A DNA stretch of 64,000 bases, taken from the IMG/VR virus record IMGVR_UViG_3300033153_006255; one strand, given 5' to 3'. A program made the position numbers and the translations under genes. Source of the DNA: an uncultured virus (IMG/VR IMGVR_UViG_3300033153_006255) (lineage: Duplodnaviria; Heunggongvirae; Uroviricota; Caudoviricetes). Below the pieces are notes generated by a model. It was not told the origin of the DNA. It saw nothing but the letters and a program-made list of their open reading frames with translations, and did not search any database. Shown one piece after another: positions 1-64,000 of this stretch (the first letter of the stretch is position 1; the number at the start of each line of letters is the position of its first letter).

Positions 1-831
1 GAAGTTCATAACATTATTTCCACTCTCGGGTTGTATAAATAGTCTTGAATAAATGCTGGCAACATCACCATCTATAAATGGTCTTCCTGCCTCTGTGCCT
101 AAATAAATACCACTACCGAAGTCGCCTGTGCCTGTGGCGACAAGATTACCACTGGTATCAAGAGTAAGTAAAGCATTTGCCCTTGCCCACGGGCTTGTGT
201 GAGCAAAGTATAAAACATCATCTGTTTTATCAACCATCTCAGCCCATTTTGTTGTGCCATCAATTCTCAAAGCTATACCTGTATCTGCACCTGCCCCTGC
301 GTTTGTATTGTCTATTACCCAGTAATAAGGAGTTGCTACATCTCCCTGTATTTGCATTCCATAATCTCCAAGACGGGATAATATGTTATCCCCGTCTGCT
401 GTTCCGTCTCCCCACTCCATTTTCCCTGATGCTTGCATTCTTATTCTCATATAAGCATCGCCATCTACACCAGCTCCCATAAAGGTAAAGTTTGAAGATG
501 GTGTCCACATAGTATAAACTTCATCGCCACGAAACTTTGAGAAACCGCTTGGTAATCCTCCTGCGGCATAACCTGTCCCACCAGTTTTGGTAGATAAGGT
601 TAAGAAAGGTTGATAATCACTATCTGCTGTAGGGTCTGTTTGGGCAAGAGATAAATCAAGTAATCCAGTATTTGTTCCCGTTAAACTAATTGTGCCTGCG
701 GCGGTTAAGTTATTAGAGCCTAAGTCTACTGTAGAGTGAGCACCTGTATAAGGGACGTAATTAGCCACGATATATGCCAAATCCTTTACACCAAGTATAG
801 CATGTTCTTTTATATGTTCGCCTATAGCCAT
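1..831 (-). CDS. Virion fibre/spike-like protein (partial, runs off the window edge)
   Basis: Not in the ORF track. ATG at 831 overlaps the upstream stop (TAATG); no stop seen in the stretches I translated, including the last codons before position 1. Contains YVPYTGAHSTVDLGSNNLT and ASGKMEWGDG, typical of fibre proteins. Confidence 0.55.
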   Translation of the reverse strand, partial: MAIGEHIKEHAILGVKDLAYIVANYVPYTGAHSTVDLGSNNLTAAGTISLTGTNTGLLDLSLAQTDPTADSDYQPFLTLSTKTGGTGYAAGGLPSGFSKFRGDEVYTMWTPSSNFTFMGAGVDGDAYMRIRMQASGKMEWGDGTADGDNILSRLGDYGMQIQGDVATPYYWVIDNTNAGAGADTGIALRIDGTTKWAEMVDKTDDVLYFAHTSPWARANALLTLDTSGNLVATGTGDFGSGIYLGTEAGRPFIDGDVASIYSRLFIQPESGNNVMNF

Positions 832-1232
832 TAAGACCTCGTTATTGTAAGGGTATTTACTCCACTTACAAATGTTTCAAGCACGTTTGTTCCAAGAGCT
901 GAAGATGAATAACTAATACCACTTACAGTGGTTCTCGCATCTGACTCATTGTATTGTATTGTTGTTACTAAATCATCTGCTGTAACTATTTGTGCATATA
1001 TACCACTAGGAAACACCTCAGTAAGCGGGGCGGATTTTATTTTAATATCTTCTACTACTACATCACCCTCTACTGTTATCTCGGTATCTACTGGTAATTT
1101 TCCGCCAACTGGAGTTATACCACTAATGTTGATAGTTTGCATAACATCTTCTGGATTTGGTTCTCTAACCCATGTCTTTAAGGTATTATCCCAAACAAGG
1201 TTAGCTACTCTAGCTGTTCCTTCATTGCTCAT
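831..1232 (-). CDS. Hypothetical virion-associated protein
   Basis: 133 aa ORF rich in T/S/V/G, coupled within the late operon. Confidence 0.5.
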   Translation of the reverse strand: MSNEGTARVANLVWDNTLKTWVREPNPEDVMQTINISGITPVGGKLPVDTEITVEGDVVVEDIKIKSAPLTEVFPSGIYAQIVTADDLVTTIQYNESDARTTVSGISYSSSALGTNVLETFVSGVNTLTITRS

Positions 1233-1552
1233 CTGTAAACCATTCTCATCTTATAGGTTCCATTCGTAGCATCATATAACACGAATGTGTGATTTCCCCA
1301 AACAGGAAGCGGGCTAATTAACTCATTATATGTTCCCGTTATCTCTTCATCACGCTCAAACACCCTGAGATTATCAACGCTCTCTTGTATATAAAACTTA
1401 TACGTAGCGCCATCGCTGGGCGGTATAATTATAATCTGCAATACTTCATTAGCCATACCATCTCTAAGTACTTGAGTTCCTGTGTTGCCAGCTACAATTA
1501 TGTTATTGTAGAAATCTTTTTGAATATCATGAGTTACTGTGCTCATCTTCAA
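1229..1552 (-). CDS. Hypothetical late protein
   Basis: 107 aa ORF, overlaps neighbours, late operon. Confidence 0.5.
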   Translation of the reverse strand: MKMSTVTHDIQKDFYNNIIVAGNTGTQVLRDGMANEVLQIIIIPPSDGATYKFYIQESVDNLRVFERDEEITGTYNELISPLPVWGNHTFVLYDATNGTYKMRMVYR

Positions 1553-1805
1553 CCTTTTCTTCTTCTAGTGAGCCACCTTCTTGCTTTATTGCCTCTTCTT
1601 GTTTTTCGTAATGTTCTTTAAGTTTTTTCTTCTGCTCTTCTATAGACTTTAACTGGTTAGCAAGTTGTAATTCGGCTTGTTTTAGTTGCCTTATTCTTAC
1701 TATCTCAGAATCAAGTTTCTTTGATTTATCTGATAATTCCGCGATAGCTTCTCTTTCTGATTTAATCTTTTCTTCTAATGCTTTTACTCTATCCTCTATA
1801 CTCAT
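1527..1805 (-). CDS. Coiled-coil hypothetical protein
   Basis: 92 aa, E/K-rich heptad-like sequence, GGAGG SD upstream. Confidence 0.6.
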   Translation of the reverse strand: MSIEDRVKALEEKIKSEREAIAELSDKSKKLDSEIVRIRQLKQAELQLANQLKSIEEQKKKLKEHYEKQEEAIKQEGGSLEEEKVEDEHSNS

Positions 1806-1814
1806 AGTACCCTC

Positions 1815-2108
1815 CTAAAATTTAGTTGCCATCGTATCTAAGTAGTATTTCTCTATTAGACCATCGTTCTTTTCCGCCTGTTTTATAAAATGCCCATGTG
1901 TTTTTCCTATATCAACATATTTCTTTTTGATAAAAGCAAGTACTGCTTCTGTACCCTTAATATGATGTAATTTCAAAATTATGTCCATCATCATAAACTG
2001 ACCAAAAAAATAAGCGTTACTTAATATCTGTTCATATTTTTCATCTTTGGCCTGTTCACTATTAAGATAATCTTTTATTTCCCCTTCGCTCTTAAACTTT
2101 TTTTCCAT
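1815..2108 (-). CDS. Hypothetical protein
   Basis: 97 aa ORF in the late operon. Confidence 0.5.
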   Translation of the reverse strand: MEKKFKSEGEIKDYLNSEQAKDEKYEQILSNAYFFGQFMMMDIILKLHHIKGTEAVLAFIKKKYVDIGKTHGHFIKQAEKNDGLIEKYYLDTMATKF

Positions 2109-2109
2109 G

Positions 2110-2718
2110 CTATCTCCCCGGTATTAAAGAGTTTATGTCTGTTCTGCTCTTAGTACTCCTATCATCTGGTACGTAGTTATGCTCTAAAATAAAACTCGTA
2201 ACAGTTGGTGACGTATCGCCAGCACTATTACGAGTAAGTGTAAATTGTAATCTCAAGTCATCATATTTTATCTGATAACTTCCCCCAAAATCTCCTTCAT
2301 GACCATAGTTTAATCTCCACTCTTGCCCGTCATCTTTAATTCTTTTCCATGTAGTACCACCGTCATTTGATGCCCTTATTTGTATTCTTCCGCTATTTAC
2401 TGCTCCTATTAATTTTCTAAATAATACTTTTGTTATGTCGCGATTAATTTCTTGCCATTTACTACGAGATATATTAGCTAACTGCGGAGACACTATGGTA
2501 CCACTAGTTTTACCGCTATCTAGACTTATTACACCACTAGACTCAGTACAGTTTGTTAGTGTATAACTATCCCAAGCTATATTCTCTGGCGTGACAACTG
2601 TTCGATTAAGCTCTGGGTATATCCTTTTGTCTGGTTGAGTTATTTTATAATCGCATCTCGGGCATACATAAGATATTTTGAGCTTTTTTAATTTACTTCC
2701 ATCTCGTGGACATCTCAT
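2110..2718 (-). CDS. Hypothetical protein with N-terminal Zn ribbon and a beta-rich virion-like domain
   Basis: CPRD...CPRC N-terminus; ASNDGGTTW motif; LRLQFTL...TSPTV segment seen in virion proteins. Confidence 0.5.
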   Translation of the reverse strand: MRCPRDGSKLKKLKISYVCPRCDYKITQPDKRIYPELNRTVVTPENIAWDSYTLTNCTESSGVISLDSGKTSGTIVSPQLANISRSKWQEINRDITKVLFRKLIGAVNSGRIQIRASNDGGTTWKRIKDDGQEWRLNYGHEGDFGGSYQIKYDDLRLQFTLTRNSAGDTSPTVTSFILEHNYVPDDRSTKSRTDINSLIPGR

Positions 2719-2722
2719 ATTA

Positions 2723-2914
2723 TTACTCTACTGTATTTATTGGGATTTGACCTTGACCCCAGCCACGGCCCCATCCATGACCTCGACGCCAGCCTCTACC
2801 ACCCCCTCTACCATCCAAAGGCCTTCTACGTGGTCTTGCACCGGGGCAACTACCCCGTTGTCCACCTGTTCGTGGTCCTAATCCGTTTGGTCCAGTACCA
2901 TCACCTCTAGGCAT
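2723..2914 (-). CDS. DUF5320-like Gly/Arg-rich small protein
   Basis: MPRGDGTGPNGLGPRTGGQRGSC N-terminus followed by GRGW repeats; AAGGAG SD. Confidence 0.7.
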   Translation of the reverse strand: MPRGDGTGPNGLGPRTGGQRGSCPGARPRRRPLDGRGGGRGWRRGHGWGRGWGQGQIPINTVE

Positions 2915-2935
2915 CTGATTACTCCTTTCTTAGTT

Positions 2936-2965
2936 TGGTAGGGTGGGTTTTATCCCACCCCACCA
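2936..2965 (-). terminator. GC-rich hairpin after the major capsid gene (partial terminator or mRNA stabiliser)
   Basis: tggt-gggtggg / cccaccc-acca inverted repeat; no clear U-tract. Confidence 0.4.
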
Positions 2966-2980
2966 TATATTAAAACTAAC

Positions 2981-3931
2981 TTATATGTTAGTTATCATAC
3001 ATATCTGATAACCTCTGAAGACAACAGGTACGAAAGTCTTAAAGAGTTGAACTCTTATAGACCTAATACCTTCTTCAGCCCACCTACGTGCTGTAAGTGG
3101 TTCAGCTACATATGTAAGACCCAAGCTAGGGCCCCTTTTGCAAACTATAGCACTTGTGTCTGGCTGCATAGCGATTTCAGTAGCGCCACTAAGTACAGAA
3201 GCACTTGACTGATTAACGCTTGTATAAACAGCATCAGATACAAAAACATCTAGACCTGCAATATTGGGGATTGAACGACTTCTACCAGAAGCTACTGGAG
3301 CCTCGATATTAGTTGTCAAGCCTGAGTATTTGTAAATATCCTTAACATCAGCATGGTTCATCAAGTCTAATTCAACTTGAGGGCTGATTATAAGTGTATC
3401 TGGCTGTACATGCTGCGACGTAAGAATATTCTTTGCCGCATTACGTAAGTCAGATACTGGGGTAGAGCTTGCGCTTACCCAATTAGCAGAAGCTGCTACT
3501 GCTGTTGCAGAAGCACCAGCTACTATTGCATCGAGAATAACCTTCTCTTCACGAAGAGCTAGAGTATCAGCTAGGAATTCGACCTCATCTGTTATGAGTG
3601 CTCGTCCTGCAGACACTGCTATCTTTGAGTTCTTATTCATTAAGAACTTAATTGCTCTTTCACTAATCTTTCCACCAATCCTATATTCCTTCATGGTGAA
3701 ACTTGATTCAGTGTAACTAGTGTTAAGGAGTGTATCTTCTCCGCCTTCACCGACTTCTGGAGCCATTTGCCCATAGGCAATGGAACCATAGCTCTTGTAA
3801 TAACCACTAAACTCAGGGAATGACCTTTCAGGCAGAATGTCTGTCATGAAAAGTACACCTTGAGTCTTTTTGATGGCTATACCGGTGAGTTTTTTTGGAT
3901 GTAAGTCATTCTGTATTTCATAACCTAACAT
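2981..3931 (-). CDS. Major capsid protein (HK97 fold, lambda gpE-like)
   Basis: 316 aa, follows protease and cement genes; PDTLIISP and NW...TPVSDL segments typical of this class. Confidence 0.8.
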   Translation of the reverse strand: MLGYEIQNDLHPKKLTGIAIKKTQGVLFMTDILPERSFPEFSGYYKSYGSIAYGQMAPEVGEGGEDTLLNTSYTESSFTMKEYRIGGKISERAIKFLMNKNSKIAVSAGRALITDEVEFLADTLALREEKVILDAIVAGASATAVAASANWVSASSTPVSDLRNAAKNILTSQHVQPDTLIISPQVELDLMNHADVKDIYKYSGLTTNIEAPVASGRSRSIPNIAGLDVFVSDAVYTSVNQSSASVLSGATEIAMQPDTSAIVCKRGPSLGLTYVAEPLTARRWAEEGIRSIRVQLFKTFVPVVFRGYQICMITNI

Positions 3932-3947
3932 TTTTTAAATCCTCCGA

Positions 3948-4364
3948 TTATCCATCATTGTGGGAAATATTAACAAGAACTTTTCCAAAAGCTGAAGCAC
4001 TAATTGTTTCAGTTGCTATACCTATAATGGTAGCTGCTCCAAGACCAGAAGCATACGATTTAATCGCACCGCTTCCAGCGGACACAACTTGGTCACCGAT
4101 TGTTATACCGGCACCAGAATCTACAAGCCTAGCAATACCACCCTGATAAACAGTAGCGATATCATTTGCTTCCCAATCAGCGTCAACGTAACCGATAATT
4201 TTCTGACTATTTTCAGTTCCCTGCTTAACAGTCAGCATATCGAGTACATCAGTGTTTTGTTCTACTACTTCACCTTCGCCAATTGTACCTGAAGCTTTAG
4301 CTTGAAATTCCCAAGGACCTGCTACAGCAACAATATTGCCTCCATATGTTTCAGAAACTGCCAT
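3948..4364 (-). CDS. Capsid cement/decoration protein (DUF2190-like)
   Basis: 138 aa G/A-rich, ITIGDQVVSAGSGAI, IIGIA; lies between scaffold and capsid genes. Confidence 0.7.
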   Translation of the reverse strand: MAVSETYGGNIVAVAGPWEFQAKASGTIGEGEVVEQNTDVLDMLTVKQGTENSQKIIGYVDADWEANDIATVYQGGIARLVDSGAGITIGDQVVSAGSGAIKSYASGLGAATIIGIATETISASAFGKVLVNISHNDG

Positions 4365-4399
4365 TGTTATCTCTCCTTGATGTTACTGTTGAGGAAATT

Positions 4400-6064
4400 C
4401 TATTTTGAATTTTTCTCGTAAAATATATCTCTAGCATCCTCTACAGGTATACCCTCTTTCTTGGCATACTTTTCGATTGCTGCTTCGATTTCATCTGTAC
4501 TCATCGCTTCTAAATCAAGCTTTAAGTCCTCTTCTTTTTTTGATTCTTGAGAGCTATGCTCTTTCAAATCAACCTTTGGCTTTCCTTCCTTAAGGACAGC
4601 TATAAACTTAGCTCTGGCCTCTTCAGTAAGAGTAAGCATGAATTCCTTCATCTTTTCTTCCTGAGCAGGAGTGATTTTACCATCAGCTTTAAGCGCGGCT
4701 ATTTCACCGTCAACCTTAAATTCTGCTATTTCACGTTCTTTAGCTTTCATGTCTTCTGACATTTTAGCTATCTTAGCATCCTTCTCTTTACCTTCAGCAG
4801 AAAGTTTCTCTTCTCTTTCTGAAGCTTCTCTAAGAAGTTCTTTTGCGTCTATTTTCTTTTCTTCTGACATGTTATTTGTCTCCGTATCTTCGTTATTGTT
4901 TGCAGAAGTACAGTGCTGATTGGAGGGAGCACTATTACTTTCAACTTGTGTATCTCTTACTTCACCATTTGAGGATTCTGTTGAAGTTCGAGAAGATGCG
5001 GGGAGTTCCTCATTATAGACTGGTCTATCTGTGTATGGTGTTCTGTATTCATAACTTATGCGCTTAACCATACCGTTATCATCTTTCGCATTCTTAGAAT
5101 AACGGAGAAATACAGAAGTACCATACATACTAAAAGATATATCTTCTGGTTTCTTTATCTTTTTACCGTCTACAGATAAGGTTGTAGTATCTTGAGTACC
5201 TTTACTAGAAATAGAAATATCTATTCCGTCTGCCCAATTAATTGTATTAACAGTAGATTTGTTCTCCTCTTTCTCTCCACCATCATTATTAACGATGTTA
5301 TCTGAAACAGGGGAACCATCTTCATTAAACTCTTTATGAGCAGCATCAGGTCTCTCAGCATGTGCATCAATTTCGATAATTTCTTTTTTGGGAGGTTTAT
5401 TCGCTAACTCTTTTTCTTCTACTACGTAATCTTTCATTCCTACCTCCGCTACATCGCCGTGTATTGCAGCTTCTTTTACGTATGGAAACGCAACAGCACT
5501 AATCTCATGCAATTTGCCTGTTTCCTTGTTTATACTTACGGACCATTTTTTCATCAGTCCTTTTTTCCATCGGGCTACTGCGTTGTCATCTACTAACATT
5601 AAATCAGCAAGTAACAATTTACCCTTACGATACAGTTTTTTAACCCAACCAAGAGTTTCTTTCCAGCTATCTGAGTGGTCTGCCTGTAGAGGTACATCTT
5701 CATCTGGGTCAAACTGGCCTATCATTTTTTTATCAATATATTCTTCATCGTATTTTGTTTGACGATGCTTACCAGCCTTAAAAACTGGAATACCTTTTAC
5801 AAGTAAACCATCTTCAGTTTCATCTGTATCAATATCTTTCCACTTTATACGTTTTAACTTAAATGTTTCAGTTATTACGTCGTCTGCATTCTTAACATTT
5901 TTAGCTTTAGAGTTTGCGATTCTAATAGCTTTAGCATCACAATTAGTACCACCACTAGCCTTACACTTAGCTAAAACAGAATTAGCTATTTTTGCCCACG
6001 CAGCAGACTGGCTGGAATTTAAACCTTTAATATGTTTTTTTGCATCACTAGATTCCCAAGGCAT
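4400..6064 (-). CDS. Prohead protease/scaffold (Mu gpI-like) with N-terminal ChaB-like helical segment
   Basis: PLQADH...LGWV...WSVS...ISAVAFPYVK protease-like core; C-terminal charged scaffold with GKITPAQ. Confidence 0.75.
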   Translation of the reverse strand: MPWESSDAKKHIKGLNSSQSAAWAKIANSVLAKCKASGGTNCDAKAIRIANSKAKNVKNADDVITETFKLKRIKWKDIDTDETEDGLLVKGIPVFKAGKHRQTKYDEEYIDKKMIGQFDPDEDVPLQADHSDSWKETLGWVKKLYRKGKLLLADLMLVDDNAVARWKKGLMKKWSVSINKETGKLHEISAVAFPYVKEAAIHGDVAEVGMKDYVVEEKELANKPPKKEIIEIDAHAERPDAAHKEFNEDGSPVSDNIVNNDGGEKEENKSTVNTINWADGIDISISSKGTQDTTTLSVDGKKIKKPEDISFSMYGTSVFLRYSKNAKDDNGMVKRISYEYRTPYTDRPVYNEELPASSRTSTESSNGEVRDTQVESNSAPSNQHCTSANNNEDTETNNMSEEKKIDAKELLREASEREEKLSAEGKEKDAKIAKMSEDMKAKEREIAEFKVDGEIAALKADGKITPAQEEKMKEFMLTLTEEARAKFIAVLKEGKPKVDLKEHSSQESKKEEDLKLDLEAMSTDEIEAAIEKYAKKEGIPVEDARDIFYEKNSK

Positions 6065-6127
6065 TATTTCATCTCCTTTGGTTTTTTAGGTTTTTTTAAA
6101 CCTTTAATTTTTCTAGGTTTGGTAAAC

Positions 6128-7516
6128 TTAGCCACGTGGTTCTTTCTTTGTTAGACCATCAGCTACCAATTTTGGAGTCTTTATTTGTTGAGAACCCTTT
6201 TTTGCGGATTCTTTTATCTCTCTAATCTCTGTCTGAGCTGGAGGTAGAGGACCTTTAACTTTTTGCTTTGAGTCAGCTACTGTTGATGGACCAGCTTCAG
6301 CTGCTTCACGATGCGGTAAGGTCATCATATCTCTCATAAACTGCTCGTCTGCACCTATAACTCCATTCTTAACCAATAGTGCAAATGTTCTAGCGAGATT
6401 AAATAACTCTTGTCTTGTAAGAGGCTCAAACTGAAATTCTGGATAACTTTTCTGCTCACCATAATTAAACTCTACTAACGGTTTGATTAAAAAACTTTCT
6501 ATAATACCAGACATATCACTCTCTAAATTCTTTATCATCAATGTGAATATATCAAAATGTGTCTGACCTAATCCAAATGAGCCAGAACCTTTGCCAGATT
6601 CTATCATCAATGATGGTACTAGCATGCCCTTGATTATTTGGTCATTATGATACTGAATAGAATCCTTATAATCACCACCGGAACTTCTACCAATACCAGT
6701 TTCCAATGCCGCTATTTCCCACCCCTCGGTCTTTGCTATTGCACTTTTATTCTGTAAATTCTCTAATATGGAGGTCATCTTTTTTAGGTCATCTGTAGTT
6801 GGTACAGTGCCTATAACAAGTGGTTGACCCCATCTTTCTAATGCTATATTCCAAAATTTTATAAGAGTTTCTTTAATAAACCAGTTTTTATAAATAGCCT
6901 TTAATCGACTATTACCATAATAATTTCCAAACTCTTTATCTTCTGTATGTATAATAAGTTTTTCTAAAGGAAGCGACACAGTGTTTTCTACTATTTCATT
7001 ATCATCATATCGCTGTAATACTTTTTCAAGATTGCCCTTATCGTCTACTTTAAATGTGATTGTATTTGGGTCTAAAGACTTTAGTCTTTTTATACCTATT
7101 TTTCCATTATATTTACCGGTTTCTATTACTTTCCATATAATTTCATTAACACTAAATCCATATAACAAAGATGTTACTATCTTGGCTATAGACCCCATAA
7201 GCCTGCTATCCATATGCTCAAAGTTGTATTTAATAAACTCTACGATATCCTGAGATGACTCTAATGATGTGACCTTCCACTTTCTAGATAATAAAGCCAA
7301 CTTTATCAACGAGAAAGCTGCTTTAATCTGAGCATCTGTATGATACATATGTTTATATACTTCTACACCTATATTATCAGGATTGTATGCACCCTGTGCT
7401 AACTTATCAAAATTTGGTGATTGTCTACCAACATCAGTACTCAGCTCTTCTTTAGAGATTGGTTTTTTGGAAAACTTCTTGAAAATATTAAACTTTGCTT
7501 GTTCGATAAATTTCAT
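6128..7516 (-). CDS. Portal protein (Mu gp29/DUF935-like)
   Basis: 462 aa after terminase; LLYGFSVNEIIW, NYYGNSRL, ERWGQP, GSFGLGQTH motifs. Confidence 0.85.
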   Translation of the reverse strand: MKFIEQAKFNIFKKFSKKPISKEELSTDVGRQSPNFDKLAQGAYNPDNIGVEVYKHMYHTDAQIKAAFSLIKLALLSRKWKVTSLESSQDIVEFIKYNFEHMDSRLMGSIAKIVTSLLYGFSVNEIIWKVIETGKYNGKIGIKRLKSLDPNTITFKVDDKGNLEKVLQRYDDNEIVENTVSLPLEKLIIHTEDKEFGNYYGNSRLKAIYKNWFIKETLIKFWNIALERWGQPLVIGTVPTTDDLKKMTSILENLQNKSAIAKTEGWEIAALETGIGRSSGGDYKDSIQYHNDQIIKGMLVPSLMIESGKGSGSFGLGQTHFDIFTLMIKNLESDMSGIIESFLIKPLVEFNYGEQKSYPEFQFEPLTRQELFNLARTFALLVKNGVIGADEQFMRDMMTLPHREAAEAGPSTVADSKQKVKGPLPPAQTEIREIKESAKKGSQQIKTPKLVADGLTKKEPRG

Positions 7517-7524
7517 TTTTTTAC

Positions 7525-9921
7525 CTAAAATGCTATTATTTGAGGCTGCTCAAATTCTTTTTCGAATGCCTTTTCGTTAACCTCTTTAGAATCTATCGTG
7601 CCTACATAATTATATCCTATATCGATAGATGCTAAAGTTGCAGCACTTATACATAGTGCCAGTGACCATACATAATCATCATGCTTGCCTTGCACGTGTT
7701 TATATCTAGGCACTCCAGTTTCGGTAACGTGTCTCTCTAGACTCATTAACTGAGATATTAACTGCTCGTTATTTGGGATTCTTATTAATTGTTTCTCAAA
7801 TGCAATTCTAAGGTTTGTAACTAAACCTTCTTTTTCTTGAGTACCAAACCGAACTCCTTCTACAATAGAACCAAACTTTCTTACCAAATCCTCTTCTAGC
7901 TTTACGCCTACACCAGTTGAGTCCATCTTAATGCGCTGTACCCTAAAAACCTTGAATAACCTAGTAATTTCTTTCATTTGACTAGGTAGCCCTGGATTAG
8001 GAGCCTCATATGGCATGTTCTTTAATTCTTTTAAGAATCTTACAACAATCTTCTGACCCGGTATAGACTCTGCTACAGTCAAAACGGTTGAGTCTACCTT
8101 CTTAGCAAAATCTATTCCTAAGAAGCATGAGCCCTTTATATTATCCCCACTTGCGTTTACTAGAGACATATCAATACATGGTTCAATTAAATCTCTAGGA
8201 AACATAGACATCTCATCAGCCATGAACTCGCAACAATACTCTTGCTTAAAATCGAGTTCGTACATAGTACGTCTCATCTTCTCAACTTCACGCTGATACT
8301 TCTTATCGGGACATTCTGTATAGTGCACCCTGTGATGACTGTACTCATCATCATCTGTCCATTTCTCATAGAAAATGTTAGCTCTTCCTCTAGGAGTAGA
8401 TGATAATGTCATTTTACCACCCCTAGAGATAGATGGTTGTATTGCTTGAAATATATCTCTATCCTTTATAAAATGAGCAGATTCATCTATATAAACCCGA
8501 CCAGCGTTAAAACCTCTTACTGTGTTTCCACACACAACTGCTTTACCATTCCTTCTTACTAAAATAAGACCAGTAGGAACTGATACACAGTATATCTTAC
8601 CGTTAAAATCAACCTTCTTTATATGCTTTGTTCTATTAAACCATCCAAGTGTTCTTGGATTGCTATATTTATCGCGTTTTTCATTTATTTCAAAACCGGT
8701 TTGACCAAAATTATATCGTCTTTTACTAACATTAATACCAGAACCGCATTTAATTAAAATTTCCTGAATATCATCTGCTAATTGCTTAGATATTGTAAAA
8801 AAACGCCATTTACCATTTCTATAATTACCATCACCTAATCCATACCAATCCAAAAATAATCTTCTTTGTCTTTCAGGCGCATTTTTTATAACGTGAGGCA
8901 CAAACTTTGTTTTACTATTTCCAAACTGCGATAAGTAAGAATATAAATCTTTATTCCAGATTGTAAATTTATATTTATTCTCACTAAAATTAATTCCAGT
9001 TTGTTTTAAAAATTCTCTTATTTTATCTTTCTTCCGACCGGGATACTGAGCTATATCCACTTGATAACTTACACCTTTTCTGTTGTAAACACATCCTTCT
9101 GCAATCCATATTCCCATAAACTTGCAATAATCATCACCAGATAAAACTATTTCTTCAGACCAATTAGATATATGTGGTATTTTAAACTCTTTTATTTCAG
9201 TGCCTTTATAATGTACTGCTTTATACATCCAATTTTCCACATTAGATAATTCTGATATATGCTCAATACGTTTTTTGTGTTCACGCCTATTAGTTTTATC
9301 AAAAGAACATGTAAGCATGCGGTGATTTGGTGTTACCATACAATCAAATGGCTTATTCTTTAGATGGTACATATCCCCTTCATATGGTAATCGTACTACT
9401 TGATTTGGAACTACATAAGAAAGTTCAAGTGAATCTTTATCTACCTGGGCAACAACATCATTATCTCTTAATACATCGAATCGTTTCCAACCTCTATCAG
9501 TAAGTATCTCTGTGTCACCTGAGTAGCAGTTTGGATTATTTGGAAGTGATATAATGCGAGAACCATTTGGAACTTCTATTTCTTCTTGAGTTGCCTTAGA
9601 CATCTCTACTGCAAACTTAATTCCCCTAATTATCTTATAACAATAACCTAAAACTCTTTTTGCGCTATTCTCACCGGTAGATACTATTAGTATAGTGTGG
9701 TTAGGAATAGTAAGCATTTCAAACACGGCCTCAGCTGCTATGATAAAACTAAATCCCAGCTGTCTTGCCTTGTTTACTATACGATATGTAGATTCATCAA
9801 GCAAGAACTTCTTCTGATAATCGTATAACTTAATCGGTTCCCCTTCAAACCGACACAGATTCTCCAGGAAGTAAATCGCCGCTTGACCCCTGCTCGTTAT
9901 CGTCTTTTTCGGCTGCGTCAT
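7525..9921 (-). CDS. terL: Terminase large subunit containing an intein
   Basis: KARQLGFS Walker A, VYIDESA Walker B, SSTPRG, LGIDFAKK, KHDDYVWSLAL. Confidence 0.92.
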   Translation of the reverse strand: MTQPKKTITSRGQAAIYFLENLCRFEGEPIKLYDYQKKFLLDESTYRIVNKARQLGFSFIIAAEAVFEMLTIPNHTILIVSTGENSAKRVLGYCYKIIRGIKFAVEMSKATQEEIEVPNGSRIISLPNNPNCYSGDTEILTDRGWKRFDVLRDNDVVAQVDKDSLELSYVVPNQVVRLPYEGDMYHLKNKPFDCMVTPNHRMLTCSFDKTNRREHKKRIEHISELSNVENWMYKAVHYKGTEIKEFKIPHISNWSEEIVLSGDDYCKFMGIWIAEGCVYNRKGVSYQVDIAQYPGRKKDKIREFLKQTGINFSENKYKFTIWNKDLYSYLSQFGNSKTKFVPHVIKNAPERQRRLFLDWYGLGDGNYRNGKWRFFTISKQLADDIQEILIKCGSGINVSKRRYNFGQTGFEINEKRDKYSNPRTLGWFNRTKHIKKVDFNGKIYCVSVPTGLILVRRNGKAVVCGNTVRGFNAGRVYIDESAHFIKDRDIFQAIQPSISRGGKMTLSSTPRGRANIFYEKWTDDDEYSHHRVHYTECPDKKYQREVEKMRRTMYELDFKQEYCCEFMADEMSMFPRDLIEPCIDMSLVNASGDNIKGSCFLGIDFAKKVDSTVLTVAESIPGQKIVVRFLKELKNMPYEAPNPGLPSQMKEITRLFKVFRVQRIKMDSTGVGVKLEEDLVRKFGSIVEGVRFGTQEKEGLVTNLRIAFEKQLIRIPNNEQLISQLMSLERHVTETGVPRYKHVQGKHDDYVWSLALCISAATLASIDIGYNYVGTIDSKEVNEKAFEKEFEQPQIIAF
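8524..9528 (-). mobile_element. Intein with LAGLIDADG homing endonuclease in terL
   Basis: PN|CYSGDTEILT...RRNGKAVVCGN|TVRG; FMGIWIAEG and FLDWYGLGDG blocks; 335 aa. Confidence 0.9.
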
Positions 9922-10375
9922 CTTTTTTCTCTGCTTCTTTTAAGGCTTTATCAATTGTAAACTTTTGAAAGAACTTAGCAAGTATTGTACTAGCATCTTC
10001 TCCATTACTACTACCACCCTTAAGTCTCATTAGTTTTTCTATAGCAGATTGCTTTTGTTGGTCAAAGTACTGCCAATCTTTTGGAGTAAGTGATTTATCC
10101 TGCATTGCAATATTACAATACTTGATTGTAGTCCAAAGCTCCTCTGTTAGCTTATTCTTAAACTCTTCTCTGTCTTTATTTTTGGATTCATCAACTTTGG
10201 TGGCCCGTTTATAGTTATTGTAGTGTTTATATAAGGTTGGTCGGGATAGTAGAAACTCATCTCCTCTTTTCTTTAAAAAGTCCTCAACATGATAAGGATT
10301 TTTGCCATCCTCGAACATCTTGAGTATCTCATCTTTTAAGGGATGATTTTGAAAGTTATATTTACCCATTGTCAT
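9845..10375 (-). CDS. Possible terminase small subunit / DNA-binding protein
   Basis: Immediately upstream of terL; helical with an HTH-like LSRPTLYKH segment; assignment mainly by position. Confidence 0.45.
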   Translation of the reverse strand: MTMGKYNFQNHPLKDEILKMFEDGKNPYHVEDFLKKRGDEFLLSRPTLYKHYNNYKRATKVDESKNKDREEFKNKLTEELWTTIKYCNIAMQDKSLTPKDWQYFDQQKQSAIEKLMRLKGGSSNGEDASTILAKFFQKFTIDKALKEAEKKDDAAEKDDNEQGSSGDLLPGESVSV

Positions 10376-10745
10376 TACTCCCGAAATAACGAATCATAGG
10401 CATACTAAATATCTTACCTATACATACACATAATAGAACTACCGCAACGCTCTGTATAAAAGTCAGTGGGTATATAAGCTTAGATATAAAATAAAAAAGT
10501 ACTGAATGTATTATCAGTACTGTTATAAAACCTAAGAACTCTCCTATTTTAGCCGAGCGCCTTGCTATACGCTTACTTCTATTGTAGTCATCTATGCGCT
10601 TTTTCTGATTGTCTAGTGCCCAATTAGGTACAAAATTTCCATGTGTAAGGTAAAACCATAATTCTTCGCTGCTCATTTTGCTAGGTTTTCTCAATTCTAC
10701 CTCCGCTTCACACTTTTCCCCTATGCCATCTATCGGTGAGGACAT
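10362..10745 (-). CDS. Membrane protein
   Basis: Two hydrophobic segments in the C-terminal half. Confidence 0.55.
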   Translation of the reverse strand: MSSPIDGIGEKCEAEVELRKPSKMSSEELWFYLTHGNFVPNWALDNQKKRIDDYNRSKRIARRSAKIGEFLGFITVLIIHSVLFYFISKLIYPLTFIQSVAVVLLCVCIGKIFSMPMIRYFGSNDNG

Positions 10746-10920
10746 CTGGATTCAAACCAGTTATTTTTATGTTTTCGCTGTATTTTTCAATACGTGCCGG
10801 GTCGACAGATATCTCTCTTTTATCGCTTCCCTGATTAACACCAGGTAATAACCGTGCAAGCTTCGGACATATCTCTGAGCAACTATCTCTTTTTCGACAC
10901 TTTTCACAAGGATTTCTCAT
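10708..10920 (-). CDS. Small Cys-rich protein
   Basis: CEKC...C...C N-terminus. Confidence 0.5.
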   Translation of the reverse strand: MRNPCEKCRKRDSCSEICPKLARLLPGVNQGSDKREISVDPARIEKYSENIKITGLNPDVLTDRWHRGKV

Positions 10921-10953
10921 AATTTTAATTTGCGGCTACACTATACACTACTA

Positions 10954-11160
10954 CTACGCCTCGTAGCGACTAGTGTCCGGTATATTATTACCTAATTTGC
11001 TGTAACACTCTTTAAGCCAACGGTTTACAGTATTTGTGCTCATATTGAGTAATTTAGCGATTTCTCTATACGTAAACCCAGCCATAGCAAGAACTAACGT
11101 CGCTCTTTTCTTAGACTTTAGCTCTGAAAATGGCTTATTTAGGTAAATTGGCTTCTTCAT
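10954..11160 (-). CDS. Helix-turn-helix DNA-binding protein
   Basis: GFTYREIAKLLNMSTNTVNRWL. Confidence 0.75.
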   Translation of the reverse strand: MKKPIYLNKPFSELKSKKRATLVLAMAGFTYREIAKLLNMSTNTVNRWLKECYSKLGNNIPDTSRYEA

Positions 11161-11332
11161 TGAGCCTCTTCCACTTAGAACCTAGGAATATCCAGGTGAT
11201 AATCCTTCTCCATAAAGGTACCTCAAGCTCAGTCTTGACCTCTAACAGCTCTCCCCCAAATACGTCCCAATACCATATATAATCTTTGTTATCTACAAAC
11301 TTAACCTGCGGGTCTTCATACTTATCCTTCAT
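11135..11332 (-). CDS. Hypothetical protein
   Basis: 65 aa ORF with AAGGAG SD. Confidence 0.5.
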   Translation of the reverse strand: MKDKYEDPQVKFVDNKDYIWYWDVFGGELLEVKTELEVPLWRRIITWIFLGSKWKRLNEEANLPK

Positions 11333-11824
11333 CTTAGACTCCTTTCAACATTAATTCGGTTGTCCGCTCTATAGGTGGCCTTCCAACGTTGCTCCTGCTG
11401 CAGCCGTTCCTTTTGGGCGGTCTCTTTGCTACTATAACCTTCCTTCCACATGTACCACACTTCAGTATATATCCAGCATATACTGTCCAATCATGCTTAT
11501 GCTTCATTTGTGCCCTCCTTTTTCGCAGCTAGCTTTGCTAGCGCTGCACGTTGTTTCGCGAAGCGACGCGATTTTTCGGCTTTCGCTAATAAGCTCCAGC
11601 AGCTATAAAAAAGACCTTCTACTAGTACATCTAGTAAAAGGCCTTTTATTAGGTTAAGTGTATTATACCATATCCGGGCCCTTTCTGTCAAACTGACCTT
11701 GAAAAACAGGTCATTTCGTCTATGTAAAGGCCTAGCTCATAGCTTGTATAAGCTGTTCTGGGAAAATGGAATGCGGTATTTTGGGGATGGTGCCATAGAT
11801 TTACATTACTGATATAATCGGTGA

Positions 11825-11854
11825 ATTTTAAACTTATTTTTTTATTTTTGTCAA
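11825..11854 (-). promoter_or_regulatory. Candidate leftward sigma70-type promoter
   Basis: TTGACA (11854-11849), 18 nt spacer, TAAAAT (11830-11825). Confidence 0.4.
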
Positions 11855-11929
11855 GGTTTATCTACTCAAAAGCCCGTTTATTTAAAATATGCTATATTAC
11901 ATAATAAGCAATTTATTTTTATTTTATCC

Positions 11930-11959
11930 TTGACAGATATATATATCAGGTGCTATAAT
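11930..11959 (+). promoter_or_regulatory. Strong early sigma70-type promoter
   Basis: TTGACA 11930-11935, 18 nt spacer, extended TGnTATAAT ending 11959, AT-rich upstream tract. Confidence 0.8.
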
Positions 11960-12065
11960 ATATACAATAATACAATTATGATGATAGTTTAAAATTGCTC
12001 TTTGATATATGCCTTGTATCCTCTAACCGATAGCCGATACAACCGCTATCAATAAAGGGGACACA

Positions 12066-12350
12066 ATGATACATATGACAGATATTAAAAAGTTGGTAAA
12101 CGAAGGCGTTCCAAAACGGTCTTCAAAACATATGGTTAATACTGACGGAGATAAACTCGTATTTACCTCATCAGATTATAAAGACGGTAGTGTAAGTTTG
12201 CCTCTTGCTCAAGTAAAAGCCGAAATCAAAACAATAGACCTTTGTAAACAGTTAGTAAAGGGAGTAGCGTTTAGACAAGGTATGACTAAGTGGAAATCAG
12301 CCCACTTCAACCTTGCCGAACGAACCTTTGCATTGTTGAAATCACTCTAA
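12066..12350 (+). CDS. First early gene, hypothetical protein
   Basis: 94 aa, AAGGGG SD, between the early promoter and a terminator. Confidence 0.7.
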   Translation: MIHMTDIKKLVNEGVPKRSSKHMVNTDGDKLVFTSSDYKDGSVSLPLAQVKAEIKTIDLCKQLVKGVAFRQGMTKWKSAHFNLAERTFALLKSL

Positions 12351-12406
12351 CTAATAGGGTATAAGGCATATATTGAAGGCATTATATATAGTTTAGATGT
12401 AATATG

Positions 12407-12432
12407 AACGGGTATTGAAACCCGTTTTTTTA
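12407..12432 (+). terminator. Rho-independent terminator
   Basis: aacgggt/acccgtt stem followed by a T run. Confidence 0.7.
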
Positions 12433-12702
12433 TACCCGCTAACTAAAAGTCTTTATAAAGTGATAAATGTATGTATTTAAAAAGTATGTAAAATGAAAAT
12501 TGAAATATGGGGAATAATAGATACAGAGAGAGACAAGAGGAATTAAGCACGGAAGCATAGAAATAAGGCATATATAGGGTGAAAATAGGATAGTGTGTCT
12601 TAGTAGTAGGTTAAGGCAATTATGAATAGAGGTAAAGAAATTATCAGCCCCGAAATTGGGGTTTGTTAATAGATGTCAATGGCTGAAAGGGGGTGTTGAG
12701 AG

Positions 12703-12858
12703 ATGAATGTATTCATTACTTATGTAGATAAAGGTAAGGTTTACAAGGAAAATACAGAGGTAGAGAATATAAGCGACGCAACGAAGTTGGTTGATATGCT
12801 TGTTCAAGTGAAGGAAGTTACCATTATAGAAGTTCATATATCAGCAATAGTGAAATAA
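12703..12858 (+). CDS. Small hypothetical protein (51 aa)
   Basis: Below the ORF-track cutoff; GAAAGGGGGTG SD; MNVFITYVDKG... Confidence 0.5.
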   Translation: MNVFITYVDKGKVYKENTEVENISDATKLVDMLVQVKEVTIIEVHISAIVK

Positions 12859-12893
12859 CGCCCTTTTTGGTGGGAGTTATGGAGGATACTAAG

Positions 12894-13037
12894 ATGTTTG
12901 TTGAAATTAGATGTGAGAAATGCGGAGCAATGAACTTCGTAAGGCTGAACAGATTTGGAAAAGGGTATCTGTATTGTGAGGATTGCGACCACAGGCAGAT
13001 AGTATTTTATGAAACAATAGAATTAGTGGAAGCATAA
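12894..13037 (+). CDS. Small Zn-ribbon protein (47 aa)
   Basis: GGAGG SD; CEKC and CEDC pairs. Confidence 0.55.
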   Translation: MFVEIRCEKCGAMNFVRLNRFGKGYLYCEDCDHRQIVFYETIELVEA

Positions 13038-13574
13038 CGCCCCATTGAAATAATATGGGCTGGAGGATAAAATGCGTGGATTATTAGATATGTTTGATAT
13101 GAAAAATCTGCGAAATATTGAACATACATACGGATTGAAGATAATACATACGCAGGTTGAACCCTATGGATATTGCTTCTATGGTAGAAAAGACGGTCAG
13201 GTAAAGAAATACAGATATATAAAGGGAAAGTTAGCAATAGCATAAGAGAGGTAGAAAATGATAGAATTGGCTGAAAATACGAATATAGTGCTATTAAGTA
13301 GTGTATTGGCGATATGTATAGTATTGGTATTGATGGTAATTGGAAGCTTTATATTTGCTGTATTTAGGGTAATGTTAAGAAGAATGAGGTGAAGATATGA
13401 AGAGATATGAAAGTATGGTTATGGATGGGTTGAAATACACACGAATATCAGATGATAAGTTCAGAGCCGTATTAGTTGGTAAGGAATATGACCAATCAAT
13501 AGGTGAAAATATTACGAAAAAGCAGTTTATGTCTATATTGAAAGACTTCATAAAGAATATATGAGGGGGTAGTT

Positions 13575-14051
13575 ATGAAACGCAGGGATTATATAGAATG
13601 CCTGCGATATGATGCTGAACATAAGTTTAAGAAATACCGTAAGAAGTTAAGAAAAGTTCTTGAGAAGGAAGAAATAGAGGAAATAGGTGGGAAGTTAACG
13701 GCAGAGGAAATAAAGCACATTTTCGGCGAAACAGTATTGTGGAAGAAACCAACCCTTCAAAGAGAACTCAAATCGAAGTATATATTGGTATGTGAAAGTT
13801 GTGGTAGGTATAGCAGAATGCGTTGGTATTTTGAAGACCTGCCCGATTTGAATGACTTATGGAAGCGTTTATCAAAGGGAAAACGAACTTATAGCCCTAA
13901 AATTGAATTGTTAGAGTGTATATCGAAAGGGCATAAGGTAGGATTTAAGCCATTTGAGGAATTAGAGAGAATAAAGTGCTTAAGGTGGGAGATAAAGCAT
14001 ATCAAGGAAACAAAGGAACAAGATGCGATAATGAATAAGATATTTGGATAG
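13575..14051 (+). CDS. Hypothetical protein
   Basis: 158 aa with GAGGGGG SD. Confidence 0.6.
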   Translation: MKRRDYIECLRYDAEHKFKKYRKKLRKVLEKEEIEEIGGKLTAEEIKHIFGETVLWKKPTLQRELKSKYILVCESCGRYSRMRWYFEDLPDLNDLWKRLSKGKRTYSPKIELLECISKGHKVGFKPFEELERIKCLRWEIKHIKETKEQDAIMNKIFG

Positions 14052-14378
14052 CCCTTTTCAATGAGGGGGTGATGTATGAGGTAGTAGTAATGAAAGGTAG
14101 GACTGGGGGATAGTGAATGTTGCTATCCCCCTATTTTATTGAAAGGGGGATATATGTTAAAATATTCAACGAAACTAATAATAAAATACGACAGAGGTAA
14201 TATGACCATAAAAGTGTGGGAAAGGTTAAACCGTTATATAGTAGGAGTTTTTATAAATAGAATACGTATTAAGAATATATGAAATAAGAAATTAGAGGGG
14301 TAGCATAGCACATACATTCTGGATTTATTCAGAATAAGCACAAATTGCTACCCCATTTTGTTATGAAAGGGGTGATGT

Positions 14379-14594
14379 ATGAAGGATGTATATATTTACA
14401 AATGTTGGTGTGGAGATATAGTTTTAAGTGTTGGAGGGTGTGTTCCTCCGAACCTTAAGAAGATATGGCTTGGAAAAACACCTACAAGGGCGAAAGAAAT
14501 TATCCTGTTTTCAGCAAAATTAAAGAAATGGGTAATGAGAGAAATACCTGACATTGAATATGTAGGTTTTGTACCGATGGAAAAATGTATTTGA
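14379..14594 (+). CDS. Hypothetical protein
   Basis: 71 aa with AAGGGGTG SD. Confidence 0.55.
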   Translation: MKDVYIYKCWCGDIVLSVGGCVPPNLKKIWLGKTPTRAKEIILFSAKLKKWVMREIPDIEYVGFVPMEKCI

Positions 14595-14606
14595 AAGGAG
14601 GATGTT

Positions 14607-14762
14607 ATGAAAGTGTGGCAAGTATTTATATTGTATGTCTTAATAATGTGTGTGCTTCTATTTGGATGTATATATACATTAGGAAATGCAATAAACAGCG
14701 TGGAGAAGGTAGGATTAAAAAATATCTTTAGTGATGTGTGGGAAGGAACTGGCAAGAAATAG
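14607..14762 (+). CDS. Small membrane protein ending in a degenerate tag (DVWEGTGKK)
   Basis: AGGAGG SD; 51 aa with an N-terminal hydrophobic helix. Confidence 0.55.
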   Translation: MKVWQVFILYVLIMCVLLFGCIYTLGNAINSVEKVGLKNIFSDVWEGTGKK

Positions 14763-14828
14763 CCGAAACGAGGGGTAACGCCCTCGTCTTTACGGATTAA
14801 CCACCGTAAACTGAAGATGGCTGGTTAA
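14761..14828 (+). ncRNA. Type II hammerhead ribozyme 1
   Basis: AGCC-GAAAC-stem III (gaggg/ccctc)-GUC (14786-88)-stem I (tttacgg/ccgtaaa)-CUGAAGA-UGGCU; loop ttaacca pairs with downstream tggttaa. Confidence 0.88.
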
Positions 14829-14846
14829 CAAAGGAGGTGAGAAAGA

Positions 14847-15254
14847 ATGTTTGATAAGAAGTTGAAGATAGGAGATAAGATAATCCTACAGAAGTCTCGG
14901 AATAATTATCAGAAATGGGAGGGACATATTTTCGAGATATTAAGCGTTAGAGAAACTTATTACAATTGCAGAAATCTGAAAATTCCAGGAAACGCAAACA
15001 TCTACTATAACGGAAATCCGAAGGACGAGTTCTGTTTAGCAGACAGAAAAGGCAGATTGGAATATTTTCAAGGGATTTTACCTAAACTGCAGAAGGAGTG
15101 TGTAGATATAGAAAAGCAGATAAAGGAACTTAAGAAATTCCCAACGGAAGAGGATGCCGTTGCTTACAAGATAAGCGAGATTATGCGAACAAAGGGAAAC
15201 GCGAAGGCGATAGCCGCTATCTTGAAAGAGATGAAGACATCTGATTACCTTTAA
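14847..15254 (+). CDS. Hypothetical protein with KOW/SH3-like N-terminus and coiled coil
   Basis: LKIGDKI start; AGGAGGTG SD. Confidence 0.65.
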   Translation: MFDKKLKIGDKIILQKSRNNYQKWEGHIFEILSVRETYYNCRNLKIPGNANIYYNGNPKDEFCLADRKGRLEYFQGILPKLQKECVDIEKQIKELKKFPTEEDAVAYKISEIMRTKGNAKAIAAILKEMKTSDYL

Positions 15255-15318
15255 CCGAAACGGGGAGAAATCCCCGTCTATACGCATTGGCGAGCGTATA
15301 CTGAAGATGGTAGCCGAA
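15254..15318 (+). ncRNA. Type II hammerhead ribozyme 2
   Basis: ACC-GAAAC-gggga/tcccc-GUC (15276-78)-tatacgc/gcgtata-CUGAAGA-UGGU; loop ttggc can pair with downstream gccga. Confidence 0.88.
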
Positions 15319-15504
15319 AATAGGAGGTGACATATGAAAGAAGTGAAACTTTTAGTTGAGTATAGTTCTATAACGAATAATCCTCGTTATATGGTATCAA
15401 TGAAAATATCTAACTTTAAGAATGATAAGGAAACAACTGACAAGAATAAACACTTTTTAAAGAATATAAAAAAATTGGTTAGGATTTACAATAGGTGGTA
15501 AATT

Positions 15505-15768
15505 ATGAAAGTATACTGCAAGAACTGTAAGTGGTTTAAAAGAAAAGGTTTTAAGTGGGATTGTAATTATCGTTCACCGAAGTATCTTGTAGAGAATAAG
15601 GATGAATGCACTGGCATTACACATAAACATTATGAAAGACGAACAGCAATATCTGTGGCTGGGTATGCTAGAATGGAACACACGGTATTTGTAACAAGTG
15701 CCTTGAATAAGAATAATGATTGTGAATATTATAAACTAAAATGGTGGAAATTTTGGATGAGCAGGTAA
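15505..15768 (+). CDS. Cys-containing hypothetical protein
   Basis: YCKNCKW...C...NKNNDCEYY pattern. Confidence 0.6.
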   Translation: MKVYCKNCKWFKRKGFKWDCNYRSPKYLVENKDECTGITHKHYERRTAISVAGYARMEHTVFVTSALNKNNDCEYYKLKWWKFWMSR

Positions 15769-15908
15769 AATATGTTTAATAAGACAGATAAACGAATAGC
15801 CAAGATGTGGTTGAAAGGCAATAAGGACTTAGAGTCTATCGCACGAAAGATAGGTAGACCGAATAATATAGATAGAGTAAAAGAAGGTTTAAAGAGAGAA
15901 GGTCTATT

Positions 15909-16106
15909 ATGAAATTTAAAGTAGGCGATAGAGTGGATTTGGATGGCTTTGAAACTGGAACAATTGAAGGCATTGATTATATGACTATGAAGTATCACGT
16001 ATTATGGGGTGGTAGGAGTTATCACTGTATAGATGATATAGAATGGGGAGACAAGAATTATATCCCCACAAGAAGCCCTAATGTATGGAAAGGTGTGCCA
16101 AAATGA
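15909..16106 (+). CDS. WKG-tagged small protein 1 (KOW/SH3-like)
   Basis: MKFKVGDRV start; ends NVWKGVPK. Confidence 0.8.
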   Translation: MKFKVGDRVDLDGFETGTIEGIDYMTMKYHVLWGGRSYHCIDDIEWGDKNYIPTRSPNVWKGVPK

Positions 16107-16327
16107 CGAAGGGATATTGTATAAACTGCAATGAATGGTGTGATGAAGTAACTATGAATTCTTATGGAAGAAGTTCTTATCAATGGAATGGTTCAGATTA
16201 TGAATGGTATGACGCAGGCGATACAGAAGATGATGGACCATATATGTGTGCTGAATGTGGTGAAGAGGTAGAAATGAGAGAGTTTGTAGAAAAACCTAAA
16301 AACGAGTGGAAAGGTAACTCAAGGTGA
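16103..16327 (+). CDS. WKG-tagged small protein 2 (Zn ribbon)
   Basis: Start at ATGA overlap; CINC/CAEC; ends NEWKGNSR. Confidence 0.8.
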   Translation: MTKGYCINCNEWCDEVTMNSYGRSSYQWNGSDYEWYDAGDTEDDGPYMCAECGEEVEMREFVEKPKNEWKGNSR

Positions 16328-16548
16328 TACTTATGGAACAACCGTATTGTTTACAATGTGAGATGTTTGTAGATGAAGCACATACAACTTGTAGAGTAAA
16401 ATACTACTATGTATGGAATGGCACTTCCTTTGAAATTGTGGATAGTGAGACAATAGATGAATCATCGTATTATTGTACAGAATGTGGAGGAGATATAATA
16501 TTTAAAGAGGAAATACCTAAAAATCAATGGAAGGGGAAACCAAAATGA
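16324..16548 (+). CDS. WKG-tagged small protein 3 (Zn ribbon, paralog of 2)
   Basis: CLQC/CTEC; ends NQWKGKPK. Confidence 0.8.
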   Translation: MILMEQPYCLQCEMFVDEAHTTCRVKYYYVWNGTSFEIVDSETIDESSYYCTECGGDIIFKEEIPKNQWKGKPK

Positions 16549-16790
16549 AGTTCCGCCCTGCGCAGAAAGTAACCTGCATTAACGATATTAAGAAAACGAT
16601 GGATGGCGATAGAAAGATTTTAATCACTAAAGGGAAAACTTATAGAGTTACTGGATATGATACAATATGGAACTCTGAAAGCAATTTAATAACAGTTATA
16701 AACGATAATGGAGATAATGTTCCATACTCTGAACACAGATTTATAGCGTTTAATCAGTGGAAGGGGAAAGAAAGATGTCTAAACACATAA
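16545..16790 (+). CDS. WKG-tagged small protein 4 (SH3-like)
   Basis: MKFRPAQKVTC; ends NQWKGKERCLNT. Confidence 0.8.
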   Translation: MKFRPAQKVTCINDIKKTMDGDRKILITKGKTYRVTGYDTIWNSESNLITVINDNGDNVPYSEHRFIAFNQWKGKERCLNT

Positions 16791-16975
16791 AAATTGGAGA
16801 TACAGTAAAACATACTCGTTACGATGGGGTATTAAGAAGTGGAGTTGTCACTAGTGTGGACGGAAATCGAATCTGGGCTACATTTGATGGAATTGGTAGT
16901 TCGGCTACGTTTGTAGAAAGAAACAAGATTCATACAGTAATAAAGAAGAATGAGTGGAAAGGGGGTGAAAGATGA
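16775..16975 (+). CDS. WKG-tagged small protein 5 (KOW/SH3-like)
   Basis: IKIGDTV; ends NEWKGGER. Confidence 0.8.
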   Translation: MSKHIKIGDTVKHTRYDGVLRSGVVTSVDGNRIWATFDGIGSSATFVERNKIHTVIKKNEWKGGER

Positions 16976-17214
16976 AGATTGATGAAATCGAAATACGTGG
17001 CACTATCATTATGAAAGCAGACGACCTTGAAGATGATATCATTATCAAGAAGTTTACTCAGGAATTTGAGGAAACAACTCTCGGTAAGATGTTATTAGAA
17101 AAGGGATATACTTGCTTTGATGATGAAGTGGAGGGTAACAACGACGGCGACAGAATGGTGAGGCTTGTATATGACGACTTAGGTCCGGAAGAGGGGGTAA
17201 GGAATGGGAAATGA
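16972..17214 (+). CDS. Acidic hypothetical protein (no tag)
   Basis: 80 aa, ATGA-coupled to the upstream gene. Confidence 0.65.
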   Translation: MKIDEIEIRGTIIMKADDLEDDIIIKKFTQEFEETTLGKMLLEKGYTCFDDEVEGNNDGDRMVRLVYDDLGPEEGVRNGK

Positions 17215-17647
17215 AGAACTAAAAAAGTATTTGCTTGAAGTATTACAGGAAGTATATGACCATAAACTAAATGCTCAAGAGGGGTATGATAAGATAGAAG
17301 AGAAGTTTATGGAAGAATAGTTGACAGCCAGAGGGTAGCGAGTAAGAAATGGGTTTTGTTACCCCTTTACCAACTCCGAAAGTTACCCTCATTTTATATA
17401 GGGGGTGTATTGTGAATAAAGAAATGAAGGAGGTGTTAAAGAAACAGAAGCCGTGGAATATTAGACCGTTAGCACAAGCACTAAAGAAACGGTATAATAT
17501 GGGATTATTGTATAAAGCGTTAAAAAGAAAGGATGTATTGCTCTCTGATATATAATGGAAACTAAGGCGTGTCGGTAGTCGCAAGTGTCAGGACCGAACA
17601 AATTGGTATACCCAGACAGTCTGAACCTTGTAGTTATCCGTTATATA

Positions 17648-17725
17648 GTCGAAACGTTCCCTGTGTATTTAAACGGGGAACGTCATAGCGAAGTTAACCG
17701 TTCGCTATCTGAAGATGACAGGTAA
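17648..17725 (+). ncRNA. Type II hammerhead ribozyme 3
   Basis: GUC-GAAAC-gttccctg/cggggaac-GUC (17682-84)-atagcgaa/ttcgctat-CUGAAGA-UGAC. Confidence 0.88.
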
Positions 17726-17737
17726 AAGGAGCAAGAT

Positions 17738-17944
17738 ATGTTTAAAAAGGGAGATAAAGTAGAATTTGTATGTGAAGATGGAGAAGGAGATTGTAATACA
17801 AGGAAGGGCGATATAGGATATGTAACAGATGTTATTGGAAGAGATGGAGTGAGCATTAGGACAATAGATGGAAGAGAATACTCTCTTTTAAATAAGAGGT
17901 TTAGAAAGCTTCCAGGAAATATTTGGAAGGGGCACAAAAGATGA
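17738..17944 (+). CDS. WKG-tagged small protein 6
   Basis: MFKKGDKV; ends NIWKGHKR. Confidence 0.8.
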   Translation: MFKKGDKVEFVCEDGEGDCNTRKGDIGYVTDVIGRDGVSIRTIDGREYSLLNKRFRKLPGNIWKGHKR

Positions 17945-18171
17945 AAGCTAAATTTAAATTAGGTGATAACGTTGTTTGTATAGGAAGAAGGAATAGTCGC
18001 CTAGAAAACGGGGCTGGCTGGGAAGCTGGACTCAAGTTTGTCGTAACTGAAATTACTTTTGATGAAGCAAGAAAAGAATACATATATTGGAAGGGATTAG
18101 GACACTGTGGAGTATATGAGAAGTATATAGGTTATGCTATTACCAATGTATGGAAGGGGGCTAAAAGATGA
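17941..18171 (+). CDS. WKG-tagged small protein 7
   Basis: KFKLGDNV; ends NVWKGAKR. Confidence 0.8.
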   Translation: MKAKFKLGDNVVCIGRRNSRLENGAGWEAGLKFVVTEITFDEARKEYIYWKGLGHCGVYEKYIGYAITNVWKGAKR

Positions 18172-18413
18172 GCCTAAAAGTAGGAGATAAGGTAAGGATA
18201 ATTGAGGGTGGGTTAGGTATTAGCCCACAGCAAAAAGGAGAAACAACAGTTATTACTGAAGTAGGTGGAATTTATACTGGTGGTAGTGATACATACGGTC
18301 CTATGCCTGGAGTGAAAGCGAAGAATATTTATAATCCAGCATATAATGATTGGGTAGCAGAAAGAAGTTTTGAGTTGATTAGTAGGAATGTATGGAAAGG
18401 CGGTAAACGATGA
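18168..18413 (+). CDS. WKG-tagged small protein 8
   Basis: LKVGDKV; ends NVWKGGKR. Confidence 0.8.
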   Translation: MSLKVGDKVRIIEGGLGISPQQKGETTVITEVGGIYTGGSDTYGPMPGVKAKNIYNPAYNDWVAERSFELISRNVWKGGKR

Positions 18414-18664
18414 AGTTCAGTGTTGGAAGTAGAGTTAATGTTAAAAGAGGTGTAGGAATAGGTGGAAAATACACCCACCAGAATGGAACTATACTACATA
18501 TTGGTAAAAGTAGTATTTATGACGATACTTTATACTCTATTGAATTTGATAACGACATTGGTGGACATAATTGTAGTGGTCTGGGAAAAGAAAGACATTG
18601 TTGGAGAGTAATGGAAACAGATGTATATAGTCTAAATCAATGGAAAGGTAAACAAAGGGGGTAA
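18410..18664 (+). CDS. WKG-tagged small protein 9
   Basis: MKFSVGSRV; ends NQWKGKQRG. Confidence 0.8.
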   Translation: MKFSVGSRVNVKRGVGIGGKYTHQNGTILHIGKSSIYDDTLYSIEFDNDIGGHNCSGLGKERHCWRVMETDVYSLNQWKGKQRG

Positions 18665-18665
18665 G

Positions 18666-19007
18666 ATGAATAAAGGGGCTGTAATTTTATTATGCCTCGC
18701 CCTTACTGGATGTAGAGAACCTGTGTATACAATAACAGCGTATTGTCCGTGTTCTGCGTGCTGTGGAAAGTGGAGTGACGGATACACAGCGACGGGAAAG
18801 AGGGCTTTGGCAAAGAATAGGATAATAGCAGTAGACCCGAAGGTTATACCATTACATAGTAAGGTGTATATAGAGGGATTAGGATATTATTACGCCGAAG
18901 ATACGGGCTCTGCTATTAAATGGAATAAGATAGACATATTGTTTGATAGTCATAACGAAGCATTAGAATTTGGAGTTCAATACTTGAAAGTTAAGGTAAT
19001 AAAATAA
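18666..19007 (+). CDS. 3D-domain (MltA-like) cell wall protein, possible lipoprotein
   Basis: TITAY...TATG...IIAVDPKVIPL.SKVYIEG.G.Y.AEDTGSAIK.NKIDI; LTGC lipobox-like. Confidence 0.9.
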   Translation: MNKGAVILLCLALTGCREPVYTITAYCPCSACCGKWSDGYTATGKRALAKNRIIAVDPKVIPLHSKVYIEGLGYYYAEDTGSAIKWNKIDILFDSHNEALEFGVQYLKVKVIK

Positions 19008-19018
19008 GGAGAAATAAA

Positions 19019-19324
19019 ATGCCACCTGAAAATAACAGATGGAATGAAAGAAGAGTAACTAATCTACATAGATTTGAAGTAGATTTAGTTATGAATGATA
19101 ATGTATCTATTGTAGTAGTAACATTGACCATTGCTATTACATTTGTAAGCGTAGTATTTGGAATAATGTTTTGGCATTTGGATAGAGATAAAGCCTTATT
19201 AAACAATGGATTTACTAGGACAAGAATTGTTGGACGTGGAATGGAATGGACAAAAAATGACGGTAATGAAAAATATATGTTATTAAGGGGTCAATTAGAA
19301 GAATTGGTGGAGGATGAATCATGA
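19019..19324 (+). CDS. Membrane protein
   Basis: One hydrophobic helix. Confidence 0.55.
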   Translation: MPPENNRWNERRVTNLHRFEVDLVMNDNVSIVVVTLTIAITFVSVVFGIMFWHLDRDKALLNNGFTRTRIVGRGMEWTKNDGNEKYMLLRGQLEELVEDES

Positions 19325-19578
19325 AGCGTATGAAGTATGAAGATTTAAAGAAAGGTATGATTGTAAGAGTTAGGATGTATAGGAGACGTCCTCCACATAT
19401 GCATTGGGGGCAAATGTATTTTTGTGGACAGAATGTTACCATAAGCAAAAAGGACTCTGGTTGTGTATATATAAAAGAGGAAACAAGGAGTTATGGAGAA
19501 AAGAGTTTATGGAATCCGTGTGCATTTGAAAGAGCTAACGTATGGACAGGAGGAGAACGATGCGCTATGAAGACTTAA
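19321..19578 (+). CDS. WTG-variant tagged small protein 10
   Basis: YEDLKKGMIV; ends NVWTGGERCAMKT. Confidence 0.75.
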   Translation: MKRMKYEDLKKGMIVRVRMYRRRPPHMHWGQMYFCGQNVTISKKDSGCVYIKEETRSYGEKSLWNPCAFERANVWTGGERCAMKT

Positions 19579-19835
19579 GAGTTGGTATGGAAGTAGAGTG
19601 TGACAGTTCTAGGTTTAATGATTTTTTTAATGGAAAAGCAACTGTAGTATGTTTAGACCCCATTAGCGTTATAAGGGATGATTGTCTCGCTGGTAGTGGA
19701 ATAATTTATAAGCATAAAGATGGAAGAGCACAAAGCTCTTGGCTATTACACAAATCTGATTTGAAATATATTAAAGTAGTTAGATATAACGAGTGGAAAG
19801 GTAAAGCCCGAAACGTAAGTAGGGTTGTTACGTAA
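19560..19835 (+). CDS. WKG-tagged small protein 11
   Basis: MRYEDLRVGMEV; ends NEWKGKARNVSRVVT. Confidence 0.75.
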   Translation: MRYEDLRVGMEVECDSSRFNDFFNGKATVVCLDPISVIRDDCLAGSGIIYKHKDGRAQSSWLLHKSDLKYIKVVRYNEWKGKARNVSRVVT

Positions 19836-19909
19836 CAGCCATAAGAACTATGGAGGGGTGAATAGTTTAATGTGGCATAATGCCCGAAAGGGCAAGGAAG
19901 GAGCAACAG

Positions 19910-20119
19910 ATGTTAGTAAAAGTAGCAGAAATGGGAGCAGAGGTAAGAGAGTTTTCACTTGGAGCAGGTGCAAGTGTAACCGATGCTTTAGAAGCAGCTG
20001 AAATTGAGTCATCTGGTAGGGATATCAGAGTGAACTCTGAAGCAGCCACAATGACCACAGAATTACAGGATGGCGACATCGTCACTCTTGTCAATAAAGT
20101 GGAAGGTGGAAGTAACTGA
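19910..20119 (+). CDS. Ubiquitin-like (ThiS/MoaD beta-grasp) protein with C-terminal GG-SN
   Basis: AAGGAG SD before ATG 19910; 69 aa; SVTDAL...IRVN...LQDGDIVTLVNKVEGG then SN. Confidence 0.85.
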   Translation: MLVKVAEMGAEVREFSLGAGASVTDALEAAEIESSGRDIRVNSEAATMTTELQDGDIVTLVNKVEGGSN

Positions 20120-20347
20120 AAACAAACGACTTATGACAAATCATAGTTGTTAAAATAAGTTGCTAACGGGGGGAGAGAACAACCCCATTCTCTCCCGCTA
20201 CTTGAAAGGAAAGTAGATGTTCTAAGTGTCACGGTAAGTGGAAATAGAAAACTAAGAGGAAATAACCTCAAGCCGAATGAGAATACGAATCTGAGTATGT
20301 ATGAAGTCGGCAGACGCTCAGAAATACTAATGAAAGGAGATGACTAA

Positions 20348-21505
20348 ATGCGAAAGAAGTTTGCTGTAAGAATGCCATCAGTTGAATGGTATTTAGAAGG
20401 CAATAAACAAACTGACGCGATTGGTGAACCGGTAGTAGATGCTTTGAAAGAGTTATCAAGAAAAACAGAACTTGCTGTCAACTTTGAGATACCACACGGA
20501 GAGATAGTAGATTCGAATCTTGATAGACAGATAAATGTCTATGTATGGTCATCGCCATTTGTGGATACGCCTGTAATGAGAAACGAGTCATTGAAGATTA
20601 AAGGTAAAGTGATTAAATTGAATGAAGGTCAGAGCGACTGCTTTGATTTGAAAACGTGTATAAAAGACCTTGTTCAAACATATCTGAAGCCGATAAACGA
20701 CGATGATGGTAGAGTAATCGGATTGGTAGAGAATAATAACATCTTTATTCCTTTTGACATCTTTCACGAAGTAGAAACAATGAATAATAGTGCAAAGGAA
20801 ATGATAGATGTGTTTATCTATATTATATCCGAAGCAAGAAAGCATATTATCTGCGATAAGAAAATACTAGAACAACGCATAGCAGATATGCCTTTGTTGG
20901 GATATGTAAAAGGCATTATCGAGAACAGTGCGAAGATGGATGAAAAAAGAGTCAATGAGCGTGAATCAATATTGAAAAGCATTGATTCGATACATAAAAA
21001 TCTAGTGGTTGAATATCGTAGATTAGATGAAGTAAATGCTTATCTATCATTGAAATCAATAACCGACAACGAGAAACTTCTGATAGATAGAAACAGAAAT
21101 GCGTTAACTGGTCTATTGAAAAATGGGTATAAGTCCATAAAATGGGCTGGAAACACACTCAAGGCAATGACGGAACCCATTGGAATTGAATTTGAAGATA
21201 AAGAGTTCAAGCTTGGTGGATATGAAATAACAATTGGTATCAACAACTCAATCCGTATTACGAATAAAAAGAATCCGAAAGACGGATTTGACCACCCTCA
21301 CGTTAGAAGTGGTATGCCTTGTTGGGGAAATCTATCAAAAACAGCAACGAAGTTTGTGTCTCAATTTGAATTTGTGCCTTTGTTGGATATGATTTTAAGT
21401 TATTTGAAATCATATAATCCAAAGGACGCATATCATAGATTGGGATATTGGTCGGACAATCAATGTGAAAGGTGTTTAGAAGATGAGGACTGTTGTCAAT
21501 GTTAG
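20348..21505 (+). CDS. Prokaryotic E2-like (ubiquitin-conjugating fold) multidomain protein
   Basis: C-terminal HPHVRSGMPCWGN resembles the E2 HPN...G.xC active-site motif; directly follows the Ubl gene; ends CERC...CCQC. Confidence 0.65.
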   Translation: MRKKFAVRMPSVEWYLEGNKQTDAIGEPVVDALKELSRKTELAVNFEIPHGEIVDSNLDRQINVYVWSSPFVDTPVMRNESLKIKGKVIKLNEGQSDCFDLKTCIKDLVQTYLKPINDDDGRVIGLVENNNIFIPFDIFHEVETMNNSAKEMIDVFIYIISEARKHIICDKKILEQRIADMPLLGYVKGIIENSAKMDEKRVNERESILKSIDSIHKNLVVEYRRLDEVNAYLSLKSITDNEKLLIDRNRNALTGLLKNGYKSIKWAGNTLKAMTEPIGIEFEDKEFKLGGYEITIGINNSIRITNKKNPKDGFDHPHVRSGMPCWGNLSKTATKFVSQFEFVPLLDMILSYLKSYNPKDAYHRLGYWSDNQCERCLEDEDCCQC

Positions 21506-21514
21506 GAGGAATAG

Positions 21515-22854
21515 ATGTCAAAGAAAAAAAGAAGGAAGAAGAAAAAACTCCTACCAAATCTTCTTGATTTTAATGAAGAACCTGCTGATGTAGAGAAAAT
21601 GAGCACGGTAGTATCATCGCCGGGACACGATGTCTCTATAGGAAGCGTATCGATAGTTATGTCGAAAGACATATACCAGAAACTAATGTATTATGTAATG
21701 GCTACAACTGATGAAATTAGTGGTCTTGGTATATGTGCTTGGGATAACGAAAGCATACGCGTTGAAGAGATATTTCTACTAAAACAGGAAAACACTTCAG
21801 CATCAACTGAATTAGATGACGAGGAAGTAAGTAAGTTAATGAATCAACTTATTAGAAACGGTAAGGATGTATCAGGACTTAGGTTCTGGTGGCATAAAGA
21901 AGCCGCGTGAGTCAATTCTGTTTGACATGGAAGATGTATTTGGAACGCAAACATGAAAGGTATGAATTGATGGCGAGTGCCACACACTTGGTAACAGGTG
22001 AAAGAAAAACTCTCTCTAATTGATTAGGAAGCCTTAACGTAAAGCCGAAGGTAACTATGCACAAGGCGAAAGCCAGTGTCAACGACTAAACGAGAGAGCC
22101 CCTGAAAAGGGTGATGCAATAGTCTGAACTCTATGGAAACATAGAGAAGCCCATCCGAAGAGGTGGGCTCGCCTATTTATATAGGTCTTAAAGTAACAGA
22201 ATGTCACACGCTGAAATGGACATATTCTGGTCAGCAACGGATGATAAGTGTTGTGAGAAACTTGGTGGTGGAGACTTCACTATCAGTATAGTAGCCAACA
22301 GGAATAAGAAAATGCTTGGAAGACTTGATATATATAAGCCATTTCCCGTCACAATTAGTGGTATAGACATCAAGATTGAAGATGAAATAGTATTTGATAT
22401 ACCACAAGATATACAAGATGAAGTTGATGAGAAGGTCTCAAGAAGAGTGACGTATTATAATCGAGGAGGATATTATGGCGGACTTTATAGAACCGAGAAA
22501 AAAGCAAATTGTGGTGCTGAATTCTTAGATAGAGACGGTTTGAAAAAGCGTTATAATAGCGACAAATACGCATTTGAGGCTTATGATGAAGAGAAGAAGG
22601 AGTGGGTGTTAGAGAGGGACTTCTATAATTCTGTTGAAGTTCAAGATGGAAAAAAACAGAATGCAATATTCGTTGATGGTATGGTGTATATGGAGGATGG
22701 TAGAACGTTTAATCCTGCTAAGGACAATAGAATATTTGGAGATGTACCACCTCCAGAAATGCTAGATGTTTGCGAGGGTGAACATATCAAACTATGTAAG
22801 GATTGTGCTTATAGGGTTGAATGTTTAGCATACTTCACGAAGGTAGGAGTCTAA
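21515..22854 (+). CDS. JAB/MPN+ metallopeptidase, two exons (21515-21895 and 22204-22854)
   Basis: Joined exons give TDEISGLG...FWWH|SHAEMDIFWSATDD, the E...HxH-x7-S-xx-D JAMM motif; 343 aa in frame. Confidence 0.85.
21896..22203 (+). ncRNA. Group I intron (308 nt, no ORF) in the JAB gene
   Basis: Exon ends in U and intron ends in G; P1 GUGGCAU/GUGCCAC (21977-83); P7 gacta (22084-88)/tagtc (22120-24); P3 ctctct/agagag; GNRA-capped P2 and P9. Confidence 0.88.
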
Positions 22855-22939
22855 AATGGGGGAGAAATCCCCCAAGGCGAATGAAAAGGCGAACTGTGCT
22901 ATGCCTAAGTCGCTTGACGGCACAGAATTAGGAGGAATT

Positions 22940-23203
22940 ATGATTAAAAGAGGAGATAAAGTAAAAATTCTACACGCTGATTTGAATGAACAATTAACTG
23001 ATGAACAATTACTTGATTATGAAAAAACAGTAGGAAAAATAGGAACTATAACAGATGTAATAGATATTGGGGAACTTGGTGGAACTATTACTGTTGATAT
23101 ACCTGGAAGAAGGAATCCAACTCATCATAACGGTGGGTATATTTTTACAAATGGTGAATTTTGTTTAGTCAGTAAGAACGTATGGAAAGGAAAGAAGAGA
23201 TGA
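22940..23203 (+). CDS. WKG-tagged small protein 12
   Basis: AGGAGG SD; MIKRGDKV; ends NVWKGKKR. Confidence 0.8.
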   Translation: MIKRGDKVKILHADLNEQLTDEQLLDYEKTVGKIGTITDVIDIGELGGTITVDIPGRRNPTHHNGGYIFTNGEFCLVSKNVWKGKKR

Positions 23204-23451
23204 AGATTGGAGATAAGGTTATAATAACTGGACCAAAAGATGGAAATTGGGACCAACTTAATGAAGTAGAAACAAAAGAGCATAATAAATTAATAGGAAA
23301 GCGTGGAACAATAGAAAATATAGCCGGAACGACGTTTCCCTACCAATTAAATGTTGATGGGAAAACGCTAACTTTATACTTTGGAGAAAATGAGATAACA
23401 AAGTGTAATAATAACATATGGAAAGGGGATAAAAAGTATGCGCACAGATGA
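23200..23451 (+). CDS. WKG-tagged small protein 13
   Basis: MKIGDKV; ends NIWKGDKKYAHR; overlaps the E1 start. Confidence 0.8.
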   Translation: MKIGDKVIITGPKDGNWDQLNEVETKEHNKLIGKRGTIENIAGTTFPYQLNVDGKTLTLYFGENEITKCNNNIWKGDKKYAHR

Positions 23452-24094
23452 GAGATTTAGCAGGCAATTAGGGATATTGGACCCGGATAAACTGAAGTCT
23501 AGGGTTACTGTGATAGGAGCAGGTGGGATAGGTAGTTGGACAGTAGCAATACTAAGCAGAGTTGGATTTGACGATATAACTGTGTATGATAACGATATTG
23601 TGAGTGAAGTAAATCTCGGTTATCAGTTCTTTAGGGATAAAGATATAGGTCGCCCGAAAGTTGAGGCGTTAAAGGATGTCATAAAAGAGTTTTCGAATAT
23701 GGACTTAAAGATTAAGAACGAGTTGTATAAAGGTGGTGCTTATAAAGAACTTATGATATGTAGTGTAGATAGTATGGACGCTCGTATCAATATATGGGAT
23801 AAGATAAAGATGAAACCTCAAGTCAGATGTTATGTAGACGCCCGAATGGGCGGTGAAGTAATGCGTTTATATACTGTTAATCCTATGGACGTAGATAACA
23901 TTGAGGAATATGAGAAAGAATTGTATCCGTCGGAAGAGGCTGAACAAACAGATTGCTCATTTAAGTCTATTATGTATAATGTTGGAACGATAGCCTCGTT
24001 TATAGTAAACAATGCAAAGAAGTATCTCTTAAATGAAAAGTATGACAAAGAGATATTTTTCGACTTGAAGTCAATGGCTATGGTAAGACGATAA
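23438..24094 (+). CDS. ThiF/MoeB-family E1-like adenylyltransferase
   Basis: RFSRQ, VIGAGGIGS, DNDIVSEVNLGYQ, GRPKV, SVDSMDAR, YVDARMG; candidate catalytic Cys in QTDCSFK. Confidence 0.92.
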   Translation: MRTDERFSRQLGILDPDKLKSRVTVIGAGGIGSWTVAILSRVGFDDITVYDNDIVSEVNLGYQFFRDKDIGRPKVEALKDVIKEFSNMDLKIKNELYKGGAYKELMICSVDSMDARINIWDKIKMKPQVRCYVDARMGGEVMRLYTVNPMDVDNIEEYEKELYPSEEAEQTDCSFKSIMYNVGTIASFIVNNAKKYLLNEKYDKEIFFDLKSMAMVRR

Positions 24095-24239
24095 TGTATA
24101 AAGAAAACACAGATAGCGTACGTAGATACCGTAGAAACTGGTATAGATAGAATAAATAACGAGGGAGATTACGTTTTTGATAACTGTAGATATATAGAGT
24201 TAGATAGTAACAGAAGAAGATGAAGGTAAGGAGATAATT

Positions 24240-24488
24240 ATGGGAAAGATTACAGCAGGACCTTGGAGTATAGGAACTAGGATTGTGTGTGTAGAACGTC
24301 CAGCATGTAATTCGAATATACGAGTTGGCGATACTGGAACTGTAGTAGCAACAATTCGGTCTCATCAAAAAGAATGCGACAAGATGATAAAAATAGATAA
24401 AAAGAAATTAATATACCTATTTATTGAACAACATATGCACTGCTATAAAAAGATTAATGAGAATCTTTGGAAAGGTGGTAAAAGATGA
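24240..24488 (+). CDS. WKG-tagged small protein 14
   Basis: SIGTRIVC, RVGDTGTV; ends NLWKGGKR. Confidence 0.75.
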   Translation: MGKITAGPWSIGTRIVCVERPACNSNIRVGDTGTVVATIRSHQKECDKMIKIDKKKLIYLFIEQHMHCYKKINENLWKGGKR

Positions 24489-24757
24489 GACTATTTAAGG
24501 TGGGAGATACTGTAAAATTAAGTAGTGATGAAAACAAAGAGTATTATGAGGACGAATTTGGAATAAAGCTGGGCGTGCATTTTAAAATAAATAGAATAGA
24601 AAAATGTGAAGACGAAATGGACTCGTGTAGAGAAGTGGGATGTCCTGGATTAATTAATGGAATATGTTTTGCTGAAATGGATTTTGAAGCAGAAGAAATA
24701 CATCAGTTTGAATTAGAACTAGTTTCAAGTAATGTATGGAAAGGTGGAAAGCGATGA
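24485..24757 (+). CDS. WKG-tagged small protein 15 (GCPGxING subfamily)
   Basis: FKVGDTV; ends NVWKGGKR. Confidence 0.8.
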   Translation: MRLFKVGDTVKLSSDENKEYYEDEFGIKLGVHFKINRIEKCEDEMDSCREVGCPGLINGICFAEMDFEAEEIHQFELELVSSNVWKGGKR

Positions 24758-24993
24758 GTATAAATAAGTTTAAGGTTGGTGATGAAGTTATTGTTAATAA
24801 GAATGGATTTATATATAACTGGACTAAACAAGACTCAAAAGGATTTGTAATGGCAGTATATGAAAAAAGTTTAAGGATAAAATTTTATGAAATGACGGGA
24901 CCCATAGAACCTAATACGCCGTATATTTGGAATATAGACTCAAGACATTTAGAACATCTTACTAGGAATGAATGGAAAGGAAAACCAAGATGA
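24754..24993 (+). CDS. WKG-tagged small protein 16
   Basis: KFKVGDEV; ends NEWKGKPR. Confidence 0.8.
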   Translation: MSINKFKVGDEVIVNKNGFIYNWTKQDSKGFVMAVYEKSLRIKFYEMTGPIEPNTPYIWNIDSRHLEHLTRNEWKGKPR

Positions 24994-25009
24994 AAGGGGG
25001 TGAGAATGA

Positions 25010-25333
25010 ATGGTAGCCAGATTAGGGCATAAGCACTACACGGAAGAAGAAAAAGCCTGGATGATTAGGAAGGCAGCATTACCTAAATATAGGCAGAAGG
25101 GAGGACAAAGACTCAAACTAACGAAGTTACATAGAGCATTTAGGAGAAAGTTTGAGTCGGTTCATACACTAGATGGATTTGGTGTATCTATCAAGAAGTA
25201 TTTAGGTGTAAGTAGCAAGAAGCGTCCGTATCATAAGAGAATGCAAAATACACTAACCTTAGATGTTATGGAAGCGAAGTTAAGACCTATAAATGATATG
25301 ATAAACAATATCAAGTCGTTTATGGGAGTATAA
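25010..25333 (+). CDS. Basic hypothetical (possibly DNA-binding) protein
   Basis: YTEEEKAW helix start, K/R-rich. Confidence 0.6.
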   Translation: MVARLGHKHYTEEEKAWMIRKAALPKYRQKGGQRLKLTKLHRAFRRKFESVHTLDGFGVSIKKYLGVSSKKRPYHKRMQNTLTLDVMEAKLRPINDMINNIKSFMGV

Positions 25334-25396
25334 GAATCGATGGAATATGGGGAGAAAAATCTCCCCTTTTCCATACAATCTACAAAAGGAGAATAA

Positions 25397-26260
25397 ATGG
25401 GCATTAAGGGTGGTATTAAAGGATGTGCTTTAAAGGGGTGCTCATTAGAGGTAGGAAAAGAAAAGTTCGAAGCATTAGAAGCCTTTGTAAAAATGATTGC
25501 TAAGGGCGATATGAACTCACTTTTCTTGTTTGGAGAGGGTGGTATCGGGAAAACCGAGACTATACTACGGACTATTGAGAAAGAAGATGTAGAAGCCATA
25601 TACATAAATGGTGTAGTAACGCCGCTAGAATTGTATCACAAGTTATATGAGAACAATGGAAAACTAATTATATTAGATGACATAGAAGGGGTTTTGAGTA
25701 ACGATAGAGCCGTTTCTTTTCTGAAAGCGGCGACTTATGGATATAAAAATAAACGAATTATATGTTATCCAACATCAAGCCCGTTATTGCGTGCACCAGA
25801 AGCGTTTGAATTTACTGGGAAAATTATATTATGTACGAATCACTTTCCAGATAATCCATCATTGGAAGCTCTGTATAGAAGAACTCTATACTATGAGTTG
25901 AACTTATCTTTTACGGAAAAGATTGCGTTATTTAGAGATATAACAGAAAGACCTTATAAGGGAATATCAAAGGGAAAGCGACGAATGATATGTGAGTATT
26001 TAATTGGTATTATATCTGAAGCAACAATAAGATTAAGTATTCGTGAACTATTTAAGGCATTTGAGATATATAAATCTAATCATAGGGATTGGAAAAAACT
26101 CGTGCTTGAATTACTCCATATAGATACAGATATTGAAGCATATATGAAGATAATGAAGGTGGGGAGTAATATTAACGCGCAGATTAGAATGTTTAGAGAA
26201 ATTACTGGTAAATCAAGAAGCACGTTCTTTAGAATTAGGAAGCGTGTAGATAGTATGTAG
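25397..26260 (+). CDS. AAA+ ATPase with C-terminal HTH
   Basis: GEGGIGKT Walker A, LIILDD Walker B, ILCTN sensor, ITGKSRSTFFR. Confidence 0.8.
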   Translation: MGIKGGIKGCALKGCSLEVGKEKFEALEAFVKMIAKGDMNSLFLFGEGGIGKTETILRTIEKEDVEAIYINGVVTPLELYHKLYENNGKLIILDDIEGVLSNDRAVSFLKAATYGYKNKRIICYPTSSPLLRAPEAFEFTGKIILCTNHFPDNPSLEALYRRTLYYELNLSFTEKIALFRDITERPYKGISKGKRRMICEYLIGIISEATIRLSIRELFKAFEIYKSNHRDWKKLVLELLHIDTDIEAYMKIMKVGSNINAQIRMFREITGKSRSTFFRIRKRVDSM

Positions 26261-26533
26261 AATGTAGAATGAATGGATTACCGAAGTCTCATGAAGATGT
26301 GAAACGCCTCGTTTGAGGCACAAGATAAGTGCGAAAAAGGTAGTGATTTAGCGCGAAAACATTAGTGACGGCTGGATTTCAGCGAATACGGGCTTTTTCG
26401 CTCTATTTACGCATATTCGGCGTTCATTTTAGTCTGTCCTGACACTAATTTGTGCTTAAAAATCAGTTTCACGCAAATATACGCAGGTGATATCTCAACG
26501 AACTTATTTTGTAGAATGAAAGGAGCAAGTTAA

Positions 26534-26743
26534 ATGAATGGAGACCTTGAGCATTATATAGAAACAGCAATCAGAAGAAGACAATGTAGTGAATGTGGTA
26601 GGACAATTTATCCCAAGAAACAACACTTTGCTATTCGCACAAGAACACGTTGGGGAACAAGTAGAGTTAATATATGCTTTAGGTGTTTGGGAATATTAGC
26701 AAGAAAGTATTGTAATGTATGGAAAGGAAGGAAAAGCATATGA
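26534..26743 (+). CDS. WKG-tagged small protein 17 (Zn finger)
   Basis: CSECG...ICFRC; ends NVWKGRKSI. Confidence 0.8.
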   Translation: MNGDLEHYIETAIRRRQCSECGRTIYPKKQHFAIRTRTRWGTSRVNICFRCLGILARKYCNVWKGRKSI

Positions 26744-26958
26744 TAAATATAATGCATTGCACATCGTGTCACCACGAATGGGTGTCTATGAAAGAGAAGG
26801 ATACTTGCAACTGGTGTGGATGCGAAGGGTATGTATTGGCTAGTGAGAACGCTATGGCTGATATATGTAATAAAGAGTTCTTTAAGGAATTAGTAAAGAT
26901 TGTAAAATTGAAAGAAAAAATGAGGGAAGTAAAAGATGCGAAAAATAAGAGTCGGTGA
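26740..26958 (+). CDS. Small Zn-finger protein
   Basis: CTSCHHEW...CNWC. Confidence 0.65.
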   Translation: MINIMHCTSCHHEWVSMKEKDTCNWCGCEGYVLASENAMADICNKEFFKELVKIVKLKEKMREVKDAKNKSR

Positions 26959-27193
26959 CCACTTAGAGTGGAATGATGAATCTGTTTTAAATAAATACGA
27001 TATAATGGGTGAACGTAGATATATACTTGTAGAAAAAATAACTGAATGTGACTCTCGGGGTCCAGGTTGTGACGAAATGGGATGTCCCGGAGAGATAAAT
27101 GGCGAATGTTATGGTGCTAGTGGTAAACGGGTTTCAAATCTAATGTGTTTGAAATTAGGTAACTTTAATGTTTGGAAAGGTAAGAAAAGATGA
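26936..27193 (+). CDS. WKG-tagged small protein 18 (GCPGxING subfamily)
   Basis: IRVGDHL; ends NVWKGKKR. Confidence 0.8.
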   Translation: MRKIRVGDHLEWNDESVLNKYDIMGERRYILVEKITECDSRGPGCDEMGCPGEINGECYGASGKRVSNLMCLKLGNFNVWKGKKR

Positions 27194-27468
27194 GACGATT
27201 TAAGAGAAAGCAAATAATAAAGATAGGAGATAAATTAGTTTATAATAAAGGAAGTGTTAGGAATGAAGAAGCCATTATGCAAGGGAGAGCATATATAAGA
27301 GTAGATACTATAGAGAAATGCCATTCAGAAAATCAGAATTGTAGGAAAATTGGATGTCCCGGACATATAAATGGCGAGTGTTATGGATATTCGAGAATCG
27401 GCAGAGGTGGAGACATTTTAGCAGTAAAGGTAGGATATGCAAATGAATGGAAAGGTGAAAAGAGATGA
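27190..27468 (+). CDS. WKG-tagged small protein 19 (GCPGxING subfamily)
   Basis: IKIGDKL; ends NEWKGEKR. Confidence 0.8.
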   Translation: MRRFKRKQIIKIGDKLVYNKGSVRNEEAIMQGRAYIRVDTIEKCHSENQNCRKIGCPGHINGECYGYSRIGRGGDILAVKVGYANEWKGEKR

Positions 27469-27707
27469 TGAGGATTTTTAAGAAAAAACGAAAGAAACAA
27501 GAGCGGTTTATAGAAGGACAAAGAGTAAGGTGTATAAAGGGTGGAAGAGGGGGTTCTGGTTGGAGACTTCATAGAATATTTGTTATAGGGAAAGCGGAGT
27601 ATTGGGAAGACGATATAGTTGGAGTTCTATGGCCGAATGAGGGAGGAAGTGGCATCTTTTCTGACAGCGTTGAAATACATAATCAGTGGAAAGGAGCTCC
27701 AAGATGA
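27465..27707 (+). CDS. WKG-tagged small protein 20
   Basis: FIEGQRVRC; ends NQWKGAPR. Confidence 0.8.
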   Translation: MMRIFKKKRKKQERFIEGQRVRCIKGGRGGSGWRLHRIFVIGKAEYWEDDIVGVLWPNEGGSGIFSDSVEIHNQWKGAPR

Positions 27708-28156
27708 AGACATCTGTAATAGAGAAGTTTATGTTAGAGTCGAATCGCATTGAGGGGGAAGATAGATTGAACCCCGGCGATGTTGAGGCTGTAGAGTATG
27801 CGTTATCAATGAAGATACTTACGATATATGACTTATTTACTATACACTCTTTACTTGGAGAGTATTTGAAGAAGGAATGGGTTGGTAGGTTTAGACAGGT
27901 TACGATACGAGTTGGAGACGATATAAGGTTTCCGAATCCCTATGCAGTGCCTGTGTTGATGGAAAACTATATGAAAGACTTTAAGAAATTGGATTCGTGG
28001 GTAGCACACAACAGATTTGAAAAGATACATCCGTTTAGAGACTTGAATGGTAGAATGGGACGGATTATATGGCTCACGAAAGCATTAAAAGAAGGGTATA
28101 ATTTTGGGATACCTTTTTTACATATGTATTATTACCAGTGTTTAGAAAGGTATTAA
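27704..28156 (+). CDS. Fic/Doc-family protein
   Basis: ESNRIEG and FEKIHPFRDLNGRMGR. Confidence 0.88.
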   Translation: MKTSVIEKFMLESNRIEGEDRLNPGDVEAVEYALSMKILTIYDLFTIHSLLGEYLKKEWVGRFRQVTIRVGDDIRFPNPYAVPVLMENYMKDFKKLDSWVAHNRFEKIHPFRDLNGRMGRIIWLTKALKEGYNFGIPFLHMYYYQCLERY

Positions 28157-28157
28157 A

Positions 28158-28832
28158 ATGCATTACTATGGATATATCTATAAAACTACGAATTTAATAA
28201 ATGGTAAAATATATATTGGTCAAAGGAAGGGAGAATTTTATCCATATTATTATGGTAGCGGAATTCATTTCTTAAGAGCACTTAAATTACATGGACGAAA
28301 CAATTTTAAGGTGAATCTCATTACCTATGCTAAGACAAAAGATATATTAAATAGGCTTGAGAAAAAATATATCGATAACCACAGAAAAAGAATTGGAAAA
28401 AAGCGAATGTACAACATTGCTGATGGTGGAGGTGGGCGTAGTTGTCCCTTTACCGAAGAACACAAATTGAAACTCAGCAAAATACTTTCTGGTAGACCGT
28501 TAACGGAAGAACATAAATTAAAAATAAAGAAGTCACACTCTAATCCTGAAACAAAACGAAAATGTATAGAATCACATAAAGGTAAGTATCCTTCTGAAAT
28601 GACAAGAAGAAAAATGAGTCTATCAAATTCCGGTAAAAAGAGTGTTAATTTTGGCAAAAGATGGATTGTGAATAAGAGATTATGTAGAGAAAAATCAGTA
28701 TCTAAGGAAAATATACTATATTATTTGAACAATGGTTGGGTATATGGACGCAAACCTATGTCAAATAAGCAAAAACAAAAAATTAGTAAATCAAAAATAA
28801 TGTATTATTACCAAACACTTGAAAGACAATAA
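28158..28832 (+). CDS. Free-standing GIY-YIG homing endonuclease with NUMOD3 repeats
   Basis: GYIYKTTNLINGKIYIGQ, YYGSG, repeated TEEHKLK segments. Confidence 0.88.
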   Translation: MHYYGYIYKTTNLINGKIYIGQRKGEFYPYYYGSGIHFLRALKLHGRNNFKVNLITYAKTKDILNRLEKKYIDNHRKRIGKKRMYNIADGGGGRSCPFTEEHKLKLSKILSGRPLTEEHKLKIKKSHSNPETKRKCIESHKGKYPSEMTRRKMSLSNSGKKSVNFGKRWIVNKRLCREKSVSKENILYYLNNGWVYGRKPMSNKQKQKISKSKIMYYYQTLERQ

Positions 28833-29337
28833 AGGAGAAAAGATGATACAAATAATATGTAATACTTGTGATAAAGTTATGGAAGATGGTAAGTATAGAA
28901 TTACAGTAATGATAAATAGAGAAGGTAAGGAACGACACTATTGTTCACCGGAATGTTGTAACAAAGATATGAAATATCTTGACATAAAAGGAGAAAGTAA
29001 ATGAAGAAAACAATTGTATCTTGGAGTATTGAAGTGGAGTGGGATGATGGAAGTATAGAACACTTTTCGGACGTACCGGATGATGTAGCAATGTCGGTGG
29101 ACGAATACCTTGGTGATGTTGAACAGGACCGAACAGAGGAACTAGAATCCGGGGAGGATGAATGAATTATTTTTTAATTTGAATTTATGAATAAGATTTT
29201 TCTGGAAGCTTCTTTTTTTGTTTTTTTAGGCCAAATTTGAGACGCTGCTAGACGCGGCGTGCCAGATTTTTTATGCCAAAATTAAACTATTTTAATTTAT
29301 TTGTCGACGAGCTCTTAAGTTTTTTTACTAGACCCCC

Positions 29338-29366
29338 TTGACTTTTTGAGGTTTATGGGGTATACT
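29338..29366 (+). promoter_or_regulatory. Sigma70-type promoter
   Basis: TTGACT-N17-TATACT. Confidence 0.65.
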
Positions 29367-29424
29367 TTAAGTGATATCGGGTAGGGTATCCGATATCGTT
29401 ACACATACCATTAAATAGAAGGGA

Positions 29425-29652
29425 ATGAGAATGAAAAAAAGCGAGAGGATAGTAATAGACATCGAAGATGAACTCATGTTAGATATCCTAAAGGATACAT
29501 TAGCAGATTCTAGAACACCAAAGAACGAAACTATTATGAGAATATTTGATATAGGGCTTTCTATAGTAGCTAGCCACGTATCAAATAGATGTCCTAGGTT
29601 GGCTAAGAACCTTGATATATGGCTTGAGGTGGGAGGTGATACACTGCCATGA
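29425..29652 (+). CDS. Hypothetical protein
   Basis: 75 aa downstream of the promoter. Confidence 0.55.
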   Translation: MRMKKSERIVIDIEDELMLDILKDTLADSRTPKNETIMRIFDIGLSIVASHVSNRCPRLAKNLDIWLEVGGDTLP

Positions 29653-30026
29653 CAGAACATGAAGTAATTATGAATAAAAAGAGCGTAACCCCATACAAAA
29701 TGTTGTTAGGCGCTATTTTCAAACAGTTAATACAAGACGCGCTTATGCAAAAATACTACTATAAACTTAGAAAAGAGGTGAGAATGTACCCCGAGCGATT
29801 TACTTATGACAGGAAAACATGGATTGAGAAATGTGCGGTCATAGGTGGACAAGCCCGTCGTACTATTATGTCTAAGGGGTTGGAAGAATTAATCAGTGGG
29901 TCTACAATACATATGGACCCAAATTACTTTCGCAAGAAATATTTAGCACAAGAAGAAGAAGTCTATAAAATAGGTTATGAGAAGTTTGCATCAAATAAAC
30001 ATAGGTTAAAAAACAATGCCGTTTGA
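29649..30026 (+). CDS. Hypothetical protein
   Basis: 125 aa, ATGA-coupled. Confidence 0.6.
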   Translation: MTEHEVIMNKKSVTPYKMLLGAIFKQLIQDALMQKYYYKLRKEVRMYPERFTYDRKTWIEKCAVIGGQARRTIMSKGLEELISGSTIHMDPNYFRKKYLAQEEEVYKIGYEKFASNKHRLKNNAV

Positions 30027-30051
30027 CAAGCCCCTACCGATATGGTATACT
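30023..30051 (+). promoter_or_regulatory. Sigma70-type promoter
   Basis: TTGACA-N17-TATACT with extended TG. Confidence 0.75.
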
Positions 30052-30074
30052 ATGGGGCAAGAAAGGAGAAAAAA

Positions 30075-30284
30075 ATGAATGATAAAATTATAATAAGGGA
30101 CTCGTCGTTGGTAGGAGATTTACTGGTACGAGTAGAGTGTCGTGGTACAGAAGAAGATAAAAAAGAAATGGATTGCAGCCTTGGATGCGATTACTGTAAT
30201 GAGTGTGAGCATTTAATACATCTTAATAGGGGGGTTGTAATTCCCATGCCAGAACCATATGACTATGTTGGAGGTAACGAATAA
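30075..30284 (+). CDS. Small Cys-rich protein
   Basis: AAGGAG SD supports a start at 30075. Confidence 0.55.
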   Translation: MNDKIIIRDSSLVGDLLVRVECRGTEEDKKEMDCSLGCDYCNECEHLIHLNRGVVIPMPEPYDYVGGNE

Positions 30285-31066
30285 TGCCAGTTGTAGGTTT
30301 TAGGTGTATAAAAAGTAATAAAAATGTATCTTTCGAAGAGTGCATGGCGTGTGCTCTCACCTATGAGAATAAGTGCCATTTTACGGCCGATATACTCAAG
30401 GGCATAATTACAGAAGTTACTGAGACTAGAGAGAGTATATCTATCACCAAATTGATAGGGTGTCCGCGTTCAACTTACTTGGTCAACAGAAACGACGTAT
30501 ACGTATCACCTGAAAAGTTATATTGGGCATTCAGGGGCACCCTAGCACACGCTATTATAGAAAAGTATATGGCAGACCCAGACGCTGTTGTTGAGAAACA
30601 CTTTAAAAGGGTTCTGAATGGTATAAAAATAACTGGTAAACCGGATATAATTATACCAAAGCATGAACTTATGCGAGACTATAAGACAACTAAGGAAGTA
30701 CCATTTTTTAATAAGGTATATTTAAACCACGAGATACAGTTAAATCTTTACAGGTGGTTGGTAAGAAAGGAATACAAGGTTGAAAGATTAGAAGTAGTTT
30801 ATATGGATATGAAACGCTCTAAAGTCATACCAGTAAAGAACATATGGAAACTTTCTGATTGTGAGGACTATATTAAAAAACACTCCTCGGTCCTTGCTGA
30901 GGCATATGAAAAGAATATCCCACCAGATGTGCCGGGGGAGTTTCCTCTTTACTGGCAGTGCAGAGACTTCTGTGAAGGTAGAACGATTTGTGCTAAACTA
31001 TACCAAGAGGAAATAAGAAAGGATTTTGATAAATGGGCAGAAACGGAGTGGTGCGATGCTGAGTGA
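30284..31066 (+). CDS. Cas4-like PD-(D/E)xK exonuclease
   Basis: GCPR...RGTLAH...ITGKPD...DYKT...QLNLY...WQCRDFCEGRTIC. Confidence 0.85.
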   Translation: MPVVGFRCIKSNKNVSFEECMACALTYENKCHFTADILKGIITEVTETRESISITKLIGCPRSTYLVNRNDVYVSPEKLYWAFRGTLAHAIIEKYMADPDAVVEKHFKRVLNGIKITGKPDIIIPKHELMRDYKTTKEVPFFNKVYLNHEIQLNLYRWLVRKEYKVERLEVVYMDMKRSKVIPVKNIWKLSDCEDYIKKHSSVLAEAYEKNIPPDVPGEFPLYWQCRDFCEGRTICAKLYQEEIRKDFDKWAETEWCDAE

Positions 31067-31448
31067 GAATTTAAAGTTGTTTTTAGATAAAAATAGAGAA
31101 TACATTAATACTATATCTGGTATACTATCGGAAAGAATGCCAGAAGAACCCGTACCTCTTATACAACATGTCAATAAGCTCGTGGTTCATAAAGCTAGGA
31201 TAAGCATATTATTAGCTGAGATAAACTCGCTGCTTGATTTAGCTGAACACGATGCTTTATTACCTAAGTCTAAGCATCTGACTGAGTTAGATAGGCAGGT
31301 ACGACAAAAAAGCGCGGTGAGAGACTATCGCATGTGGAGGGATATACTGTATGGATTAATGACATCAATCGACTCAAGTAGAAATTGGGCTCAAAGCGCA
31401 CTGGCGTTTGAGAAAACACACGCATTGCTTGAAGGTAGCGGTGCATAA
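31026..31448 (+). CDS. Helical hypothetical protein in the recombination module
   Basis: 140 aa ORF; true start may be slightly downstream. Confidence 0.55.
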   Translation: MINGQKRSGAMLSENLKLFLDKNREYINTISGILSERMPEEPVPLIQHVNKLVVHKARISILLAEINSLLDLAEHDALLPKSKHLTELDRQVRQKSAVRDYRMWRDILYGLMTSIDSSRNWAQSALAFEKTHALLEGSGA

Positions 31449-31460
31449 AAAGGAGAAGAA

Positions 31461-32003
31461 ATGTTAATTAGCGAGCTGTTGCAAGAAGATGCAGGGCTGA
31501 AGGGTGTAAATATCAAAGGAACCATTGCTGGAGTATGGCCACAGAAACAAAGTCCATATGGACCTACGCAGTTTTTCTTGGTATCTGATGGTAAAGATAT
31601 TGTAGGCGTACAAGCAAGAGAAGTATCACTATCTGAAGCGGATAAAGGCAAAAATGTCGAGATAATGGGTGGTACATGGAAATCTTATGAGTCTAAAGGT
31701 AAAACTAAGCATATCTTAGAGGTTCCAAAGAATAAAAGCGCTGGAATAAGAGTTAAAACCGGCGCATCACCAGCACCTACACAGGAGACGAAAATGGACT
31801 TAGAAAGCATAAAAACAGAGATACTAAATGAGTATAAAGAGTCATTAATTAAATCTATGGAATTACTTGGTGATGAGGTTGTATCACAAATGCTGACAGT
31901 ATGCAAAGAGAAGGGTTGGGAAACAAAAGACGTAACAGCTGTAGCTGCATCACTTTATATAGAACTTAACAAAAAGAAACATATCGCAGACATGAGGAGG
32001 TAA
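31461..32003 (+). CDS. OB-fold single-stranded DNA-binding-like protein
   Basis: VNIKGTI...QFFLVSDG...GKNVEI.GG.WKSY resembles RPA/SSB OB folds; follows the exonuclease. Confidence 0.55.
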   Translation: MLISELLQEDAGLKGVNIKGTIAGVWPQKQSPYGPTQFFLVSDGKDIVGVQAREVSLSEADKGKNVEIMGGTWKSYESKGKTKHILEVPKNKSAGIRVKTGASPAPTQETKMDLESIKTEILNEYKESLIKSMELLGDEVVSQMLTVCKEKGWETKDVTAVAASLYIELNKKKHIADMRR

Positions 32004-32004
32004 A

Positions 32005-32199
32005 ATGGGTGTAATAAAAGGACAAAAAGAGTATAGAAAATATAAAGATGGGCAAAGGTTAACAAGAAAACAGGCAATATTGGCACAATGCTATGACTGT
32101 AATGGGGGGGATGAAAGTAACGCCGATTGCCAGGGCTACTCGTGTCCGCTATATCAATATCATCCACATCGCACAGTAGCATTTCAGGCATTAAAATAG
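32005..32199 (+). CDS. Small Cys-rich protein
   Basis: AILAQCYDC...C....CPLY. Confidence 0.6.
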   Translation: MGVIKGQKEYRKYKDGQRLTRKQAILAQCYDCNGGDESNADCQGYSCPLYQYHPHRTVAFQALK

Positions 32200-32355
32200 T
32201 TTATAGGGTAAATTACTCTAATGTGAGGATAAGATGCCTTAGAATTGGTGGGGAGAGCAGTTTTATGATAGCTCAATCTATTGAGGAAAGAAAAAATATT
32301 TCTCACAACCCCAAAAAACATGAACTTAAAACAGTAACACAAAAAGGACAAGGAA

Positions 32356-32805
32356 ATGGCTAATTTCAGACAAGTGAAGACGCAACTATGGAATGATGTA
32401 AAGTTTCTTAAGATTTCTCCAGAAGCAAAGCTGCTGTTTATCTGGACATTCACTCATCCCGAGACAAATTGCTCTGGATTAACTCTGTTTAACGATGATG
32501 TATGCATGAGACAGACTAGTCTCAGTAGGAAAGTAATGGAAAAGGCGATGTTAGAACTGATTGAGATAGCTATGATTGAGTATGATAAAAAGCATAATAT
32601 CCTCTGGGTTATAAATCAGTTTAAACACGCGCCGAAGAGTCCGAAGATAGTTGAAGCTGTAATAAGAGAGATATTAAGTCTCCCAAACGTCGCAACAATA
32701 GACCATTTTATGCGACAATACGATACAGTATTTTGGCCATATTGTATTGAGGGACAACATGATATAAGAAATCCGAGGGACTTATATGCCGACATTAATA
32801 AATAA
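32356..32805 (+). CDS. Replication initiator N-terminal-like (winged helix) protein
   Basis: FRQVKTQLWND..F..IS.EAKLLFIW...NCSG...IEYD pattern; upstream of DnaB. Confidence 0.6.
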   Translation: MANFRQVKTQLWNDVKFLKISPEAKLLFIWTFTHPETNCSGLTLFNDDVCMRQTSLSRKVMEKAMLELIEIAMIEYDKKHNILWVINQFKHAPKSPKIVEAVIREILSLPNVATIDHFMRQYDTVFWPYCIEGQHDIRNPRDLYADINK

Positions 32806-33376
32806 AGTGCCTAAATTTGTAAATGACGCTCTTTCTGCTGTTGAGCAACAAGGGCTAGAGATAATCGATGGTACAATGCCAAGTGTAATATGTAGAAAAG
32901 ATGGTAACTTGGTAGCTATCGTATTTCAGAAATCGCATAAATATAAGATTAAAGCAAGGGATGCTGATACGCTAAGAGCGCTAGAAACCATGGGAATAGA
33001 GTGTTATTGCCTTGATGACAATATGAAAATACAGAGGTTAGAGTTTGTAGAGGAAACTGAAGAGCACAGAGCCTTAAAAGAGCTAGTTACGTTAAAAGTT
33101 AGAAACGCGCGTAGTCTCTTGGGAAAGTTCTCTTATGCTTGGCTTAATAAATATGGTGTTAGAATGTTAAGTAAAAAATATTATTATAAAACTATGTACG
33201 AGTTATTAGACACATATGAGGCAAAAGACATTGAAGGGGCTATTAAAGCATATTTTGAAACTACCAACAAGATGGTTATCTCAGAAAGTCACCCAATACA
33301 GCTTTTCTTGTCTAGTGTTGACCGTTACATAGCTGCTTCTAAGGCAAAACCAGAAGGGCGTGCTAGAACACGATGA
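32786..33376 (+). CDS. Hypothetical replication-region protein
   Basis: 196 aa ORF. Confidence 0.55.
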   Translation: MPTLINKVPKFVNDALSAVEQQGLEIIDGTMPSVICRKDGNLVAIVFQKSHKYKIKARDADTLRALETMGIECYCLDDNMKIQRLEFVEETEEHRALKELVTLKVRNARSLLGKFSYAWLNKYGVRMLSKKYYYKTMYELLDTYEAKDIEGAIKAYFETTNKMVISESHPIQLFLSSVDRYIAASKAKPEGRARTR

Positions 33377-33542
33377 GAATCAATCACTTAAAGACATTTA
33401 AAAAGCCCTGGATATTTGAAGGACCGAATGTATTATATAATTATATAATACATGCAGCATATACAGGAAGAACTATATATAAATACATTCAATCCTTCAA
33501 ATCAGGTGAACTTATTAAAACCCTTTAGAAAGGATAGATAAG

Positions 33543-33962
33543 ATGAAGATGGAAATGTTTGATGGTATCGCTTATGGGATACTAGTAGTTGGTATTTTCG
33601 TTGCGATTTGTATCGCGCTTGGATTGTGGTTAAATTGGACATTAAACCTAAAACGCGAGAATAGGAACCTTCTGTTGTTGCTAAGAGATAGAGATGAAAA
33701 CATCAGAAGATACGCAAATGCTCTAACTGAAGCGAGAAGGCAAGGTGCTGAACAAAGCATCGCTGCTGACAGAGCTACAATACCAGAAGCAGATTCAGTA
33801 ATGAGATTTAGTACTGATGATATGTCTGTTGGTTCAGCAATTTCATTTAGTCAGGAATTTGATACTATGTTACATGAAGTTGCTGGAAGTGACATGACTA
33901 TTCATAGAAGAAATCCAAATGTTTGGACAGGTCAAGAACGTAAACCTAGAACGGAGGATTAA
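33543..33962 (+). CDS. Membrane protein with WTG-variant tag (21)
   Basis: N-terminal TM helix, coiled coil; ends NVWTGQERKPRTED. Confidence 0.7.
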   Translation: MKMEMFDGIAYGILVVGIFVAICIALGLWLNWTLNLKRENRNLLLLLRDRDENIRRYANALTEARRQGAEQSIAADRATIPEADSVMRFSTDDMSVGSAISFSQEFDTMLHEVAGSDMTIHRRNPNVWTGQERKPRTED

Positions 33963-33963
33963 A

Positions 33964-34143
33964 ATGGTAGATAGTGGTTCGATTTTTTACGATAATTCTG
34001 AATGGACAACAACAACTAATGGAGATGTCTATAGATACGTCTCAATGGCACCAAATAGCTATGATTTTACTGTAATAGATGACCCATTTGTATCAAAGAA
34101 TCAATGGAAAGGCAAGAAAAGACCTAAGTATGACAAAGATTAA
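33964..34143 (+). CDS. WKG-tagged small protein 22
   Basis: GGAGG SD; ends NQWKGKKRPKYDKD. Confidence 0.7.
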   Translation: MVDSGSIFYDNSEWTTTTNGDVYRYVSMAPNSYDFTVIDDPFVSKNQWKGKKRPKYDKD

Positions 34144-34408
34144 AGACCCAAGCGTAAAGGTAGAAATGATGATGCGAGAAGTAAGACGAGGTCTAAGAGA
34201 ATTTGATATGTGGATGGCTTACGAGAATTACATTTTATATATTAGGTTAAAACACCGGGCTCTTCGACATAAAGATTTATATGATATACTAGAAGAATTT
34301 TACACGAACTCAATAGATACTTGGGGAGAGTATAAGAATGGGAAATACTATGCACCAATTAGATATCGACAAGGTACGCAAGCTCCAAAGATTAGATGGC
34401 ATTCTTAA
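34130..34408 (+). CDS. Hypothetical protein
   Basis: ORF between tag gene 22 and DnaB. Confidence 0.5.
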   Translation: MTKIKDPSVKVEMMMREVRRGLREFDMWMAYENYILYIRLKHRALRHKDLYDILEEFYTNSIDTWGEYKNGKYYAPIRYRQGTQAPKIRWHS

Positions 34409-35261
34409 AAATACAATAGAGTCTATTTATGATAGGGGAACAACGCCTAAGTTGCCGACTAATCTTACATCATTAGACGAGCAGATATGGGGTTTACATA
34501 AAAAAGAGCTCTTAACTATCGGGGCAAGACCAGGCGAAGGTAAGAGTTCATTAGGGCTACAAATAGCGTGGAGTCTATCAAACTCAAATAAGAGAGTGTT
34601 ATTTCTTAGTCTTGAAATGAGTAAAGAGCAATTAACCGAGCGATTACTTTCTCACGTAATGGAAATAGACAATATAGACCTTAGACATGGTAACGTTACA
34701 GAAGAGATAAAAGATAAAATAAATGAGTTTAAGAAAATCGTTGAGGAATTACCGTTGCTCATTACAGACAATATCGGTTACAGTATTGAGGAAGTGAATT
34801 ATCTTATAGAAAACGCAGACCCACCGTTTGATATTGTAATACTAGATTATATACAGTTATGTCGCTTAGGTAGATTTATGAACCGCGTAGATGCTATCAC
34901 AGAGTATTTAAGGGCGATTAAAGAGTTATCGGTCAAGCATAACTTTGCGGCAGTTGTACTATCTCAAATCAATAGAGCAGCGGCGGACAATAAAAATAAA
35001 CGCCCACAACTACAGCAATTAAAAGGCTCTGGTTCCCTAGAAGAACATAGTGATACTGTAATACTTCTATATTGGCCCTACAATAATGAACCGTGTGACG
35101 ACCCACTTAGGTATGAAATTCTAGTAGAGAAACAACGTAATGGCCCAGTAGGACAAGTTAACCTAGTGTTTGAACCAAAGTATTTTAAGTTTATAGATAG
35201 AGTTGGTATCCCAATGGCACCACCTAAAGGGCAACAAAAAATATGGCAGGACATAAAATAA
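34338..35261 (+). CDS. dnaB: DnaB-like replicative helicase
   Basis: GARPGEGKS, FLSLEM, ILDYIQL, LSQINR, SGSLEEHSD, KQRNGP. Confidence 0.93.
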   Translation: MGNTMHQLDIDKVRKLQRLDGILKNTIESIYDRGTTPKLPTNLTSLDEQIWGLHKKELLTIGARPGEGKSSLGLQIAWSLSNSNKRVLFLSLEMSKEQLTERLLSHVMEIDNIDLRHGNVTEEIKDKINEFKKIVEELPLLITDNIGYSIEEVNYLIENADPPFDIVILDYIQLCRLGRFMNRVDAITEYLRAIKELSVKHNFAAVVLSQINRAAADNKNKRPQLQQLKGSGSLEEHSDTVILLYWPYNNEPCDDPLRYEILVEKQRNGPVGQVNLVFEPKYFKFIDRVGIPMAPPKGQQKIWQDIK

Positions 35262-35273
35262 AAAGGAATAAAG

Positions 35274-35810
35274 ATGAATTATTGGTTTACAGCAGATTAT
35301 CATTTAGGGCACGCAAATATCATTACGTATTGCTCTCGTCCTTTTAAGAACGTAGAAGACATGAACTCTACAATTATTAGAAATCATAATGAGAGAGTAA
35401 AACCTGAAGATACAGTATTTCATGTCGGAGATTTCTGTTTTAAGAATAGCCCTGGCGGTAAAGTTGGCGAGGGAGAACAAACACCAGCAAGCATATGGGA
35501 AAAACAATTGAACGGGAAGATTATATTTATTCAGGGTAATCATGATAGAAATAATTCTTGCAAAACGCCTATACAGAATATGGTAATTACTATAGGTGGT
35601 AAGAGGGTGAAATTGGTACATAATCCAGAGCACATTATAAAACCTGACTATGATTTATATTTTACGGGACACGTTCATGACGCTTGGAAAACTAAAAACC
35701 TACGCGTACAATATGGTATTGCAAAATGTATTAATGTTGGTGTAGACGTGTGGAAATACTATCCAGTTACATTTAACGAAATTGCTAAGAGAATTACGCA
35801 AAGTGCGTAA
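35274..35810 (+). CDS. Calcineurin-like metallophosphoesterase
   Basis: TADYHLGH, HVGDF, GNHD, GHVH, INVGVD. Confidence 0.9.
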   Translation: MNYWFTADYHLGHANIITYCSRPFKNVEDMNSTIIRNHNERVKPEDTVFHVGDFCFKNSPGGKVGEGEQTPASIWEKQLNGKIIFIQGNHDRNNSCKTPIQNMVITIGGKRVKLVHNPEHIIKPDYDLYFTGHVHDAWKTKNLRVQYGIAKCINVGVDVWKYYPVTFNEIAKRITQSA

Positions 35811-36302
35811 CGCATAATGCGTAACGAGGTAGAACTTAAATGATGTGTAGGGGGATGGCTCTATATAAACCTGATTGGTGGGTATAGCCACTGGTTGCAG
35901 GAAACAGTAAACAGCTGTCCTGCTCCCCCTACTTTGACAAATTGAGCCGAGTCAACAATGTGGTATAGTTAGCCACTGCCTTGTAGAGTAAATTCAAGTC
36001 CTAAGTGCACTATGGGCGGTAGGAATGGTTCTGCAAGGGTAACAGGGATAACAACCCTGCTCGGCTCTTACTTTGAAAGGAGATGTGATGGAAAAAATAC
36101 TATTAGCTATTTTACTTGCTGTTGCTGTTATCTTAAATATATCTATTTATAAGAAGCCTACTATAATGAAGCTTGGTAACCATATCGGCGAAGTAAGAGG
36201 GGATACTCTTGTAGTAACTTATCATATTCCGAAAAACTGTAAAAAGGTATTTGGCGCAGAGATTACTTATGAGGCTAAAGGCATAATAAGAAAATATTAA
36301 CC

Positions 36303-36569
36303 ACCCCTCAATAAAGGAGAAGATGAGATGGATAAACAAGAACCTATTATAGTTAAAATGAATAGCTACCCACAAATGCAGGTAGAGCTTTTTTTAAGGG
36401 TTAAGGGCAGGCTTCCAACAGAAGAAAATGATATAGTAGATAAGGCTCTCGCAAAAGAATATTTAGATATGTGGTTTGCAAAGAAACTTACAAAATACGA
36501 TAACAACACAAAGCGATATGCTTTTCACATTTATGGTGGGGGTAAACCTTAACCCCTCAATAAAGGAGA
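36303..36569 (+). repeat. 18-bp direct repeat ACCCCTCAATAAAGGAGA flanking ORF 36328-36552
   Basis: Identical copies at 36303-36320 and 36552-36569. Confidence 0.8.
36328..36552 (+). CDS. Hypothetical protein
   Basis: 74 aa with AAGGAG SD. Confidence 0.6.
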   Translation: MDKQEPIIVKMNSYPQMQVELFLRVKGRLPTEENDIVDKALAKEYLDMWFAKKLTKYDNNTKRYAFHIYGGGKP

Positions 36570-36689
36570 GCTATGCCTAATAACAAAGTTAAGAAGAGGA
36601 AGAAGAGAAGTAAATGTTCTGCTAAGTATTTATGTGATGGTGATATGTGTTGTGGTAGGTTGGGAGTAAAAGGTTTATAAGGAGGCCCA

Positions 36690-37031
36690 ATGAAAAAACT
36701 TAGGAAGCCAGTTAGAGAGATATTAGAGGAATTATATAAAAAAGGTATTTACACATATAAACAACACGCCGCATCAGCATTTGATTTAGGTAAGAATGAG
36801 GTTGACCAAGCCCTCGCCCAAATCCAAGCCCACTACCTATCCCTTGCACCTGATGAAGAGGAGTTAGAGAAGATATGTAATGATGTTCATGGTGTAAGTT
36901 ATTTAGAAGATACAAAGGACGAAAGCTTTAGTCCTCAAGATAAAGTACTGGCAAATGTATTAAGAAATAATAACAATATTCTTGCCAAAGCTATAAGTGA
37001 AGCCTATAAACGGAAGATAAAGGGGGAGTGA
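36690..37031 (+). CDS. Hypothetical protein
   Basis: 113 aa with AGGAGG SD. Confidence 0.6.
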   Translation: MKKLRKPVREILEELYKKGIYTYKQHAASAFDLGKNEVDQALAQIQAHYLSLAPDEEELEKICNDVHGVSYLEDTKDESFSPQDKVLANVLRNNNNILAKAISEAYKRKIKGE

Positions 37032-37213
37032 TGAGAACCTATCCAATAGTATGTCCAAGTTGTAAAGGTAATGGGTGGATAAACCAACCAGAAGGAATAC
37101 ATAGTTCTACTACAAGAATATGCCCTGCCTGTAGTGGTAGTAAGATAGTAATGGTAACAGAGACAGATGATATTGATTATGGAAATACTACTTTAAAGTT
37201 AAAGGGGGAGTGA
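37028..37213 (+). CDS. DnaJ-type Zn-finger small protein
   Basis: CPSCKGNG...CPACSGS. Confidence 0.65.
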   Translation: MMRTYPIVCPSCKGNGWINQPEGIHSSTTRICPACSGSKIVMVTETDDIDYGNTTLKLKGE

Positions 37214-37425
37214 TGCCAAAAGTAACCATAACTTTTGATTTACCCAAGGAGAAGTCAGAACACACACTTGCTGTAAGAGCACACGAGTTCTTTGTATGCT
37301 TACTTGATATTGACACAGATGCGAGAAGTTATCTTAAATACGGACACAAGTTTGAAAACGCAGAGGAGGTTCTTGAATGGGTAAGAGAACAAATACCAAT
37401 TCATCTAATAGAGTGTGTAGAGTAG
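37210..37425 (+). CDS. Hypothetical phage protein
   Basis: KVTITFDLP...RSYLKY pattern. Confidence 0.6.
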   Translation: MMPKVTITFDLPKEKSEHTLAVRAHEFFVCLLDIDTDARSYLKYGHKFENAEEVLEWVREQIPIHLIECVE

Positions 37426-38437
37426 AAAGCATAGATGACTATATGAAAGAACTTGCTATTCGTAGTATCCGTAACATGTCAAAAAAGATTAAATTAGGAA
37501 ACACAACCCTTCAATATTACAACATAGGCGGAAATAAACGCCTTCATATTAACTTAGGTAGGGTTAAGAACGCTAAAGGGATACATACCAATACTCTCTA
37601 TTCCAGCATAGATGACGAGAGAGGTAGAGTTCCCTACTTTGAAATCTGGCAGGATAAGAAAGGTAAGACTACTGTGGGGTTGGAGATAATATGGGAATAA
37701 GGAGAAAAAAAATGAGTAAATTACAAAAGGTACAAACGCCGGAAGAGATATTAAAAGAAGTATATTATTTAGGACAGGTGGCGCATCTCCAAAAAGACTA
37801 CGACAAATCTATTGAGAAAGTTATCAACAGTGCGTTAGACCAACTTACTAAATACTATAAATGCCCTAAATGCGGAAAGGAGCAATAATGAAGAAGAAAA
37901 AATCTTCCATCCCAACAGTTCATAAAAGCTATTTGGTTTATGTGAATATCGAGAAAAAGGCCTTAGAAAAATGGCTTAAAGAGAGGGCAGATAAAAAGTG
38001 TTTAATGCGAATAGATATTAAGGACGCCACAAATGAGAAATAGAAACAGTAGAAGGAAAAAAGTATCTAGACAAAGACAAAGGAGGTTAAAAAAACACCG
38101 CAATAGAAACGGGAGGGGGTAATGTATAAATATGAGTGGGGTAGCTGTAGGCGTAAAAGAAGATTTAGGACAAAGAAGAGTGCATTAAATGCTATGAAAA
38201 CTATAAGAAAAAGACACATTGTAGTTCGAGAAATTAATATATATAAGTGCGAATTCTGTAATGGATATCACATTACTAGTATGCACCAAGTATAAGGAGA
38301 ACACTAATGAAGTATTTAGCAGCATTTTTAATAGGCATCATTGTTGGTTTCTCTGTTGCGGGAATAGCCTTTACAAGGGGTGTTATACGTGGTATAGTAG
38401 TAAATACAGTGAAGAATAAGTTAAACAAGGAGAAGAA

Positions 38438-38896
38438 ATGAGAATATATCTCGCTGGTTTTATTCAGGGGAGTAAGATTAAAGAGTGTAGCGAGTGGCGT
38501 AAAGAGATTAGAGAGCACTATGGTAATGAGAGTTATACATGGTTAGACCCATTAAACGGTAAAGACTTTGCCACCATTACTCCAGATGGTCTTAAATCAT
38601 CTATGCCACCACACGCGATAGTCCATAGGGACTGGCAATCAGTAACATCAGCAGATTTAATTATTGCCAATATGGATACATTTGGAGAAACACGGCCATT
38701 AACCGGAACTATCTGTGAATTGGCTTGGGCGTGGGAAAAACACGTGCCAATTATTATGATTACAGATGAGCATAAATATAAAGAGCACCCATTCTTGAAG
38801 TACTTCGCATCATGGATTGTAGGTACTACAAAAGAATTAATAGATGTAGACGCTATAAACTATTTTAAGAAAGGACAAGAAAATGCCGTATATTAA
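38438..38896 (+). CDS. Nucleoside 2-deoxyribosyltransferase-like protein
   Basis: IYLAG...WR...LDP...D...ADLIIA...GTICELAWA. Confidence 0.8.
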   Translation: MRIYLAGFIQGSKIKECSEWRKEIREHYGNESYTWLDPLNGKDFATITPDGLKSSMPPHAIVHRDWQSVTSADLIIANMDTFGETRPLTGTICELAWAWEKHVPIIMITDEHKYKEHPFLKYFASWIVGTTKELIDVDAINYFKKGQENAVY

Positions 38897-39131
38897 GAGA
38901 GAAGCTAGAGCAGAAATTATTAAGAATAAGACCGCAGCAATTCAAACGCCAGGTCACTTAAACTATTTCATAACAACAACTTGCAAGATATACTTAAAAG
39001 ATAGAGGAGAGAGTTATCAGACGTATAACGATATAGTAGGAGTGCTTGAGTGTGTTAAACAAGAGTATTACAGGCGTAGAATCGCACCATACGAAAACGT
39101 ACAGTTGAAAAGAAACGGGGATGTATTTTGA
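38883..39131 (+). CDS. Conserved small phage protein
   Basis: MPYIK...GHLNY...GVLECVKQEYYRR...PYE...NGDV. Confidence 0.7.
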   Translation: MPYIKREARAEIIKNKTAAIQTPGHLNYFITTTCKIYLKDRGESYQTYNDIVGVLECVKQEYYRRRIAPYENVQLKRNGDVF

Positions 39132-39158
39132 TGTTATATAGAGGAGGTCAGCGTCGAG

Positions 39159-40277
39159 GTGGGTATGAAGATACTTTTAGTAGAACCTAATTATAGGACA
39201 AAGTTCCCTAGTATTGGATTGATGAAGATTAGCACTTACCATAAGAAACGCGGCGATAGCGTGACTTATGTAAAGGGCGAAAATATGTATGTAGATACTC
39301 CAGATAGAATCTACGTAACCTCAATATTCACATACGATTACCATCACATCAGAAGAGCAATTCAATTTTATAGAAATCTATTTCCTAAGTCAAAGATATG
39401 GCTAGGGGGATTAGCGGCTACACTAATACCTCAGTACTTTGAAAACCTCGGCTTGGATAAAATCCACAGCGGAATTTGGGGTGAGGTTGAAAATGAGGTG
39501 CTGGACTATACTCTGCATCCAGACATTGATGTAACTATCATGTTTACACATAGGGGATGTGTACGGAAATGTCCGTGGTGTGTGGTGCATAGACATGAGC
39601 CGAAGTTTGCCGTCAAAGAGAATGTAGAACAATACATCGTTGATAAGTTCGACAAAATCTCTTGTTGGGATAATAACGCTCTCGCTAATCCCCAACTTGC
39701 AAAAGTTATAGACATTTTTGCAAAATCTAAAAAAGAAATAGACTTTAACCAGTCTTTAGACATCAGATTACTCACCGAAGATAAAGCAAAATTATTAAAG
39801 AAAATCAAACTTTACCCTTTACGTTTCGCCTTTGATGATATACAATATAAGGAGCAGTTTCTTAAAGGCGTAGAGTTATGTAAAAAGGTTGGCTTGAAAC
39901 AGGAGTGTAGAGTAGATGTACTATATAATTTTAAGGACACACCAGAAGATTTCTATCAAAGGCTTGATATAATCATGGATGCGGGGTGGATGGCATATCC
40001 AATGATATATAAACCAATATTTACTCCGGACAAGAACTACTTAGGAGAGCATTGGACTGAAGATGATTTAAAAATGTATCAGAATTTTTGTAAAAACACG
40101 CTGGGGCGTATTGGAGATTTCTTAAATCCAAGGTGTTACGTTTATTATAAAGATAAACGTGTAAAGCTCAAGGAGGTGATTAGAAAACGAGCATTCGATA
40201 TACCCGGTGTTAAAGAACAGAGAGCCCATATGGATACATACAAGGGCAAAACCAAGGCTCAATTAGAGCTATTTTAG
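39159..40277 (+). CDS. Radical SAM protein with N-terminal cobalamin-binding-like domain
   Basis: RGCVRKCPWC (CxxxCxxC); ILLVEP...GLMKIS...IWLGG. Confidence 0.85.
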   Translation: MGMKILLVEPNYRTKFPSIGLMKISTYHKKRGDSVTYVKGENMYVDTPDRIYVTSIFTYDYHHIRRAIQFYRNLFPKSKIWLGGLAATLIPQYFENLGLDKIHSGIWGEVENEVLDYTLHPDIDVTIMFTHRGCVRKCPWCVVHRHEPKFAVKENVEQYIVDKFDKISCWDNNALANPQLAKVIDIFAKSKKEIDFNQSLDIRLLTEDKAKLLKKIKLYPLRFAFDDIQYKEQFLKGVELCKKVGLKQECRVDVLYNFKDTPEDFYQRLDIIMDAGWMAYPMIYKPIFTPDKNYLGEHWTEDDLKMYQNFCKNTLGRIGDFLNPRCYVYYKDKRVKLKEVIRKRAFDIPGVKEQRAHMDTYKGKTKAQLELF

Positions 40278-40576
40278 GAGGAAATATGAGAACCACAATG
40301 TGGGAACTGAAGAGGGGAAAAGAATCATTTTATTACAACAACTATGATTGTGCAAGATTGGATTTTATTGCAACGCGCAAAGCTAATTCTGAATTAGCTA
40401 AATCCAAGAATCCATTTACTAGGAGACGCGCCGCAGTAGTAGAACTTAACCCATATAGAAATGAGGAAATATAACGTATACCCGGAGTAATCTAGGTATA
40501 ACGATATACGGGGCGAGGTTACTATGACATATGTGAAAATAGATAGTTTAACTTCGCCCCAATATTGAGGCAATAA

Positions 40577-41038
40577 ATGAAAATTACTAAAAAAAGCGTA
40601 CAGAAGCTACTAAAGAAGCTATGGTCGAATGTTGTTCGAACAAGAGATGGATTTGCGTGTCAATGGTGTGGTAAGGTCTCTAATAGGAACCATGCTCATC
40701 ACATAGTTGCAAAAAGTTTATGTAATAAGATTGGATTTTATGACCCCCGTAATGGCATGACACTTTGTTTTCGTTGTCATATCGTGAGACTCAAAAGCGA
40801 AGTCGATGAATATATAGCATTTAGGGATAAGTGGTTAGCGAGACGCAGTATGAATTATGTAGATTTACGCAAGGAATATATGCAAAAAAGCAATATGATA
40901 TTAGATGACTACTTAGCAATGCTACATAACTTAAAGATAATATATGGGAAACTAACAGATGAAAGTGAAAGTATTTACGACGACACACTGCCCGAAATGT
41001 CAGCAGGTAAAACAACGACTAAAAAAAGAAAACGTTAA
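40577..41038 (+). CDS. HNH endonuclease (NinG-like)
   Basis: RD...CQWC...HAHH...NGMTLCFRCH. Confidence 0.8.
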   Translation: MKITKKSVQKLLKKLWSNVVRTRDGFACQWCGKVSNRNHAHHIVAKSLCNKIGFYDPRNGMTLCFRCHIVRLKSEVDEYIAFRDKWLARRSMNYVDLRKEYMQKSNMILDDYLAMLHNLKIIYGKLTDESESIYDDTLPEMSAGKTTTKKRKR

Positions 41039-41255
41039 GTATGAAGAACTTAATATCGAAAATGGGCCAGATGAAATGTCAGAATTCTATTTTCATTCAG
41101 ATAGAGCAAGTGTGCCAATGATAGTTATAACTAATCCAAGTCCATTAGATGATGATATATTAGATATGAGTGATTTGTTTGTTATGCAGACAGATAAAGA
41201 AATAGAGAAAGCGTTTGATATAATAAAGGAGATGTGCAATGACAAAAAGGCTTAA
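40959..41255 (+). CDS. Glutaredoxin/NrdH-like protein
   Basis: VFTTTHCPKC...SVP. Confidence 0.8.
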   Translation: MKVKVFTTTHCPKCQQVKQRLKKENVKYEELNIENGPDEMSEFYFHSDRASVPMIVITNPSPLDDDILDMSDLFVMQTDKEIEKAFDIIKEMCNDKKA

Positions 41256-41487
41256 TGGGGGTTCAAGTCCAAGAAAAGAAGATGCATATAAGAGCCACTT
41301 TCCCATTACAGAGATGCATAAACGTAACAGAATGGAACGCATTAAAAGACAACTAAATAAAAGGCATCCAGGTAATAAATATGATATCGTGGATGAAGAG
41401 AAACACGGAAGAACATGCCACGTTATTAAACTTATTAAAGGAAAGAAACATAAAAAGACACATAAATCACACAGGAGCGTAGCATGA
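41239..41487 (+). CDS. Basic hypothetical protein
   Basis: 82 aa ORF coupled to neighbours. Confidence 0.5.
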   Translation: MTKRLNGGSSPRKEDAYKSHFPITEMHKRNRMERIKRQLNKRHPGNKYDIVDEEKHGRTCHVIKLIKGKKHKKTHKSHRSVA

Positions 41488-41804
41488 AACTAAAGGAGGG
41501 CACAAAGCATGACGTGGGAAAGGTTAGATTAGAATTAATACCACCAAGCCTGTTATATGCAGTGGGTGAAATACTAACCCTAGGTGCGAAAAAATACGAA
41601 GACCATAACTGGGCGAAGGGGATAAAGTGGAGTCGTGTATTCGGAGCGATGATGCGACACATGTGGTCTTGGTGGTGGGGGCAAGATAAGGATGCGGAGT
41701 GGGGTAAGTCACATCTGTGGCATGCAGCTTGTTGTCTTACATTTCTCATCGAGTATGAGAAGACGCGTCCAGAGTTTGATGATAGACCAAATGGAGGGAA
41801 ATAA
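41484..41804 (+). CDS. dATP/dGTP diphosphohydrolase-like protein (DUF5664)
   Basis: KHD.GK.R.ELIP...GAKKY..HNW.KG...RH...HL.HAAC. Confidence 0.8.
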   Translation: MKLKEGTKHDVGKVRLELIPPSLLYAVGEILTLGAKKYEDHNWAKGIKWSRVFGAMMRHMWSWWWGQDKDAEWGKSHLWHAACCLTFLIEYEKTRPEFDDRPNGGK

Positions 41805-43543
41805 TGAAATATGGAGAGTGTAAAATTAACTCAGATTATGCATATGTATTACCTATATCGGATATTCATATAGGCGATGCAGCGTTTGGGGAGGTAGGTT
41901 ACTCAAAATTATGTGATAATATAGAATGGGTGCGTAAGGAGCCCCATGCAAGAGTGTTCTTGAATGGAGATATATTAAATGTTGCTACTAGGTCATCTGC
42001 ATCAAGTCCATTGTTTCAGACAAAGAACCTACAGCAACAAGTTGATTTAGCAATAAAATTGTTTAGACCGATAGCAGAACAAGGGAAGGTCGTTGGTGCA
42101 ATAGATGGAAATCATGAGGAAAGATTACAGGATTTTGTGGGGTACTCCCCGCTTTCTGCATTGTGCCATATATTAAAGATACCATATTTTCAATATTCCG
42201 CTGTTATGGTATATCTTGTTGGTAAGGGTGGAAAAAAGATAGCATATACAATGTACCATCATCATTGCTTTGATGATGAGACTGAAATACTCACAAAAGA
42301 TGGATGGAAGAAACATGAAGGTATTTCTGATAAAGACTATGCTTTAACTCTCAACATAGAAACCGGAAATATGGAGTGGAATAAAATAGAAGGTAAATAC
42401 GAATATGATGATTATGACAAGATGGTTCACTTTAGTGGCAAAACATACGATTTGATGGTAACACATGACCACACATTAATTACAGCCACAAGACCAAACA
42501 TGACCATAAAGAAGGAACTAGCGAAAGATAAAATTGGCAATGAATGCACCTTCTTATGTGCTGGTAAGAATCCAACCCCAGATTATGGTATCTCTGATGA
42601 TTTATTGCGCATTTTATGCTGGGTTATAACGGAAGGAACAAATTTCAAGAATCGTTCCGATATGAGAATTACTCAAAACCAAAGTAACATAGGTAGAATA
42701 GTTAACATACTAGGTAATTTATCAAAGGAATTTGATACTAGATTTAGTGTGAGATTAAAATATAAAAAAGGAATTAGTGACGGTGTCAACAGGAATGAGA
42801 ACTCATATGAAATTAATATCCTGTCATGTGAGTTGCGAGAAGTGATTAAAGAACTTTTAGAAGATAAGAAAATTCCAGATATGTTTTTCAAGCTGTCTAA
42901 AAGACAGTTTGATATAGTATTATCAGAACTAATAGCTGGAGATGGCCACATAGATACTCGTGATGGTAGTGTAAATATGAGCTATGCCCAAAAAGATATA
43001 GGGGAACTAGACAAGTTACAGGCATTGTGTGTTATAAATGGGTACAGGTCCGTATTGAATTCCAAGTCGGAGGGGGCTAGGGTTGGTGTTTTAAATATTC
43101 TGCTTACTCAATATACAAGGATAAAAAAATCGCATAGCAAGGTGGTTCCTTATAGTGGAATTGCATGGTGTGTTTCAGTAAAGAACAAAACACTAGTTGC
43201 GAGGCGTAATGGGCGTGTAACCATAGCAGGTAACACTACTGGTGGAGGGTCTACGCCAGGTGGAAAGATGAATCGTGTAGACAAGCTAAGACAAATAGTC
43301 TCTAATTGCGACTGCTATATCGGCAGCCATAACCATCAGCTTGGTGTTATACCAGTTACAACTCGTACAGTTGATGTTATACATAAAAAGATTATAGTTG
43401 TAAGGCAGTTATTAATAGACTCTGGCAGTTATCTTCAGTGGGATGATAACTATTCTGAGGCAAAGATGTTTCCACCAGTGAAACTAGGAAGTCCGAGAAT
43501 TCGTCTAGATGGCAAGCGCAAAGACTGTCACGTCTCAGTATGA
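41804..43543 (+). CDS. Metallophosphoesterase containing an intein
   Basis: SDIHIG, NGD, GNHE, HHH|TTGGG, GSHNH. Confidence 0.85.
   Translation: MKYGECKINSDYAYVLPISDIHIGDAAFGEVGYSKLCDNIEWVRKEPHARVFLNGDILNVATRSSASSPLFQTKNLQQQVDLAIKLFRPIAEQGKVVGAIDGNHEERLQDFVGYSPLSALCHILKIPYFQYSAVMVYLVGKGGKKIAYTMYHHHCFDDETEILTKDGWKKHEGISDKDYALTLNIETGNMEWNKIEGKYEYDDYDKMVHFSGKTYDLMVTHDHTLITATRPNMTIKKELAKDKIGNECTFLCAGKNPTPDYGISDDLLRILCWVITEGTNFKNRSDMRITQNQSNIGRIVNILGNLSKEFDTRFSVRLKYKKGISDGVNRNENSYEINILSCELREVIKELLEDKKIPDMFFKLSKRQFDIVLSELIAGDGHIDTRDGSVNMSYAQKDIGELDKLQALCVINGYRSVLNSKSEGARVGVLNILLTQYTRIKKSHSKVVPYSGIAWCVSVKNKTLVARRNGRVTIAGNTTGGGSTPGGKMNRVDKLRQIVSNCDCYIGSHNHQLGVIPVTTRTVDVIHKKIIVVRQLLIDSGSYLQWDDNYSEAKMFPPVKLGSPRIRLDGKRKDCHVSV
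42266..43234 (+). mobile_element. Intein with LAGLIDADG-like domain in the metallophosphoesterase
   Basis: HHH|CFDDETEILT...RRNGRVTIAGN|TTG; WVITEG and LIAGDG blocks; 323 aa. Confidence 0.88.
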
Positions 43544-43666
43544 CATAAAAAAAGCCGTCGGAGCAATACTAGAATCCCTAATCCAACGCTACGATACAGG
43601 TTGGGAATTATGGATTAAGTGTAACTCCGACGGTTCAATACGTATTAAAGAAGGCTGCGATAGAGT

Positions 43667-43972
43667 TTACTCGTCGTCGTTTCCTAGAGAGCGCAGATAA
43701 GATACTGCAAGCTCTAGAATAGAGTTAATAAAACAACTCTTCAATTCTACGCCCCGAGACGTCGCTTTTTCTTTTATCTCATTAAAAGCCTTTTTTCTTT
43801 TCTCTGAATTGCTAATGTCCTCATAATCTAAGTCTGCACAAATCTCAATAGCAAATTCTAGTAATTCATCAAATATTTTCCTGCCAGCAGTGCTTAAAAT
43901 GGTTCCTAGAACCTTTTTCAAGACACTACCAACTCTTATAAAAAAGTATTTTATTCTTTCCCAGAAATTCAT
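43667..43972 (-). CDS. Holin-associated/holin-like protein
   Basis: End of the late operon; EKRKKAF...INSILELAV pattern. Confidence 0.45.
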   Translation of the reverse strand: MNFWERIKYFFIRVGSVLKKVLGTILSTAGRKIFDELLEFAIEICADLDYEDISNSEKRKKAFNEIKEKATSRGVELKSCFINSILELAVSYLRSLGNDDE

Positions 43973-44334
43973 TTTTTCTCCTCGGCTATAACAGCCTCTA
44001 CCATCTTTTGAATATCTTTGCTATCCTTATCAAAGATAGTATCTTTTATTTCCTCTTTTATTTCCTTCATTGCTGTATGCAATGCAAGCCTTTTTGCTTC
44101 ACCATCAAACTTACCACTTTTCTTCAATCCCCTAACCTGAGATTGAAATAAACTACGTACAGTCTTTTGCACTATAAGACGTAGTTTAGCTTCTATACCA
44201 TTATCTATGTCAACGTCATACTTCACCTCAAGCGTATTAAGAACTCGGCCAGCTTTCTTGGCTACCCATATTGCGACCAATCCACATATAGCTTTAATAG
44301 CCATTGCTAATATCTGTTCAGTTAATTCATTCAT
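43969..44334 (-). CDS. Holin-like protein (LL-H type)
   Basis: N-terminal TM helix; ends MVEAVIAEEK. Confidence 0.5.
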   Translation of the reverse strand: MNELTEQILAMAIKAICGLVAIWVAKKAGRVLNTLEVKYDVDIDNGIEAKLRLIVQKTVRSLFQSQVRGLKKSGKFDGEAKRLALHTAMKEIKEEIKDTIFDKDSKDIQKMVEAVIAEEKK

Positions 44335-44351
44335 TTTTTTGCCCTTTCATA

Positions 44352-45977
44352 TTATGTCTTAGTTAGTGTGTAAGTTGTACCACCAACTTGTAACTTTAAA
44401 TTAGAACCATCAAACCAAAAGTCTCCATCTACTGGAGAAGATGGTGCAGTATGTGCGCTAAAGTGAATATCAGCAGTCGTGTTATTTGAATTAAAGAATA
44501 ATCCAACTTTACCTGCAGCGGCCAATATCTTAAGCCCATCGCCAGAAGAAGAATGAATCTCCATACCATAACCAGTTCCATCATTATCTATTTCTAAAGC
44601 AGGTTCTGTAGAACCTGCACCTTGTTCTATTTTAAGTAAAGCACTATCAGCATTAACATGGTGTCCACTTGAAGCTAGCCACAATAGGTGTTTATTTGCA
44701 GCGAGAACAGTTGTATCTTGAGCTATAGATATAGCATTTTGTGTGCTGCTATGGTCTATTCTTATTCCTTGCCCATTGCCAGCTTGGGCAATCTCTATTC
44801 CTGTTCCCGTTCCATCGTTACCTATTTCTAATACTGGTTCTGAAGAAGACGCATGGTCTTGCACAATTTTCACAACAGCATTATCTGCTACATTTACTAT
44901 TCCTGTAGAAGTAATACGTAATCTAGACTTGTCTATAACTGATGATGATATAGTAAGTGTATCATCTGCTTTGGTCCATGTAAGAGCTGAATCGCCAGCT
45001 AAACTACCACCATCATTATATAAAATCTGTGTATCAGAACCACCTACACTTGCCCCTAAAGAGTAAAGTGGTCTCACGTCTTTTAATATGTATCCATCAG
45101 ACGGATTAGCATCCTTATCTTCATAATCTACTATCTTAGTCTCACCGACCCTATTGTACACTTCACAAATAGGAATAAGGTCACTAGTTACATCGGCCCA
45201 CTTAGCGGTTGGGCTTCCAGCTTCGTCACCAGTAGTCCATGCAAGTGTTCCAGATGTATTGATTGTTAAAATATCAATTCTAGGATTCGCAGCAGGTGCT
45301 ACTAGTGTAGGAGATGCTTGGGAAACTAGGGTTATGGGCTCTGTATCTGAGCCAGAATAAACATTATTATGGTAATTAGAGGAATCAGTACCTTCTACAG
45401 CAACAGCCATTGCAGTGATTGCCTCAATTGTATCAAAGTGATACGTTGAGTTATTACCTAATGTCCTAAAGCCATAAGATGTAATATCGCTCAATGTTGC
45501 GTCTGTACCATTGTTGCTATCAGGTGTAGTTAAATCTATAGTACTCTGTTGCCAAGTACCAGAAGCCGCGTTAGTAGTGAAGTCCCACCTGCTTTGGTCT
45601 CCACCACTATCTTGTGCAAAAAATTGTATTGCAGATGAACCACTTATAGCACAACGATTCCATATAGTAGCATCACTAAAATCGCTTAAATCAACAGAAT
45701 CTGTTCTGGTAATGGTTGTACCAGAGGTGCCAGTAACAGCTTCTAAAGAATAATTTCCCTCTTGCTTCGTAGTAGAACTTAAAATTGTACAATATGTACT
45801 TGTCCATTCTGCCCTAGCGATGGCATTAGTGGGATATTCCATATCATCTAAAGTCAGTGTAGAGCTAGCTCTGAGAGCCATTAAATCACCCTGATATAAA
45901 CCCCTCATTGAGTTTCTTAAATTCATTAAAGACATAGAGCCTGTGGGCTGGTCTTTATCAAACATGTGTCTTTCCAT
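44352..45977 (-). CDS. Tail fibre / receptor-binding protein
   Basis: APAANPRIDI, GGSDTQILYNDGG, G/T-rich beta repeats, PSSPVDGDFWFDG C-terminus. Confidence 0.75.
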   Translation of the reverse strand: MERHMFDKDQPTGSMSLMNLRNSMRGLYQGDLMALRASSTLTLDDMEYPTNAIARAEWTSTYCTILSSTTKQEGNYSLEAVTGTSGTTITRTDSVDLSDFSDATIWNRCAISGSSAIQFFAQDSGGDQSRWDFTTNAASGTWQQSTIDLTTPDSNNGTDATLSDITSYGFRTLGNNSTYHFDTIEAITAMAVAVEGTDSSNYHNNVYSGSDTEPITLVSQASPTLVAPAANPRIDILTINTSGTLAWTTGDEAGSPTAKWADVTSDLIPICEVYNRVGETKIVDYEDKDANPSDGYILKDVRPLYSLGASVGGSDTQILYNDGGSLAGDSALTWTKADDTLTISSSVIDKSRLRITSTGIVNVADNAVVKIVQDHASSSEPVLEIGNDGTGTGIEIAQAGNGQGIRIDHSSTQNAISIAQDTTVLAANKHLLWLASSGHHVNADSALLKIEQGAGSTEPALEIDNDGTGYGMEIHSSSGDGLKILAAAGKVGLFFNSNNTTADIHFSAHTAPSSPVDGDFWFDGSNLKLQVGGTTYTLTKT

Positions 45978-45978
45978 T

Positions 45979-46116
45979 TTAATCCCTCGCTTTAATTATT
46001 TTTGTATTACAAACTTCACACTTACCAGCATAAACTTTTCGTCTATTGCGTAAAGTAGAATTTTTTACAGTAAGCATTTCTCTAATTTTTTTACATTGTA
46101 TACAATATCCAGTCAT
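45979..46116 (-). CDS. Small Zn-binding protein (DUF5679-like)
   Basis: 45 aa MTGYCIQCKK...GKCEVCNTK; below the ORF-track cutoff. Confidence 0.55.
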   Translation of the reverse strand: MTGYCIQCKKIREMLTVKNSTLRNRRKVYAGKCEVCNTKIIKARD

Positions 46117-46117
46117 A

Positions 46118-49100
46118 CTAGTAGCCTTTCGCGTCATAGTCTATTTCAGCTGTATCCAGAGTTACGCCATCTAAGTCTTCTACATGCACTACAAAATTAG
46201 ATGTTGACTTACTATCTATTACGGGAACACCAACAATGCCATTAGATATTGTTATTACCAATCTTGGAGCGTATGTAAAATCAACACCAAATGTAACAGT
46301 TTTTCCAGTATTAGGTACAGCAATATCTCTACCCCACGATGATTTCACAACCGGTGCTTCTAAATAAATAATACCAGAATAAAAGTATGTATTAAAATCT
46401 GCATTTAGTGTAGATAGGTTAAACCTAAATTTTACATATCTACCACTATACGTTGTTGCGGCACTTACAGTCTCAAAGTCTGTATACGTTATGTCATCAT
46501 CACTGGTACTAATTTGTACTATTACACTACCAGAATTTGTAGAAGCATTTTTATAATCAATATCTGTTATAATTTCAAATTCAAACAGTGTTTCTAAGTC
46601 ATATGGTTCTACCATCTCAAAATAGCCAGATTTTAAAAATGTATCATCTAGAATCAAGCCATCGTTAGACTCTTGATATTCCCACGTTTGACCATCTGCT
46701 TCACGCTCTTCCCACGTAGTAGTTGTCTCTAGAGCAATCGTATTTCGTGTATACGTCTTATCATAATCATTTCTCTGAATCAATCTACAGTCACTCAACT
46801 TATACTTATGTGGTACACTCCATGCATCAAATTCCTGTATAAAATTCCTATCTGGGGGTGCTACAACAGAAATAGTATCTACGCCTGGAATAGTACTTTC
46901 TAGCCCAGTAGTATCTACGGCTTTAACCATATAAGTAATATCACCAATTTCTCCAACAGATGATATAAACTCTGTAGTATCAACAACTTCTACTATAGTA
47001 GTAGCAGTACTCCAAACGCCACCCTTCTTAATAACATAACGCGCTAAATCCGCATCACTAATAGCATCCCACGTAAATATAAGTAAGTCACCAGATTGTT
47101 CTACATCAAAACCAGTAACATTAGATGGCGGTGTTGTATCTCCAACTATTATTATTGGGTCAGATACTGTACCATCACTTATAATGTCCTCTACGCTTGC
47201 TGTTTTAACTCTTACATAATATGTTTCACCTACTTCAAGAGGCGTGATTAAAAAAGTATTTTCTGGGCCATATCCTACTTGTTGGTAACTTCCACTACCC
47301 TTTTTAATCTCTACAACATAATAACCTAACACTTCTCTGGTTTTATCTGTAGGAGCTGTCCATGTAGCACTTATTTGAGCAATGTGAGTACCATCTGTAT
47401 CTACATAATCAACCTCTATAAGCGTTAAACCAGTAACGTCTGTAACTGGTTCCCATGGGTTTGCTACAGAGCCATAATCACCTTTGTTAACAGATGCCCC
47501 AAAAGTATCATTATATACATCACTAGTATATTCACGCAACATAAGTTGCATGATATCTTTTTCACTTTCTTGTATAGCTAATATTCTAAAAGGTTTACTT
47601 GTCCAGCCCGTTACATCATGCGATATAGTAACTATATCTCCAACCTCGCAGAATAAAGCGTCTATACCAACTTTAATACCACACATTATAGATGAGTATT
47701 TTGCAAGTCTTAAGTAACGTTTAGCCATACGAGATGCTTGAGAAAATCTAGTAATTCCTAATAAGGATACTTTCTTTTCAACAATATGTTGTCCTAATTG
47801 AAGCGCTTCTCTTTCATCTTGGTCTACCTTATCTTCAGCTAGTGCCTCTATGCGTTGCCATTCTTGGTTTGGGTCAACATATTGTACTAGTAGTCTATTT
47901 GGTAATTCATCTTTTGCCATTTGCGAATAACCAAACGAGCCCTCTAATATGTTATCCATAGTAAAAGCTTGCGCTGCAGATTCACCAGCTTTTTCTACAT
48001 GAAGCTTAATAGTTTCACCAGTCAGGGTTATATATCCACCAAACGTTCCAAGCATATCATTAATTATATCTAATGCTGGACGTGTATTATCTATAGCTAT
48101 ATCTAATCTAAATCTTACCTCAGTGCCACCAGCTCCATCATCTACTAACACATTACAGTACTCAGCCACTTCACCAAAACTAGTATCATCTATCCATGAT
48201 TCTGGTACACCAGCTCCATATATATCATTTGTAAGAAAATCTCTTATACATTCTGCTGGGTTATGTGAATATTCTCTGTGTGTTTTAAAGATATTGTTAG
48301 AGTCATCCCATCTTCTTATCTTCAAACCATGGACCATGCACGTTGTTGTTGGATTACCACCCTTTAGCTTATCACCAGCCGTTAAAGTAAATGCAATATA
48401 AGCGCAACGCTTTAAACCACTTACATGGTCGGACGCCCGAGCGTCTACCGTTTGATTTATAGTACCAGTATATGCTGTGTAAGTACAATCCGATATGCCC
48501 ATAGACGTATAACTGCCTTTAAAATCTCCTCCACCACCTGTAAGTAACGCAGACAACCATGCATTAAATGTGGGAAATGTTACTTTATTTGCTCCATAAT
48601 CAAAATTCCAATAGTCTGTATTAATTTCAGAATCATTTTGACCATATAACACAAAATCACTTATAGCATCGTGTTGAGTATAATATGTAGGAAGGTCCTG
48701 TCCACCCCCTGGGTCATTTATAAGAGTCTCTTTTTCAACTGCACCAGTCTTACCGAATGGTATATTATTAACACGAACATCATATATACCAGCGACTTCT
48801 CCTTCTCCAATGACTTGTATACGCTGTATAGTGGTTCCAGGGTCAGATTGCCATATCACATTACCAGCCACCTTGAGATTACCATATATAACAGCTACGG
48901 GAAGTTGATTAGTAAATGTATTGGTTAACATTCCAAAGCCATATGTAGGAGAACCACCGCCGTATCCAGTCGCATCACCAAAATCTGGTACCTTTGGAGG
49001 GTCAAATAATCCACCTATAGCAGCCCCAACAGTAGCAAACGCTGCAGTAGCTTGCAACATAGCCCATCCAGTAAGATAAATTTGCCCAGTTATCAAACCT

Positions 49101-49282
49101 ATCGTACCAACTACAACACCTACAACAGCACCCACCCACTGACCAGGAGTTTTACCAAGTCGTTCTCGCCTTAATTGGTTTATAAGTATGCGTTTAATAT
49201 GAGCGTCTGTTACAGAATCTAGCTCTTTTAGCTTTTCTTTGTATATTTTTAAGTTATCATTCTTCTCTTGTGAGTTCATCAT
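46118..49282 (-). CDS. Central tail tip / host-specificity protein (gpJ-like) with Fn3 domains
   Basis: PVAVIYG...GNVIW, NPAECIRDFLTN.IYGAG, EVGDIV, YYVRVK, DTTPPSNVTG. Confidence 0.85.
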   Translation of the reverse strand: MMNSQEKNDNLKIYKEKLKELDSVTDAHIKRILINQLRRERLGKTPGQWVGAVVGVVVGTIGLITGQIYLTGWAMLQATAAFATVGAAIGGLFDPPKVPDFGDATGYGGGSPTYGFGMLTNTFTNQLPVAVIYGNLKVAGNVIWQSDPGTTIQRIQVIGEGEVAGIYDVRVNNIPFGKTGAVEKETLINDPGGGQDLPTYYTQHDAISDFVLYGQNDSEINTDYWNFDYGANKVTFPTFNAWLSALLTGGGGDFKGSYTSMGISDCTYTAYTGTINQTVDARASDHVSGLKRCAYIAFTLTAGDKLKGGNPTTTCMVHGLKIRRWDDSNNIFKTHREYSHNPAECIRDFLTNDIYGAGVPESWIDDTSFGEVAEYCNVLVDDGAGGTEVRFRLDIAIDNTRPALDIINDMLGTFGGYITLTGETIKLHVEKAGESAAQAFTMDNILEGSFGYSQMAKDELPNRLLVQYVDPNQEWQRIEALAEDKVDQDEREALQLGQHIVEKKVSLLGITRFSQASRMAKRYLRLAKYSSIMCGIKVGIDALFCEVGDIVTISHDVTGWTSKPFRILAIQESEKDIMQLMLREYTSDVYNDTFGASVNKGDYGSVANPWEPVTDVTGLTLIEVDYVDTDGTHIAQISATWTAPTDKTREVLGYYVVEIKKGSGSYQQVGYGPENTFLITPLEVGETYYVRVKTASVEDIISDGTVSDPIIIVGDTTPPSNVTGFDVEQSGDLLIFTWDAISDADLARYVIKKGGVWSTATTIVEVVDTTEFISSVGEIGDITYMVKAVDTTGLESTIPGVDTISVVAPPDRNFIQEFDAWSVPHKYKLSDCRLIQRNDYDKTYTRNTIALETTTTWEEREADGQTWEYQESNDGLILDDTFLKSGYFEMVEPYDLETLFEFEIITDIDYKNASTNSGSVIVQISTSDDDITYTDFETVSAATTYSGRYVKFRFNLSTLNADFNTYFYSGIIYLEAPVVKSSWGRDIAVPNTGKTVTFGVDFTYAPRLVITISNGIVGVPVIDSKSTSNFVVHVEDLDGVTLDTAEIDYDAKGY

Positions 49283-49661
49283 TCCTTATTCCTACAAAAA
49301 ATCTTTTTTGCCAATACGATTCACTTAGTTTACTTACACGGCTCTCTTTATCTTCTAATTGATGTATAAATCTTCCGAACTTATCAATCATAATACCCAT
49401 ATGTCGTACTTCACCCTTAATTACAAAAAACACAACATCAAATTCCTTTAAATCCTTTTCTAACTTTATTACATTACCCTTTTTAATTGCCTGTTCTATC
49501 AAACGATATTTAGAGTCCATACTACATGGAGAACTCTCTGGTATAGTATAATTTTTTTCATTAATTAAAATGAGTTTTACAATACCAAGACAATCACAAC
49601 CCTTAAAATCACTACCACCCCATTGCCACGGAATACCTAAATACTTATCAGACCAAGACAT
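49257..49661 (-). CDS. NlpC/P60 tail-assembly protein
   Basis: YLGIPW.WGG....G.DC.G, HMGI, FIH. Confidence 0.85.
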   Translation of the reverse strand: MSWSDKYLGIPWQWGGSDFKGCDCLGIVKLILINEKNYTIPESSPCSMDSKYRLIEQAIKKGNVIKLEKDLKEFDVVFFVIKGEVRHMGIMIDKFGRFIHQLEDKESRVSKLSESYWQKRFFVGIRNDELTREE

Positions 49662-49670
49662 TTTAGCCCC

Positions 49671-50534
49671 CTATTGTCTTATCACCATCTGCTGTGGAAT
49701 TGTAAAGAACCCACCAAACGCAGCCTCATTACCTATTCCAGAACAACTAGCAATTGTTTTATCACAACCTCTACTTATTTCGTATGTATCTCCATTACTA
49801 GGCGCCGCGTCTAAAGCATAATCTAATGTAAATGATGTACCAGAAGCACAATCTATGACTATACGTGATTCTCCATCATTTGCGCCGGAAGTAAAGTCTA
49901 CTGTACCATAATTATAATAATCATCTACCTGTGGTAATGCTGAATCTTTAATAACAGTTGTAGTGCAATCTGCATCCGCAGTGCCGCTAAATACATTTAA
50001 GAGCTGAGAAGTGGTCATATTGCCATCAGTACAACCACTAGCCGCAAATTTCCACGGACAAGAAATGCTATATCTTCGACGAGGACATTCATACTCGAAT
50101 GTTCCAGCACGCGACACACATTCCATTTCCATAACATTCTCACCGAGACCAGGCCTATTCATAATACCAGTAAACATATAGACATCGTCATCTTTAGCCC
50201 AAGAACCAGATATATCAGCGAATATCTTACGCACTACTATCTTCCGCCCACGAAACTCGTTACTTGCAACATATGATGACATAGCGCGGTTGACATTATC
50301 TAATTTAACATTTACGCTATCTACTTTTGTGTCAACAGATGTTTTTATGGTATCACGAGTTATGCCTAAAGCAGTATATGTAGCTGCGTTACCATCAACA
50401 TCATAAAAAGATATGTCTCTATCAAACGCAGCAAAATGCAGTGTTTGGTCATCTAAAAAAATGTCGTATATTTCTAATGGTTTATTTTGCGTATTATCTA
50501 ATATTCCGCTAACAGCAGCAGTAGTATCTCTCAC
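49671..50534 (-). CDS. Baseplate hub protein (DUF2163/BR0599-like)
   Basis: PRRRY...CPW......C...GCDKT...C....N...FGGF. Confidence 0.8.
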   Translation of the reverse strand: MRDTTAAVSGILDNTQNKPLEIYDIFLDDQTLHFAAFDRDISFYDVDGNAATYTALGITRDTIKTSVDTKVDSVNVKLDNVNRAMSSYVASNEFRGRKIVVRKIFADISGSWAKDDDVYMFTGIMNRPGLGENVMEMECVSRAGTFEYECPRRRYSISCPWKFAASGCTDGNMTTSQLLNVFSGTADADCTTTVIKDSALPQVDDYYNYGTVDFTSGANDGESRIVIDCASGTSFTLDYALDAAPSNGDTYEISRGCDKTIASCSGIGNEAAFGGFFTIPQQMVIRQ

Positions 50535-50542
50535 AAGTTCTC

Positions 50543-50878
50543 CTATGTAACCTCTGTAAAATATAGAGTGATGTTATATCGGTCAAGCCCAATATATTCT
50601 ATCTTTAATATATTCTCTGTAAATCGCACTGTATAGGCCACGCCATCCTGTGGATTTTCCCATGTAAATGATTCAAAACCTTCACGAGCAGTAAAAAATG
50701 CTTCTATAGAATCTTTAACTGCCTGAGTAGAATTATAGAAATTTAAAACGAAAGTACGCTTTGGAGTAGACCACTTGTTGCGTCTACGCTCTTCACCATA
50801 CGTTGTATTTGTTATAAGCGTATTATAATTTATGCTCTGTGTATATGTAGCATCTGGTAAGTCAGTAAATGTAGCCAT
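50543..50878 (-). CDS. Distal tail / minor tail protein (gpM-like)
   Basis: GEERR...W...FF.AR.G.ESFTW.NP...VRF. Confidence 0.7.
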   Translation of the reverse strand: MATFTDLPDATYTQSINYNTLITNTTYGEERRRNKWSTPKRTFVLNFYNSTQAVKDSIEAFFTAREGFESFTWENPQDGVAYTVRFTENILKIEYIGLDRYNITLYFTEVT

Positions 50879-50889
50879 CTCATACTCCG

Positions 50890-51231
50890 CTATACAATTT
50901 GTATAAGTTTTATCTGTACATTATACACATCATCTGCGACGCGTTCATATGCGAACTCGTCATCTGCAAATCTGACTGTGTAAGACGTGTTATTTGTAGG
51001 GTCTACCCAAGTAAATGTTTGATGTGCTCCGTGTTGAAGTTGAAAAAAAGCAAGCATATCATCTACCTGGGTTTTAACTATGGTTCTGAAAACTAACGTA
51101 AATGCACTCTTTGAATGCGCATGTTTTAATCTTCGCTGTTCTTTTCCTGACTCAAAAGTATGTATATCAGTTACAAATCCTTTTTGGTCTTCCATTGTAT
51201 AATCAGGAATCCAATGAAATGTGCCAGGCAT
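50890..51231 (-). CDS. Distal tail / minor tail protein (paralog)
   Basis: GKEQRR...FF...G...FTW.DP...VRF. Confidence 0.7.
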   Translation of the reverse strand: MPGTFHWIPDYTMEDQKGFVTDIHTFESGKEQRRLKHAHSKSAFTLVFRTIVKTQVDDMLAFFQLQHGAHQTFTWVDPTNNTSYTVRFADDEFAYERVADDVYNVQIKLIQIV

Positions 51232-53966
51232 TATTTTATCCTCTTAATTGTTTTACGTGTACTACCGCCCCTTATTAAATCAGCATTAATTAGATTTATT
51301 ACAGTATCTGGTTCATGTGCTATTTGGGCATTTACAAAGTTAGGGTCTACGACATTTATGATAGTAAGACCGCCGCCTTGGTTTCTATTATACTCATCTA
51401 ACGGAACAACAGCTTCTGGACCAGACTCTCCTATTAAGCTCATAGTTGGTTTTCTAACAATGCCACCCTCAGCTCCTACAAATAATCCAGGATTTGCACG
51501 CTGAAATGCTTGTGTTGATACAGCATTAGTTGCAGTACTAGTTGCTGCAGTATTTGTCATACCAGTAAACCAACTTGTAACACCACCAACCATTTGTTCA
51601 ATAGCAGCCATATAAAACTGAGCTCTAATAAATCCAGCCACCATATTACCAAGTGCTTGACTCCAACCTTCTAATATTCCACGTATGAAACCATGTATAA
51701 AGTTATTAAGAGCATCATCTAATACTCGTTGCCATACATCAGCAAAGGTTGTAGCGCCCTTTAATAGGTCTACTATTGTATCAGCCCAAGATGCAGAAAC
51801 TTTTTTGATGATAGCATCAGTATTACCTGCCATATCAGTCATCAGCTTGTTTACCCTTGTCATCTCTTCATTAGTTTTATCACCAAGTACTGTTAACATC
51901 GCTGACAAATCTTTTATCCCAGCTTCAGCCCTAGCAAGAGCTTTATCTATATAGCCTACTGCATCGGGAAACTGTGTTTTAAGATAATCACCAAGTGCAG
52001 AGAATGTTTCTTTTAATTCTTCAGCTACTATCGTTCCGCTTTCTATGATAGGTTTTTTAACACCTTCATTAAATCCATATGTTATTTGCTCCCATAATTT
52101 TTTCATACCCTCTGTTTTACCAAACTCTTCTTTTACAGCATCTACGAAATTCTCACCAATTGTTTTATCATCACCAAGTTTTATTTTTTTAAGAGTACTT
52201 TTTATTATAGCTGGTAATTGAAGAAGGGTCTGTATAAAGCGTACTATATTATCAACAATAGTCTTTATAGCTTCTACTGTAGTGTCTAAAGCGTCCCTAA
52301 ATGGTTTCATAAATGTGTCGTCTATACTACCCTTCATTACTTCTAGGGTTCTCTTAAACAACATAGCTATAACAACAAGACTACCAAATATCACTAATAT
52401 CGCACCAGTCGTAAGAAGAACTGGTGCTAGGGTAGCAATTAAAAATTTAAAACCAAACTGAGCAGCAATAAAGAACCCAGCCATTATAAGAGTTATACCC
52501 ATAATAGCCAAACCAAGTGTGGTAAACGCACCAGCGATAAGAAGTACCCTTTTTTGAACAACACTCAAGTCATCTATTTTTTGAATCATATTAGTGAATA
52601 AACCTAATATGTTAGCTAATTCTGGTGCAAGTATGGCCCCAAGAGTAATACCAAGCGCCTGAACGTTATTTGTAAATATTTTCCACTTAGCTGCTAGTGT
52701 GCCCATCTGTATTCCATACATCTCAAAAGCTTTTTGACCGTTCTTGATACGCTGTGTAAGTTCTTCTAACTGTCCGGATTCTCTCATTAATATCATAAAA
52801 GCAACAACAGCTCTTTGCCTAACTAAGTCTGTAGAATCAGCTAGGTCCAGATTCGTCTTTTTGAGTAGTTGCATTACCTCTGTTATGCTTCTGCCCTTTA
52901 TATCTAAATCTTTAAATGCAATTCCTGTTTGTCTGGTTGCTTCAGCAAGTTCCTGCTGTCTAGCAGTAGGACTCTTTATAGCCTTAGATAGCCTTACTAA
53001 GATATTTCTATACATACGACCGGCTCTACCACCAACAATACCCATATTAGCGAGTAGACCTAAAACTGCTACTGTTTCTTCTATGTCTTTACCAAGACTA
53101 GCAGCTGCCGCACCTGCGTAAGACAATCCTTTTTGCAGGTCTTGTATATTAGTAAGTGTAAATGCTGATGCTCCAGCTAATGCATTTATAACTCTGCCAG
53201 CACTATCTGCACTAAATCCAAACTGATTCAAGGTTCTTGTAACAGATTCTACAGTCTTTTCTAATGTAACACCCTGTCTCCAGAAGGCACCAGCAAGGAT
53301 TATAGATGATTCCATAACCTTGTTATAGCCTTCCATGCCCTGTCTGGCTATAATACCAGTTCTAGCAAGAGCAACACCAGCTTTAGTAATCTCAGTAGCT
53401 GAAAATACAGTATCTTTAGACATTTGCCTCATGCTTTCGCCAAGACCATCAATATCATCAACTGTAAGCCCAGCTAGTCCCCTTATATCAGCTAAATTAG
53501 CCTCAAAAGTAGCAAATGCCTTTACACTAGCTATACCAATGCCTGTAAGAGCGGCTGCTAAACCCACCAGAACATAACCCATTCTACTCACCATCATACC
53601 GGCATAGTAAGTCTGTCTACCGGTTGTGCGCATAGTCTTACCAAGTTTTTCTGTTCTCATGCCCACAAGTCTTAAAGCGTCGGCATGCTGTTTTTGAAAG
53701 TTAACCGTATTAACAAGACCGGGCAAACCAGTTCTAAGAGCTTTATCATAGTCTTTTTGAAAAGCAGTAAGTTGCTGCATTTGTTTTGGGCTAAATCCAA
53801 GCTTTCCCATAAAACTAGTAGCTGCAGCACCAGTAATTGGCCCCTTACCCGACATTCCAGATGCCCTCGTAAGACCCTGTAAAGTCTTCGTCATTTTGGT
53901 TAACTGGGCATTCGCCTGCGCTAATCCCTTCGCTTGCGCGGCTATGATAAGGTCAACTTTAGGCAT
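51231..53966 (-). CDS. Tape measure protein (TP901 family)
   Basis: FEANLADI...FSATEI...LANMGI.G.RAG core; TM segments; GGIV..PT...IGESGPEAVVPL. Confidence 0.92.
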   Translation of the reverse strand: MPKVDLIIAAQAKGLAQANAQLTKMTKTLQGLTRASGMSGKGPITGAAATSFMGKLGFSPKQMQQLTAFQKDYDKALRTGLPGLVNTVNFQKQHADALRLVGMRTEKLGKTMRTTGRQTYYAGMMVSRMGYVLVGLAAALTGIGIASVKAFATFEANLADIRGLAGLTVDDIDGLGESMRQMSKDTVFSATEITKAGVALARTGIIARQGMEGYNKVMESSIILAGAFWRQGVTLEKTVESVTRTLNQFGFSADSAGRVINALAGASAFTLTNIQDLQKGLSYAGAAAASLGKDIEETVAVLGLLANMGIVGGRAGRMYRNILVRLSKAIKSPTARQQELAEATRQTGIAFKDLDIKGRSITEVMQLLKKTNLDLADSTDLVRQRAVVAFMILMRESGQLEELTQRIKNGQKAFEMYGIQMGTLAAKWKIFTNNVQALGITLGAILAPELANILGLFTNMIQKIDDLSVVQKRVLLIAGAFTTLGLAIMGITLIMAGFFIAAQFGFKFLIATLAPVLLTTGAILVIFGSLVVIAMLFKRTLEVMKGSIDDTFMKPFRDALDTTVEAIKTIVDNIVRFIQTLLQLPAIIKSTLKKIKLGDDKTIGENFVDAVKEEFGKTEGMKKLWEQITYGFNEGVKKPIIESGTIVAEELKETFSALGDYLKTQFPDAVGYIDKALARAEAGIKDLSAMLTVLGDKTNEEMTRVNKLMTDMAGNTDAIIKKVSASWADTIVDLLKGATTFADVWQRVLDDALNNFIHGFIRGILEGWSQALGNMVAGFIRAQFYMAAIEQMVGGVTSWFTGMTNTAATSTATNAVSTQAFQRANPGLFVGAEGGIVRKPTMSLIGESGPEAVVPLDEYNRNQGGGLTIINVVDPNFVNAQIAHEPDTVINLINADLIRGGSTRKTIKRIK

Positions 53967-53968
53967 TT

Positions 53969-54205
53969 TTATCTCCTACGGATACTTCGCATCCTTGATT
54001 TATTCTTTTCTGCTTCTGCTTTTTCTGATTTTTGTATCTCATGAAGTAGAATTAGGAATGATTGTATATCTTTGTATGGTTGTGCATAGACTTCTTCTAT
54101 GGTCCAATGAAATTCCCTACAAAGAGAAAAGATATCTAATATTCTGGGCGGGTTTTTTAATGAAGCATTACTAAATGATGCTCGTACCGCCCTTTTTAGT
54201 TTTTT
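53969..54205 (-). CDS. Tail assembly chaperone gpT-like extension reached by -1 frameshift
   Basis: A AAA AAC slippery site 54205-54199; -1 frame open to 53969 with LCREFHWTIEEVYAQP. Confidence 0.75.
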   Translation of the reverse strand, partial: KKLKRAVRASFSNASLKNPPRILDIFSLCREFHWTIEEVYAQPYKDIQSFLILLHEIQKSEKAEAEKNKSRMRSIRRR

Positions 54206-54501
54206 ACTTCAGCATCTTTTAAAGAGTTGTATTCTGAAATAGCTTCTGTAATTTTAACAGCTATCTCTCCCCTTATTCTACCAATATTCTCTTCGTCTAT
54301 AGGAACAATCTTACCATCGCTATCTTTAACATCCCACTTTACGATAGACTTAATTAATAGTTCTACACTACCGCCACCTTCATCACCAGCATTAAACTTT
54401 TTAGATGCTTCAAGTTGGTCTTTTAAGGATAACTTTTTAATGGTAAGGGTTGTATCTTCTATTACAACATCCTTGGTATAATCTTCTGCAAAAATAGACA
54501 T
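54196..54501 (-). CDS. Tail assembly chaperone (gpG-like)
   Basis: SIVKWDVKD.DG..VPI...N; between the tube and tape measure genes. Confidence 0.8.
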   Translation of the reverse strand: MSIFAEDYTKDVVIEDTTLTIKKLSLKDQLEASKKFNAGDEGGGSVELLIKSIVKWDVKDSDGKIVPIDEENIGRIRGEIAVKITEAISEYNSLKDAEVKN

Positions 54502-54522
54502 CTACGTGCCTCCTGTTTCGTT

Positions 54523-54549
54523 GAGGGAGCGGGTATTAGCCGCTCCCTC
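54523..54549 (-). terminator. GC-rich hairpin after the tail tube gene
   Basis: gagggagcgg/ccgctccctc inverted repeat. Confidence 0.45.
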
Positions 54550-54558
54550 GGGTTAATA

Positions 54559-55542
54559 TTAAACAGAACTTGATGCATTCTGTATTTTAATTCTTACTTC
54601 ATACCTCTTCCAATCTTCAGTTGGAGAGTCTGTAGCAAGTGCTGTAAACGGCATATCGTGATAAATCAAATCTGGTCCATCAACAGTAGGTGTCGTTCCA
54701 GTAAAGACTACGCGAGGGCAGTCTATATTTACCTTATAAGTATCTGAACCTGTACTGATTGTATCATCTGATGTAAAGTGCAACGCTAAGGCTGCAGTAG
54801 TGCCATTTACATACTTGTTATACATTGTGAAGTCATCAAACTCCATATTTAACGAGCCGGTAACGTCTCTAAATCCACTACGAGGTATAGCCGCTCTATA
54901 TTTACTACCAAGTTCACCCTTATCTTCTGCTAAATTATTAGCAACGGTCAGGGTAAATCCTGATACTTCTTGAGCAGTACCATCTACATAGAGAGTACCT
55001 TCGTCAAATGTGATAGGATTTAAGGTAGAAATTGAATCTGCAGTTGTTTTATTAGCAGATGTAACCTCTCTCTCACCTATCATGCTGAAAGTAGCTGATA
55101 ATGGTTCTCCGACAGCACAATTTAGAGTCATGGTATTAACTTTCATACCACTATATCTAAATACACCTGCGTCTCTTGATACTTCTAGCCTTAGACCCTC
55201 TGGAAGAGTTCCTGAAGGATAAATATCATGAACGTAAGTTGCTGATGGTGAACCACTTGGTCCAGCTGTTTCAGACCTACCGAGTGCATGTTCCATGAGA
55301 ATACTAAATTCTTGAGTTGGCTGTATTTCAGCGTTTAAATCTCCACCTACTCTACTAGCACCTTCTCTCCAAACAGAACGTCGTGATTCTCCTCTGATTG
55401 CATCGGTAGTAACAATATTTTTTTCTAGCACAATAGATTCTGAAGTAAACGGTATGAAATGATTAATGGTAGGTGTACCACTAGCCCAAACCGTCTCTTC
55501 TGCAAATCCAAATTGCGCGTTACTTCCAATTGCGGGCGACAT
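54559..55542 (-). CDS. Major tail tube protein
   Basis: FGFAEETVW..G, FRYSGMKVN...L, RDVTGSL..EF. Confidence 0.82.
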   Translation of the reverse strand: MSPAIGSNAQFGFAEETVWASGTPTINHFIPFTSESIVLEKNIVTTDAIRGESRRSVWREGASRVGGDLNAEIQPTQEFSILMEHALGRSETAGPSGSPSATYVHDIYPSGTLPEGLRLEVSRDAGVFRYSGMKVNTMTLNCAVGEPLSATFSMIGEREVTSANKTTADSISTLNPITFDEGTLYVDGTAQEVSGFTLTVANNLAEDKGELGSKYRAAIPRSGFRDVTGSLNMEFDDFTMYNKYVNGTTAALALHFTSDDTISTGSDTYKVNIDCPRVVFTGTTPTVDGPDLIYHDMPFTALATDSPTEDWKRYEVRIKIQNASSSV

Positions 55543-55543
55543 G

Positions 55544-56248
55544 TTAATTATCTCCTTTTGTTTTTAATTGATAAAATAGCTTCATAATATCTTTTGAAGC
55601 TATTATTAAATACTTATCAGTATTATACTCTCTAACGAGTCTTATTTTTTCTTGGTCTTTCTCGCTAAAAAATCCTTTTGTATCTATATACATCTCCCAA
55701 CTTGGTACATAAAAATCAGGAGAATATGTTTTGTTAATACCATTACAAATATATTTCCATCGGGGGAATTGTCCTTGCATATACCATTTGATATTAATAC
55801 TATCTAAAAAAGTAGCAAATTCTAATTCGTATGTGCCATGTAATTTAATCGCCCCGTGTTGTTTGCTATTATAAATATGCCATTTTATTCCACCTGATAA
55901 ATAAGGGGAACTTTTTCCAAACATACCATTTCTTGTTCCAACAAGTAACCCCTTCATTGCATTACTTAATTTCCTTTTCGATGCTTTACTAAACTTTTTA
56001 CCTTTTCTATGACTGCCAAATAAACGGTAGTATGTTTTAAGACCATTTGATATTTTCTTTTTACTAATATCTGATAGTTTATGCCAGTATATCCTTTTCT
56101 TAGCATTCCTGCTAACACTTAAGCCTAGGCGTCTACCTTTTACTTGTATTGCGCGATTACTGCGATTTATTAAGGAAGGAATATTTGCACCAACAGAAGC
56201 ATATTGCTCCTTTAAAATACTCAGTTCTTTATCAGTCCACGGTAACAT
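55544..56248 (-). CDS. Free-standing endonuclease (NUMOD3-like plus PD-(D/E)xK)
   Basis: G.RNGMFGK, YE.EFA.FLD, YSPDFY...IDTKG. Confidence 0.7.
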   Translation of the reverse strand: MLPWTDKELSILKEQYASVGANIPSLINRSNRAIQVKGRRLGLSVSRNAKKRIYWHKLSDISKKKISNGLKTYYRLFGSHRKGKKFSKASKRKLSNAMKGLLVGTRNGMFGKSSPYLSGGIKWHIYNSKQHGAIKLHGTYELEFATFLDSINIKWYMQGQFPRWKYICNGINKTYSPDFYVPSWEMYIDTKGFFSEKDQEKIRLVREYNTDKYLIIASKDIMKLFYQLKTKGDN

Positions 56249-56262
56249 ATATCTCCTTTTTG

Positions 56263-56706
56263 CTACGTAGCACGGACAAACCTTGTCCTGACTTGATATT
56301 CCATCTGACAGGCCATTATTGGTATGTTATCGTATTCTGCAGGTCCAAATCTACGATTTGTAACCTGGCTATAGATAGCTTGAGAGCCGACTGTATAGCC
56401 AGCTTGCAAGGCATCATCTATTCTCTGTGTAATATTTTGTACACTTTGTAATCCTGTAATATAATCTGGGGAGTTATCATATGCTGTTACAATAACTCTT
56501 GATATCATTTCTTTTCTTGCTGGCATAGCTACATCAACTTCAGCAACACTATCCAGCTCTACTGAAAGGCAAGGAAAATTTACAAAAGCAGTTTGTTGTG
56601 GGCCCCCATAATACATATCAGCAGAAGCTAAGGTTCCTGATAGATGAGGACTCGTTTTTAATGTATCAACAATACCGCTTACTAAACTAACATAATTTGT
56701 AGTCAT
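56263..56706 (-). CDS. Tail terminator-like protein
   Basis: Position before the tube gene; NFPCLSV. Confidence 0.6.
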   Translation of the reverse strand: MTTNYVSLVSGIVDTLKTSPHLSGTLASADMYYGGPQQTAFVNFPCLSVELDSVAEVDVAMPARKEMISRVIVTAYDNSPDYITGLQSVQNITQRIDDALQAGYTVGSQAIYSQVTNRRFGPAEYDNIPIMACQMEYQVRTRFVRAT

Positions 56707-56708
56707 AT

Positions 56709-57269
56709 TTATACTCCAATGTCCAGCATAACCCTACCAACTCTTATACCATGCGAAGAAAAAGTATCTTTAATATAATCATTGGTTATTTTGATAGCTT
56801 TACGCTCTTCTGATTGCTGCGTGTGTCCAGTACGCCATCTGAAAAAAGGTCTACCTGGAATCTGTGCACCATTATTAACAGTTAAATAGTCACCGCGAGG
56901 TCTATTGTGTATATCGTACATCGTTTTCGCATGTGATGTGACAGCAATAATCTCTAGTGTTGCCTTACCCTTAAAAACATTTCCTATAAAGTAGTTATAA
57001 TTTGCTTTAATATCACTTAATGGAGTTCCATCTTTACGCTTATATGTCCCGCTTTCAGGCGTGTGTAATAACTTGTGAATACCCCATCTTCTTTCTGTTT
57101 CTCTAGCGTGACCAACCCATCTCGGTCCACTCTTATCCATAGCTTCCTGCGCAGACTCCAACAACATCACTCCAATGCTCCTTAACCAATCATCAACCTT
57201 ATTAGCTACGGCACTGTTAGCTCGCATAAGTCTGGGTAAATCACTTTTTACTAATCTTACATCAATCAT
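56709..57269 (-). CDS. Virion morphogenesis / tail completion protein (Mu gpG-like)
   Basis: Position; IHN...IPGRPF. Confidence 0.6.
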   Translation of the reverse strand: MIDVRLVKSDLPRLMRANSAVANKVDDWLRSIGVMLLESAQEAMDKSGPRWVGHARETERRWGIHKLLHTPESGTYKRKDGTPLSDIKANYNYFIGNVFKGKATLEIIAVTSHAKTMYDIHNRPRGDYLTVNNGAQIPGRPFFRWRTGHTQQSEERKAIKITNDYIKDTFSSHGIRVGRVMLDIGV

Positions 57270-57726
57270 TTTTGTATGGGTCTACTGTCCATGAACGTGG
57301 GTCACCCTCACTAAATATTGGATAAAAATCTTCTGTTGATGAAAGTATACCACGACCAGATTTTCTAGATATTTTATTTCCGCTAGAATCTAATAATAAA
57401 ATTATACCTTTCTGAATATCTTTTAACAAATCATATGCATAATTTTTAAATGAACTCATCCAAGCATCATTATCTGTTGTTCTTGATTGAACATATAGCA
57501 TTTGCAATACATAATACGATGCTAAGTGAGTAGAAATACTTCTAACAATTGGTGGTGTTGAAGAAAACGGTACATTATATAATTGATATAATCTAGCATC
57601 TATATAATCATCAGCTCTCGCTATGAAGTAATCTACATCAGTATCACTGGTTACGGCATCAGTAACTTTTTTTAATAGTTTTCTAACGTCGTCATCTGCT
57701 GAACAGTACGAATATGTTCTTGCCAT
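57262..57726 (-). CDS. Head-tail adaptor (Mu gp36/DUF1320-like)
   Basis: YCS..D...A...ID..L...Y.VP...P...A...L..I..G...L. Confidence 0.75.
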   Translation of the reverse strand: MARTYSYCSADDDVRKLLKKVTDAVTSDTDVDYFIARADDYIDARLYQLYNVPFSSTPPIVRSISTHLASYYVLQMLYVQSRTTDNDAWMSSFKNYAYDLLKDIQKGIILLLDSSGNKISRKSGRGILSSTEDFYPIFSEGDPRSWTVDPYKND

Positions 57727-57729
57727 TTT

Positions 57730-58077
57730 TTACACCTTGCGTTCTTTACCTTTATGAAGACATGTATGCCAAACGGAAAACGTTGCATAACATCTATCAG
57801 GATGTGTCCATACATTCTTAAATGGACACACCCCGTTTTTATTACACATTCTTATTTTCTTTTTCTTTTCTCGGCCCTTCTTGCCGCCCTTACTTTCCTC
57901 GATATCTTTGCTTTTGGCATTTTCGTCTCCTATTTCTGTTGTTGGCGCCACAATAAATTGGTTATTTGTGACTACCATATTTTCTACATTATCTCTAATG
58001 TGTTCTGGTATCTTCATTGACGTATGCTCCATGTATATACTCCACCGTGTCCCCATGCAAAATCCCATGGTTGACAA
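57730..58077 (-). CDS. Hypothetical protein
   Basis: ORF; true start probably near 58017. Confidence 0.45.
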   Translation of the reverse strand: MSTMGFCMGTRWSIYMEHTSMKIPEHIRDNVENMVVTNNQFIVAPTTEIGDENAKSKDIEESKGGKKGREKKKKIRMCNKNGVCPFKNVWTHPDRCYATFSVWHTCLHKGKERKV

Positions 58078-59042
58078 CCTAATTTTCTAAGTGCTTCTGC
58101 TATACCATGTTTCTTTTGCCAATCTGCGTATATCATCATCATGCCCCCGCCACCGGCACCAGTAACCTTAAGTCCTTCAGCACCATGTTCAAGCGCAACA
58201 TTTTCCATTGCCTCTATGACATCATTAGTAACTTTTCCAGATAATTTCTTCTTATAATCCCACTCTAACGATAATAGCTGCCCAAAATTACTTAAATCCT
58301 CTGTTAGTAAAGCTTCTTTTGCTGCTATAGCCATTCCCTTAATATGTTTTATGTACTCTACATTCCGTGTAGTCTTTTTTTCTTGGTCTTCAATCAAATC
58401 AGATGATATGTGCGTTAACCCAGTATACACCAACAACATATTATGCTGTAATTCTCTACGTACCCATTCTCTAATACGTAATGGATTGACTATAACAGAA
58501 CCATCAGTATGAAACTCCATAAAATTAAAACCGCCAAATACCGCGGCATATTGGTCTTGAGAACCACCAGCCATAGCTAAATCTCTACGTTCTATTTCCC
58601 ATGCCAAACGTGCCATATTGTAGTCGTTAAGATGTAAATCAAGCCATTCTCTAAATAGACCCAATATAGCTACCACTACGGTAGATGATGTACCAAGTCC
58701 AGCACCAGGAGGTGCATCAGACGATACTACAATGTCAAATCCGGATATTGCTTCAGGATGAAATCCATGTATCCTGTTAATAACAGCTTTTATTAAATCC
58801 AGATTACCATCATAAGGCATTTTCTTATCTGCCCTACCATTTACTATGATGTTATAATCATGTGAAGTTATGCTTATTTTTCCATCCGTACGTGGTATAA
58901 GCGAAGCATATACATATTTATTTATTGTAGCATTTAATACAAAGCCGCCATGTTCTCTTACAAAGCTATCTAGGTCACTTGACCCACCAGCAATACCTAA
59001 TCTTAATGGCGCAACTGAGCGTATTTTGTGATTTATCATCAC
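58014..59042 (-). CDS. GHMP sugar kinase (HddA-like heptose-7-phosphate kinase)
   Basis: APLRLGIAGGSSD, PPGAGLGTSS, GGSQDQYAAVFGGFNF.EF, GAGGGG. Confidence 0.85.
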   Translation of the reverse strand: MMINHKIRSVAPLRLGIAGGSSDLDSFVREHGGFVLNATINKYVYASLIPRTDGKISITSHDYNIIVNGRADKKMPYDGNLDLIKAVINRIHGFHPEAISGFDIVVSSDAPPGAGLGTSSTVVVAILGLFREWLDLHLNDYNMARLAWEIERRDLAMAGGSQDQYAAVFGGFNFMEFHTDGSVIVNPLRIREWVRRELQHNMLLVYTGLTHISSDLIEDQEKKTTRNVEYIKHIKGMAIAAKEALLTEDLSNFGQLLSLEWDYKKKLSGKVTNDVIEAMENVALEHGAEGLKVTGAGGGGMMMIYADWQKKHGIAEALRKLGCQPWDFAWGHGGVYTWSIRQ

Positions 59043-59629
59043 TTCTCCCTAAAGAGCCTACTCTTTTTAGCAAATTTTAACCCTTCGTGCGTGCCTATAT
59101 CAAGATACTTTTTTTCAGAAAAGTAGTCATTGGTTTCTATACACTTTAATCTTTCGTCAAGATTAAATTCAGCAGGTCTATCTAAATATTTAAAAATCTT
59201 ATTAGAAAAAATATATATACCAGCCGGTCTTATTTTCCCATCTAACTTTGATTTGGCAGTAACTATAGTAGCTATACCCTTATGTGCTTTGCCGATTTTA
59301 GTTAAGTCTTCATCTATAAATGTATCCCCATTTATAACTGCAAATTTTCTATTAGTCTTAAAGAATGGTTCTGCTATTCGTAATGCGCCACCTGTACCCA
59401 GAGGCGCTATTTCATCTATAAACTCCACAACTATATTATTTTCTTTACACCAGTTCCTTATTGCATTTCTCTGGTACCCTATAGAAAGTACAACATCATG
59501 ATTCTTTAACCATTTTAACAGGTAATATAACAATGGCTTACCATGTATAGGCACCATTGATTTTGGCATATACTTCGTTAATGGTAATAATCTTGTTCCC
59601 GTTCCACCACAAAGCAATAATACTCTCAT
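59039..59629 (-). CDS. Sugar-phosphate nucleotidyltransferase (HddC-like)
   Basis: LCGGTGTRLLPLT...PK.M, PLGTGGA, NGDT, DIGT. Confidence 0.85.
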   Translation of the reverse strand: MRVLLLCGGTGTRLLPLTKYMPKSMVPIHGKPLLYYLLKWLKNHDVVLSIGYQRNAIRNWCKENNIVVEFIDEIAPLGTGGALRIAEPFFKTNRKFAVINGDTFIDEDLTKIGKAHKGIATIVTAKSKLDGKIRPAGIYIFSNKIFKYLDRPAEFNLDERLKCIETNDYFSEKKYLDIGTHEGLKFAKKSRLFREK

Positions 59630-59633
59630 TTCA

Positions 59634-59924
59634 TCACCCCGCCATTAAATATCTTCCCCATAGACCAATTGCAATACCCAATATAATTACTGCTATGACT
59701 AACCTCTCAAGCGTATTTACTCTGCTCTTAAGGGTTTTAACATCACTAAGATTGCGTAATATATCACCAAGACTCTCTTTTAGTTCATCAAATTTTTTAT
59801 AATAGTCTTTAGCTCTTTCTTGAGACGCAATATCATGTGCACGCCACCTTTCATCAAATTGAGTTTTTAATATTGAAAAATCCTCTTTTAATTTGTTGTA
59901 TAATTGTAGAATTTCACCATTCAT
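59634..59924 (-). CDS. Coiled-coil protein with C-terminal TM helix
   Basis: 96 aa; hydrophobic C-terminus. Confidence 0.6.
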   Translation of the reverse strand: MNGEILQLYNKLKEDFSILKTQFDERWRAHDIASQERAKDYYKKFDELKESLGDILRNLSDVKTLKSRVNTLERLVIAVIILGIAIGLWGRYLMAG

Positions 59925-59936
59925 AACATCCTCTTC

Positions 59937-60389
59937 TTATAGTAATAGTAGTGGTAACGTTAAGGCTATTATAGAGCCTCTTCCAGTCTCTTCGACTACA
60001 TCATTTTTAAATAATTCACACCAAATCCCCATAAAAATAGCCATTATTATAGCCCTAAATACAATCATATACCAATGAATACACATAACATATGGTATAT
60101 ATGCAAGACCTATCATAAGTCCATGCATATAAAAGTTGTCGTGTTTAAATATCCTATCCCAATATGTGGTAAGTGCTCCGAAACACAAAAGAAAGCTTAC
60201 AGCATGTATCCATAAAGGGGCAAATATATAGAATGACATAATAGTCATAGCAATCAGTGGACAACCAAGGTCCCTTGTTTTGGTATTCTTTAATATATCA
60301 TACCAGCTACCATTTTTAGCAGAACCACCTAATCTATATAGTGTGGCACTTGTAATTGTTGCTAATAATATTGCAGTTATCATTATCAT
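59937..60389 (-). CDS. Multi-pass membrane protein
   Basis: Several hydrophobic segments. Confidence 0.65.
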   Translation of the reverse strand: MIMITAILLATITSATLYRLGGSAKNGSWYDILKNTKTRDLGCPLIAMTIMSFYIFAPLWIHAVSFLLCFGALTTYWDRIFKHDNFYMHGLMIGLAYIPYVMCIHWYMIVFRAIIMAIFMGIWCELFKNDVVEETGRGSIIALTLPLLLL

Positions 60390-60685
60390 AGTTTTCTCCT
60401 GTAACAGTAAACTTCGTATTTCTCGCTAAACTTACTATATAACTCGTGCGATATTATTTTGTTAATAGCTTTAACATCTAATTCAAAACCACTTTCTCGA
60501 AACTCTTTTCTCCACATCATTGGGGTATAGCAATCTTTTTTAATATACATAATTATTAATTCCCCAACAGGAACTATTTTTTTAATTTCAGATGGTTGTC
60601 TTAAATATATACCCTCTAAAATATACGACGTAACTATACCGCAATTAGAAATAATGGTATTCAAAAGGCTCATCTGTTCTCCCAT
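60386..60685 (-). CDS. Hypothetical protein
   Basis: 99 aa ORF. Confidence 0.4.
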   Translation of the reverse strand: MGEQMSLLNTIISNCGIVTSYILEGIYLRQPSEIKKIVPVGELIIMYIKKDCYTPMMWRKEFRESGFELDVKAINKIISHELYSKFSEKYEVYCYRRKL

Positions 60686-60938
60686 TAAATTCCCTTAAAT
60701 GAAAATGGAAATGGTCTGGAATTGTTCTCATGTTAAAATCAAACGTGTGTGTTTTCATATTGAATAGCTTTCGTGCTTTATTTAACATGTGTTCCAATTC
60801 ATTTTTAATTGGTTTTCTGTGCGCTTTTAATACTACCATTGGACTATGACACGTTTTACATTCACATATCCAACATATATCATCTTCGTAATACCAAGTA
60901 GTTAATTTCTCCCTATCACATAACTGACATTTCCTCAT
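60645..60938 (-). CDS. HIT-like protein
   Basis: CQLC N-terminus; IPDHFHFH. Confidence 0.65.
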   Translation of the reverse strand: MRKCQLCDREKLTTWYYEDDICWICECKTCHSPMVVLKAHRKPIKNELEHMLNKARKLFNMKTHTFDFNMRTIPDHFHFHLREFNGRTDEPFEYHYF

Positions 60939-61207
60939 GCAAAGTAGTCTCCAGTATGCCTATCTTTCAACTCACCCAATTTGGATTTATTCCAGTTATG
61001 AACATTAGAATAGTAACCAACGATTCGTGTCATCTGTACCACATCTTGAGCACCAATATGCTTGATTAGTTCTTTTGAGAGCGGTCCTTTAGTAGTATCA
61101 ACCTCTACAATCCTTTCATTCTTTAACTTTATAAGAATTTTTTTTTCTTCTTGTTTCCATAACCATCCCTTATCGACACATGCACCAATAAAGTCTTCTT
61201 TTGTCAT
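60935..61207 (-). CDS. Small protein resembling the NrdD C-terminal glycyl-radical segment
   Basis: TRIVGYYS.V.NWNKSK..E.KDR. Confidence 0.7.
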   Translation of the reverse strand: MTKEDFIGACVDKGWLWKQEEKKILIKLKNERIVEVDTTKGPLSKELIKHIGAQDVVQMTRIVGYYSNVHNWNKSKLGELKDRHTGDYFA

Positions 61208-61788
61208 TTTTTACATATTCCCATACTTTTATTGTGGTCAAAATAGATTACATCTACTTGACTAAAAACCCTCTTCAAAAGTATCTTATATTCTTTCATA
61301 CTATATTCACGCATGTGCCACTTAGCCGGTCCTTCGTGCTCTTTCTTGATTGGAGTAGTACCGACAAATATGCCATCATCTTTCATCACACGCTTTATCT
61401 CTTGTAATAGCAACATGTCATCCTCTACATGCTCTATTACTTCATGACACACAACTACGTCGTATTTTTTGTCTTCTTTTTGAATAAGCGGAAAAAACTC
61501 AACAAACCACTCCACGTTACCTTTATCGTAATACCTTTTCGCAAAATCGATTGCATCTTCTGTTTTATCAATCCCATGTACTCCCCACGCTTTCTTTGCT
61601 AGTATTGCGGAACCATAACCGCTACCACAACCGAGGTCTAGCACTAATTTATTCTCTGAAAATAGATTAGCAAAGTCATATCTCTTAACGTGCATATTAT
61701 CGTGGTCTTCTGTATTTAATGGTACTCCACGCTCACCGCGCCATTTATGCTCTGCCGCAACGCGCTGTTCTTTGGTTATTCTAATCAT
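61204..61788 (-). CDS. Class I SAM-dependent methyltransferase
   Basis: H..RY.FA, VLDLGCGSGYG, YDVVVCHEVIEH, HMREY. Confidence 0.88.
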   Translation of the reverse strand: MIRITKEQRVAAEHKWRGERGVPLNTEDHDNMHVKRYDFANLFSENKLVLDLGCGSGYGSAILAKKAWGVHGIDKTEDAIDFAKRYYDKGNVEWFVEFFPLIQKEDKKYDVVVCHEVIEHVEDDMLLLQEIKRVMKDDGIFVGTTPIKKEHEGPAKWHMREYSMKEYKILLKRVFSQVDVIYFDHNKSMGICKK

Positions 61789-62579
61789 TTAGCATCCCCC
61801 ATTTCATTGATAAGCCTTATTATATTATCAGCTGCTCCAAAACTATCGTATAGATAATCAGTAATAGTTTCATCTTGCTCAAACTCATTTAATATTTCAG
61901 TATATGAATAGCAGATTTTAATCTTCTTTGTAAGCTCCCTAAAATGCTTCTCTCTTACAAATAGATTCATATTTGTATCAAAACAAATAACTTTCTTATC
62001 CATTAATAATGCGTGTAAGGCAATGGTTGAAGCACCGGTTATTACAATCTCACATTCTCTTAAGCACTCTACAATGTCCTGTTTTTCATTTGAGACACCT
62101 GGATGACGTTTAACACTAACAATAACATTTCTGTCTTTTAAGAAATTAGTTATCTTCGAAATAAGTATTTCACTATTCATTTCAGATTTTCCATAAGCAG
62201 GCAGTGCTATTAGCACTCTTCGCTTATGTGTTTCGAATCTTGGACAACCGGTAATAACTATCTTTTCTTTTGTCCATCCAGCCTTAATAAAATCTTCTTT
62301 CATATTCTTGCCCCAGACTGCTACCCTATCTACATAATTTCCCTTTATGTATTTCCAATTATTTAACCCCTCTACCACAAATAAAGATTTACTTCCGAAA
62401 TGGCTTATTATATTTTTGTTTATATCCTCATGGGCAGCAGCAGTAACTATTAAATCTGGCTTTTCAAATTTAGTTATGTCATCAAACTTCGTAAATAGGA
62501 TTCTCTCTTCCATCTTCGGGTAGATAAATTTAAACAATCTCTCAGCCAACTCAGTAGTAATTAAAAACATGCATTTCAT
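61785..62579 (-). CDS. Surface-glycan biosynthesis GT-B-like protein
   Basis: AVWG...I.ITG.PRF, VKRHP, ST.AL.ALL..K.V. Confidence 0.65.
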   Translation of the reverse strand: MKCMFLITTELAERLFKFIYPKMEERILFTKFDDITKFEKPDLIVTAAAHEDINKNIISHFGSKSLFVVEGLNNWKYIKGNYVDRVAVWGKNMKEDFIKAGWTKEKIVITGCPRFETHKRRVLIALPAYGKSEMNSEILISKITNFLKDRNVIVSVKRHPGVSNEKQDIVECLRECEIVITGASTIALHALLMDKKVICFDTNMNLFVREKHFRELTKKIKICYSYTEILNEFEQDETITDYLYDSFGAADNIIRLINEMGDAK

Positions 62580-63187
62580 TTATCTGTCACCTTATAGCAA
62601 TAAACTTTCCAGCAATATGACTTAACCAGATATGTACTATTAAACTTTTCAATCAGATTATCTTGTTTTACGAAAAACTCTCCAAATTTACTATTCCACC
62701 AAGGCCTATCTTTTAACGTAACTGCAGATATGTCATTTTCATGCCCATCACTACTTATCGTTGCAAATAAATATCCGCCAGGTTTTAAAACTCGCCTGAT
62801 GTTAGATAATAATCTATCAACATCTCCTATATGTTCAAGTGTTTCAAAAGAGACCACAGCATCTACAGAGTTGTCATCAAAAAGCATTTCCTTGCTAATG
62901 TCTCCACGCTTATGGTAGTCTTTAGCGTACGAGTTCTCTTTACACCATTTTGATATATCCTGCCCCCACGCAAGAACTCCACGCTTTCTTAACCAATAAA
63001 CTAAGTTATTTCTAGCACACCCCAGGTCAATTACTACTTTATTGTCCAACTTTAATATATCAAAGAGCATATTAGCTTGGTGAGTAAAAACATCATTACC
63101 GAGACGAAAACTACTTTTTAAATATCCTGATTTTCTATTGCTATTGCTGCCTTCAAAGTAATCCCTATCAAAATATTCACTGCCCAT
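62576..63187 (-). CDS. Class I SAM-dependent methyltransferase
   Basis: VIDLGCA, DAVVSFETLEH, RVLKPGG. Confidence 0.88.
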   Translation of the reverse strand: MGSEYFDRDYFEGSNSNRKSGYLKSSFRLGNDVFTHQANMLFDILKLDNKVVIDLGCARNNLVYWLRKRGVLAWGQDISKWCKENSYAKDYHKRGDISKEMLFDDNSVDAVVSFETLEHIGDVDRLLSNIRRVLKPGGYLFATISSDGHENDISAVTLKDRPWWNSKFGEFFVKQDNLIEKFNSTYLVKSYCWKVYCYKVTDK

Positions 63188-63199
63188 AAAATATGCTCC

Positions 63200-63847
63200 T
63201 TATTTTATACAGATATAACCTTCAAACATGAAATATTTATAAAATTTTTCTATATTACTAAACCCAGCGTTTTTTAGCATTTTAAGATTTACATCACTTC
63301 TATTCGGTCTAAGAATGCTCCTTAAGTCTTTTTCTTTATCCAAGATTTCTTTTTCTGTAAACTCGGACTTCTTAAAATCATAGTATGTAAATGTGAATAT
63401 ATCTTGCGTAATAGCGCTATCTGCATAAGTTTTCTCAGCTACTATAAACGCTCCACCAACGCATAGCTTATTATATACTTCGTTTATTATGTCCTGCCGT
63501 ATGCCCCTGTCTAAAAATTGCAACGTAAATATTGAAAATACTAAACACGATGACTCTAAAGTTATTCCCTTGTTCAGGTCATGCAACAAAAATGTTATAT
63601 CCTTAGAATGCTCCTCTGGAAGTATGTTAGCACTATTATCTATACCAATCTTTTTTATATTAGGATATAATTTAGATAACTCAAATAGTAGGGTGGCGGT
63701 AGAGCAACCTAAATCATACACACTGTATTTATTCACTATAAAATACTTAGACAATCTTACTAAACTATTAAGGAGAATATCATAATTTGGTATAGATTTA
63801 CTTATGTGCTCATTGAAATTATCAATAGTATTGAAATCAAATTTCAT
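63200..63847 (-). CDS. CmoA-like SAM-dependent (carboxy)methyltransferase
   Basis: F..HI.KSIPNY, VYDLGCS, GIDNS, FTLQFL, AEK. Confidence 0.75.
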   Translation of the reverse strand: MKFDFNTIDNFNEHISKSIPNYDILLNSLVRLSKYFIVNKYSVYDLGCSTATLLFELSKLYPNIKKIGIDNSANILPEEHSKDITFLLHDLNKGITLESSCLVFSIFTLQFLDRGIRQDIINEVYNKLCVGGAFIVAEKTYADSAITQDIFTFTYYDFKKSEFTEKEILDKEKDLRSILRPNRSDVNLKMLKNAGFSNIEKFYKYFMFEGYICIK

Positions 63848-63849
63848 TG

Positions 63850-64000
63850 CTATACAGTCTCTAATCTTCTGTTTACTCTTCTACCAGCTTGATGTTGTAA
63901 GATTACCGGGTCGTCTACTTTTATATGAGGTATATCCCCGCCTGGAAGTGTTGTTATGTAATGATATTCAATCGGTAACCTAAAAACACTTATGCCATTA
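63850..64000 (-). CDS. 3' end of a probable glycosyltransferase-like gene (partial)
   Basis: Translates ...LPIEYHYI...DPVILQHQAGRR...; glycan-cluster context. Confidence 0.4.
   Translation of the reverse strand, partial: NGISVFRLPIEYHYITTLPGGDIPHIKVDDPVILQHQAGRRVNRRLETV

Follow-up and report, generated by a model that had tools for sequence, protein, structure and literature searches.

A C-terminal N-x-W-x-G tag on small early proteins of an uncultured tailed phage and its possible link to a ubiquitin-like conjugation system

In an uncultured tailed phage, small, mostly unrelated proteins end in a short linear motif, N-x-W-x-G plus a few residues forming a basic stub, whose reality this analysis confirms. 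Its 22 copies in a 64-kb stretch of DNA, analysed whole and called the window here, all lie in the early region. Judged from its sequences, the tag is maintained as a peptide by purifying selection, on a set of small early proteins that changes fast and comprises several unrelated kinds of body. The ubiquitin-like (Ubl) machinery of the phage is, we infer, the most likely reader of the tag, and the explanation that we put first, tentatively, is that the tag is a handle resembling a Ubl tail and read by the phage's own conjugation machinery. No published description of an N-x-W-K-G tail tag was found in the literature.

Results

The tag and its carriers

A regular-expression search (N.W[KT]G) of all six frames of the window returned 22 matches, every one on the plus strand and before a stop. 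Their Asn coordinates are the same 22 that a preliminary description had given, in which the tag was placed 8-15 residues from the end of 22 plus-strand ORFs. The distance from Asn to stop is 8 codons in 14 tags, 9 in two, 12 in two, 13 in one, 14 in two and 15 in one. A recount reproduced the residue counts of that description (WKG in 20 and WTG in two, with x being V in nine, E in five, Q in five, I in two and L in one), and the synonymous variation that it reported was found at each codon counted: AAT 17 and AAC 5 for Asn, AAA 16 and AAG 4 for Lys, and all four Gly codons (GGT 9, GGG 6, GGA 5, GGC 2). G-G occurs in six of the 22 tags and a single Gly in most. At the DNA level, the pattern AAYNNNTGGAMRGG has 22 copies on the plus strand and 0 on the minus strand, with a chance level of 0.115 on average and 2 at most in 200 shuffles of positions 12001-44000; this search found no out-of-frame or intergenic copy in the window. 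As first described, no late or replication gene of the window carries the tag. As a negative control, the surroundings of distant DnaB relatives were scanned in other phages, 33 loci with 451,214 bases in all; no ORF there has a tag-type end. The tagged genes are 22 of roughly 48 plus-strand ORFs between 15.9 and 34.1 kb on our reading of the ORF list, and the tag, confined to small early-region proteins, is not the 'phage-wide' signal once proposed.

The carriers, all on the plus strand, are given here with length, tail and Asn codon position. They begin with 15909..16106 (65 aa, starting MKFKVGD; NVWKGVPK, 16080), a CxxC...CxxC zinc ribbon at 16103..16327 (74 aa; NEWKGNSR, 16301) and its paralog at 16333..16548 (71 aa; NQWKGKPK, 16522), for which GTG at 16324 is a possible alternative start. 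There follow 16545..16790 (81 aa; NQWKGKERCLNT, 16752), which continues beyond the ATG of the following gene, 16775..16975 (66 aa; NEWKGGER, 16949), 17738..17944 (68 aa; NIWKGHKR, 17918), 17941..18171 (76 aa; NVWKGAKR, 18145, with an additional internal YWKG at 18082), 18168..18413 (81 aa; NVWKGGKR, 18387) and 18410..18664 (84 aa; NQWKGKQRG, 18635); after the last of these the following start lies 31 nt past the Asn codon and has its own Shine-Dalgarno (SD) site. Next come 19321..19578 (85 aa; NVWTGGERCAMKT, 19537) and 19560..19835 (91 aa; NEWKGKARNVSRVVT, 19788), with no start codon nearby downstream of the latter. Between the second half of a putative JAB gene and the E1 gene lies 22856..23203 (115 aa, or from ATG 22940; NVWKGKKR, 23177), and the E1 start is overlapped by 23200..23451 (83 aa; NIWKGDKKYAHR, 23413). 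Further on are 24240..24488 (82 aa; NLWKGGKR, 24462), 24485..24757 (90 aa, Cys-cluster subfamily; NVWKGGKR, 24731), the protein that we modelled at 24754..24993 (79 aa; NEWKGKPR, 24967), and 26534..26743 (69 aa, CxxC...CxxC; NVWKGRKSI, 26714). Two more members of the Cys-cluster subfamily, 26936..27193 (85 aa; NVWKGKKR, 27167) and 27190..27468 (92 aa; NEWKGEKR, 27442), precede 27465..27707 (80 aa; NQWKGAPR, 27681), whose stop and the Fic gene start overlap. The last two are 33543..33962 (139 aa, with a hydrophobic N-terminal segment; NVWTGQERKPRTED, 33918), where the following start is 46 nt past the Asn codon, and 33964..34143 (59 aa; NQWKGKKRPKYDKD, 34099).

Ubl machinery genes among the tagged genes

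Tagged genes flank and interrupt Ubl, E2-like, JAB and E1 genes in the window and in a related metagenome fragment, L162. The Ubl gene (19910..20119, plus strand) encodes a ThiS-family protein of 69 aa from its MLVKV start (Pfam PF02597, E 2.8e-5, above cut-off). It ends in ...VNKVEGGSN, and its homologs, tandem di-Ubl forms among them, end in KV[EK]GG. This arrangement, V-[E/K]-G-G with basic or polar residues after it, resembles the W-K-G-(G)-K/R of the tag, whereas the invariant tag Asn has no conserved counterpart in Ubl tails, which have N or P there. The E1 gene (23438..24094, plus strand) encodes a ThiF-type adenylating enzyme of 218 aa (Pfam ThiF, E 2.3e-20) with PDB sequence matches to Uba1, UBA5, MccB, NEDD8 E1, MoeB and PaaA; it also matches PADLOC CBASS 'E1-E2' models (E 1.7e-12).

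The other two genes were read from motifs. A putative E2-like protein of 385 aa (20348..21505, plus strand) holds in its C-terminal part HPHVRSGMPCWGN, which we take to resemble the HPN...Cys active site of UBC proteins. It has no Pfam, PADLOC or PDB sequence match, its AF2 model, with a pLDDT of 40, is of no use, and a weak structural lead points to a UQ_con cluster (TM 0.42, row 4). A putative JAB/MPN+ peptidase gene (21515..22854, plus strand) is split into ORFs 21515-21910 and 22201-22854 with a gap of about 290 nt. The first ORF ends just past a His and the second starts S-H with S-x-x-D seven residues on; joined, the halves give what we presume to be the JAMM signature. These ORFs match no HMM and no Rfam intron.

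Predicted docking of the tail on E1

The tag had been suggested to be a docking, sorting or modification signal, with complex modelling against E1, E2, JAB, AAA+ and Fic proteins as a check. Two copies of E1 were predicted together with residues 1-76 of the 24754-24993 protein, from our own shallow alignments of 2 and 25 rows that differ from those used to calibrate the complex prediction. The complex reached an ipSAE of 0.61 (runs 0.63, 0.59, 0.61), with 0.00 for the best of three controls, which were unrelated natural proteins and not floppy Gly-ended tails. At least 82% of contacts agreed between the runs and partner pLDDT was at least 63; the mark for a complex is attained by 116 of 157 solved complexes and 2 of 215 mismatched pairs. 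In the predicted complex only tail residues 70-76 contact E1, with Gly76 on E1 residues 27-32 (the glycine-rich loop), 109-111 and 135-137, and Trp74 on residues 111, 113, 136-138 and 143. The partner was cut at Gly76 so that Gly became the C-terminus, which builds the hypothesis into the test. Complexes of E1 with Ubl tails and with MccA have already been solved, and the pass may therefore reflect the memory of the model. The prediction supports binding of the tag in the E1 adenylation pocket, as a likeness rather than as binding itself. The suggested link to the Ubl, E1 and JAB genes is thus strengthened in silico, by this score with a truncated partner and by the synteny of L162.

Under the Ubl-tail-like reading, the ThiF-type E1 would hold the free tail in its groove in the manner of a Ubl tail: the tail would run there as an extended strand, its invariant Trp resting against the wall of the enzyme and its invariant Gly placed at the ATP site. 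With Gly at that site, the residues beyond it would have to be removed first; these 3-17 residues would presumably be trimmed by the JAB peptidase. Cleavage of prokaryotic Ubls at their C-terminal Gly has been predicted for JAB peptidases (PMC1779556). Several observations speak against such a handle: E1 already has a cognate Ubl ending in GG while most tags have a single Gly, the tags at 33918 and 34099 sit 10 kb from the Ubl genes, the Asn lacks its conserved counterpart, the tag was seen together with E1 and JAB in one relative only (L162), and the JAB and E2 labels are motif-based and presumptive, with no HMM support.

The tag could instead be a docking motif for another common partner outside the Ubl machinery, the bodies then forming a library of tethered inhibitors or adaptors; this is possible, though doubtful. 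Candidates are a host hub (a protease or unfoldase adaptor site, RNA polymerase, the ribosome or a clamp) and the phage AAA+-HTH protein (25397-26260). The peptide-level, free-tail and modular evidence applies equally to such a partner, and invariant N, W and G at i, i+2 and i+4 would suit an extended strand in any groove. AAA+ and Fic genes, too, are flanked by tagged genes in the window, L162 and a second relative, L163, and the distant position of tags 33918 and 34099 fits as well. However, E1, the sole partner tried, passed the complex mark, and the variable length of 3 to 17 residues past Gly is explained more easily by removal than by a C-terminal requirement; in C-degrons, by contrast, the motif must sit at the C-terminus.

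We consider it unlikely that the tag belongs to the Ubl system in another role, as a Ubl acceptor mark with a nearby Lys, an F-box-like adaptor dock, or a decoy against E1-type defence enzymes of the host (CBASS Cap2, Bil), which it would block. The interleaving of tagged genes with those for Ubl, E2-like, JAB and E1 proteins would suit such a role, and every tag read has at least one Lys within or just past the motif. The E1 domain of CBASS Cap2 is similar to the phage E1, so a tail that fits the one might fit the other. Yet the Lys of the motif itself is replaced by T, V, Q, R or E among the window, relatives and homologs, and is therefore neither essential to the tag nor a constant acceptor; in the predicted pose, moreover, the tail occupies the adenylation pocket as a modifier would, rather than as an adaptor.

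Peptide and translation signal

In about three quarters of cases the tag DNA TGGAAAGG doubles as the SD site of the following gene. The layout is TGG-AAA-GG, 9 nt, ATG(A), which serves as SD and stop/start coupling site: ATG stands exactly 23 nt past the Asn codon in 15 of the 22 window tags (GTG in one more) and at +25 or +26 in another two, and TGA overlaps that ATG in 14. The AAAGG of the tag occupies the place of the usual SD of the window, AAGGAG about 8 nt before ATG, and TGGAAAGG would pair, with one G-U pair, with a 16S 3' end that we assume to be of the CCUUUCUA type and that may not be the host's. The Lys codon is AAA somewhat more often in the tag (16 of 20) than elsewhere (about 56%), and the untagged junction at 29002 yields ...KGESK-stop from an SD plus ATGA alone. 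This role of the DNA favours Lys at the fourth position and an ending of G-x-x-[K/R]-stop, and accounts for a large part of the K-G-x-x-[KR]-stop half. The first description of the motif, N-x-W-(K/T)-G-x-x-(K/R), had overlooked this second role of the bases.

That the whole tag is a by-product of this signal, an extended SD and coupling element held in constant frame by the ATGA overlap and encoding a peptide without a function of its own, is improbable. It leaves the invariant Asn codon 6 nt upstream, and the T and first G of TGG, unexplained. Across 36 tags from the window and three related fragments, invariance is limited to AA(Y), TGG and GG(N), with free variation at the third positions of Asn and Gly; Asn codon usage at the tag agrees with the genome, and GGA, the best SD option, is not enriched (5 of 22 tags vs 35-55% elsewhere). 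The motif is also kept where the Lys codon is GTT, CAG, AGA or ACA, and where no functional start lies at SD distance, in five or six of the 22 window tags and four tags of relatives. In the window, the next start is at +31 or beyond, or absent, for tags 18635, 19788, 33918 and 34099, the ATG at +23 of tag 24967 opens 8 codons only, and tag 16301 has GTG at +23. Conversely, at least 13 untagged ATGA-coupled junctions of the window encode an SD with quite different tails (...VEDES, ...IKGESK, ...NKEKK, ...AEEKK), so ATGA coupling alone is insufficient to yield the tag peptide. The absence of out-of-frame and intergenic copies, and conservation of N, W and G in distant homologs nearly like that of zinc ligands, also argue against it. 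The drift of third positions, with the Asn, Trp and Gly codons otherwise invariant, bears out the original claim of selection on the peptide rather than DNA duplication.

Bodies and relatives

BLASTP of the 22 bodies against each other found two clear subfamilies only, 16103/16333 and 24485/26936/27190 (E 4e-9 to 4e-20), with few and weak further links (E about 1e-3), and none of the 22 proteins reached a Pfam cut-off. Dissimilar bodies under one tag, as had been noted, are therefore confirmed; they include an SH3-like barrel, CxxC zinc ribbons, a hydrophobic N-terminal segment and others. The AF2 model of the 24754-24993 protein (25-row alignment, pLDDT 78.8) is a five-strand barrel whose last strand ends at residue 68, with SH3-like look-alikes in the Atlas, and residues 69-79 have no secondary structure. 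The tag is thus modelled as an unstructured free tail behind an SH3-like barrel. Least probable of all is one old, very divergent paralog family with the K-V-G-D strand and N-x-W-K-G as conserved elements of one small fold: about 14 of the 22 do begin with a [KR]-[VI]-G-D-like motif, one Gly close to the N-terminus is almost invariant among 25 aligned barrel-type members, and tandem arrays with 20 of 22 proteins at 59-92 aa suggest duplication, but the tag lies outside the modelled barrel, varies in length past Gly, and also ends CxxC...CxxC zinc ribbons, the hydrophobic-segment protein and others without a K-V-G-D start.

Three related metagenome fragments (L162, L163 and L169) carry 14 more tags, eight of them on L162, which is syntenic with the window (E1 75% and the AAA+ protein 63% identical). 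The proposed co-occurrence of tag and Ubl genes thus extends, by synteny and interleaving, to L162, the sole relative where the tag was seen with E1 and JAB. Among 1.84 billion representative proteins, a profile search with the zinc-ribbon subfamily identified six new proteins; N-x-W-x-G is retained in four of them, where 4 to 17 residues follow the Gly. In the zinc-ribbon alignment, conservation reaches at least 90% for N, W and G, vs 100% for the four zinc-binding Cys.

Conclusions

Among the tagged bodies of the relatives, five of 12 have a homolog among the 22 of the window and seven of 12 have none: the set of carriers changes from one related phage to another, and the tag persists. We infer that the tagged proteins may be bound by E1, trimmed, activated and conjugated; a lesser possibility is that they dock at E1 as adaptors or competitors instead. 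A precedent is cGAS, a non-beta-grasp protein that an E1/E2 enzyme, in the account of PMC10097602, conjugates through just one C-terminal residue, Gly or Ala. With the tag as a Ubl-tail-like handle, the trimmed mini-proteins would be activated by E1 as alternative, non-beta-grasp 'modifiers' and possibly handed on to the E2-like protein.

Results

The motif N-x-W-[KT]-G, here called the tag, occurs exactly 22 times in the six-frame translation of the window, and all 22 copies lie on the plus strand, between 15909 and 34143, with a stop codon 8-15 codons on. Both the count of 22 and the positions, residue counts and codon counts given in the preliminary description held on recount. At the DNA level, AAYNNNTGGAMRGG was found 22 times on the plus strand and 0 times on the minus strand, against a shuffle mean of 0.115, and no out-of-frame or intergenic copies were detected in the window. 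A control set of 451 kb around distant DnaB relatives (33 other phage loci from IMG/VR, 26-36% identity, with no close relatives among them) contained 0 tags. The Gly of the tag is invariant in 36 of 36 tags when those of three related metagenome fragments are included. It is followed by a stub of 3-10 residues in the window and of up to 17 in homologs, and G-G is present in 6 of the 22 window tags. A CRISPR or other DNA repeat read as peptide was ruled out, as the window tags have only 11-14 of 24 bases in common, versus identical copies at regular spacing.

The tagged proteins are 59-139 aa long and none of the 22 reached the Pfam cut-off. Their bodies differ, as had been described from the sequence: BLASTP comparison of the 22 tail-less bodies yielded only two clear subfamilies, a zinc-ribbon pair (16103 and 16333) and a Cys-cluster trio (24485, 26936 and 27190). 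A model of ORF 24754-24993, built from an alignment of 25 barrel-type members (pLDDT 78.8), is a five-strand barrel with its last strand extending to residue 68, followed by residues 69-79, tag included, which are without secondary structure and of lower confidence. Its look-alikes in the ESM Atlas are SH3-like (SH3_15, eL21 and DUF4926 clusters). A 135-aa protein (14847-15254, plus strand) has a K-I-G-D type N-terminus like that of the tagged barrel proteins, without a tag.

The window derives from an uncultured tailed phage with a G+C content of about 36%. Head genes (large terminase, portal, protease and major head protein) occupy 1-10 kb and tail genes (tape measure and J-like fibre) 44-57 kb, both on the minus strand, and an early and replication block (DnaB-like helicase, DnaD-like loader, exonuclease and others) runs on the plus strand from 12 to 44 kb. 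Genes of the window have ordinary AGGAG-type Shine-Dalgarno (SD) sequences about 8 nt 5' of the ATG. A promoter scan of 15001-35000 was uninformative (75 sites versus 74.5 in shuffles), Rfam and tRNA scans returned no matches, and the tagged region lies outside what the nearest virus record (G001, 36.6 kb) covers.

Several other genes deserve mention. The 798-aa large terminase (7525-9921, minus strand) matches terminase profiles at residues 16-136 and 459-764, and its middle part, between residues 136 and 459, hits PHROGs annotated as thymidylate synthase and ribonucleotide reductase. The same extra PHROG match occurs at residues 151-229 of a 579-aa exonuclease-like protein (41804-43543, plus strand), and these sequence matches suggest inteins in both proteins. 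Two homing-endonuclease-type genes, of the PHROG 314 family plus an HNH, lie inside the early block (28158-28832 and 40577-41038, both plus strand). Genes for a B12-binding radical-SAM protein, a nucleoside-deoxyribosyltransferase-like protein and a MazG-like pyrophosphohydrolase are grouped at 38438-43543 (plus strand), and 3-4 methyltransferase-like genes at 61204-63847 (minus strand); together they may form a nucleotide or DNA modification module. An AAA+-like protein (25397-26260, plus strand) belongs to PHROG 1250, of unknown function, and its C-terminal stretch looks like a helix-turn-helix (HTH). Its counterparts in two of the related fragments, L162 and L163, are 63% identical to it, and in every case the neighbours are tagged genes.

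The window also has a ubiquitin-like gene set, with tagged genes on its flanks and within it. The ubiquitin-like protein (Ubl; 19910-20119), of the ThiS family by Pfam, has the C-terminus ...VNKVEGGSN, and its homologs include tandem di-Ubl proteins in which each unit ends in KVKGG, followed by Q, K or N. The database homologs P0021-P0031 are mostly head-to-tail di-Ubl proteins of 133-137 aa, recalling polyubiquitin precursors. The E1 (23438-24094) is a 218-aa ThiF-type protein (Pfam E 2.3e-20) with sequence matches in the PDB to Uba1, UBA5, MccB, NEDD8 E1, MoeB and PaaA; within CBASS Cap2 models its match is confined to the E1 part, and within MccB to the adenylation domain (about residues 107-187 of 353). 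A 385-aa protein (20348-21505) gave no HMM matches. Its C-terminal part has an H-P-H...Cys stretch, which we take to resemble a UBC active site, and we therefore refer to it as putatively E2-like; a weak structural lead is the other support, and an AF2 model of its C-terminal 161 residues (pLDDT 40) was too low in confidence to use. The JAB candidate, likewise with no HMM matches, consists of two ORFs (21515-21910 and 22201-22854) with the break inside the metal-binding signature; joined, they would presumably yield the JAMM signature H-x-H-x7-S-x2-D. An intron or some other insertion may account for the split of about 290 nt (21911-22200). At gathering score no Rfam family was found there, and in L162 the second half of the gene (5095-5721, minus strand) is likewise preceded by foreign-looking ORFs.

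In translational coupling, an SD lies inside the upstream ORF and the stop and start codons overlap as ATGA. The tags resemble such junctions, in that the tag TGGAAAGG, then 9 nt, then ATGA make up the coupling site of most downstream genes. In 15 of the 22 tags the distance from the Asn codon to an ATG is exactly 23 nt, in one more a GTG takes this place, and in two an ATG lies at +25 or +26. A purine-rich complement to the anti-SD with a start at +23 to +26 accompanies 17-18 of the 22, and 14 of the 22 end in ...[KR]-TGA with an ATG overlapping the stop. Since the AAAGG of W-K-G lies at the usual SD position of the window's genes and the stop overlaps as ATGA, the K-G-x-x-[KR]-stop half of the tag appears to be largely a product of SD plus overlap. 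The same two elements account for the tail ...KGESK-stop at the untagged junction at 29002.

If the whole tag were a mere translation signal, its peptide would be a by-product of the ribosome-binding site, but the pattern of conservation makes this very unlikely. Conservation is codon-periodic: only AA-, TGG and GG- are invariant in the 36 tags of the window and the three related fragments, with T or C at the third position of the Asn codon and all four bases at that of the Gly codon. Asn codon choice tracks the genome, and GGA, which would give the best SD (AAAGGAG), is unfavoured (5 of 22 at the tag versus 35-55% elsewhere). The Lys codon is replaceable by ACA, GTT, CAG or AGA, while N, W and G stay. 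All 22 DNA matches are in frame, and the tag is kept without a functional start at SD distance in 5-6 window tags (those with Asn codons at 18635, 19788, 24967, 33918 and 34099) and in four tags of relatives in which the next start lies at +31 to +41. Finally, at least 13 other ATGA-coupled junctions of the window carry an SD with quite different tails and, unlike the tagged ones, impose no single peptide on the upstream protein. Codon periodicity, codon choice, Lys variants, start-less tags and untagged junctions lead us to conclude that selection acts on N-x-W-x-G as a peptide, and that a superimposed constraint on the RNA favours Lys and a basic stub. The earlier proposal of selection on the peptide rather than DNA duplication is thus borne out by the codon-periodic conservation, the drifting third positions and the other tails at untagged coupled junctions. 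We consider it highly probable that the tag is a modular, free-tail motif acting at the peptide level and doubling as a ribosome-binding site. Gene callers place the downstream start at an ATG inside the tag (16085, 16527, 16757, 17923, 23182, 24736, 26719, 27686 and similar, plus strand), with spurious N-termini of the types MER..KM, MEG..KM and MYGKE...

Close relatives are rare in public data. A single-motif DNA scan of IMG/VR gave at least 120 stretches with one match each, which is the chance background, and at most one tagged ORF end per locus was seen among the 121 IMG/VR pattern-scan loci listed; a double-motif scan of the same database gave one match, L121, by chance. Searches with the E1 and, separately, with an alignment of the AAA+-like protein found no relatives in IMG/VR, and when ORF 27190-27468 and the 22-protein alignment served as queries in word-indexed protein searches, the window's own proteins alone came back. 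A double-motif scan of metagenomes gave 36 loci, comprising three real relatives (L162, L163 and L169), two CRISPR loci (L173 and L179) and, for the rest, 0-1 chance matches each. None of 15 loci that this double-motif scan gave in species genomes was real, one being the CRISPR repeat already seen in L173 and L179 (L193, genome record Bacterium UASB270). L173, L179 and L193 are false positives from long CRISPR arrays unrelated to the phage, the repeat of which (36 bases) reads ...QKERNPWKGLK in one frame and so mimics the tag in pattern scans.

L162 (6,063 bp) shows synteny to the 22.2-28.2 kb part of the window and carries, in order, the second half of JAB, one tagged gene, E1 (75% identical to that of the window), four tagged genes, a small protein, the AAA+-HTH protein, three tagged genes and Fic. 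It has 8 tags, one of which is N-K-W-V-G; L163 has 2, and L169 has 4, including N-E-W-Q-G and N-V-W-R-G. Of 12 tagged bodies in the relatives, only 5 could be matched to a homolog in the window's set of 22 (38-56% identity), which indicates that the repertoire turns over while the tag stays. Among 1.84 billion representative proteins, a zinc-ribbon subfamily profile matched 9, 3 of them query members and 6 new. N-x-W-x-G is retained in four of the six new homologs, where the fourth residue is Q, K, E or R and another 4-17 residues follow the Gly; of the other two, one has N-L-L-K-G and one is tagless. N, W and G are at least 90% conserved in the resulting alignment of ten, versus 100% for the four Cys. 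The annotated N-terminal extensions of two homologs (MEGRQ... and MYGKER...) are out-of-frame readings of another tag just upstream, and the phages of these homologs therefore also bear tags in series.

Binding of the peptide by the E1, one of the pairings raised in the preliminary description, was modelled by complex prediction with two copies of the E1 (2-row alignment) and residues 1-76 of ORF 24754-24993 (25-row alignment), cut at the invariant Gly. The prediction passed the mark with an ipSAE of 0.61 (runs 0.63, 0.59 and 0.61), although Gly had been made the C-terminus by construction and the predictor may owe this outcome to E1-Ubl and MccB-MccA structures already solved. All three controls, which were not Gly-ended floppy tails, scored 0.00. 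In calibration, which used alignments different from these, 116 of the 157 solved complexes reached the mark, as did 2 of the 215 mismatched pairs. The runs agreed in at least 82% of contacts, with a partner pLDDT of at least 63. Predicted E1 contacts are confined to partner residues 70-76: Gly76 would lie on the glycine-rich nucleotide loop of the E1 (27-32) and near residues 109-111 and 135-137, Trp74 on residues 111, 113, 136-138 and 143, and E1 residues 163-177, including the conserved Cys173, would cover the tail. The predicted pose is that of a Ubl tail in an E1. The model lends support to tail binding by the E1 and falls short of proof.

Discussion

As one short peptide is carried by dozens of unrelated early proteins, one reader would handle the whole variable repertoire. 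We tentatively propose that the phage Ubl machinery reads the tag, most likely as an E1 substrate tail after JAB trims the stub; trimming would leave a Gly-ended tail for the E1. With its invariant residues at i, i+2 and i+4, the tag would suit a groove that takes an extended strand, and a stub of variable length (3-17 residues) fits a removable pro-peptide; the likeness of W-K-G-(G) to the V-[K/E]-G-G of the Ubl is suggestive at the level of sequence. Against this proposal count the cognate Ubl that the E1 already has, the single Gly of most tags, the Asn, for which it gives no account, two tags that lie 10 kb off, and the co-occurrence of tag, E1 and JAB in one relative only (L162). A bolder version, which we regard as rather improbable, is that the cascade (E1, E2-like and JAB) takes the Ubl together with about 20 fast-evolving mini-proteins, which would be trimmed, adenylated at Gly and attached covalently to host or phage targets. 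N-x-W-x-G would then be a Ubl-tail mimic on interchangeable SH3-like barrels, zinc ribbons and others, by which any small domain could be written onto a target in combinatorial fashion, and the tag library would turn over between related phages.

A different reader, of the host or of the phage, is possible but somewhat unlikely in our estimation. Shared C-terminal docking tails and degrons include ssrA, the XB tail of SspB for ClpX and the clamp-binding tails of T4 proteins. Like these, the tag is one short disordered terminal peptide on many unrelated proteins, presumably with one reader; unlike these, it has another sequence, lies off the very C-terminus in 8 of the 22 and, by our reading of the predicted complex, would have the E1 as its reader. 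Another role within the Ubl system, in which the tag would serve as an acceptor, adaptor or decoy instead of a substrate tail, seems improbable. The chance is slighter still that the 22 proteins form one divergent paralog family. About 14 of them start with a K-[VI]-G-D-like strand, and beyond the two subfamilies the BLASTP links between bodies are few, with E only about 1e-3. We also considered and dropped a frameshift fusion of neighbouring ORFs, nascent-peptide stalling at the stop codon (the variable tag-stop distance argues against it), Trp modification by the B12-radical-SAM protein (39159-40277; the gene sits among nucleotide-metabolism genes), and a WXG100-type secretion signal, an isopeptide tag or a capsid-targeting signal.

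Under the favoured reading, by the phage Ubl machinery, several known systems invite comparison. MccB, which acts on MccA, and PaaA are E1-like enzymes acting on the C-termini of ribosomal peptides; each has an extra N-terminal peptide-clamp domain and one short peptide substrate. The predicted complex likewise places the extended C-terminal tail of a non-Ubl peptide in the active site of an E1-fold adenylating enzyme. The window E1, unlike those enzymes, is a bare 218-aa adenylation domain, and its presumed substrates are folded small proteins rather than short peptides; RiPP precursors of the MccA/MccB type were rejected on these grounds.

In type II CBASS, the cGAS/CD-NTase is conjugated via its C-terminal Gly or Ala by Cap2 (E1-E2), and this is reportedly undone by Cap3 (JAB) (PMC10097602; bioRxiv 10.1101/2022.03.31.486616). 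Conjugation of cGAS via a single C-terminal Gly or Ala is thus a published precedent for a non-beta-grasp substrate (PMC10097602). Common to both systems are a non-beta-grasp protein with a flexible tail and one conserved Gly, a related E1 adenylation domain and a JAB, putative in the window. CBASS has one host-encoded defence substrate per operon, whose actual last residue is Gly or Ala and whose preceding residues are not conserved, whereas the window has at least 22 phage-encoded candidate substrates with an internal N-x-W-x-G and a stub, along with a bona fide Ubl and with E1 and E2-like genes that are separate. Substrates of the CD-NTase type were rejected, as the E1 is separate, no CD-NTase was found in the window and the tagged proteins are without a Pfam family. 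Prokaryotic Ubl/E1/E2/JAB operons with predicted JAB cleavage at the C-terminal Gly of the Ubl were described by Iyer, Burroughs and Aravind (2006, PMC1779556), and the Bil and Bub systems are operons of this type (PMC10557695, PMC11601596). The gene set of the window shares with them a ThiS-like Ubl with Gly-Gly and extra residues, a ThiF-type E1, an apparent JAB and E2-like protein, and di-Ubl homologs. No library of small non-Ubl proteins with a common Ubl-tail-like motif is known to accompany such operons, and the set studied here is carried by a siphovirus-type phage that looks lytic, with tagged genes in between its members. The tagged proteins were rejected as beta-grasp modifiers of the ThiS/MoaD/Ub type, the modelled member being a five-strand SH3-like barrel and others CxxC...CxxC zinc ribbons.

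Conclusions

Searches of an open-access library gave no paper that describes the N-x-W-x-G motif, or phage Ubl genes with a tag library next to them. The tag causes systematic mis-annotation of the start codons of downstream genes, is usable as a search key for a little-sampled phage clade, and offers a single handle for finding the roles of many orphan phage genes. If its reader is the phage E1/JAB/E2, Ubl-type conjugation would widen from one modifier to a library of non-beta-grasp proteins. This would go past the single-substrate cGAS case of CBASS and would give phage-borne Ubl cascades of this type their first proposed role.

Follow-up and report, generated by a model that had tools for sequence, protein, structure and literature searches.

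Short terminal peptides that dock proteins on a common hub include the clamp-binding motifs, the PIP-box motifs and the C-terminal tail of SSB. Constant ligase-docking motifs define whole protein libraries, among them the poxvirus ankyrin/PRANC F-box-like proteins and the cellular F-box and SOCS-box receptors. At the RNA level, translational coupling uses an ATGA stop/start overlap with an SD sequence inside the upstream open reading frame. BilABCD-type bacterial operons encode a Ubl, an E2, a JAB deubiquitinase and an E1 (Hör et al., bioRxiv 10.1101/2023.09.04.556158).

The window, a 64,000-nt stretch of DNA from an uncultured tailed virus, carries 22 genes of 59–139 aa, all on the + strand, that share a consensus C-terminal tail, N-x-W-[K/T]-G-x-x-[R/K]. 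Twenty of these tags lie between 15909 and 27707 and two at 33543–34143; half of the tagged genes (11/22) fall within 17738–24993. DNA matches to AAYNNNTGGAARGG number 20 in the window against 0.16 expected, a count reached by 0 of 100 shuffled controls, and the two-tag pattern has 6 matches against 0.00 expected, which excludes a chance origin of the tails. A scan of all six frames found only two W[KT]G triplets outside the tags. The tag array is thus real, and every coordinate given in the earlier note holds on re-inspection.

At the junctions of 15 of the 22 window tags, the tag codons GGAAAGG and the ATGA overlap form the ribosome-binding site (RBS) of the gene that follows. Starts that open at least 40 codons lie exactly at +17 in 15/22 window tags and in 4/8 tags of a related phage fragment, L126 (19/30 in total), and three further tags have starts at +19 or +20. 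Since the following gene finds both its SD and its ATGA start in the tag, each tagged gene is a self-contained, translationally coupled cassette. The ATGA overlap and the purine-rich SD 9 nt upstream, at 15/22 junctions, are those of translationally coupled overlapping genes. Unlike in ordinary coupling, however, Asn and Trp are fixed in the upstream protein, and they are kept where coupling has been lost.

The array opens with T1 (15909–16106; P0034), which is SH3-like and ends in NVWKGVPK. It is followed by the Cys-rich, ribbon-like T2 (16103–16327, NEWKGNSR) and its paralog T3 (16324–16548, NQWKGKPK), whose start is either ATG 16333 or a GTG at position +17 relative to the T2 tag. T4 (16545–16790, NQWKGKERCLNT) has lost its own stop, with the next gene still at +17, and T5 (16775–16975) ends in NEWKGGER. 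Then come T6 (17738–17944, NIWKGHKR), T7 (17941–18171, NVWKGAKR), T8 (18168–18413, NVWKGGKR) and T9 (18410–18664, NQWKGKQRG), the last followed by a gene at +25 that has its own SD. T10 (19321–19578, NVWTGGERCAMKT), where Thr replaces Lys, holds one of the two WTG variants of the window (at 19543 and 33924), and T11 (19560–19835, NEWKGKARNVSRVVT) is not coupled to any start downstream, the first long ORF after it lying at +76. T12 (22940–23203, NVWKGKKR) lies between JAB and E1, as does T13 (23200–23451, NIWKGDKKYAHR), whose tag has the E1 ATG at +19. Beyond E1 are T14 (24240–24488, NLWKGGKR), T15 (24485–24757, NVWKGGKR) and T16 (24754–24993, NEWKGKPR), where an ATG at +17 leads into a mere 8 codons and the true next gene is at +37. 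The main array ends with the Cys-rich T17 (26534–26743, NVWKGRKSI), T18 (26936–27193, NVWKGKKR), T19 (27190–27468, NEWKGEKR) and T20 (27465–27707, NQWKGAPR), which is ATGA-coupled to a Fic-domain gene (27704–28156). The two outlying members are T21 (33543–33962, NVWTGQERKPRTED), of 139 aa with a hydrophobic N-terminus, and T22 (33964–34143, NQWKGKKRPKYDKD).

One use of such a tag would be at the RNA level only, the peptide being functionless and its codons serving as RBS, spacer and ATGA coupling signal that spread by tandem duplication. GGAAAGG does sit at SD distance from the starts at +17 to +20, and the register tracks the next start rather than the gene's own stop, surviving the loss of that stop in T4 and T10. 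Untagged genes use the same GAAAGG as their SD, with GG 8–11 nt 5' of the ATG (33543, 38883 and 28158). GGG and AAA codons are enriched in the tags (30% against 10% genome-wide and 81% against 58%, respectively), so RNA-level pressure shapes part of the motif, perhaps a larger share than is allowed for here. However, this reading leaves unexplained the invariant AAY two codons upstream and the T of TGG, found in 30/30 tags; AGG, CGG or GGG would serve the SD equally, which points to selection beyond the SD. Among 30 tags (22 from the window and 8 from L126), the variable bases of AAY-NNN-TGG-AAR-GGN are confined to the x codon and three synonymous third positions (Asn, AAT 23 and AAC 7; Lys, AAA 22 and AAG 5; Gly, GGT 11, GGG 9, GGA 8 and GGC 2). 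Asn, Trp and Gly are invariant in all 30, Lys is kept in 27 (replaced twice by Thr, once by Val) and a basic residue at +3 in 29, also where TGA is absent downstream, a conservation measured over a shallow tree since the exact tail is known from two genomes only, the window and L126. Moreover, the tag is intact in the 8 of 30 tags whose next start is no nearer than +25, that start having an SD of its own or there being no gene close by, and the tail is unchanged while the bodies have diverged beyond recognition. The corresponding tails of two distant relatives, L143 and L138, are not SD-like. These patterns show that selection acts on the tail as a peptide, and a mere RNA by-product is quite unlikely.

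The body sequences form several BLAST groups, and many tagged pairs align in the tail alone. SH3-like bodies predominate, alongside three that are ribbon-like and rich in Cys and a single one with a hydrophobic N-terminus; T15, T18, T19 and Ld of L126 form a subfamily with the motif GCPG.ING.C. An AF2 model of T8 is β-rich with the tail after the last strand, at a moderate pLDDT (63) that is compatible with a tail either free or packed on the barrel. The N.WKG tail recurs on 8 genes in L126, where orthologs occupy different slots: T2 pairs with Lg (56% identity), T7 with Lh (43%), which lies directly 5' of the Fic gene, and T4 with La. The earlier description of these proteins as a variable domain plus a constant peptide is borne out as an architecture by the several body groups, the tail-only matches and the peptide-level selection; the docking that it proposes is putative.

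The explanation we favor, with about even confidence, is a lineage-specific, portable C-terminal tail that has a role at the RNA junction and is also a putative docking handle for a common partner. Its carriers would be small early proteins of the phage that form a rapidly shuffled library, in which most are SH3-like β-barrels beside some Cys-rich bodies and one of membrane type. As the sequence shows, the K-G codons GGAAAGG, 9 nt before the ATGA, supply the RBS and start of the next gene, and such a cassette can fit between any two genes, even at the JAB–E1 junction, with downstream translation uninterrupted. In the protein, three invariant residues (Asn, Trp and Gly), a Lys that is nearly always kept and the basic residue at +3 would make up a short handle that may plug many different binder bodies into one partner. 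Candidates are the phage E2-like protein, JAB or E1, a neighboring AAA ATPase, or a host hub; that the partner belongs to the Ubl machinery is possible but unlikely. As with known hub-docking peptides, a short terminal peptide is common to unrelated proteins, kept within a genome and different between lineages. Here, however, the carriers are tiny early proteins rather than enzymes, the hub is putative, and the tail codons double as the RBS of the next gene.

The Ubl cassette is also on the + strand. The ThiS-like Ubl (19910–20119; ThiS 25.0 bits, cutoff 22.5) ends in VEGG-SN and has a good SD at its start at 19910, within a longer ORF that opens at 19880. It is followed by a 385-aa E2-like protein (20348–21505) with an HP[HC]..G..C motif conserved across 11 homologs and a Cys cluster at its C-terminus. 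JAB is recognizable only after removal of a group I intron (21896–22203; RF00028, 57.2 bits, core 21903–22146) that splits its metal-binding motif. Exon 1 (21515–21895) and exon 2 (22204–22854), delimited by splice sites of our own reading, align contiguously with intron-less homologs, and H-x-H-x7-S-x2-D is restored across the junction. E1 (23438–24094, 218 aa) has a ThiF adenylation domain (73.2 bits). The likeness to BilABCD (10.1101/2023.09.04.556158) is that of four parts in one operon, matched here by the ThiS-like Ubl with its GG end and short cap, the ThiF-type E1, the JAMM motif and the E2-like HP[HC]...C. BilABCD is a bacterial defense system, whereas this cassette is phage-encoded among early genes, its E2-like protein has no match in Pfam, PADLOC or PDB, a group I intron interrupts its JAB, and tagged mini-genes lie between JAB and E1.

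Tagged genes both flank and interrupt the cassette. T10 and T11 are directly upstream of Ubl, T12 and T13 lie between the JAB end at 22854 and the E1 start, which T13 overlaps by 14 nt, and T14–T16 (24240–24993) begin 146 nt past E1. Two tagged genes separate JAB from E1 in the window and one in L126, whereas in 6/6 other loci with ORFs listed the gap is at most 24 nt or the genes overlap. Nevertheless, the interleaving is statistically unremarkable, because about 20 of the 28 non-cassette genes in 15.9–27.7 kb are tagged, and by our own arithmetic four tagged neighbors have p ~0.26. The simplest reason for it is that each tag supplies the next gene's RBS and start. Shared early expression, the fallback of the earlier note, explains the adjacency at least as well, and gains a concrete mechanism from a tag that carries the SD and ATGA start of the next gene.

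A more specific proposal is that the mini-proteins use the tail to dock on the phage E2-like protein (or E1 or JAB), which would make them an E3-like substrate-adaptor library for the phage Ubl. In the window and L126, and likewise in L143 and L138, the Ubl/E2-like/JAB/E1 cassette forms the center of the array, with homologous SH3-like mini-proteins in all three lineages, and lineage-specific tails would be expected under co-evolution with a phage-encoded receptor. JAB is 343, 342 and 371 aa long in the three tagged lineages against 167, 207, 277 and 287 aa in four untagged ones; E2-like length, however, is independent of the tags (385, 370 and 389 aa against 215, 602, 330 and 373 aa). Six of eight IMG/VR loci with E2-like, JAB and E1 genes lack a shared tail, and no SH3-like mini-protein is present there within a distance of 10 kb. 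Because the loci were found through E1, any constant proximity of tags to the cassette is ascertainment-biased, and the tagged lineages share ancestry and synteny (a u14847 homolog is present in L143). The tagged gene beside E1 is non-orthologous between the window (T13) and L126 (a T4-like gene), tagged genes also abut Fic, 3D-domain and other genes, and adjacency to the cassette is expected by chance in so dense an array. Viral adaptor libraries similarly bring together, in a single viral genome, many paralogs whose binder bodies vary and whose short C-terminal element is constant, but the phage element has 8 residues instead of a folded box of ~40, its ligase docking is putative, and homologous phage cassettes lack such a library in 6/8 loci. 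An adaptor library is therefore unlikely.

Two other readings make the tail a substrate. In the first, its Lys would be a consensus acceptor to which the phage Ubl is joined, much like the SUMO ψ-K-x-E motif that an E2 reads directly. The Lys, present in 27/30 tags, adjoins an invariant aromatic residue, and the tagged genes are interspersed with a full Ubl/E2-like/JAB/E1 set. Yet it is the Lys that is replaced, by Thr or Val, while Asn, Trp and Gly never are; the caution already voiced in the earlier note over the WTG variants is upheld by three replacements in 30 tags and by the many other lysines in tails and bodies. The L143 and L138 tails have no fixed Lys at the equivalent place and the cassette occurs elsewhere without tags, making an acceptor role very improbable. 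In the second, the tail would be a processing site, cleaved behind the invariant Gly by a protease that may be JAB, much as ubiquitin-like precursors are trimmed. The variable x-x-R... extension would be lost, and activity would belong to the shortened protein or to the Gly now at its C-terminus. Conservation does end at the Gly, after which come 3–11 residues that differ in number and sequence, and the operon's Ubl also ends in GG plus two extra residues. A basic +3 residue in 29/30 tags would be odd for a discarded stub, however, and the bodies are SH3-like rather than β-grasp, so that processing is hardly credible.

The lineage-specific character of the favored portable tail shows in the distant relatives. 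In L143 (4 genes before Ubl and 4 after E1) and L138 (5 genes in 3.7 kb after E1), a search with a body-only profile turned up homologous mini-proteins, again SH3-like, next to the cassette. The matches share other tails, [DE]YN[EK].C[HF].[YF]D on 8 ORFs and D.[FY]N[KR][YFL] on 5, respectively, and the tails of one lineage thus change together. The shared Y-N of L143 is encoded as TATAAT in 7/8 copies, which calls for caution, since a tail of this kind can conceal a DNA signal.

The W-[K/T]-G triplet occurs 24 times in the window when all six frames are translated, and 22 of these occurrences lie on the + strand, with N-x in front and five to 13 codons from a stop. They mark the tagged mini-genes T1 to T22, whose tail has the consensus N-x-W-K-G-x-x-[R/K]. 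The DNA pattern of the tag, AAYNNNTGGAARGG, was observed 20 times against an expectation of 0.16, and none of 100 shuffles reached 20. A stop follows the tag immediately in 14 of the 22 genes, and the remainder carry one to eight extra residues. The earlier note placed tagged genes in and around the Ubl operon at 17738–24993, and its coordinates all agreed with the ORFs of the window: T10 and T11 lie upstream of the Ubl gene, T12 and T13 separate JAB from E1 (the end of T13 runs into the E1 start), and T14–T16 begin 146 nt downstream of E1. The tagged array is broken between T5/u16972 and T6 by a gap of about 520 nt (17214–17738) that holds weak short ORFs only and one promoter-like site (10-of-12) at 17469–17498.

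Judged from its codons, the tag serves both as a peptide and as a nucleic-acid signal. The Lys-Gly codons read GGAAAGG, and a start that opens 40 or more codons stands exactly 17 nt from the Trp codon (+17) in 15 of the 22 window tags (14 ATG and one GTG), usually as ATGA. Two further window starts are at +19 or +20, and the +17 start is also present in four of the eight tags of L126, a fragment of a related phage. This is coupling of the SD/ATGA type, in which a purine-rich Shine–Dalgarno sequence (SD) lies 5–11 nt ahead of a start codon that shares bases with the preceding stop. The same GAAAGG is found 8–11 nt upstream of the ATG of untagged genes. T4 and T10 have lost their own stop, yet the register to the next start is maintained. 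The coupling does not explain the Asn and Trp codons of the tag.

Selection was counted over 30 tags, the 22 of the window and the eight of L126. In AAY NNN TGG AAR GGN, variation is confined to the x codon and three synonymous third positions (AAT 23 and AAC 7; AAA 22 and AAG 5; GGT 11, GGG 9, GGA 8 and GGC 2). TGG is used in all 30 tags, though AGG, CGG and GGG would make an equivalent SD, and Asn is likewise present in all 30; the +3 residue is basic in 29, with or without TGA next. The tag is unchanged in the eight cases where the next start comes no earlier than +25, and where that gene has an SD of its own (e.g., at 18641 and 33924, and at 2814 in L126) or no gene is nearby (19794). Pressure at the RNA level is also visible, since GGG and AAA are above genome usage in the tag codons. 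We conclude that the tail is genuine, under peptide-level selection and dual-coded. A frameshift fusion of adjacent ORFs was considered and rejected, as there is no slippery heptamer in the tag junctions inspected. Dual coding means that one 26-nt stretch is both a peptide and the ribosome-binding site and start of the next gene, a compact case of overlapping constraints and a plausible route for shuffling small genes into operons without polar effects.

No Pfam family was found for the 22 tagged proteins, and their PHROG matches are marginal. A profile built from 17 of them and searched in 1.8 billion representatives gave 721 matches at E <= 0.001, the top ones being long proteins with up to 15 tail-less repeats of the body; SH3_12 was above cutoff in three of the eight such multi-repeat proteins scanned. 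In the Atlas, the structure rows for T8 name SH3-like barrel families, including NHase_beta_C, NifZ and FeThRed_A (TM 0.52–0.59), and the AF2 model of this protein is beta-rich, with the tail beyond the last strand (pLDDT 63). These similarities in sequence or fold mark most tagged bodies as SH3-like beta-barrels. On reading the sequences, T2, T3 and T17 proved rich in Cys, and the N-terminus of T21 hydrophobic. All-against-all BLAST gave several body groups, and many pairs are alike solely in their last 12–21 residues, which bears out the earlier description of a variable body joined to a constant peptide. With 22 genes, this fits the architecture of an F-box/PRANC-like adaptor library, a variable binder with a constant terminal element in many paralogs. 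In WXG100 proteins, the W-x-G is central and lies within a helical hairpin; an identity with these proteins was rejected, since in the window the motif forms a tail at the end of beta-rich bodies. Also rejected were choline-binding or cell-wall repeats and sortase or exosortase signals, as the motif does not match and there is no signal peptide.

The cassette encodes a Ubl (19910–20119), an E2-like protein (20348–21505, 385 aa), JAB and E1 (23438–24094), all on the + strand. The Ubl is a ThiS-like beta-grasp protein (PF02597, 25.0 bits against a cutoff of 22.5) with C-terminal Gly residues, ending in VEGG-SN. E1 is a 218-aa ThiF domain (PF00899, 73.2 bits), that is, an E1-type adenylation domain, and was matched by the PADLOC Cap2 “E1-E2” models only in its Rossmann part. 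PADLOC had no match to the Ubl, the E2-like protein or JAB. The E2-like protein was also without a match in Pfam and the PDB, and its profile found nothing below E = 0.4 among PDB sequences. Its homologs P0152–P0155 are 52–57% identical. The motif HP[HC]..G..C is shared by 11 homologs, in which a beta-rich stretch is followed by the invariant H-P-[H/C], Gly and Cys and then by helices, an order that we take to be the pattern of E2 enzymes. An Atlas structure row gave a TM of 0.51 for a cluster labelled UQ_con only in part, and the AF2 model (pLDDT 49) was not good enough to support a fold search. Because the case consists of the HP[HC] pattern and this partly labelled match, the protein is named E2-like rather than E2. 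An IMG/VR scan queried with it gave no relatives, and neither it nor JAB exon 2 had a match among GenBank phages.

JAB is encoded by two ORFs (21515–21895 and 22204–22854) parted by a group I intron at 21896–22203, inside the metal-binding motif. The intron scored 57.2 bits with RF00028 when the region was searched by itself in Rfam and was absent from the output of the default whole-window gathering scan. By reading of the sequence, exon 1 ends in ...TGG TGG CAT and exon 2 starts with TCA CAC GCT...; joining 21895 to 22204 preserves the frame and restores H-x-H-x7-S-x2-D, and the JAMM/JAB motif E...HxHx7SxxD can be read only once the intron is removed. In intron-less homologs, the exons are contiguous, as in the IMG/VR locus L133, where 9481–9765 is directly followed by 9766–9942. 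Five of six JAB homologs had sub-threshold matches to Prok-JAB, and the exons by themselves had no match in Pfam. L126 has a group I intron in the same position of JAB (60–316; RF00028, 92.9 bits). An open frame from the edge of this contig (1–126), ending in ...KYNYAKENMLI, lies upstream of the start of the intron match and overlaps it.

Unlike a Bil-type operon, which is a bacterial anti-phage defence locus, the cassette stands alongside the terminase, portal, capsid and tail genes of a phage genome, and homologous cassettes are present in IMG/VR viral contigs.

A relative of the window was found through the tagged proteins. Sixteen small full-length matches to the profile were retrieved, 15 of them the window's own and one, P0061, a foreign tail-bearing protein. 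Its 6 kb contig, L126, was the sole relative among 105 pattern matches in a metagenome scan, and its identity to the window is 75% for E1, 74% for Fic, 63% for AAA and 44% for JAB exon 2. The eight L126 tags occupy slots as in the window: a single tagged gene separates JAB from E1 and overlaps the start of the latter, four follow E1 and three precede Fic. T2, T7 and T4, which in the window lie 4–8 kb upstream of the cassette, have their best L126 matches (56%, 43% and 34%) ahead of Fic and ahead of E1, so tagged genes change slots.

JAB and E1 abut or overlap (a gap of at most 24 nt) in the six other loci with ORFs listed, and the junction holds two tagged genes in the window and one in L126. 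Each of these ends in the SD and start of the following gene; a gene with its own coupling signal could be inserted at the junction without silencing E1. Between 15.9 and 27.7 kb, some 20 of 28 genes outside the cassette carry a tag, so the chance that a tagged gene adjoins the cassette on each of its four open sides is roughly one in four.

The relation between tail and cassette was compared over 19 IMG/VR loci retrieved with an E1 profile. By tblastn, eight of these E1-related loci have the E2-like protein, JAB and E1 together (L133–L136, L138, L139, L140 and L143), and L142 has JAB and E1; phage-encoded Ubl/E2-like/JAB/E1 cassettes are thus common in viral contigs. The tails were sought blindly as shared C-terminal 8-mers, with inner-control pairs as the comparison. 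This gave 196 tail pairs versus five control pairs in the window, 25 versus none in L126, 29 versus four in L143 and nine versus four in L138, and tail pairs without excess in the other 17 loci. No common tail was found when the ORF tails of L133, L135, L139 and L140 were read directly. L143 has eight small ORFs ending in [DE]YN[EK].C[HF].[YF]D, four before Ubl and four after E1, and L138 has five ending in D.[FY]N[KR][YFL] just downstream of E1; both regions (L143, 3279–12788; L138, 3828–6945) have lineage-own tails around the cassette. In seven of the eight L143 copies, the Y-N codons are TATAAT, so a DNA-level signal is possible there.

A body-only profile, with the tail removed, matched small ORFs in L126 (four), L143 (two) and L138 (one) and had no matches on either strand of the other 18 loci. 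These are homologous mini-proteins with differing lineage-specific tails, always near the cassette. The three tail lineages are syntenic, with a homolog of the window ORF u14847 upstream in L143. The tail array and the cassette co-occur in the window, L126, L143 and L138, but the cassette is tail-less in six of the eight loci with E2-like, JAB and E1 genes and hence does not need a tail array. A tail array without the cassette was not seen among these loci, an association limited by their having been retrieved through E1.

L143 and L138 both have an extra 87-aa gene between the position of the Ubl gene and the E2-like gene and an SH3-like stretch at the start of the E2-like protein. L133–L136, L139 and L140, on IMG/VR contigs of 47–183 kb, including some of 178–183 kb, have homologous cassettes with no tail arrays nearby and with Ubls in which one or two further residues follow a KGG.

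The tail is most likely a common docking handle. The Ubl machinery is one candidate partner, with a rather low probability. The earlier idea that the tail docks variable binders on E2 or E1 draws its strongest argument from the lineage-specific tails, which are what the co-evolution of a plug and its socket would be expected to look like; the argument is limited by the retrieval of the loci through E1, the synteny of the three lineages and the TATAAT codons of L143. It is conceivable, if unlikely, that the tail plugs a diversifying library of SH3-like binders into the phage Ubl conjugation machine for E3-less, adaptor-guided tagging of many host (or phage) proteins, with plug and socket co-evolving in each lineage. 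The plugs would then be N.WKG in the window, YN..C..YD in L143 and D.FNKY in L138. The other proposal, that the tail Lys is the acceptor for the Ubl, is weak because this residue is missing from three of the 30 tags (Lys in 27, Thr in two and Val in one), and the position is not an invariant acceptor of the SUMO type. About 20 mini-proteins with one lineage-specific tail offer an unusually clean entry to the partner of a class of early proteins; a single pull-down with the tail peptide could name the partner and settle adaptor use by the phage Ubl system.

Elsewhere, a single-tag DNA pattern matched at least 120 stretches in IMG/VR, one match each. Among the matches listed, 119 loci had one tag-like peptide and one locus had two, and there were no tag arrays. 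A two-tag pattern gave 0 matches in IMG/VR and six in GTDB genomes, namely one repeat array and five isolated chance matches. The array, on contig L127 (GTDB DF820470.1, 1948–18890), was rejected: it has a period of about 74 nt, and its repeat reads NPWKGLK in frame, giving 94 false tag matches. It resembles a large CRISPR array and is unrelated to the phage tails. A homologous-protein search with the tagged-protein profile or T2 as the query returned the window's own proteins only, and IMG/VR scans with the AAA protein or P0061 gave no relatives; among GenBank phages, the AAA protein matched only distant proteins of T4-like phages. Literature and passage searches turned up no account of a tail of this kind, of phage Ubl/E2-like/JAB/E1 cassettes or of phage-encoded Ubl cassettes next to tagged genes.

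The window covers part of a tailed phage genome. Both of its ends carry minus-strand genes for structure and packaging (among them a Mu-type portal, capsid, a T4-type terminase, tail genes and NlpC/P60), and a 31 kb block of + strand genes extends from about 12 to 43.5 kb, as seen in the GC skew. The genes have clear Shine–Dalgarno sites. The large terminase (7525–9921, minus strand, 798 aa) matches Terminase_6N from residue 449 only. This match is preceded by a LAGLIDADG_3 stretch at residues 353–401, and the front part of the protein is covered by tblastn matches to ribonucleotide reductase genes of other phages; the insert resembles an intein that carries a homing endonuclease. A Fic-domain protein (27704–28832 region; HPFRDLNGR motif, PF02661, 43.8 bits) is coupled in translation with the tagged gene T20 and precedes a NUMOD3 homing endonuclease (phrog_314); L126 retains the Fic gene with a tagged gene upstream. 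In the middle of the tagged array is a 3D-domain protein (18666–19007; PF06725, 58.9 bits) whose N-terminus (…LALTGC) resembles that of a lipoprotein. This protein and the tail NlpC/P60 protein (49257–49661) point to a host with peptidoglycan.

Follow-up and report, generated by a model that had tools for sequence, protein, structure and literature searches.

Positions 21896-22203 of the window, the 64,000-nucleotide stretch of viral DNA analyzed here, hold a group I intron. To judge from its sequence, it is very probably an ORF-less, self-splicing element lodged in a JAMM peptidase gene, between the codon for the first His of the catalytic site and the Ser-His codons that follow; it is likely a selfish passenger at this position, and the interrupted peptidase would trim the product of a Ubl gene encoded nearby.

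Exons, splice junction and host gene

Both parts of the peptidase gene lie on the plus strand. Exon 1 (21515-21895) begins with ATG, comprises 381 nt or 127 codons, encodes E67 and H127, and has F-W-W-H at its C-terminal end (final codons TGG CAT). Exon 2 (22204-22854) encodes 216 aa followed by the stop codon, lies in the frame of the ORF at 22201-22854, and opens with S-H-A-E-M-D-I-F-W-S-A-T-D-D (TCA CAC first); it supplies H129, S137, and D140 in the numbering of the spliced protein. The intervening ORF-less intron, also on the plus strand, is 308 nt long, with A as its first base (after U) and G as its last (before U). When the exon coordinates were joined by script, removal of these 308 nt united 127 and 216 aa in a stop-free protein of 343 aa with the site H-S-H-x7-S-x2-D; the bounds and in-frame join given in an earlier note on this DNA are thus exact. 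Unspliced, exon 1 runs into a TGA at 21908-21910, which yields the 131-aa entry of the ORF track; the 217-aa entry begins at ATG 22201-22203, the final three bases of the intron, in frame with exon 2.

A search of 5.8 billion proteins turned up few that are closely related to exon 2. A metagenome scan confirmed 128 homologous loci, and the 80 retained were compared with both exons by tblastn. At 46 loci both exons were matched, and in 45 of these residue 127 of exon 1 abuts residue 1 of exon 2 without a gap. A further 32 loci gave an exon 2 match only, and 31 of them read ..(W)HSH.. in frame directly upstream of it. The two loci with an exon 1 match only (L017 and L050) are contiguous by their combined coordinates. 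Altogether, 78 of the 80 metagenomic loci are uninterrupted at the insertion point of the window, which supplies the intron-less homologues that the earlier note had proposed to look for. Given that these homologues run through the insertion point, its proposal that the two ORFs are one JAB/JAMM gene cut between H and SH is upheld, and its alternative of homologues that are naturally two polypeptides was not borne out.

A peptidase that is naturally split, with the two ORFs encoding separate polypeptides that assemble and the spacer being no intron, would fit the in-frame ATG at 22201 and the 217-aa protein that gene callers give. Such an arrangement is barely credible, given that the homologues are single polypeptides across the junction, that the spacer scores as a group I intron with support from covariation (see below), and that ATG 22201 is the lineage-conserved end of this intron, with no Shine-Dalgarno-like run visible before it.

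The sequence of the joined gene identifies it as a predicted phage JAMM/MPN+ (Rpn11-like) peptidase. The catalytic motif of JAMM/MPN+ enzymes is E ... H-x-H-x7-S-x2-D, consistent with the alignment of the homologue profile to solved JAMM enzymes. A profile built from 38 intron-less homologues matched an Rpn11-like structure in the PDB (6fjv, E 3.8e-11), RPN11 (E ∼1e-9), and CSN5 (E 1e-4 to 1e-3). Residues E67, H127, H129, S137, and D140 of the spliced protein are invariant across the 38 homologues, and the window protein keeps 12 of the 13 family-invariant columns, the remaining one being changed from V to I. A Pfam search with either half of the window gene gave no match, PF14464 (Prok-JAB) included, and in seven of eight intron-less homologues PF14464 was likewise below its cut-off (15.2-20.6 bits versus 25). 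The catalytic residues (E, H-x-H, S, and D) and the profile match are shared with the JAMM isopeptidases Rpn11 and CSN5; by contrast, the window protein carries a C-terminal extension of ∼200 aa that ends in a Cys cluster, and its relation to Prok-JAB is sub-threshold.

Structure and lineage of the intron

When the stretch 21700-22400 was searched, the Rfam group I model RF00028 matched 21903-22146 over the full model (positions 1-253) with an E-value of 7.7e-14; the score of 57.2 bits is modest, the gathering threshold being 50. Two Rfam scans of the whole 64-kb window, in gathering and E-value modes, did not report this RF00028 intron because of their speed filters and not because the intron is absent. 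Introns of this kind can escape an Rfam scan when the contig is long; in this case, only the short-stretch search revealed the match. In addition to the group I model match anticipated in the earlier note, all of the pairings named there were present, namely P1 with its U.G splice pair, P2, P3, P7, and P9, and the loop of P1 measures 81 nt.

Core structure was assessed in an alignment of the window copy with 15 compact related viral introns (16 sequences). Of the 42 pairs in the RNAalifold prediction, 26 show compensatory changes. Addition of the five pairs of P7 gives 47 family pairs (26 of the 47 with compensatory changes), for which 98.1% of 751 cells were paired, as compared with 83.1% in shuffles; none of 500 shuffles reached the observed pairing, and sliding the partners gave only 41-51% paired. 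The window intron forms 44 of the 47 pairs, and its P3-P9 core helices, including the P3/P7 pseudoknot, are present. The three exceptions are mismatches, U-U in P4, C-U in P8, and A-C in a GCG/CGC helix; the one in P8 is avoidable through an alternative register with a GAAA loop.

All of these elements are on the plus strand. P3 pairs 22010-22016 with 22092-22098, and seven of its seven pairs covary in the family; it encloses P4/P5 (22024-22058) and P6 (22059-22079), and P4, P5, and P6 all covary. P7 (5′ strand 22084-22088, 3′ strand 22120-22124) has five of five standard pairs in all 16 sequences and P9 (22129-22146) is invariant, a constancy that is partly due to the relatives having been found with a P7′-P9 pattern. 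The family alignment, which also defines P9, places P8 at 22099-22113, followed by J8/7 up to the 3′ strand of P7, and P9.2 at 22172-22185. Between P9 and P9.2 lies P9.1 (22148-22169), with a z-score of −3.63 and covariation in seven of eight pairs. The 3′ tail (22186-22203) closes with the terminal G22203 in an ending that is conserved in the lineage; in family members this ending lies directly 5′ of unrelated exons, which supports the 3′ site.

The 5′ site was located by comparing every U at 21870-21915 with every G up to P3. The best helix closed by a U.G pair joins the last seven bases of exon 1 (21889-21895, the 5′ strand of P1, with U21895 at the splice site) to the internal guide sequence at 21977-21983 (the 3′ strand of P1), both on the plus strand, and has 7 bp, four of them G-C. 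Every other candidate helix had at most 6 bp and at most two G-C pairs and broke the reading frame, the next best having 6 bp with no G-C pair. The intron begins with AAA, as do most of its relatives. The P1 and P2 placed by Rfam, with a 5′ site after U21912, were rejected because the in-frame TGA would then fall inside the exon.

The loop of P1 is formed by an insert (L1; 21896-21976, plus strand) that is far longer than the corresponding loop in relatives and no more stable than shuffled sequences (z +0.12); a loop of this length could slow the formation of P1. To see whether the insert derives from the exon of a former host gene, it was compared with all fetched loci by blastn-short and tblastx, which gave chance-level matches only (E of at least 0.047). 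Between the guide sequence and P3 sits the P2 hairpin (21985-22000, plus strand), which has 6 bp and a GUAA loop (−6.5 kcal/mol, z −2.09) and is absent from related introns. P10 is weak, with only two continuous pairs as judged by eye, as compared with 7 bp in the intron of locus L005 (see below).

Partial matches to the core were found by blastn in 110 records of phage genomes, including phages of Staphylococcus, Vibrio, Bacillus, and Enterococcus, and some of the Vibrio phage matches are annotated Intron_gpI. The best relative by blastn, at 70.9% over intron positions 112-269, is the intron of Nitratidesulfovibrio phage SRB7757 (L081), which lies in an nrdD-like gene and has an HNH-type ORF after P9.1. 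A scan of viral contigs with a 28-base pattern taken from P7′-P9 of the window retrieved 53 loci (L083-L135) that have P9, the P9.1 loop, the P9.2 hairpin, and the 3′ ending in common; across this large lineage, P7-P9.2 is conserved along with the 3′ end. With L081, they resemble the window intron in their P3-P9.2 architecture and have an identical P9, P9.1 loop, and 3′ ending. Their hosts, in the loci sampled, are mostly head, portal, terminase, and tape-measure genes: eight of the 13 exons tested belong to the major head protein family phrog_1357, which is interrupted at many different sites, and the others include tape-measure, P22-like portal, and terminase genes. ORFs are found in many of the 53 copies, located either within P6 or downstream of P9.1, and one 39-kb contig holds two lineage copies ∼1.2 kb apart (L113 and L114).

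The window copy departs from these relatives in its 5′ part. In the 15 compact relatives, P1 has 6-8 bp and a loop of 6-12 nt in 11, 20 nt in one, and 45 nt in one, the script having given no single clear value for L098 and L112. They have no P2, and their guide sequence is 4-6 nt from P3; by contrast, the window copy has the 81-nt loop, a GNRA-capped P2, and a gap of 26 nt. The hosts differ as well, being major head, tape-measure, portal, terminase, or nrdD genes in the relatives and a JAB peptidase gene in the window.

The unstructured length of the P1 loop, the weakness of P10, the one mismatch in P4, the lack of an endonuclease gene, and an RF00028 score under that of the intron at L005 and L003 (57.2 versus 92.9 bits) would all fit a decayed intron that no longer splices, in which case the JAB gene would be a recent pseudogene and the Ubl system would either be dead or run without it. 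This is unlikely, given that the core retains all but three of its 47 pairs, with lineage-specific compensatory changes in P3, P4, P8, and P9.1, and that the splice-site U.G pair, the terminal G, and P7 are intact. Moreover, both exons are open and retain 12 of the 13 invariant residues, and the neighboring Ubl, E2-like, and E1 genes are all intact. An intron that is competent for splicing and a peptidase that is functional are therefore plausible on the strength of the intact core and the conserved residues, and we infer that the window intron is spliced.

Phage group I introns are known in protein-coding genes, among them td, nrdB, and nrdD of T4 and genes of Twort-like and SPO1/Bastille-like phages. 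The window intron shares with these the Rfam Intron_gpI core, insertion in the codons of a conserved catalytic motif, presence in some relatives and absence from most, and the existence of ORF-less and endonuclease-bearing versions. It differs from them in its host, the JAB/JAMM gene of a Ubl module, and in having no visible P7.1/P7.2 insert. The intron hosts named in the excerpts of PMC11878797 used here are DNA polymerase, terminase, thymidylate synthase, and ribonucleotide reductase (RNR) genes, with JAB/JAMM not among them; in the literature searched, no paper ties group I introns to JAB/JAMM/Ubl genes. The view in the earlier note that a JAB host is unusual is consistent with the absence of such a host from the literature searched, but the case is not unique, since a relative has another intron 18 nt away. 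In summary, the window intron is a member of a common phage lineage in a new class of host gene.

A second intron in the JAMM motif

The two interrupted loci among the 80, L005 and L003, are one identical sequence with a 358-nt insert that scores 92.9 bits with RF00028. The insert lies six codons (18 nt) downstream of the window site, at H-S-H-S-D-M-G|V-F-W. It shares with the window intron an orthologous JAB gene (exon identity 45-57%), the interrupted motif, the lack of an ORF, and the last nine bases. A very long P1 loop is also common to both, although that of L005/L003 (129 nt) is structured (z −3.08). By contrast, the L005/L003 intron differs in its length (358 nt), its P1 of 8 bp, its P10 of 7 bp, an insert resembling P7.1/P7.2, and its guide sequence; in its core, the window intron is closer to L081 than to the intron of L005/L003. 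The insert is thus a different intron in the same JAB motif, and the pair is a further example of one catalytic motif interrupted by distinct introns at sites only a few codons from each other.

In both the window and L005, the intron ends in an ATG that is in frame with exon 2. An exon 2 search of 1.84 billion representative sequences returned 426 proteins at an E-value of at most 1e-3; 149 non-self proteins were among the matches listed, and 16 were fetched. Three of these 16 (P0012, P0035, and P0056) start with M-S-H in place of the H-S-H that is invariant in intact homologues, and two start with M-V-F-W in place of the M-G-V-F-W of intact homologues. Such starts may reflect further intron-terminal ATG codons in frame with exon 2, as this is the pattern expected of them. 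A scan of viral contigs for the DNA encoding the M-S-H proteins returned only four intron-less homologues, three of which read TGGTGGCAT at the site. Searches of phage databases with the region and with both exons gave no match, and searches of viral contigs with exon 2 and P0002 gave no relative. A scan of genome contigs returned only four loci, in Myxococcales and Binatia metagenome-assembled genomes, and these give no clue to the host of the phage.

The two insertions could be read more ambitiously. On that account, the JAMM-motif codons of phage Ubl-system peptidases would have been colonized repeatedly, by at least two different group I introns whose sites are separated by 18 nt, and the atypical long-range P1 of the window copy (81-nt loop plus GNRA-capped P2) would make the peptidase depend on a folding step and so gate the Ubl/E2/JAB/E1 system, the intron being a switch and not a passenger. 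We consider this a long shot.

The Ubl module and the role of the intron

The window derives from a tailed phage, with a Mu-like portal, large terminase, capsid, tail tube, tape measure, and DnaB-type helicase. Upstream of the peptidase gene, on the same (plus) strand, 19880-20119 encodes a ThiS-like Ubl of 79 aa (Pfam PF02597, 25.0 bits; cut-off 22.5) that ends in GG followed by SN. In its homologues, GG is followed by one to five further residues, or the Ubl is present as two tandem copies; given these tails, a trimming peptidase is needed. The tandem di-Ubl seen at some of the module loci resembles a polyubiquitin precursor. In the bacterial BilABCD system, according to the portions of PMC10557695 drawn on here, a JAB-type DUB removes the residues that follow the conserved Gly of the Ubl.

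Positions 20348-21505 (plus strand) encode a protein of 385 aa, the C-terminal domain of which is a candidate E2-like domain. In each of the 12 longer loci examined, the gene immediately 5′ of JAB encodes a homologue of this large protein, which has no annotation, and H316, P317, C325, and G327, near the C-terminus, are invariant in the family. In an AF2 model of the protein (pLDDT 76.7), the best matches of residues 241-370 are to E2 enzymes (Z 6.0-6.7, which is below the safe level of the tool), and E2s account for over half of the 30 top-ranked rows of this comparison. The His-Pro...Cys stretch appears to resemble the active site of E2 enzymes. Searches with the protein by Pfam (PF14460 included, E up to 1), PHROG, PADLOC, PDB profile, and Foldseek gave nothing at thresholds. 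The E2 assignment, based as it is on a predicted model, is suggestive.

Downstream of the peptidase gene, and separated from it by two small ORFs, 23438-24094 (plus strand) encodes an E1-like adenylating enzyme of the ThiF family (218 aa; Pfam PF00899, 73.2 bits), the adenylation domain of which is matched by the PADLOC E1-E2 models. Of the 12 longer loci, 11 have a ThiF gene adjoining JAB, and the twelfth contig ends inside JAB. The conserved module of Ubl, E2-like candidate, JAB, and ThiF E1 spans 19880-24094 in the window and recurs at L001, L002, L013, L022, L041, L047, L051, L064, L069, L070, and L080. As far as the same portions of PMC10557695 describe it, BilABCD is similar in its order (Ubl, E2, JAB-type DUB, and E1) and in a Ubl with Gly followed by a few residues; by contrast, the window module is phage-borne, its E2 is only suggestive, and its E1 is a short ThiF domain of 218 aa. 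No defense role is implied for the phage module. At the intron-less locus L047, an HNH endonuclease ORF (7787-8128) lies directly after the E1 gene of the module.

Several other features of the window were recorded. The two small ORFs between exon 2 and the E1 gene belong to a set of ∼21 small plus-strand ORFs at 16086-34105 (e.g. 23183, 24468, 24737, and 27173) that have unrelated bodies and a common N-x-W-K-G-x-x-R end. The DNA at these gene ends carries a common TGGAAAGG-type signal, and the next ATG follows 12-20 nt on at most of the 21 sites; the signal is probably a ribosome-binding or coupling signal within the last codons of the preceding gene. A type II hammerhead ribozyme with a conserved core at 15253-15319 (plus strand; RF02276, 43 bits, threshold 37, E 2.9e-7) comes right after the ORF at 14847-15254 and was unreported by the whole-window Rfam scans. 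The large terminase ORF (7528-9921, minus strand; 798 aa) shows terminase domains only from about residue 449, which leaves the N-terminal ∼440 aa outside them. Free-standing ORFs resembling homing endonucleases, with a NUMOD3 motif and an HNH domain, lie at 28158-28829 and 40577-41035 (both plus strand), the former just downstream of a Fic/DOC-domain ORF (27686-28153); they are 6 and 18 kb from the JAB intron, and nothing connects either to it. A common 8-mer beside the HNH ORF hinted at another intron near 41014, a candidate that was discarded after 38800-42200 gave no Rfam match.

The course of splicing can be proposed by reference to the group I family. The last seven bases of exon 1 would pair with the guide sequence at 21977-21983, free guanosine would attack after U21895, and the freed end of exon 1 would attack after the terminal G22203. 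The ligated mRNA would then be translated into a single peptidase of 343 aa; without splicing, translation would end four codons into the intron and leave an inactive fragment of 131 aa. The peptidase would most likely trim the residues after GG of the neighboring Ubl, would perhaps reverse conjugation, and would act together with the products of the adjacent E2-like and E1 genes. Given that the window copy has no endonuclease gene, it would be either immobile or mobilized in trans. The intron itself is most likely a selfish passenger at a conserved, hard-to-delete site. Elements of this type usually insert, as here, in the most conserved codons of a gene, and selfish-element behavior accounts for everything seen.

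The excerpts of PMC11878797 used here report that, in Bastillevirinae, four of eight spliced phage introns were spliced only in infected cells, and unaided self-splicing can therefore not be assumed. Condition-dependent splicing has also been proposed for phage introns in that source. Conditional splicing of the window intron, in which host factors or a late stage of infection would, for example, set when the peptidase and hence mature Ubl appear, corresponds to the suggestion in the earlier note that splicing could time Ubl maturation; it could draw in addition on the unusually long P1 loop and extra P2, which might make folding dependent on a factor, a circumstantial argument. However, 78 of the 80 homologous loci have no intron at the motif, so the system works without one, and the lineage occupies many unrelated structural genes, as expected of a selfish element; no observation made here speaks for a timing role. 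A regulatory intron is for these reasons very unlikely, and a selfish passenger remains the preferred account.

For annotation, the two ORFs are to be joined as one peptidase of 343 aa; left unjoined, the phage Ubl module appears to have no intact JAB. The case also brings to light a viral intron lineage that is abundant and whose 3′ end is conserved. The host module is possibly the more interesting biology, in that a tailed phage carries a seemingly full set of Ubl, E2-like, JAB, and E1 genes.
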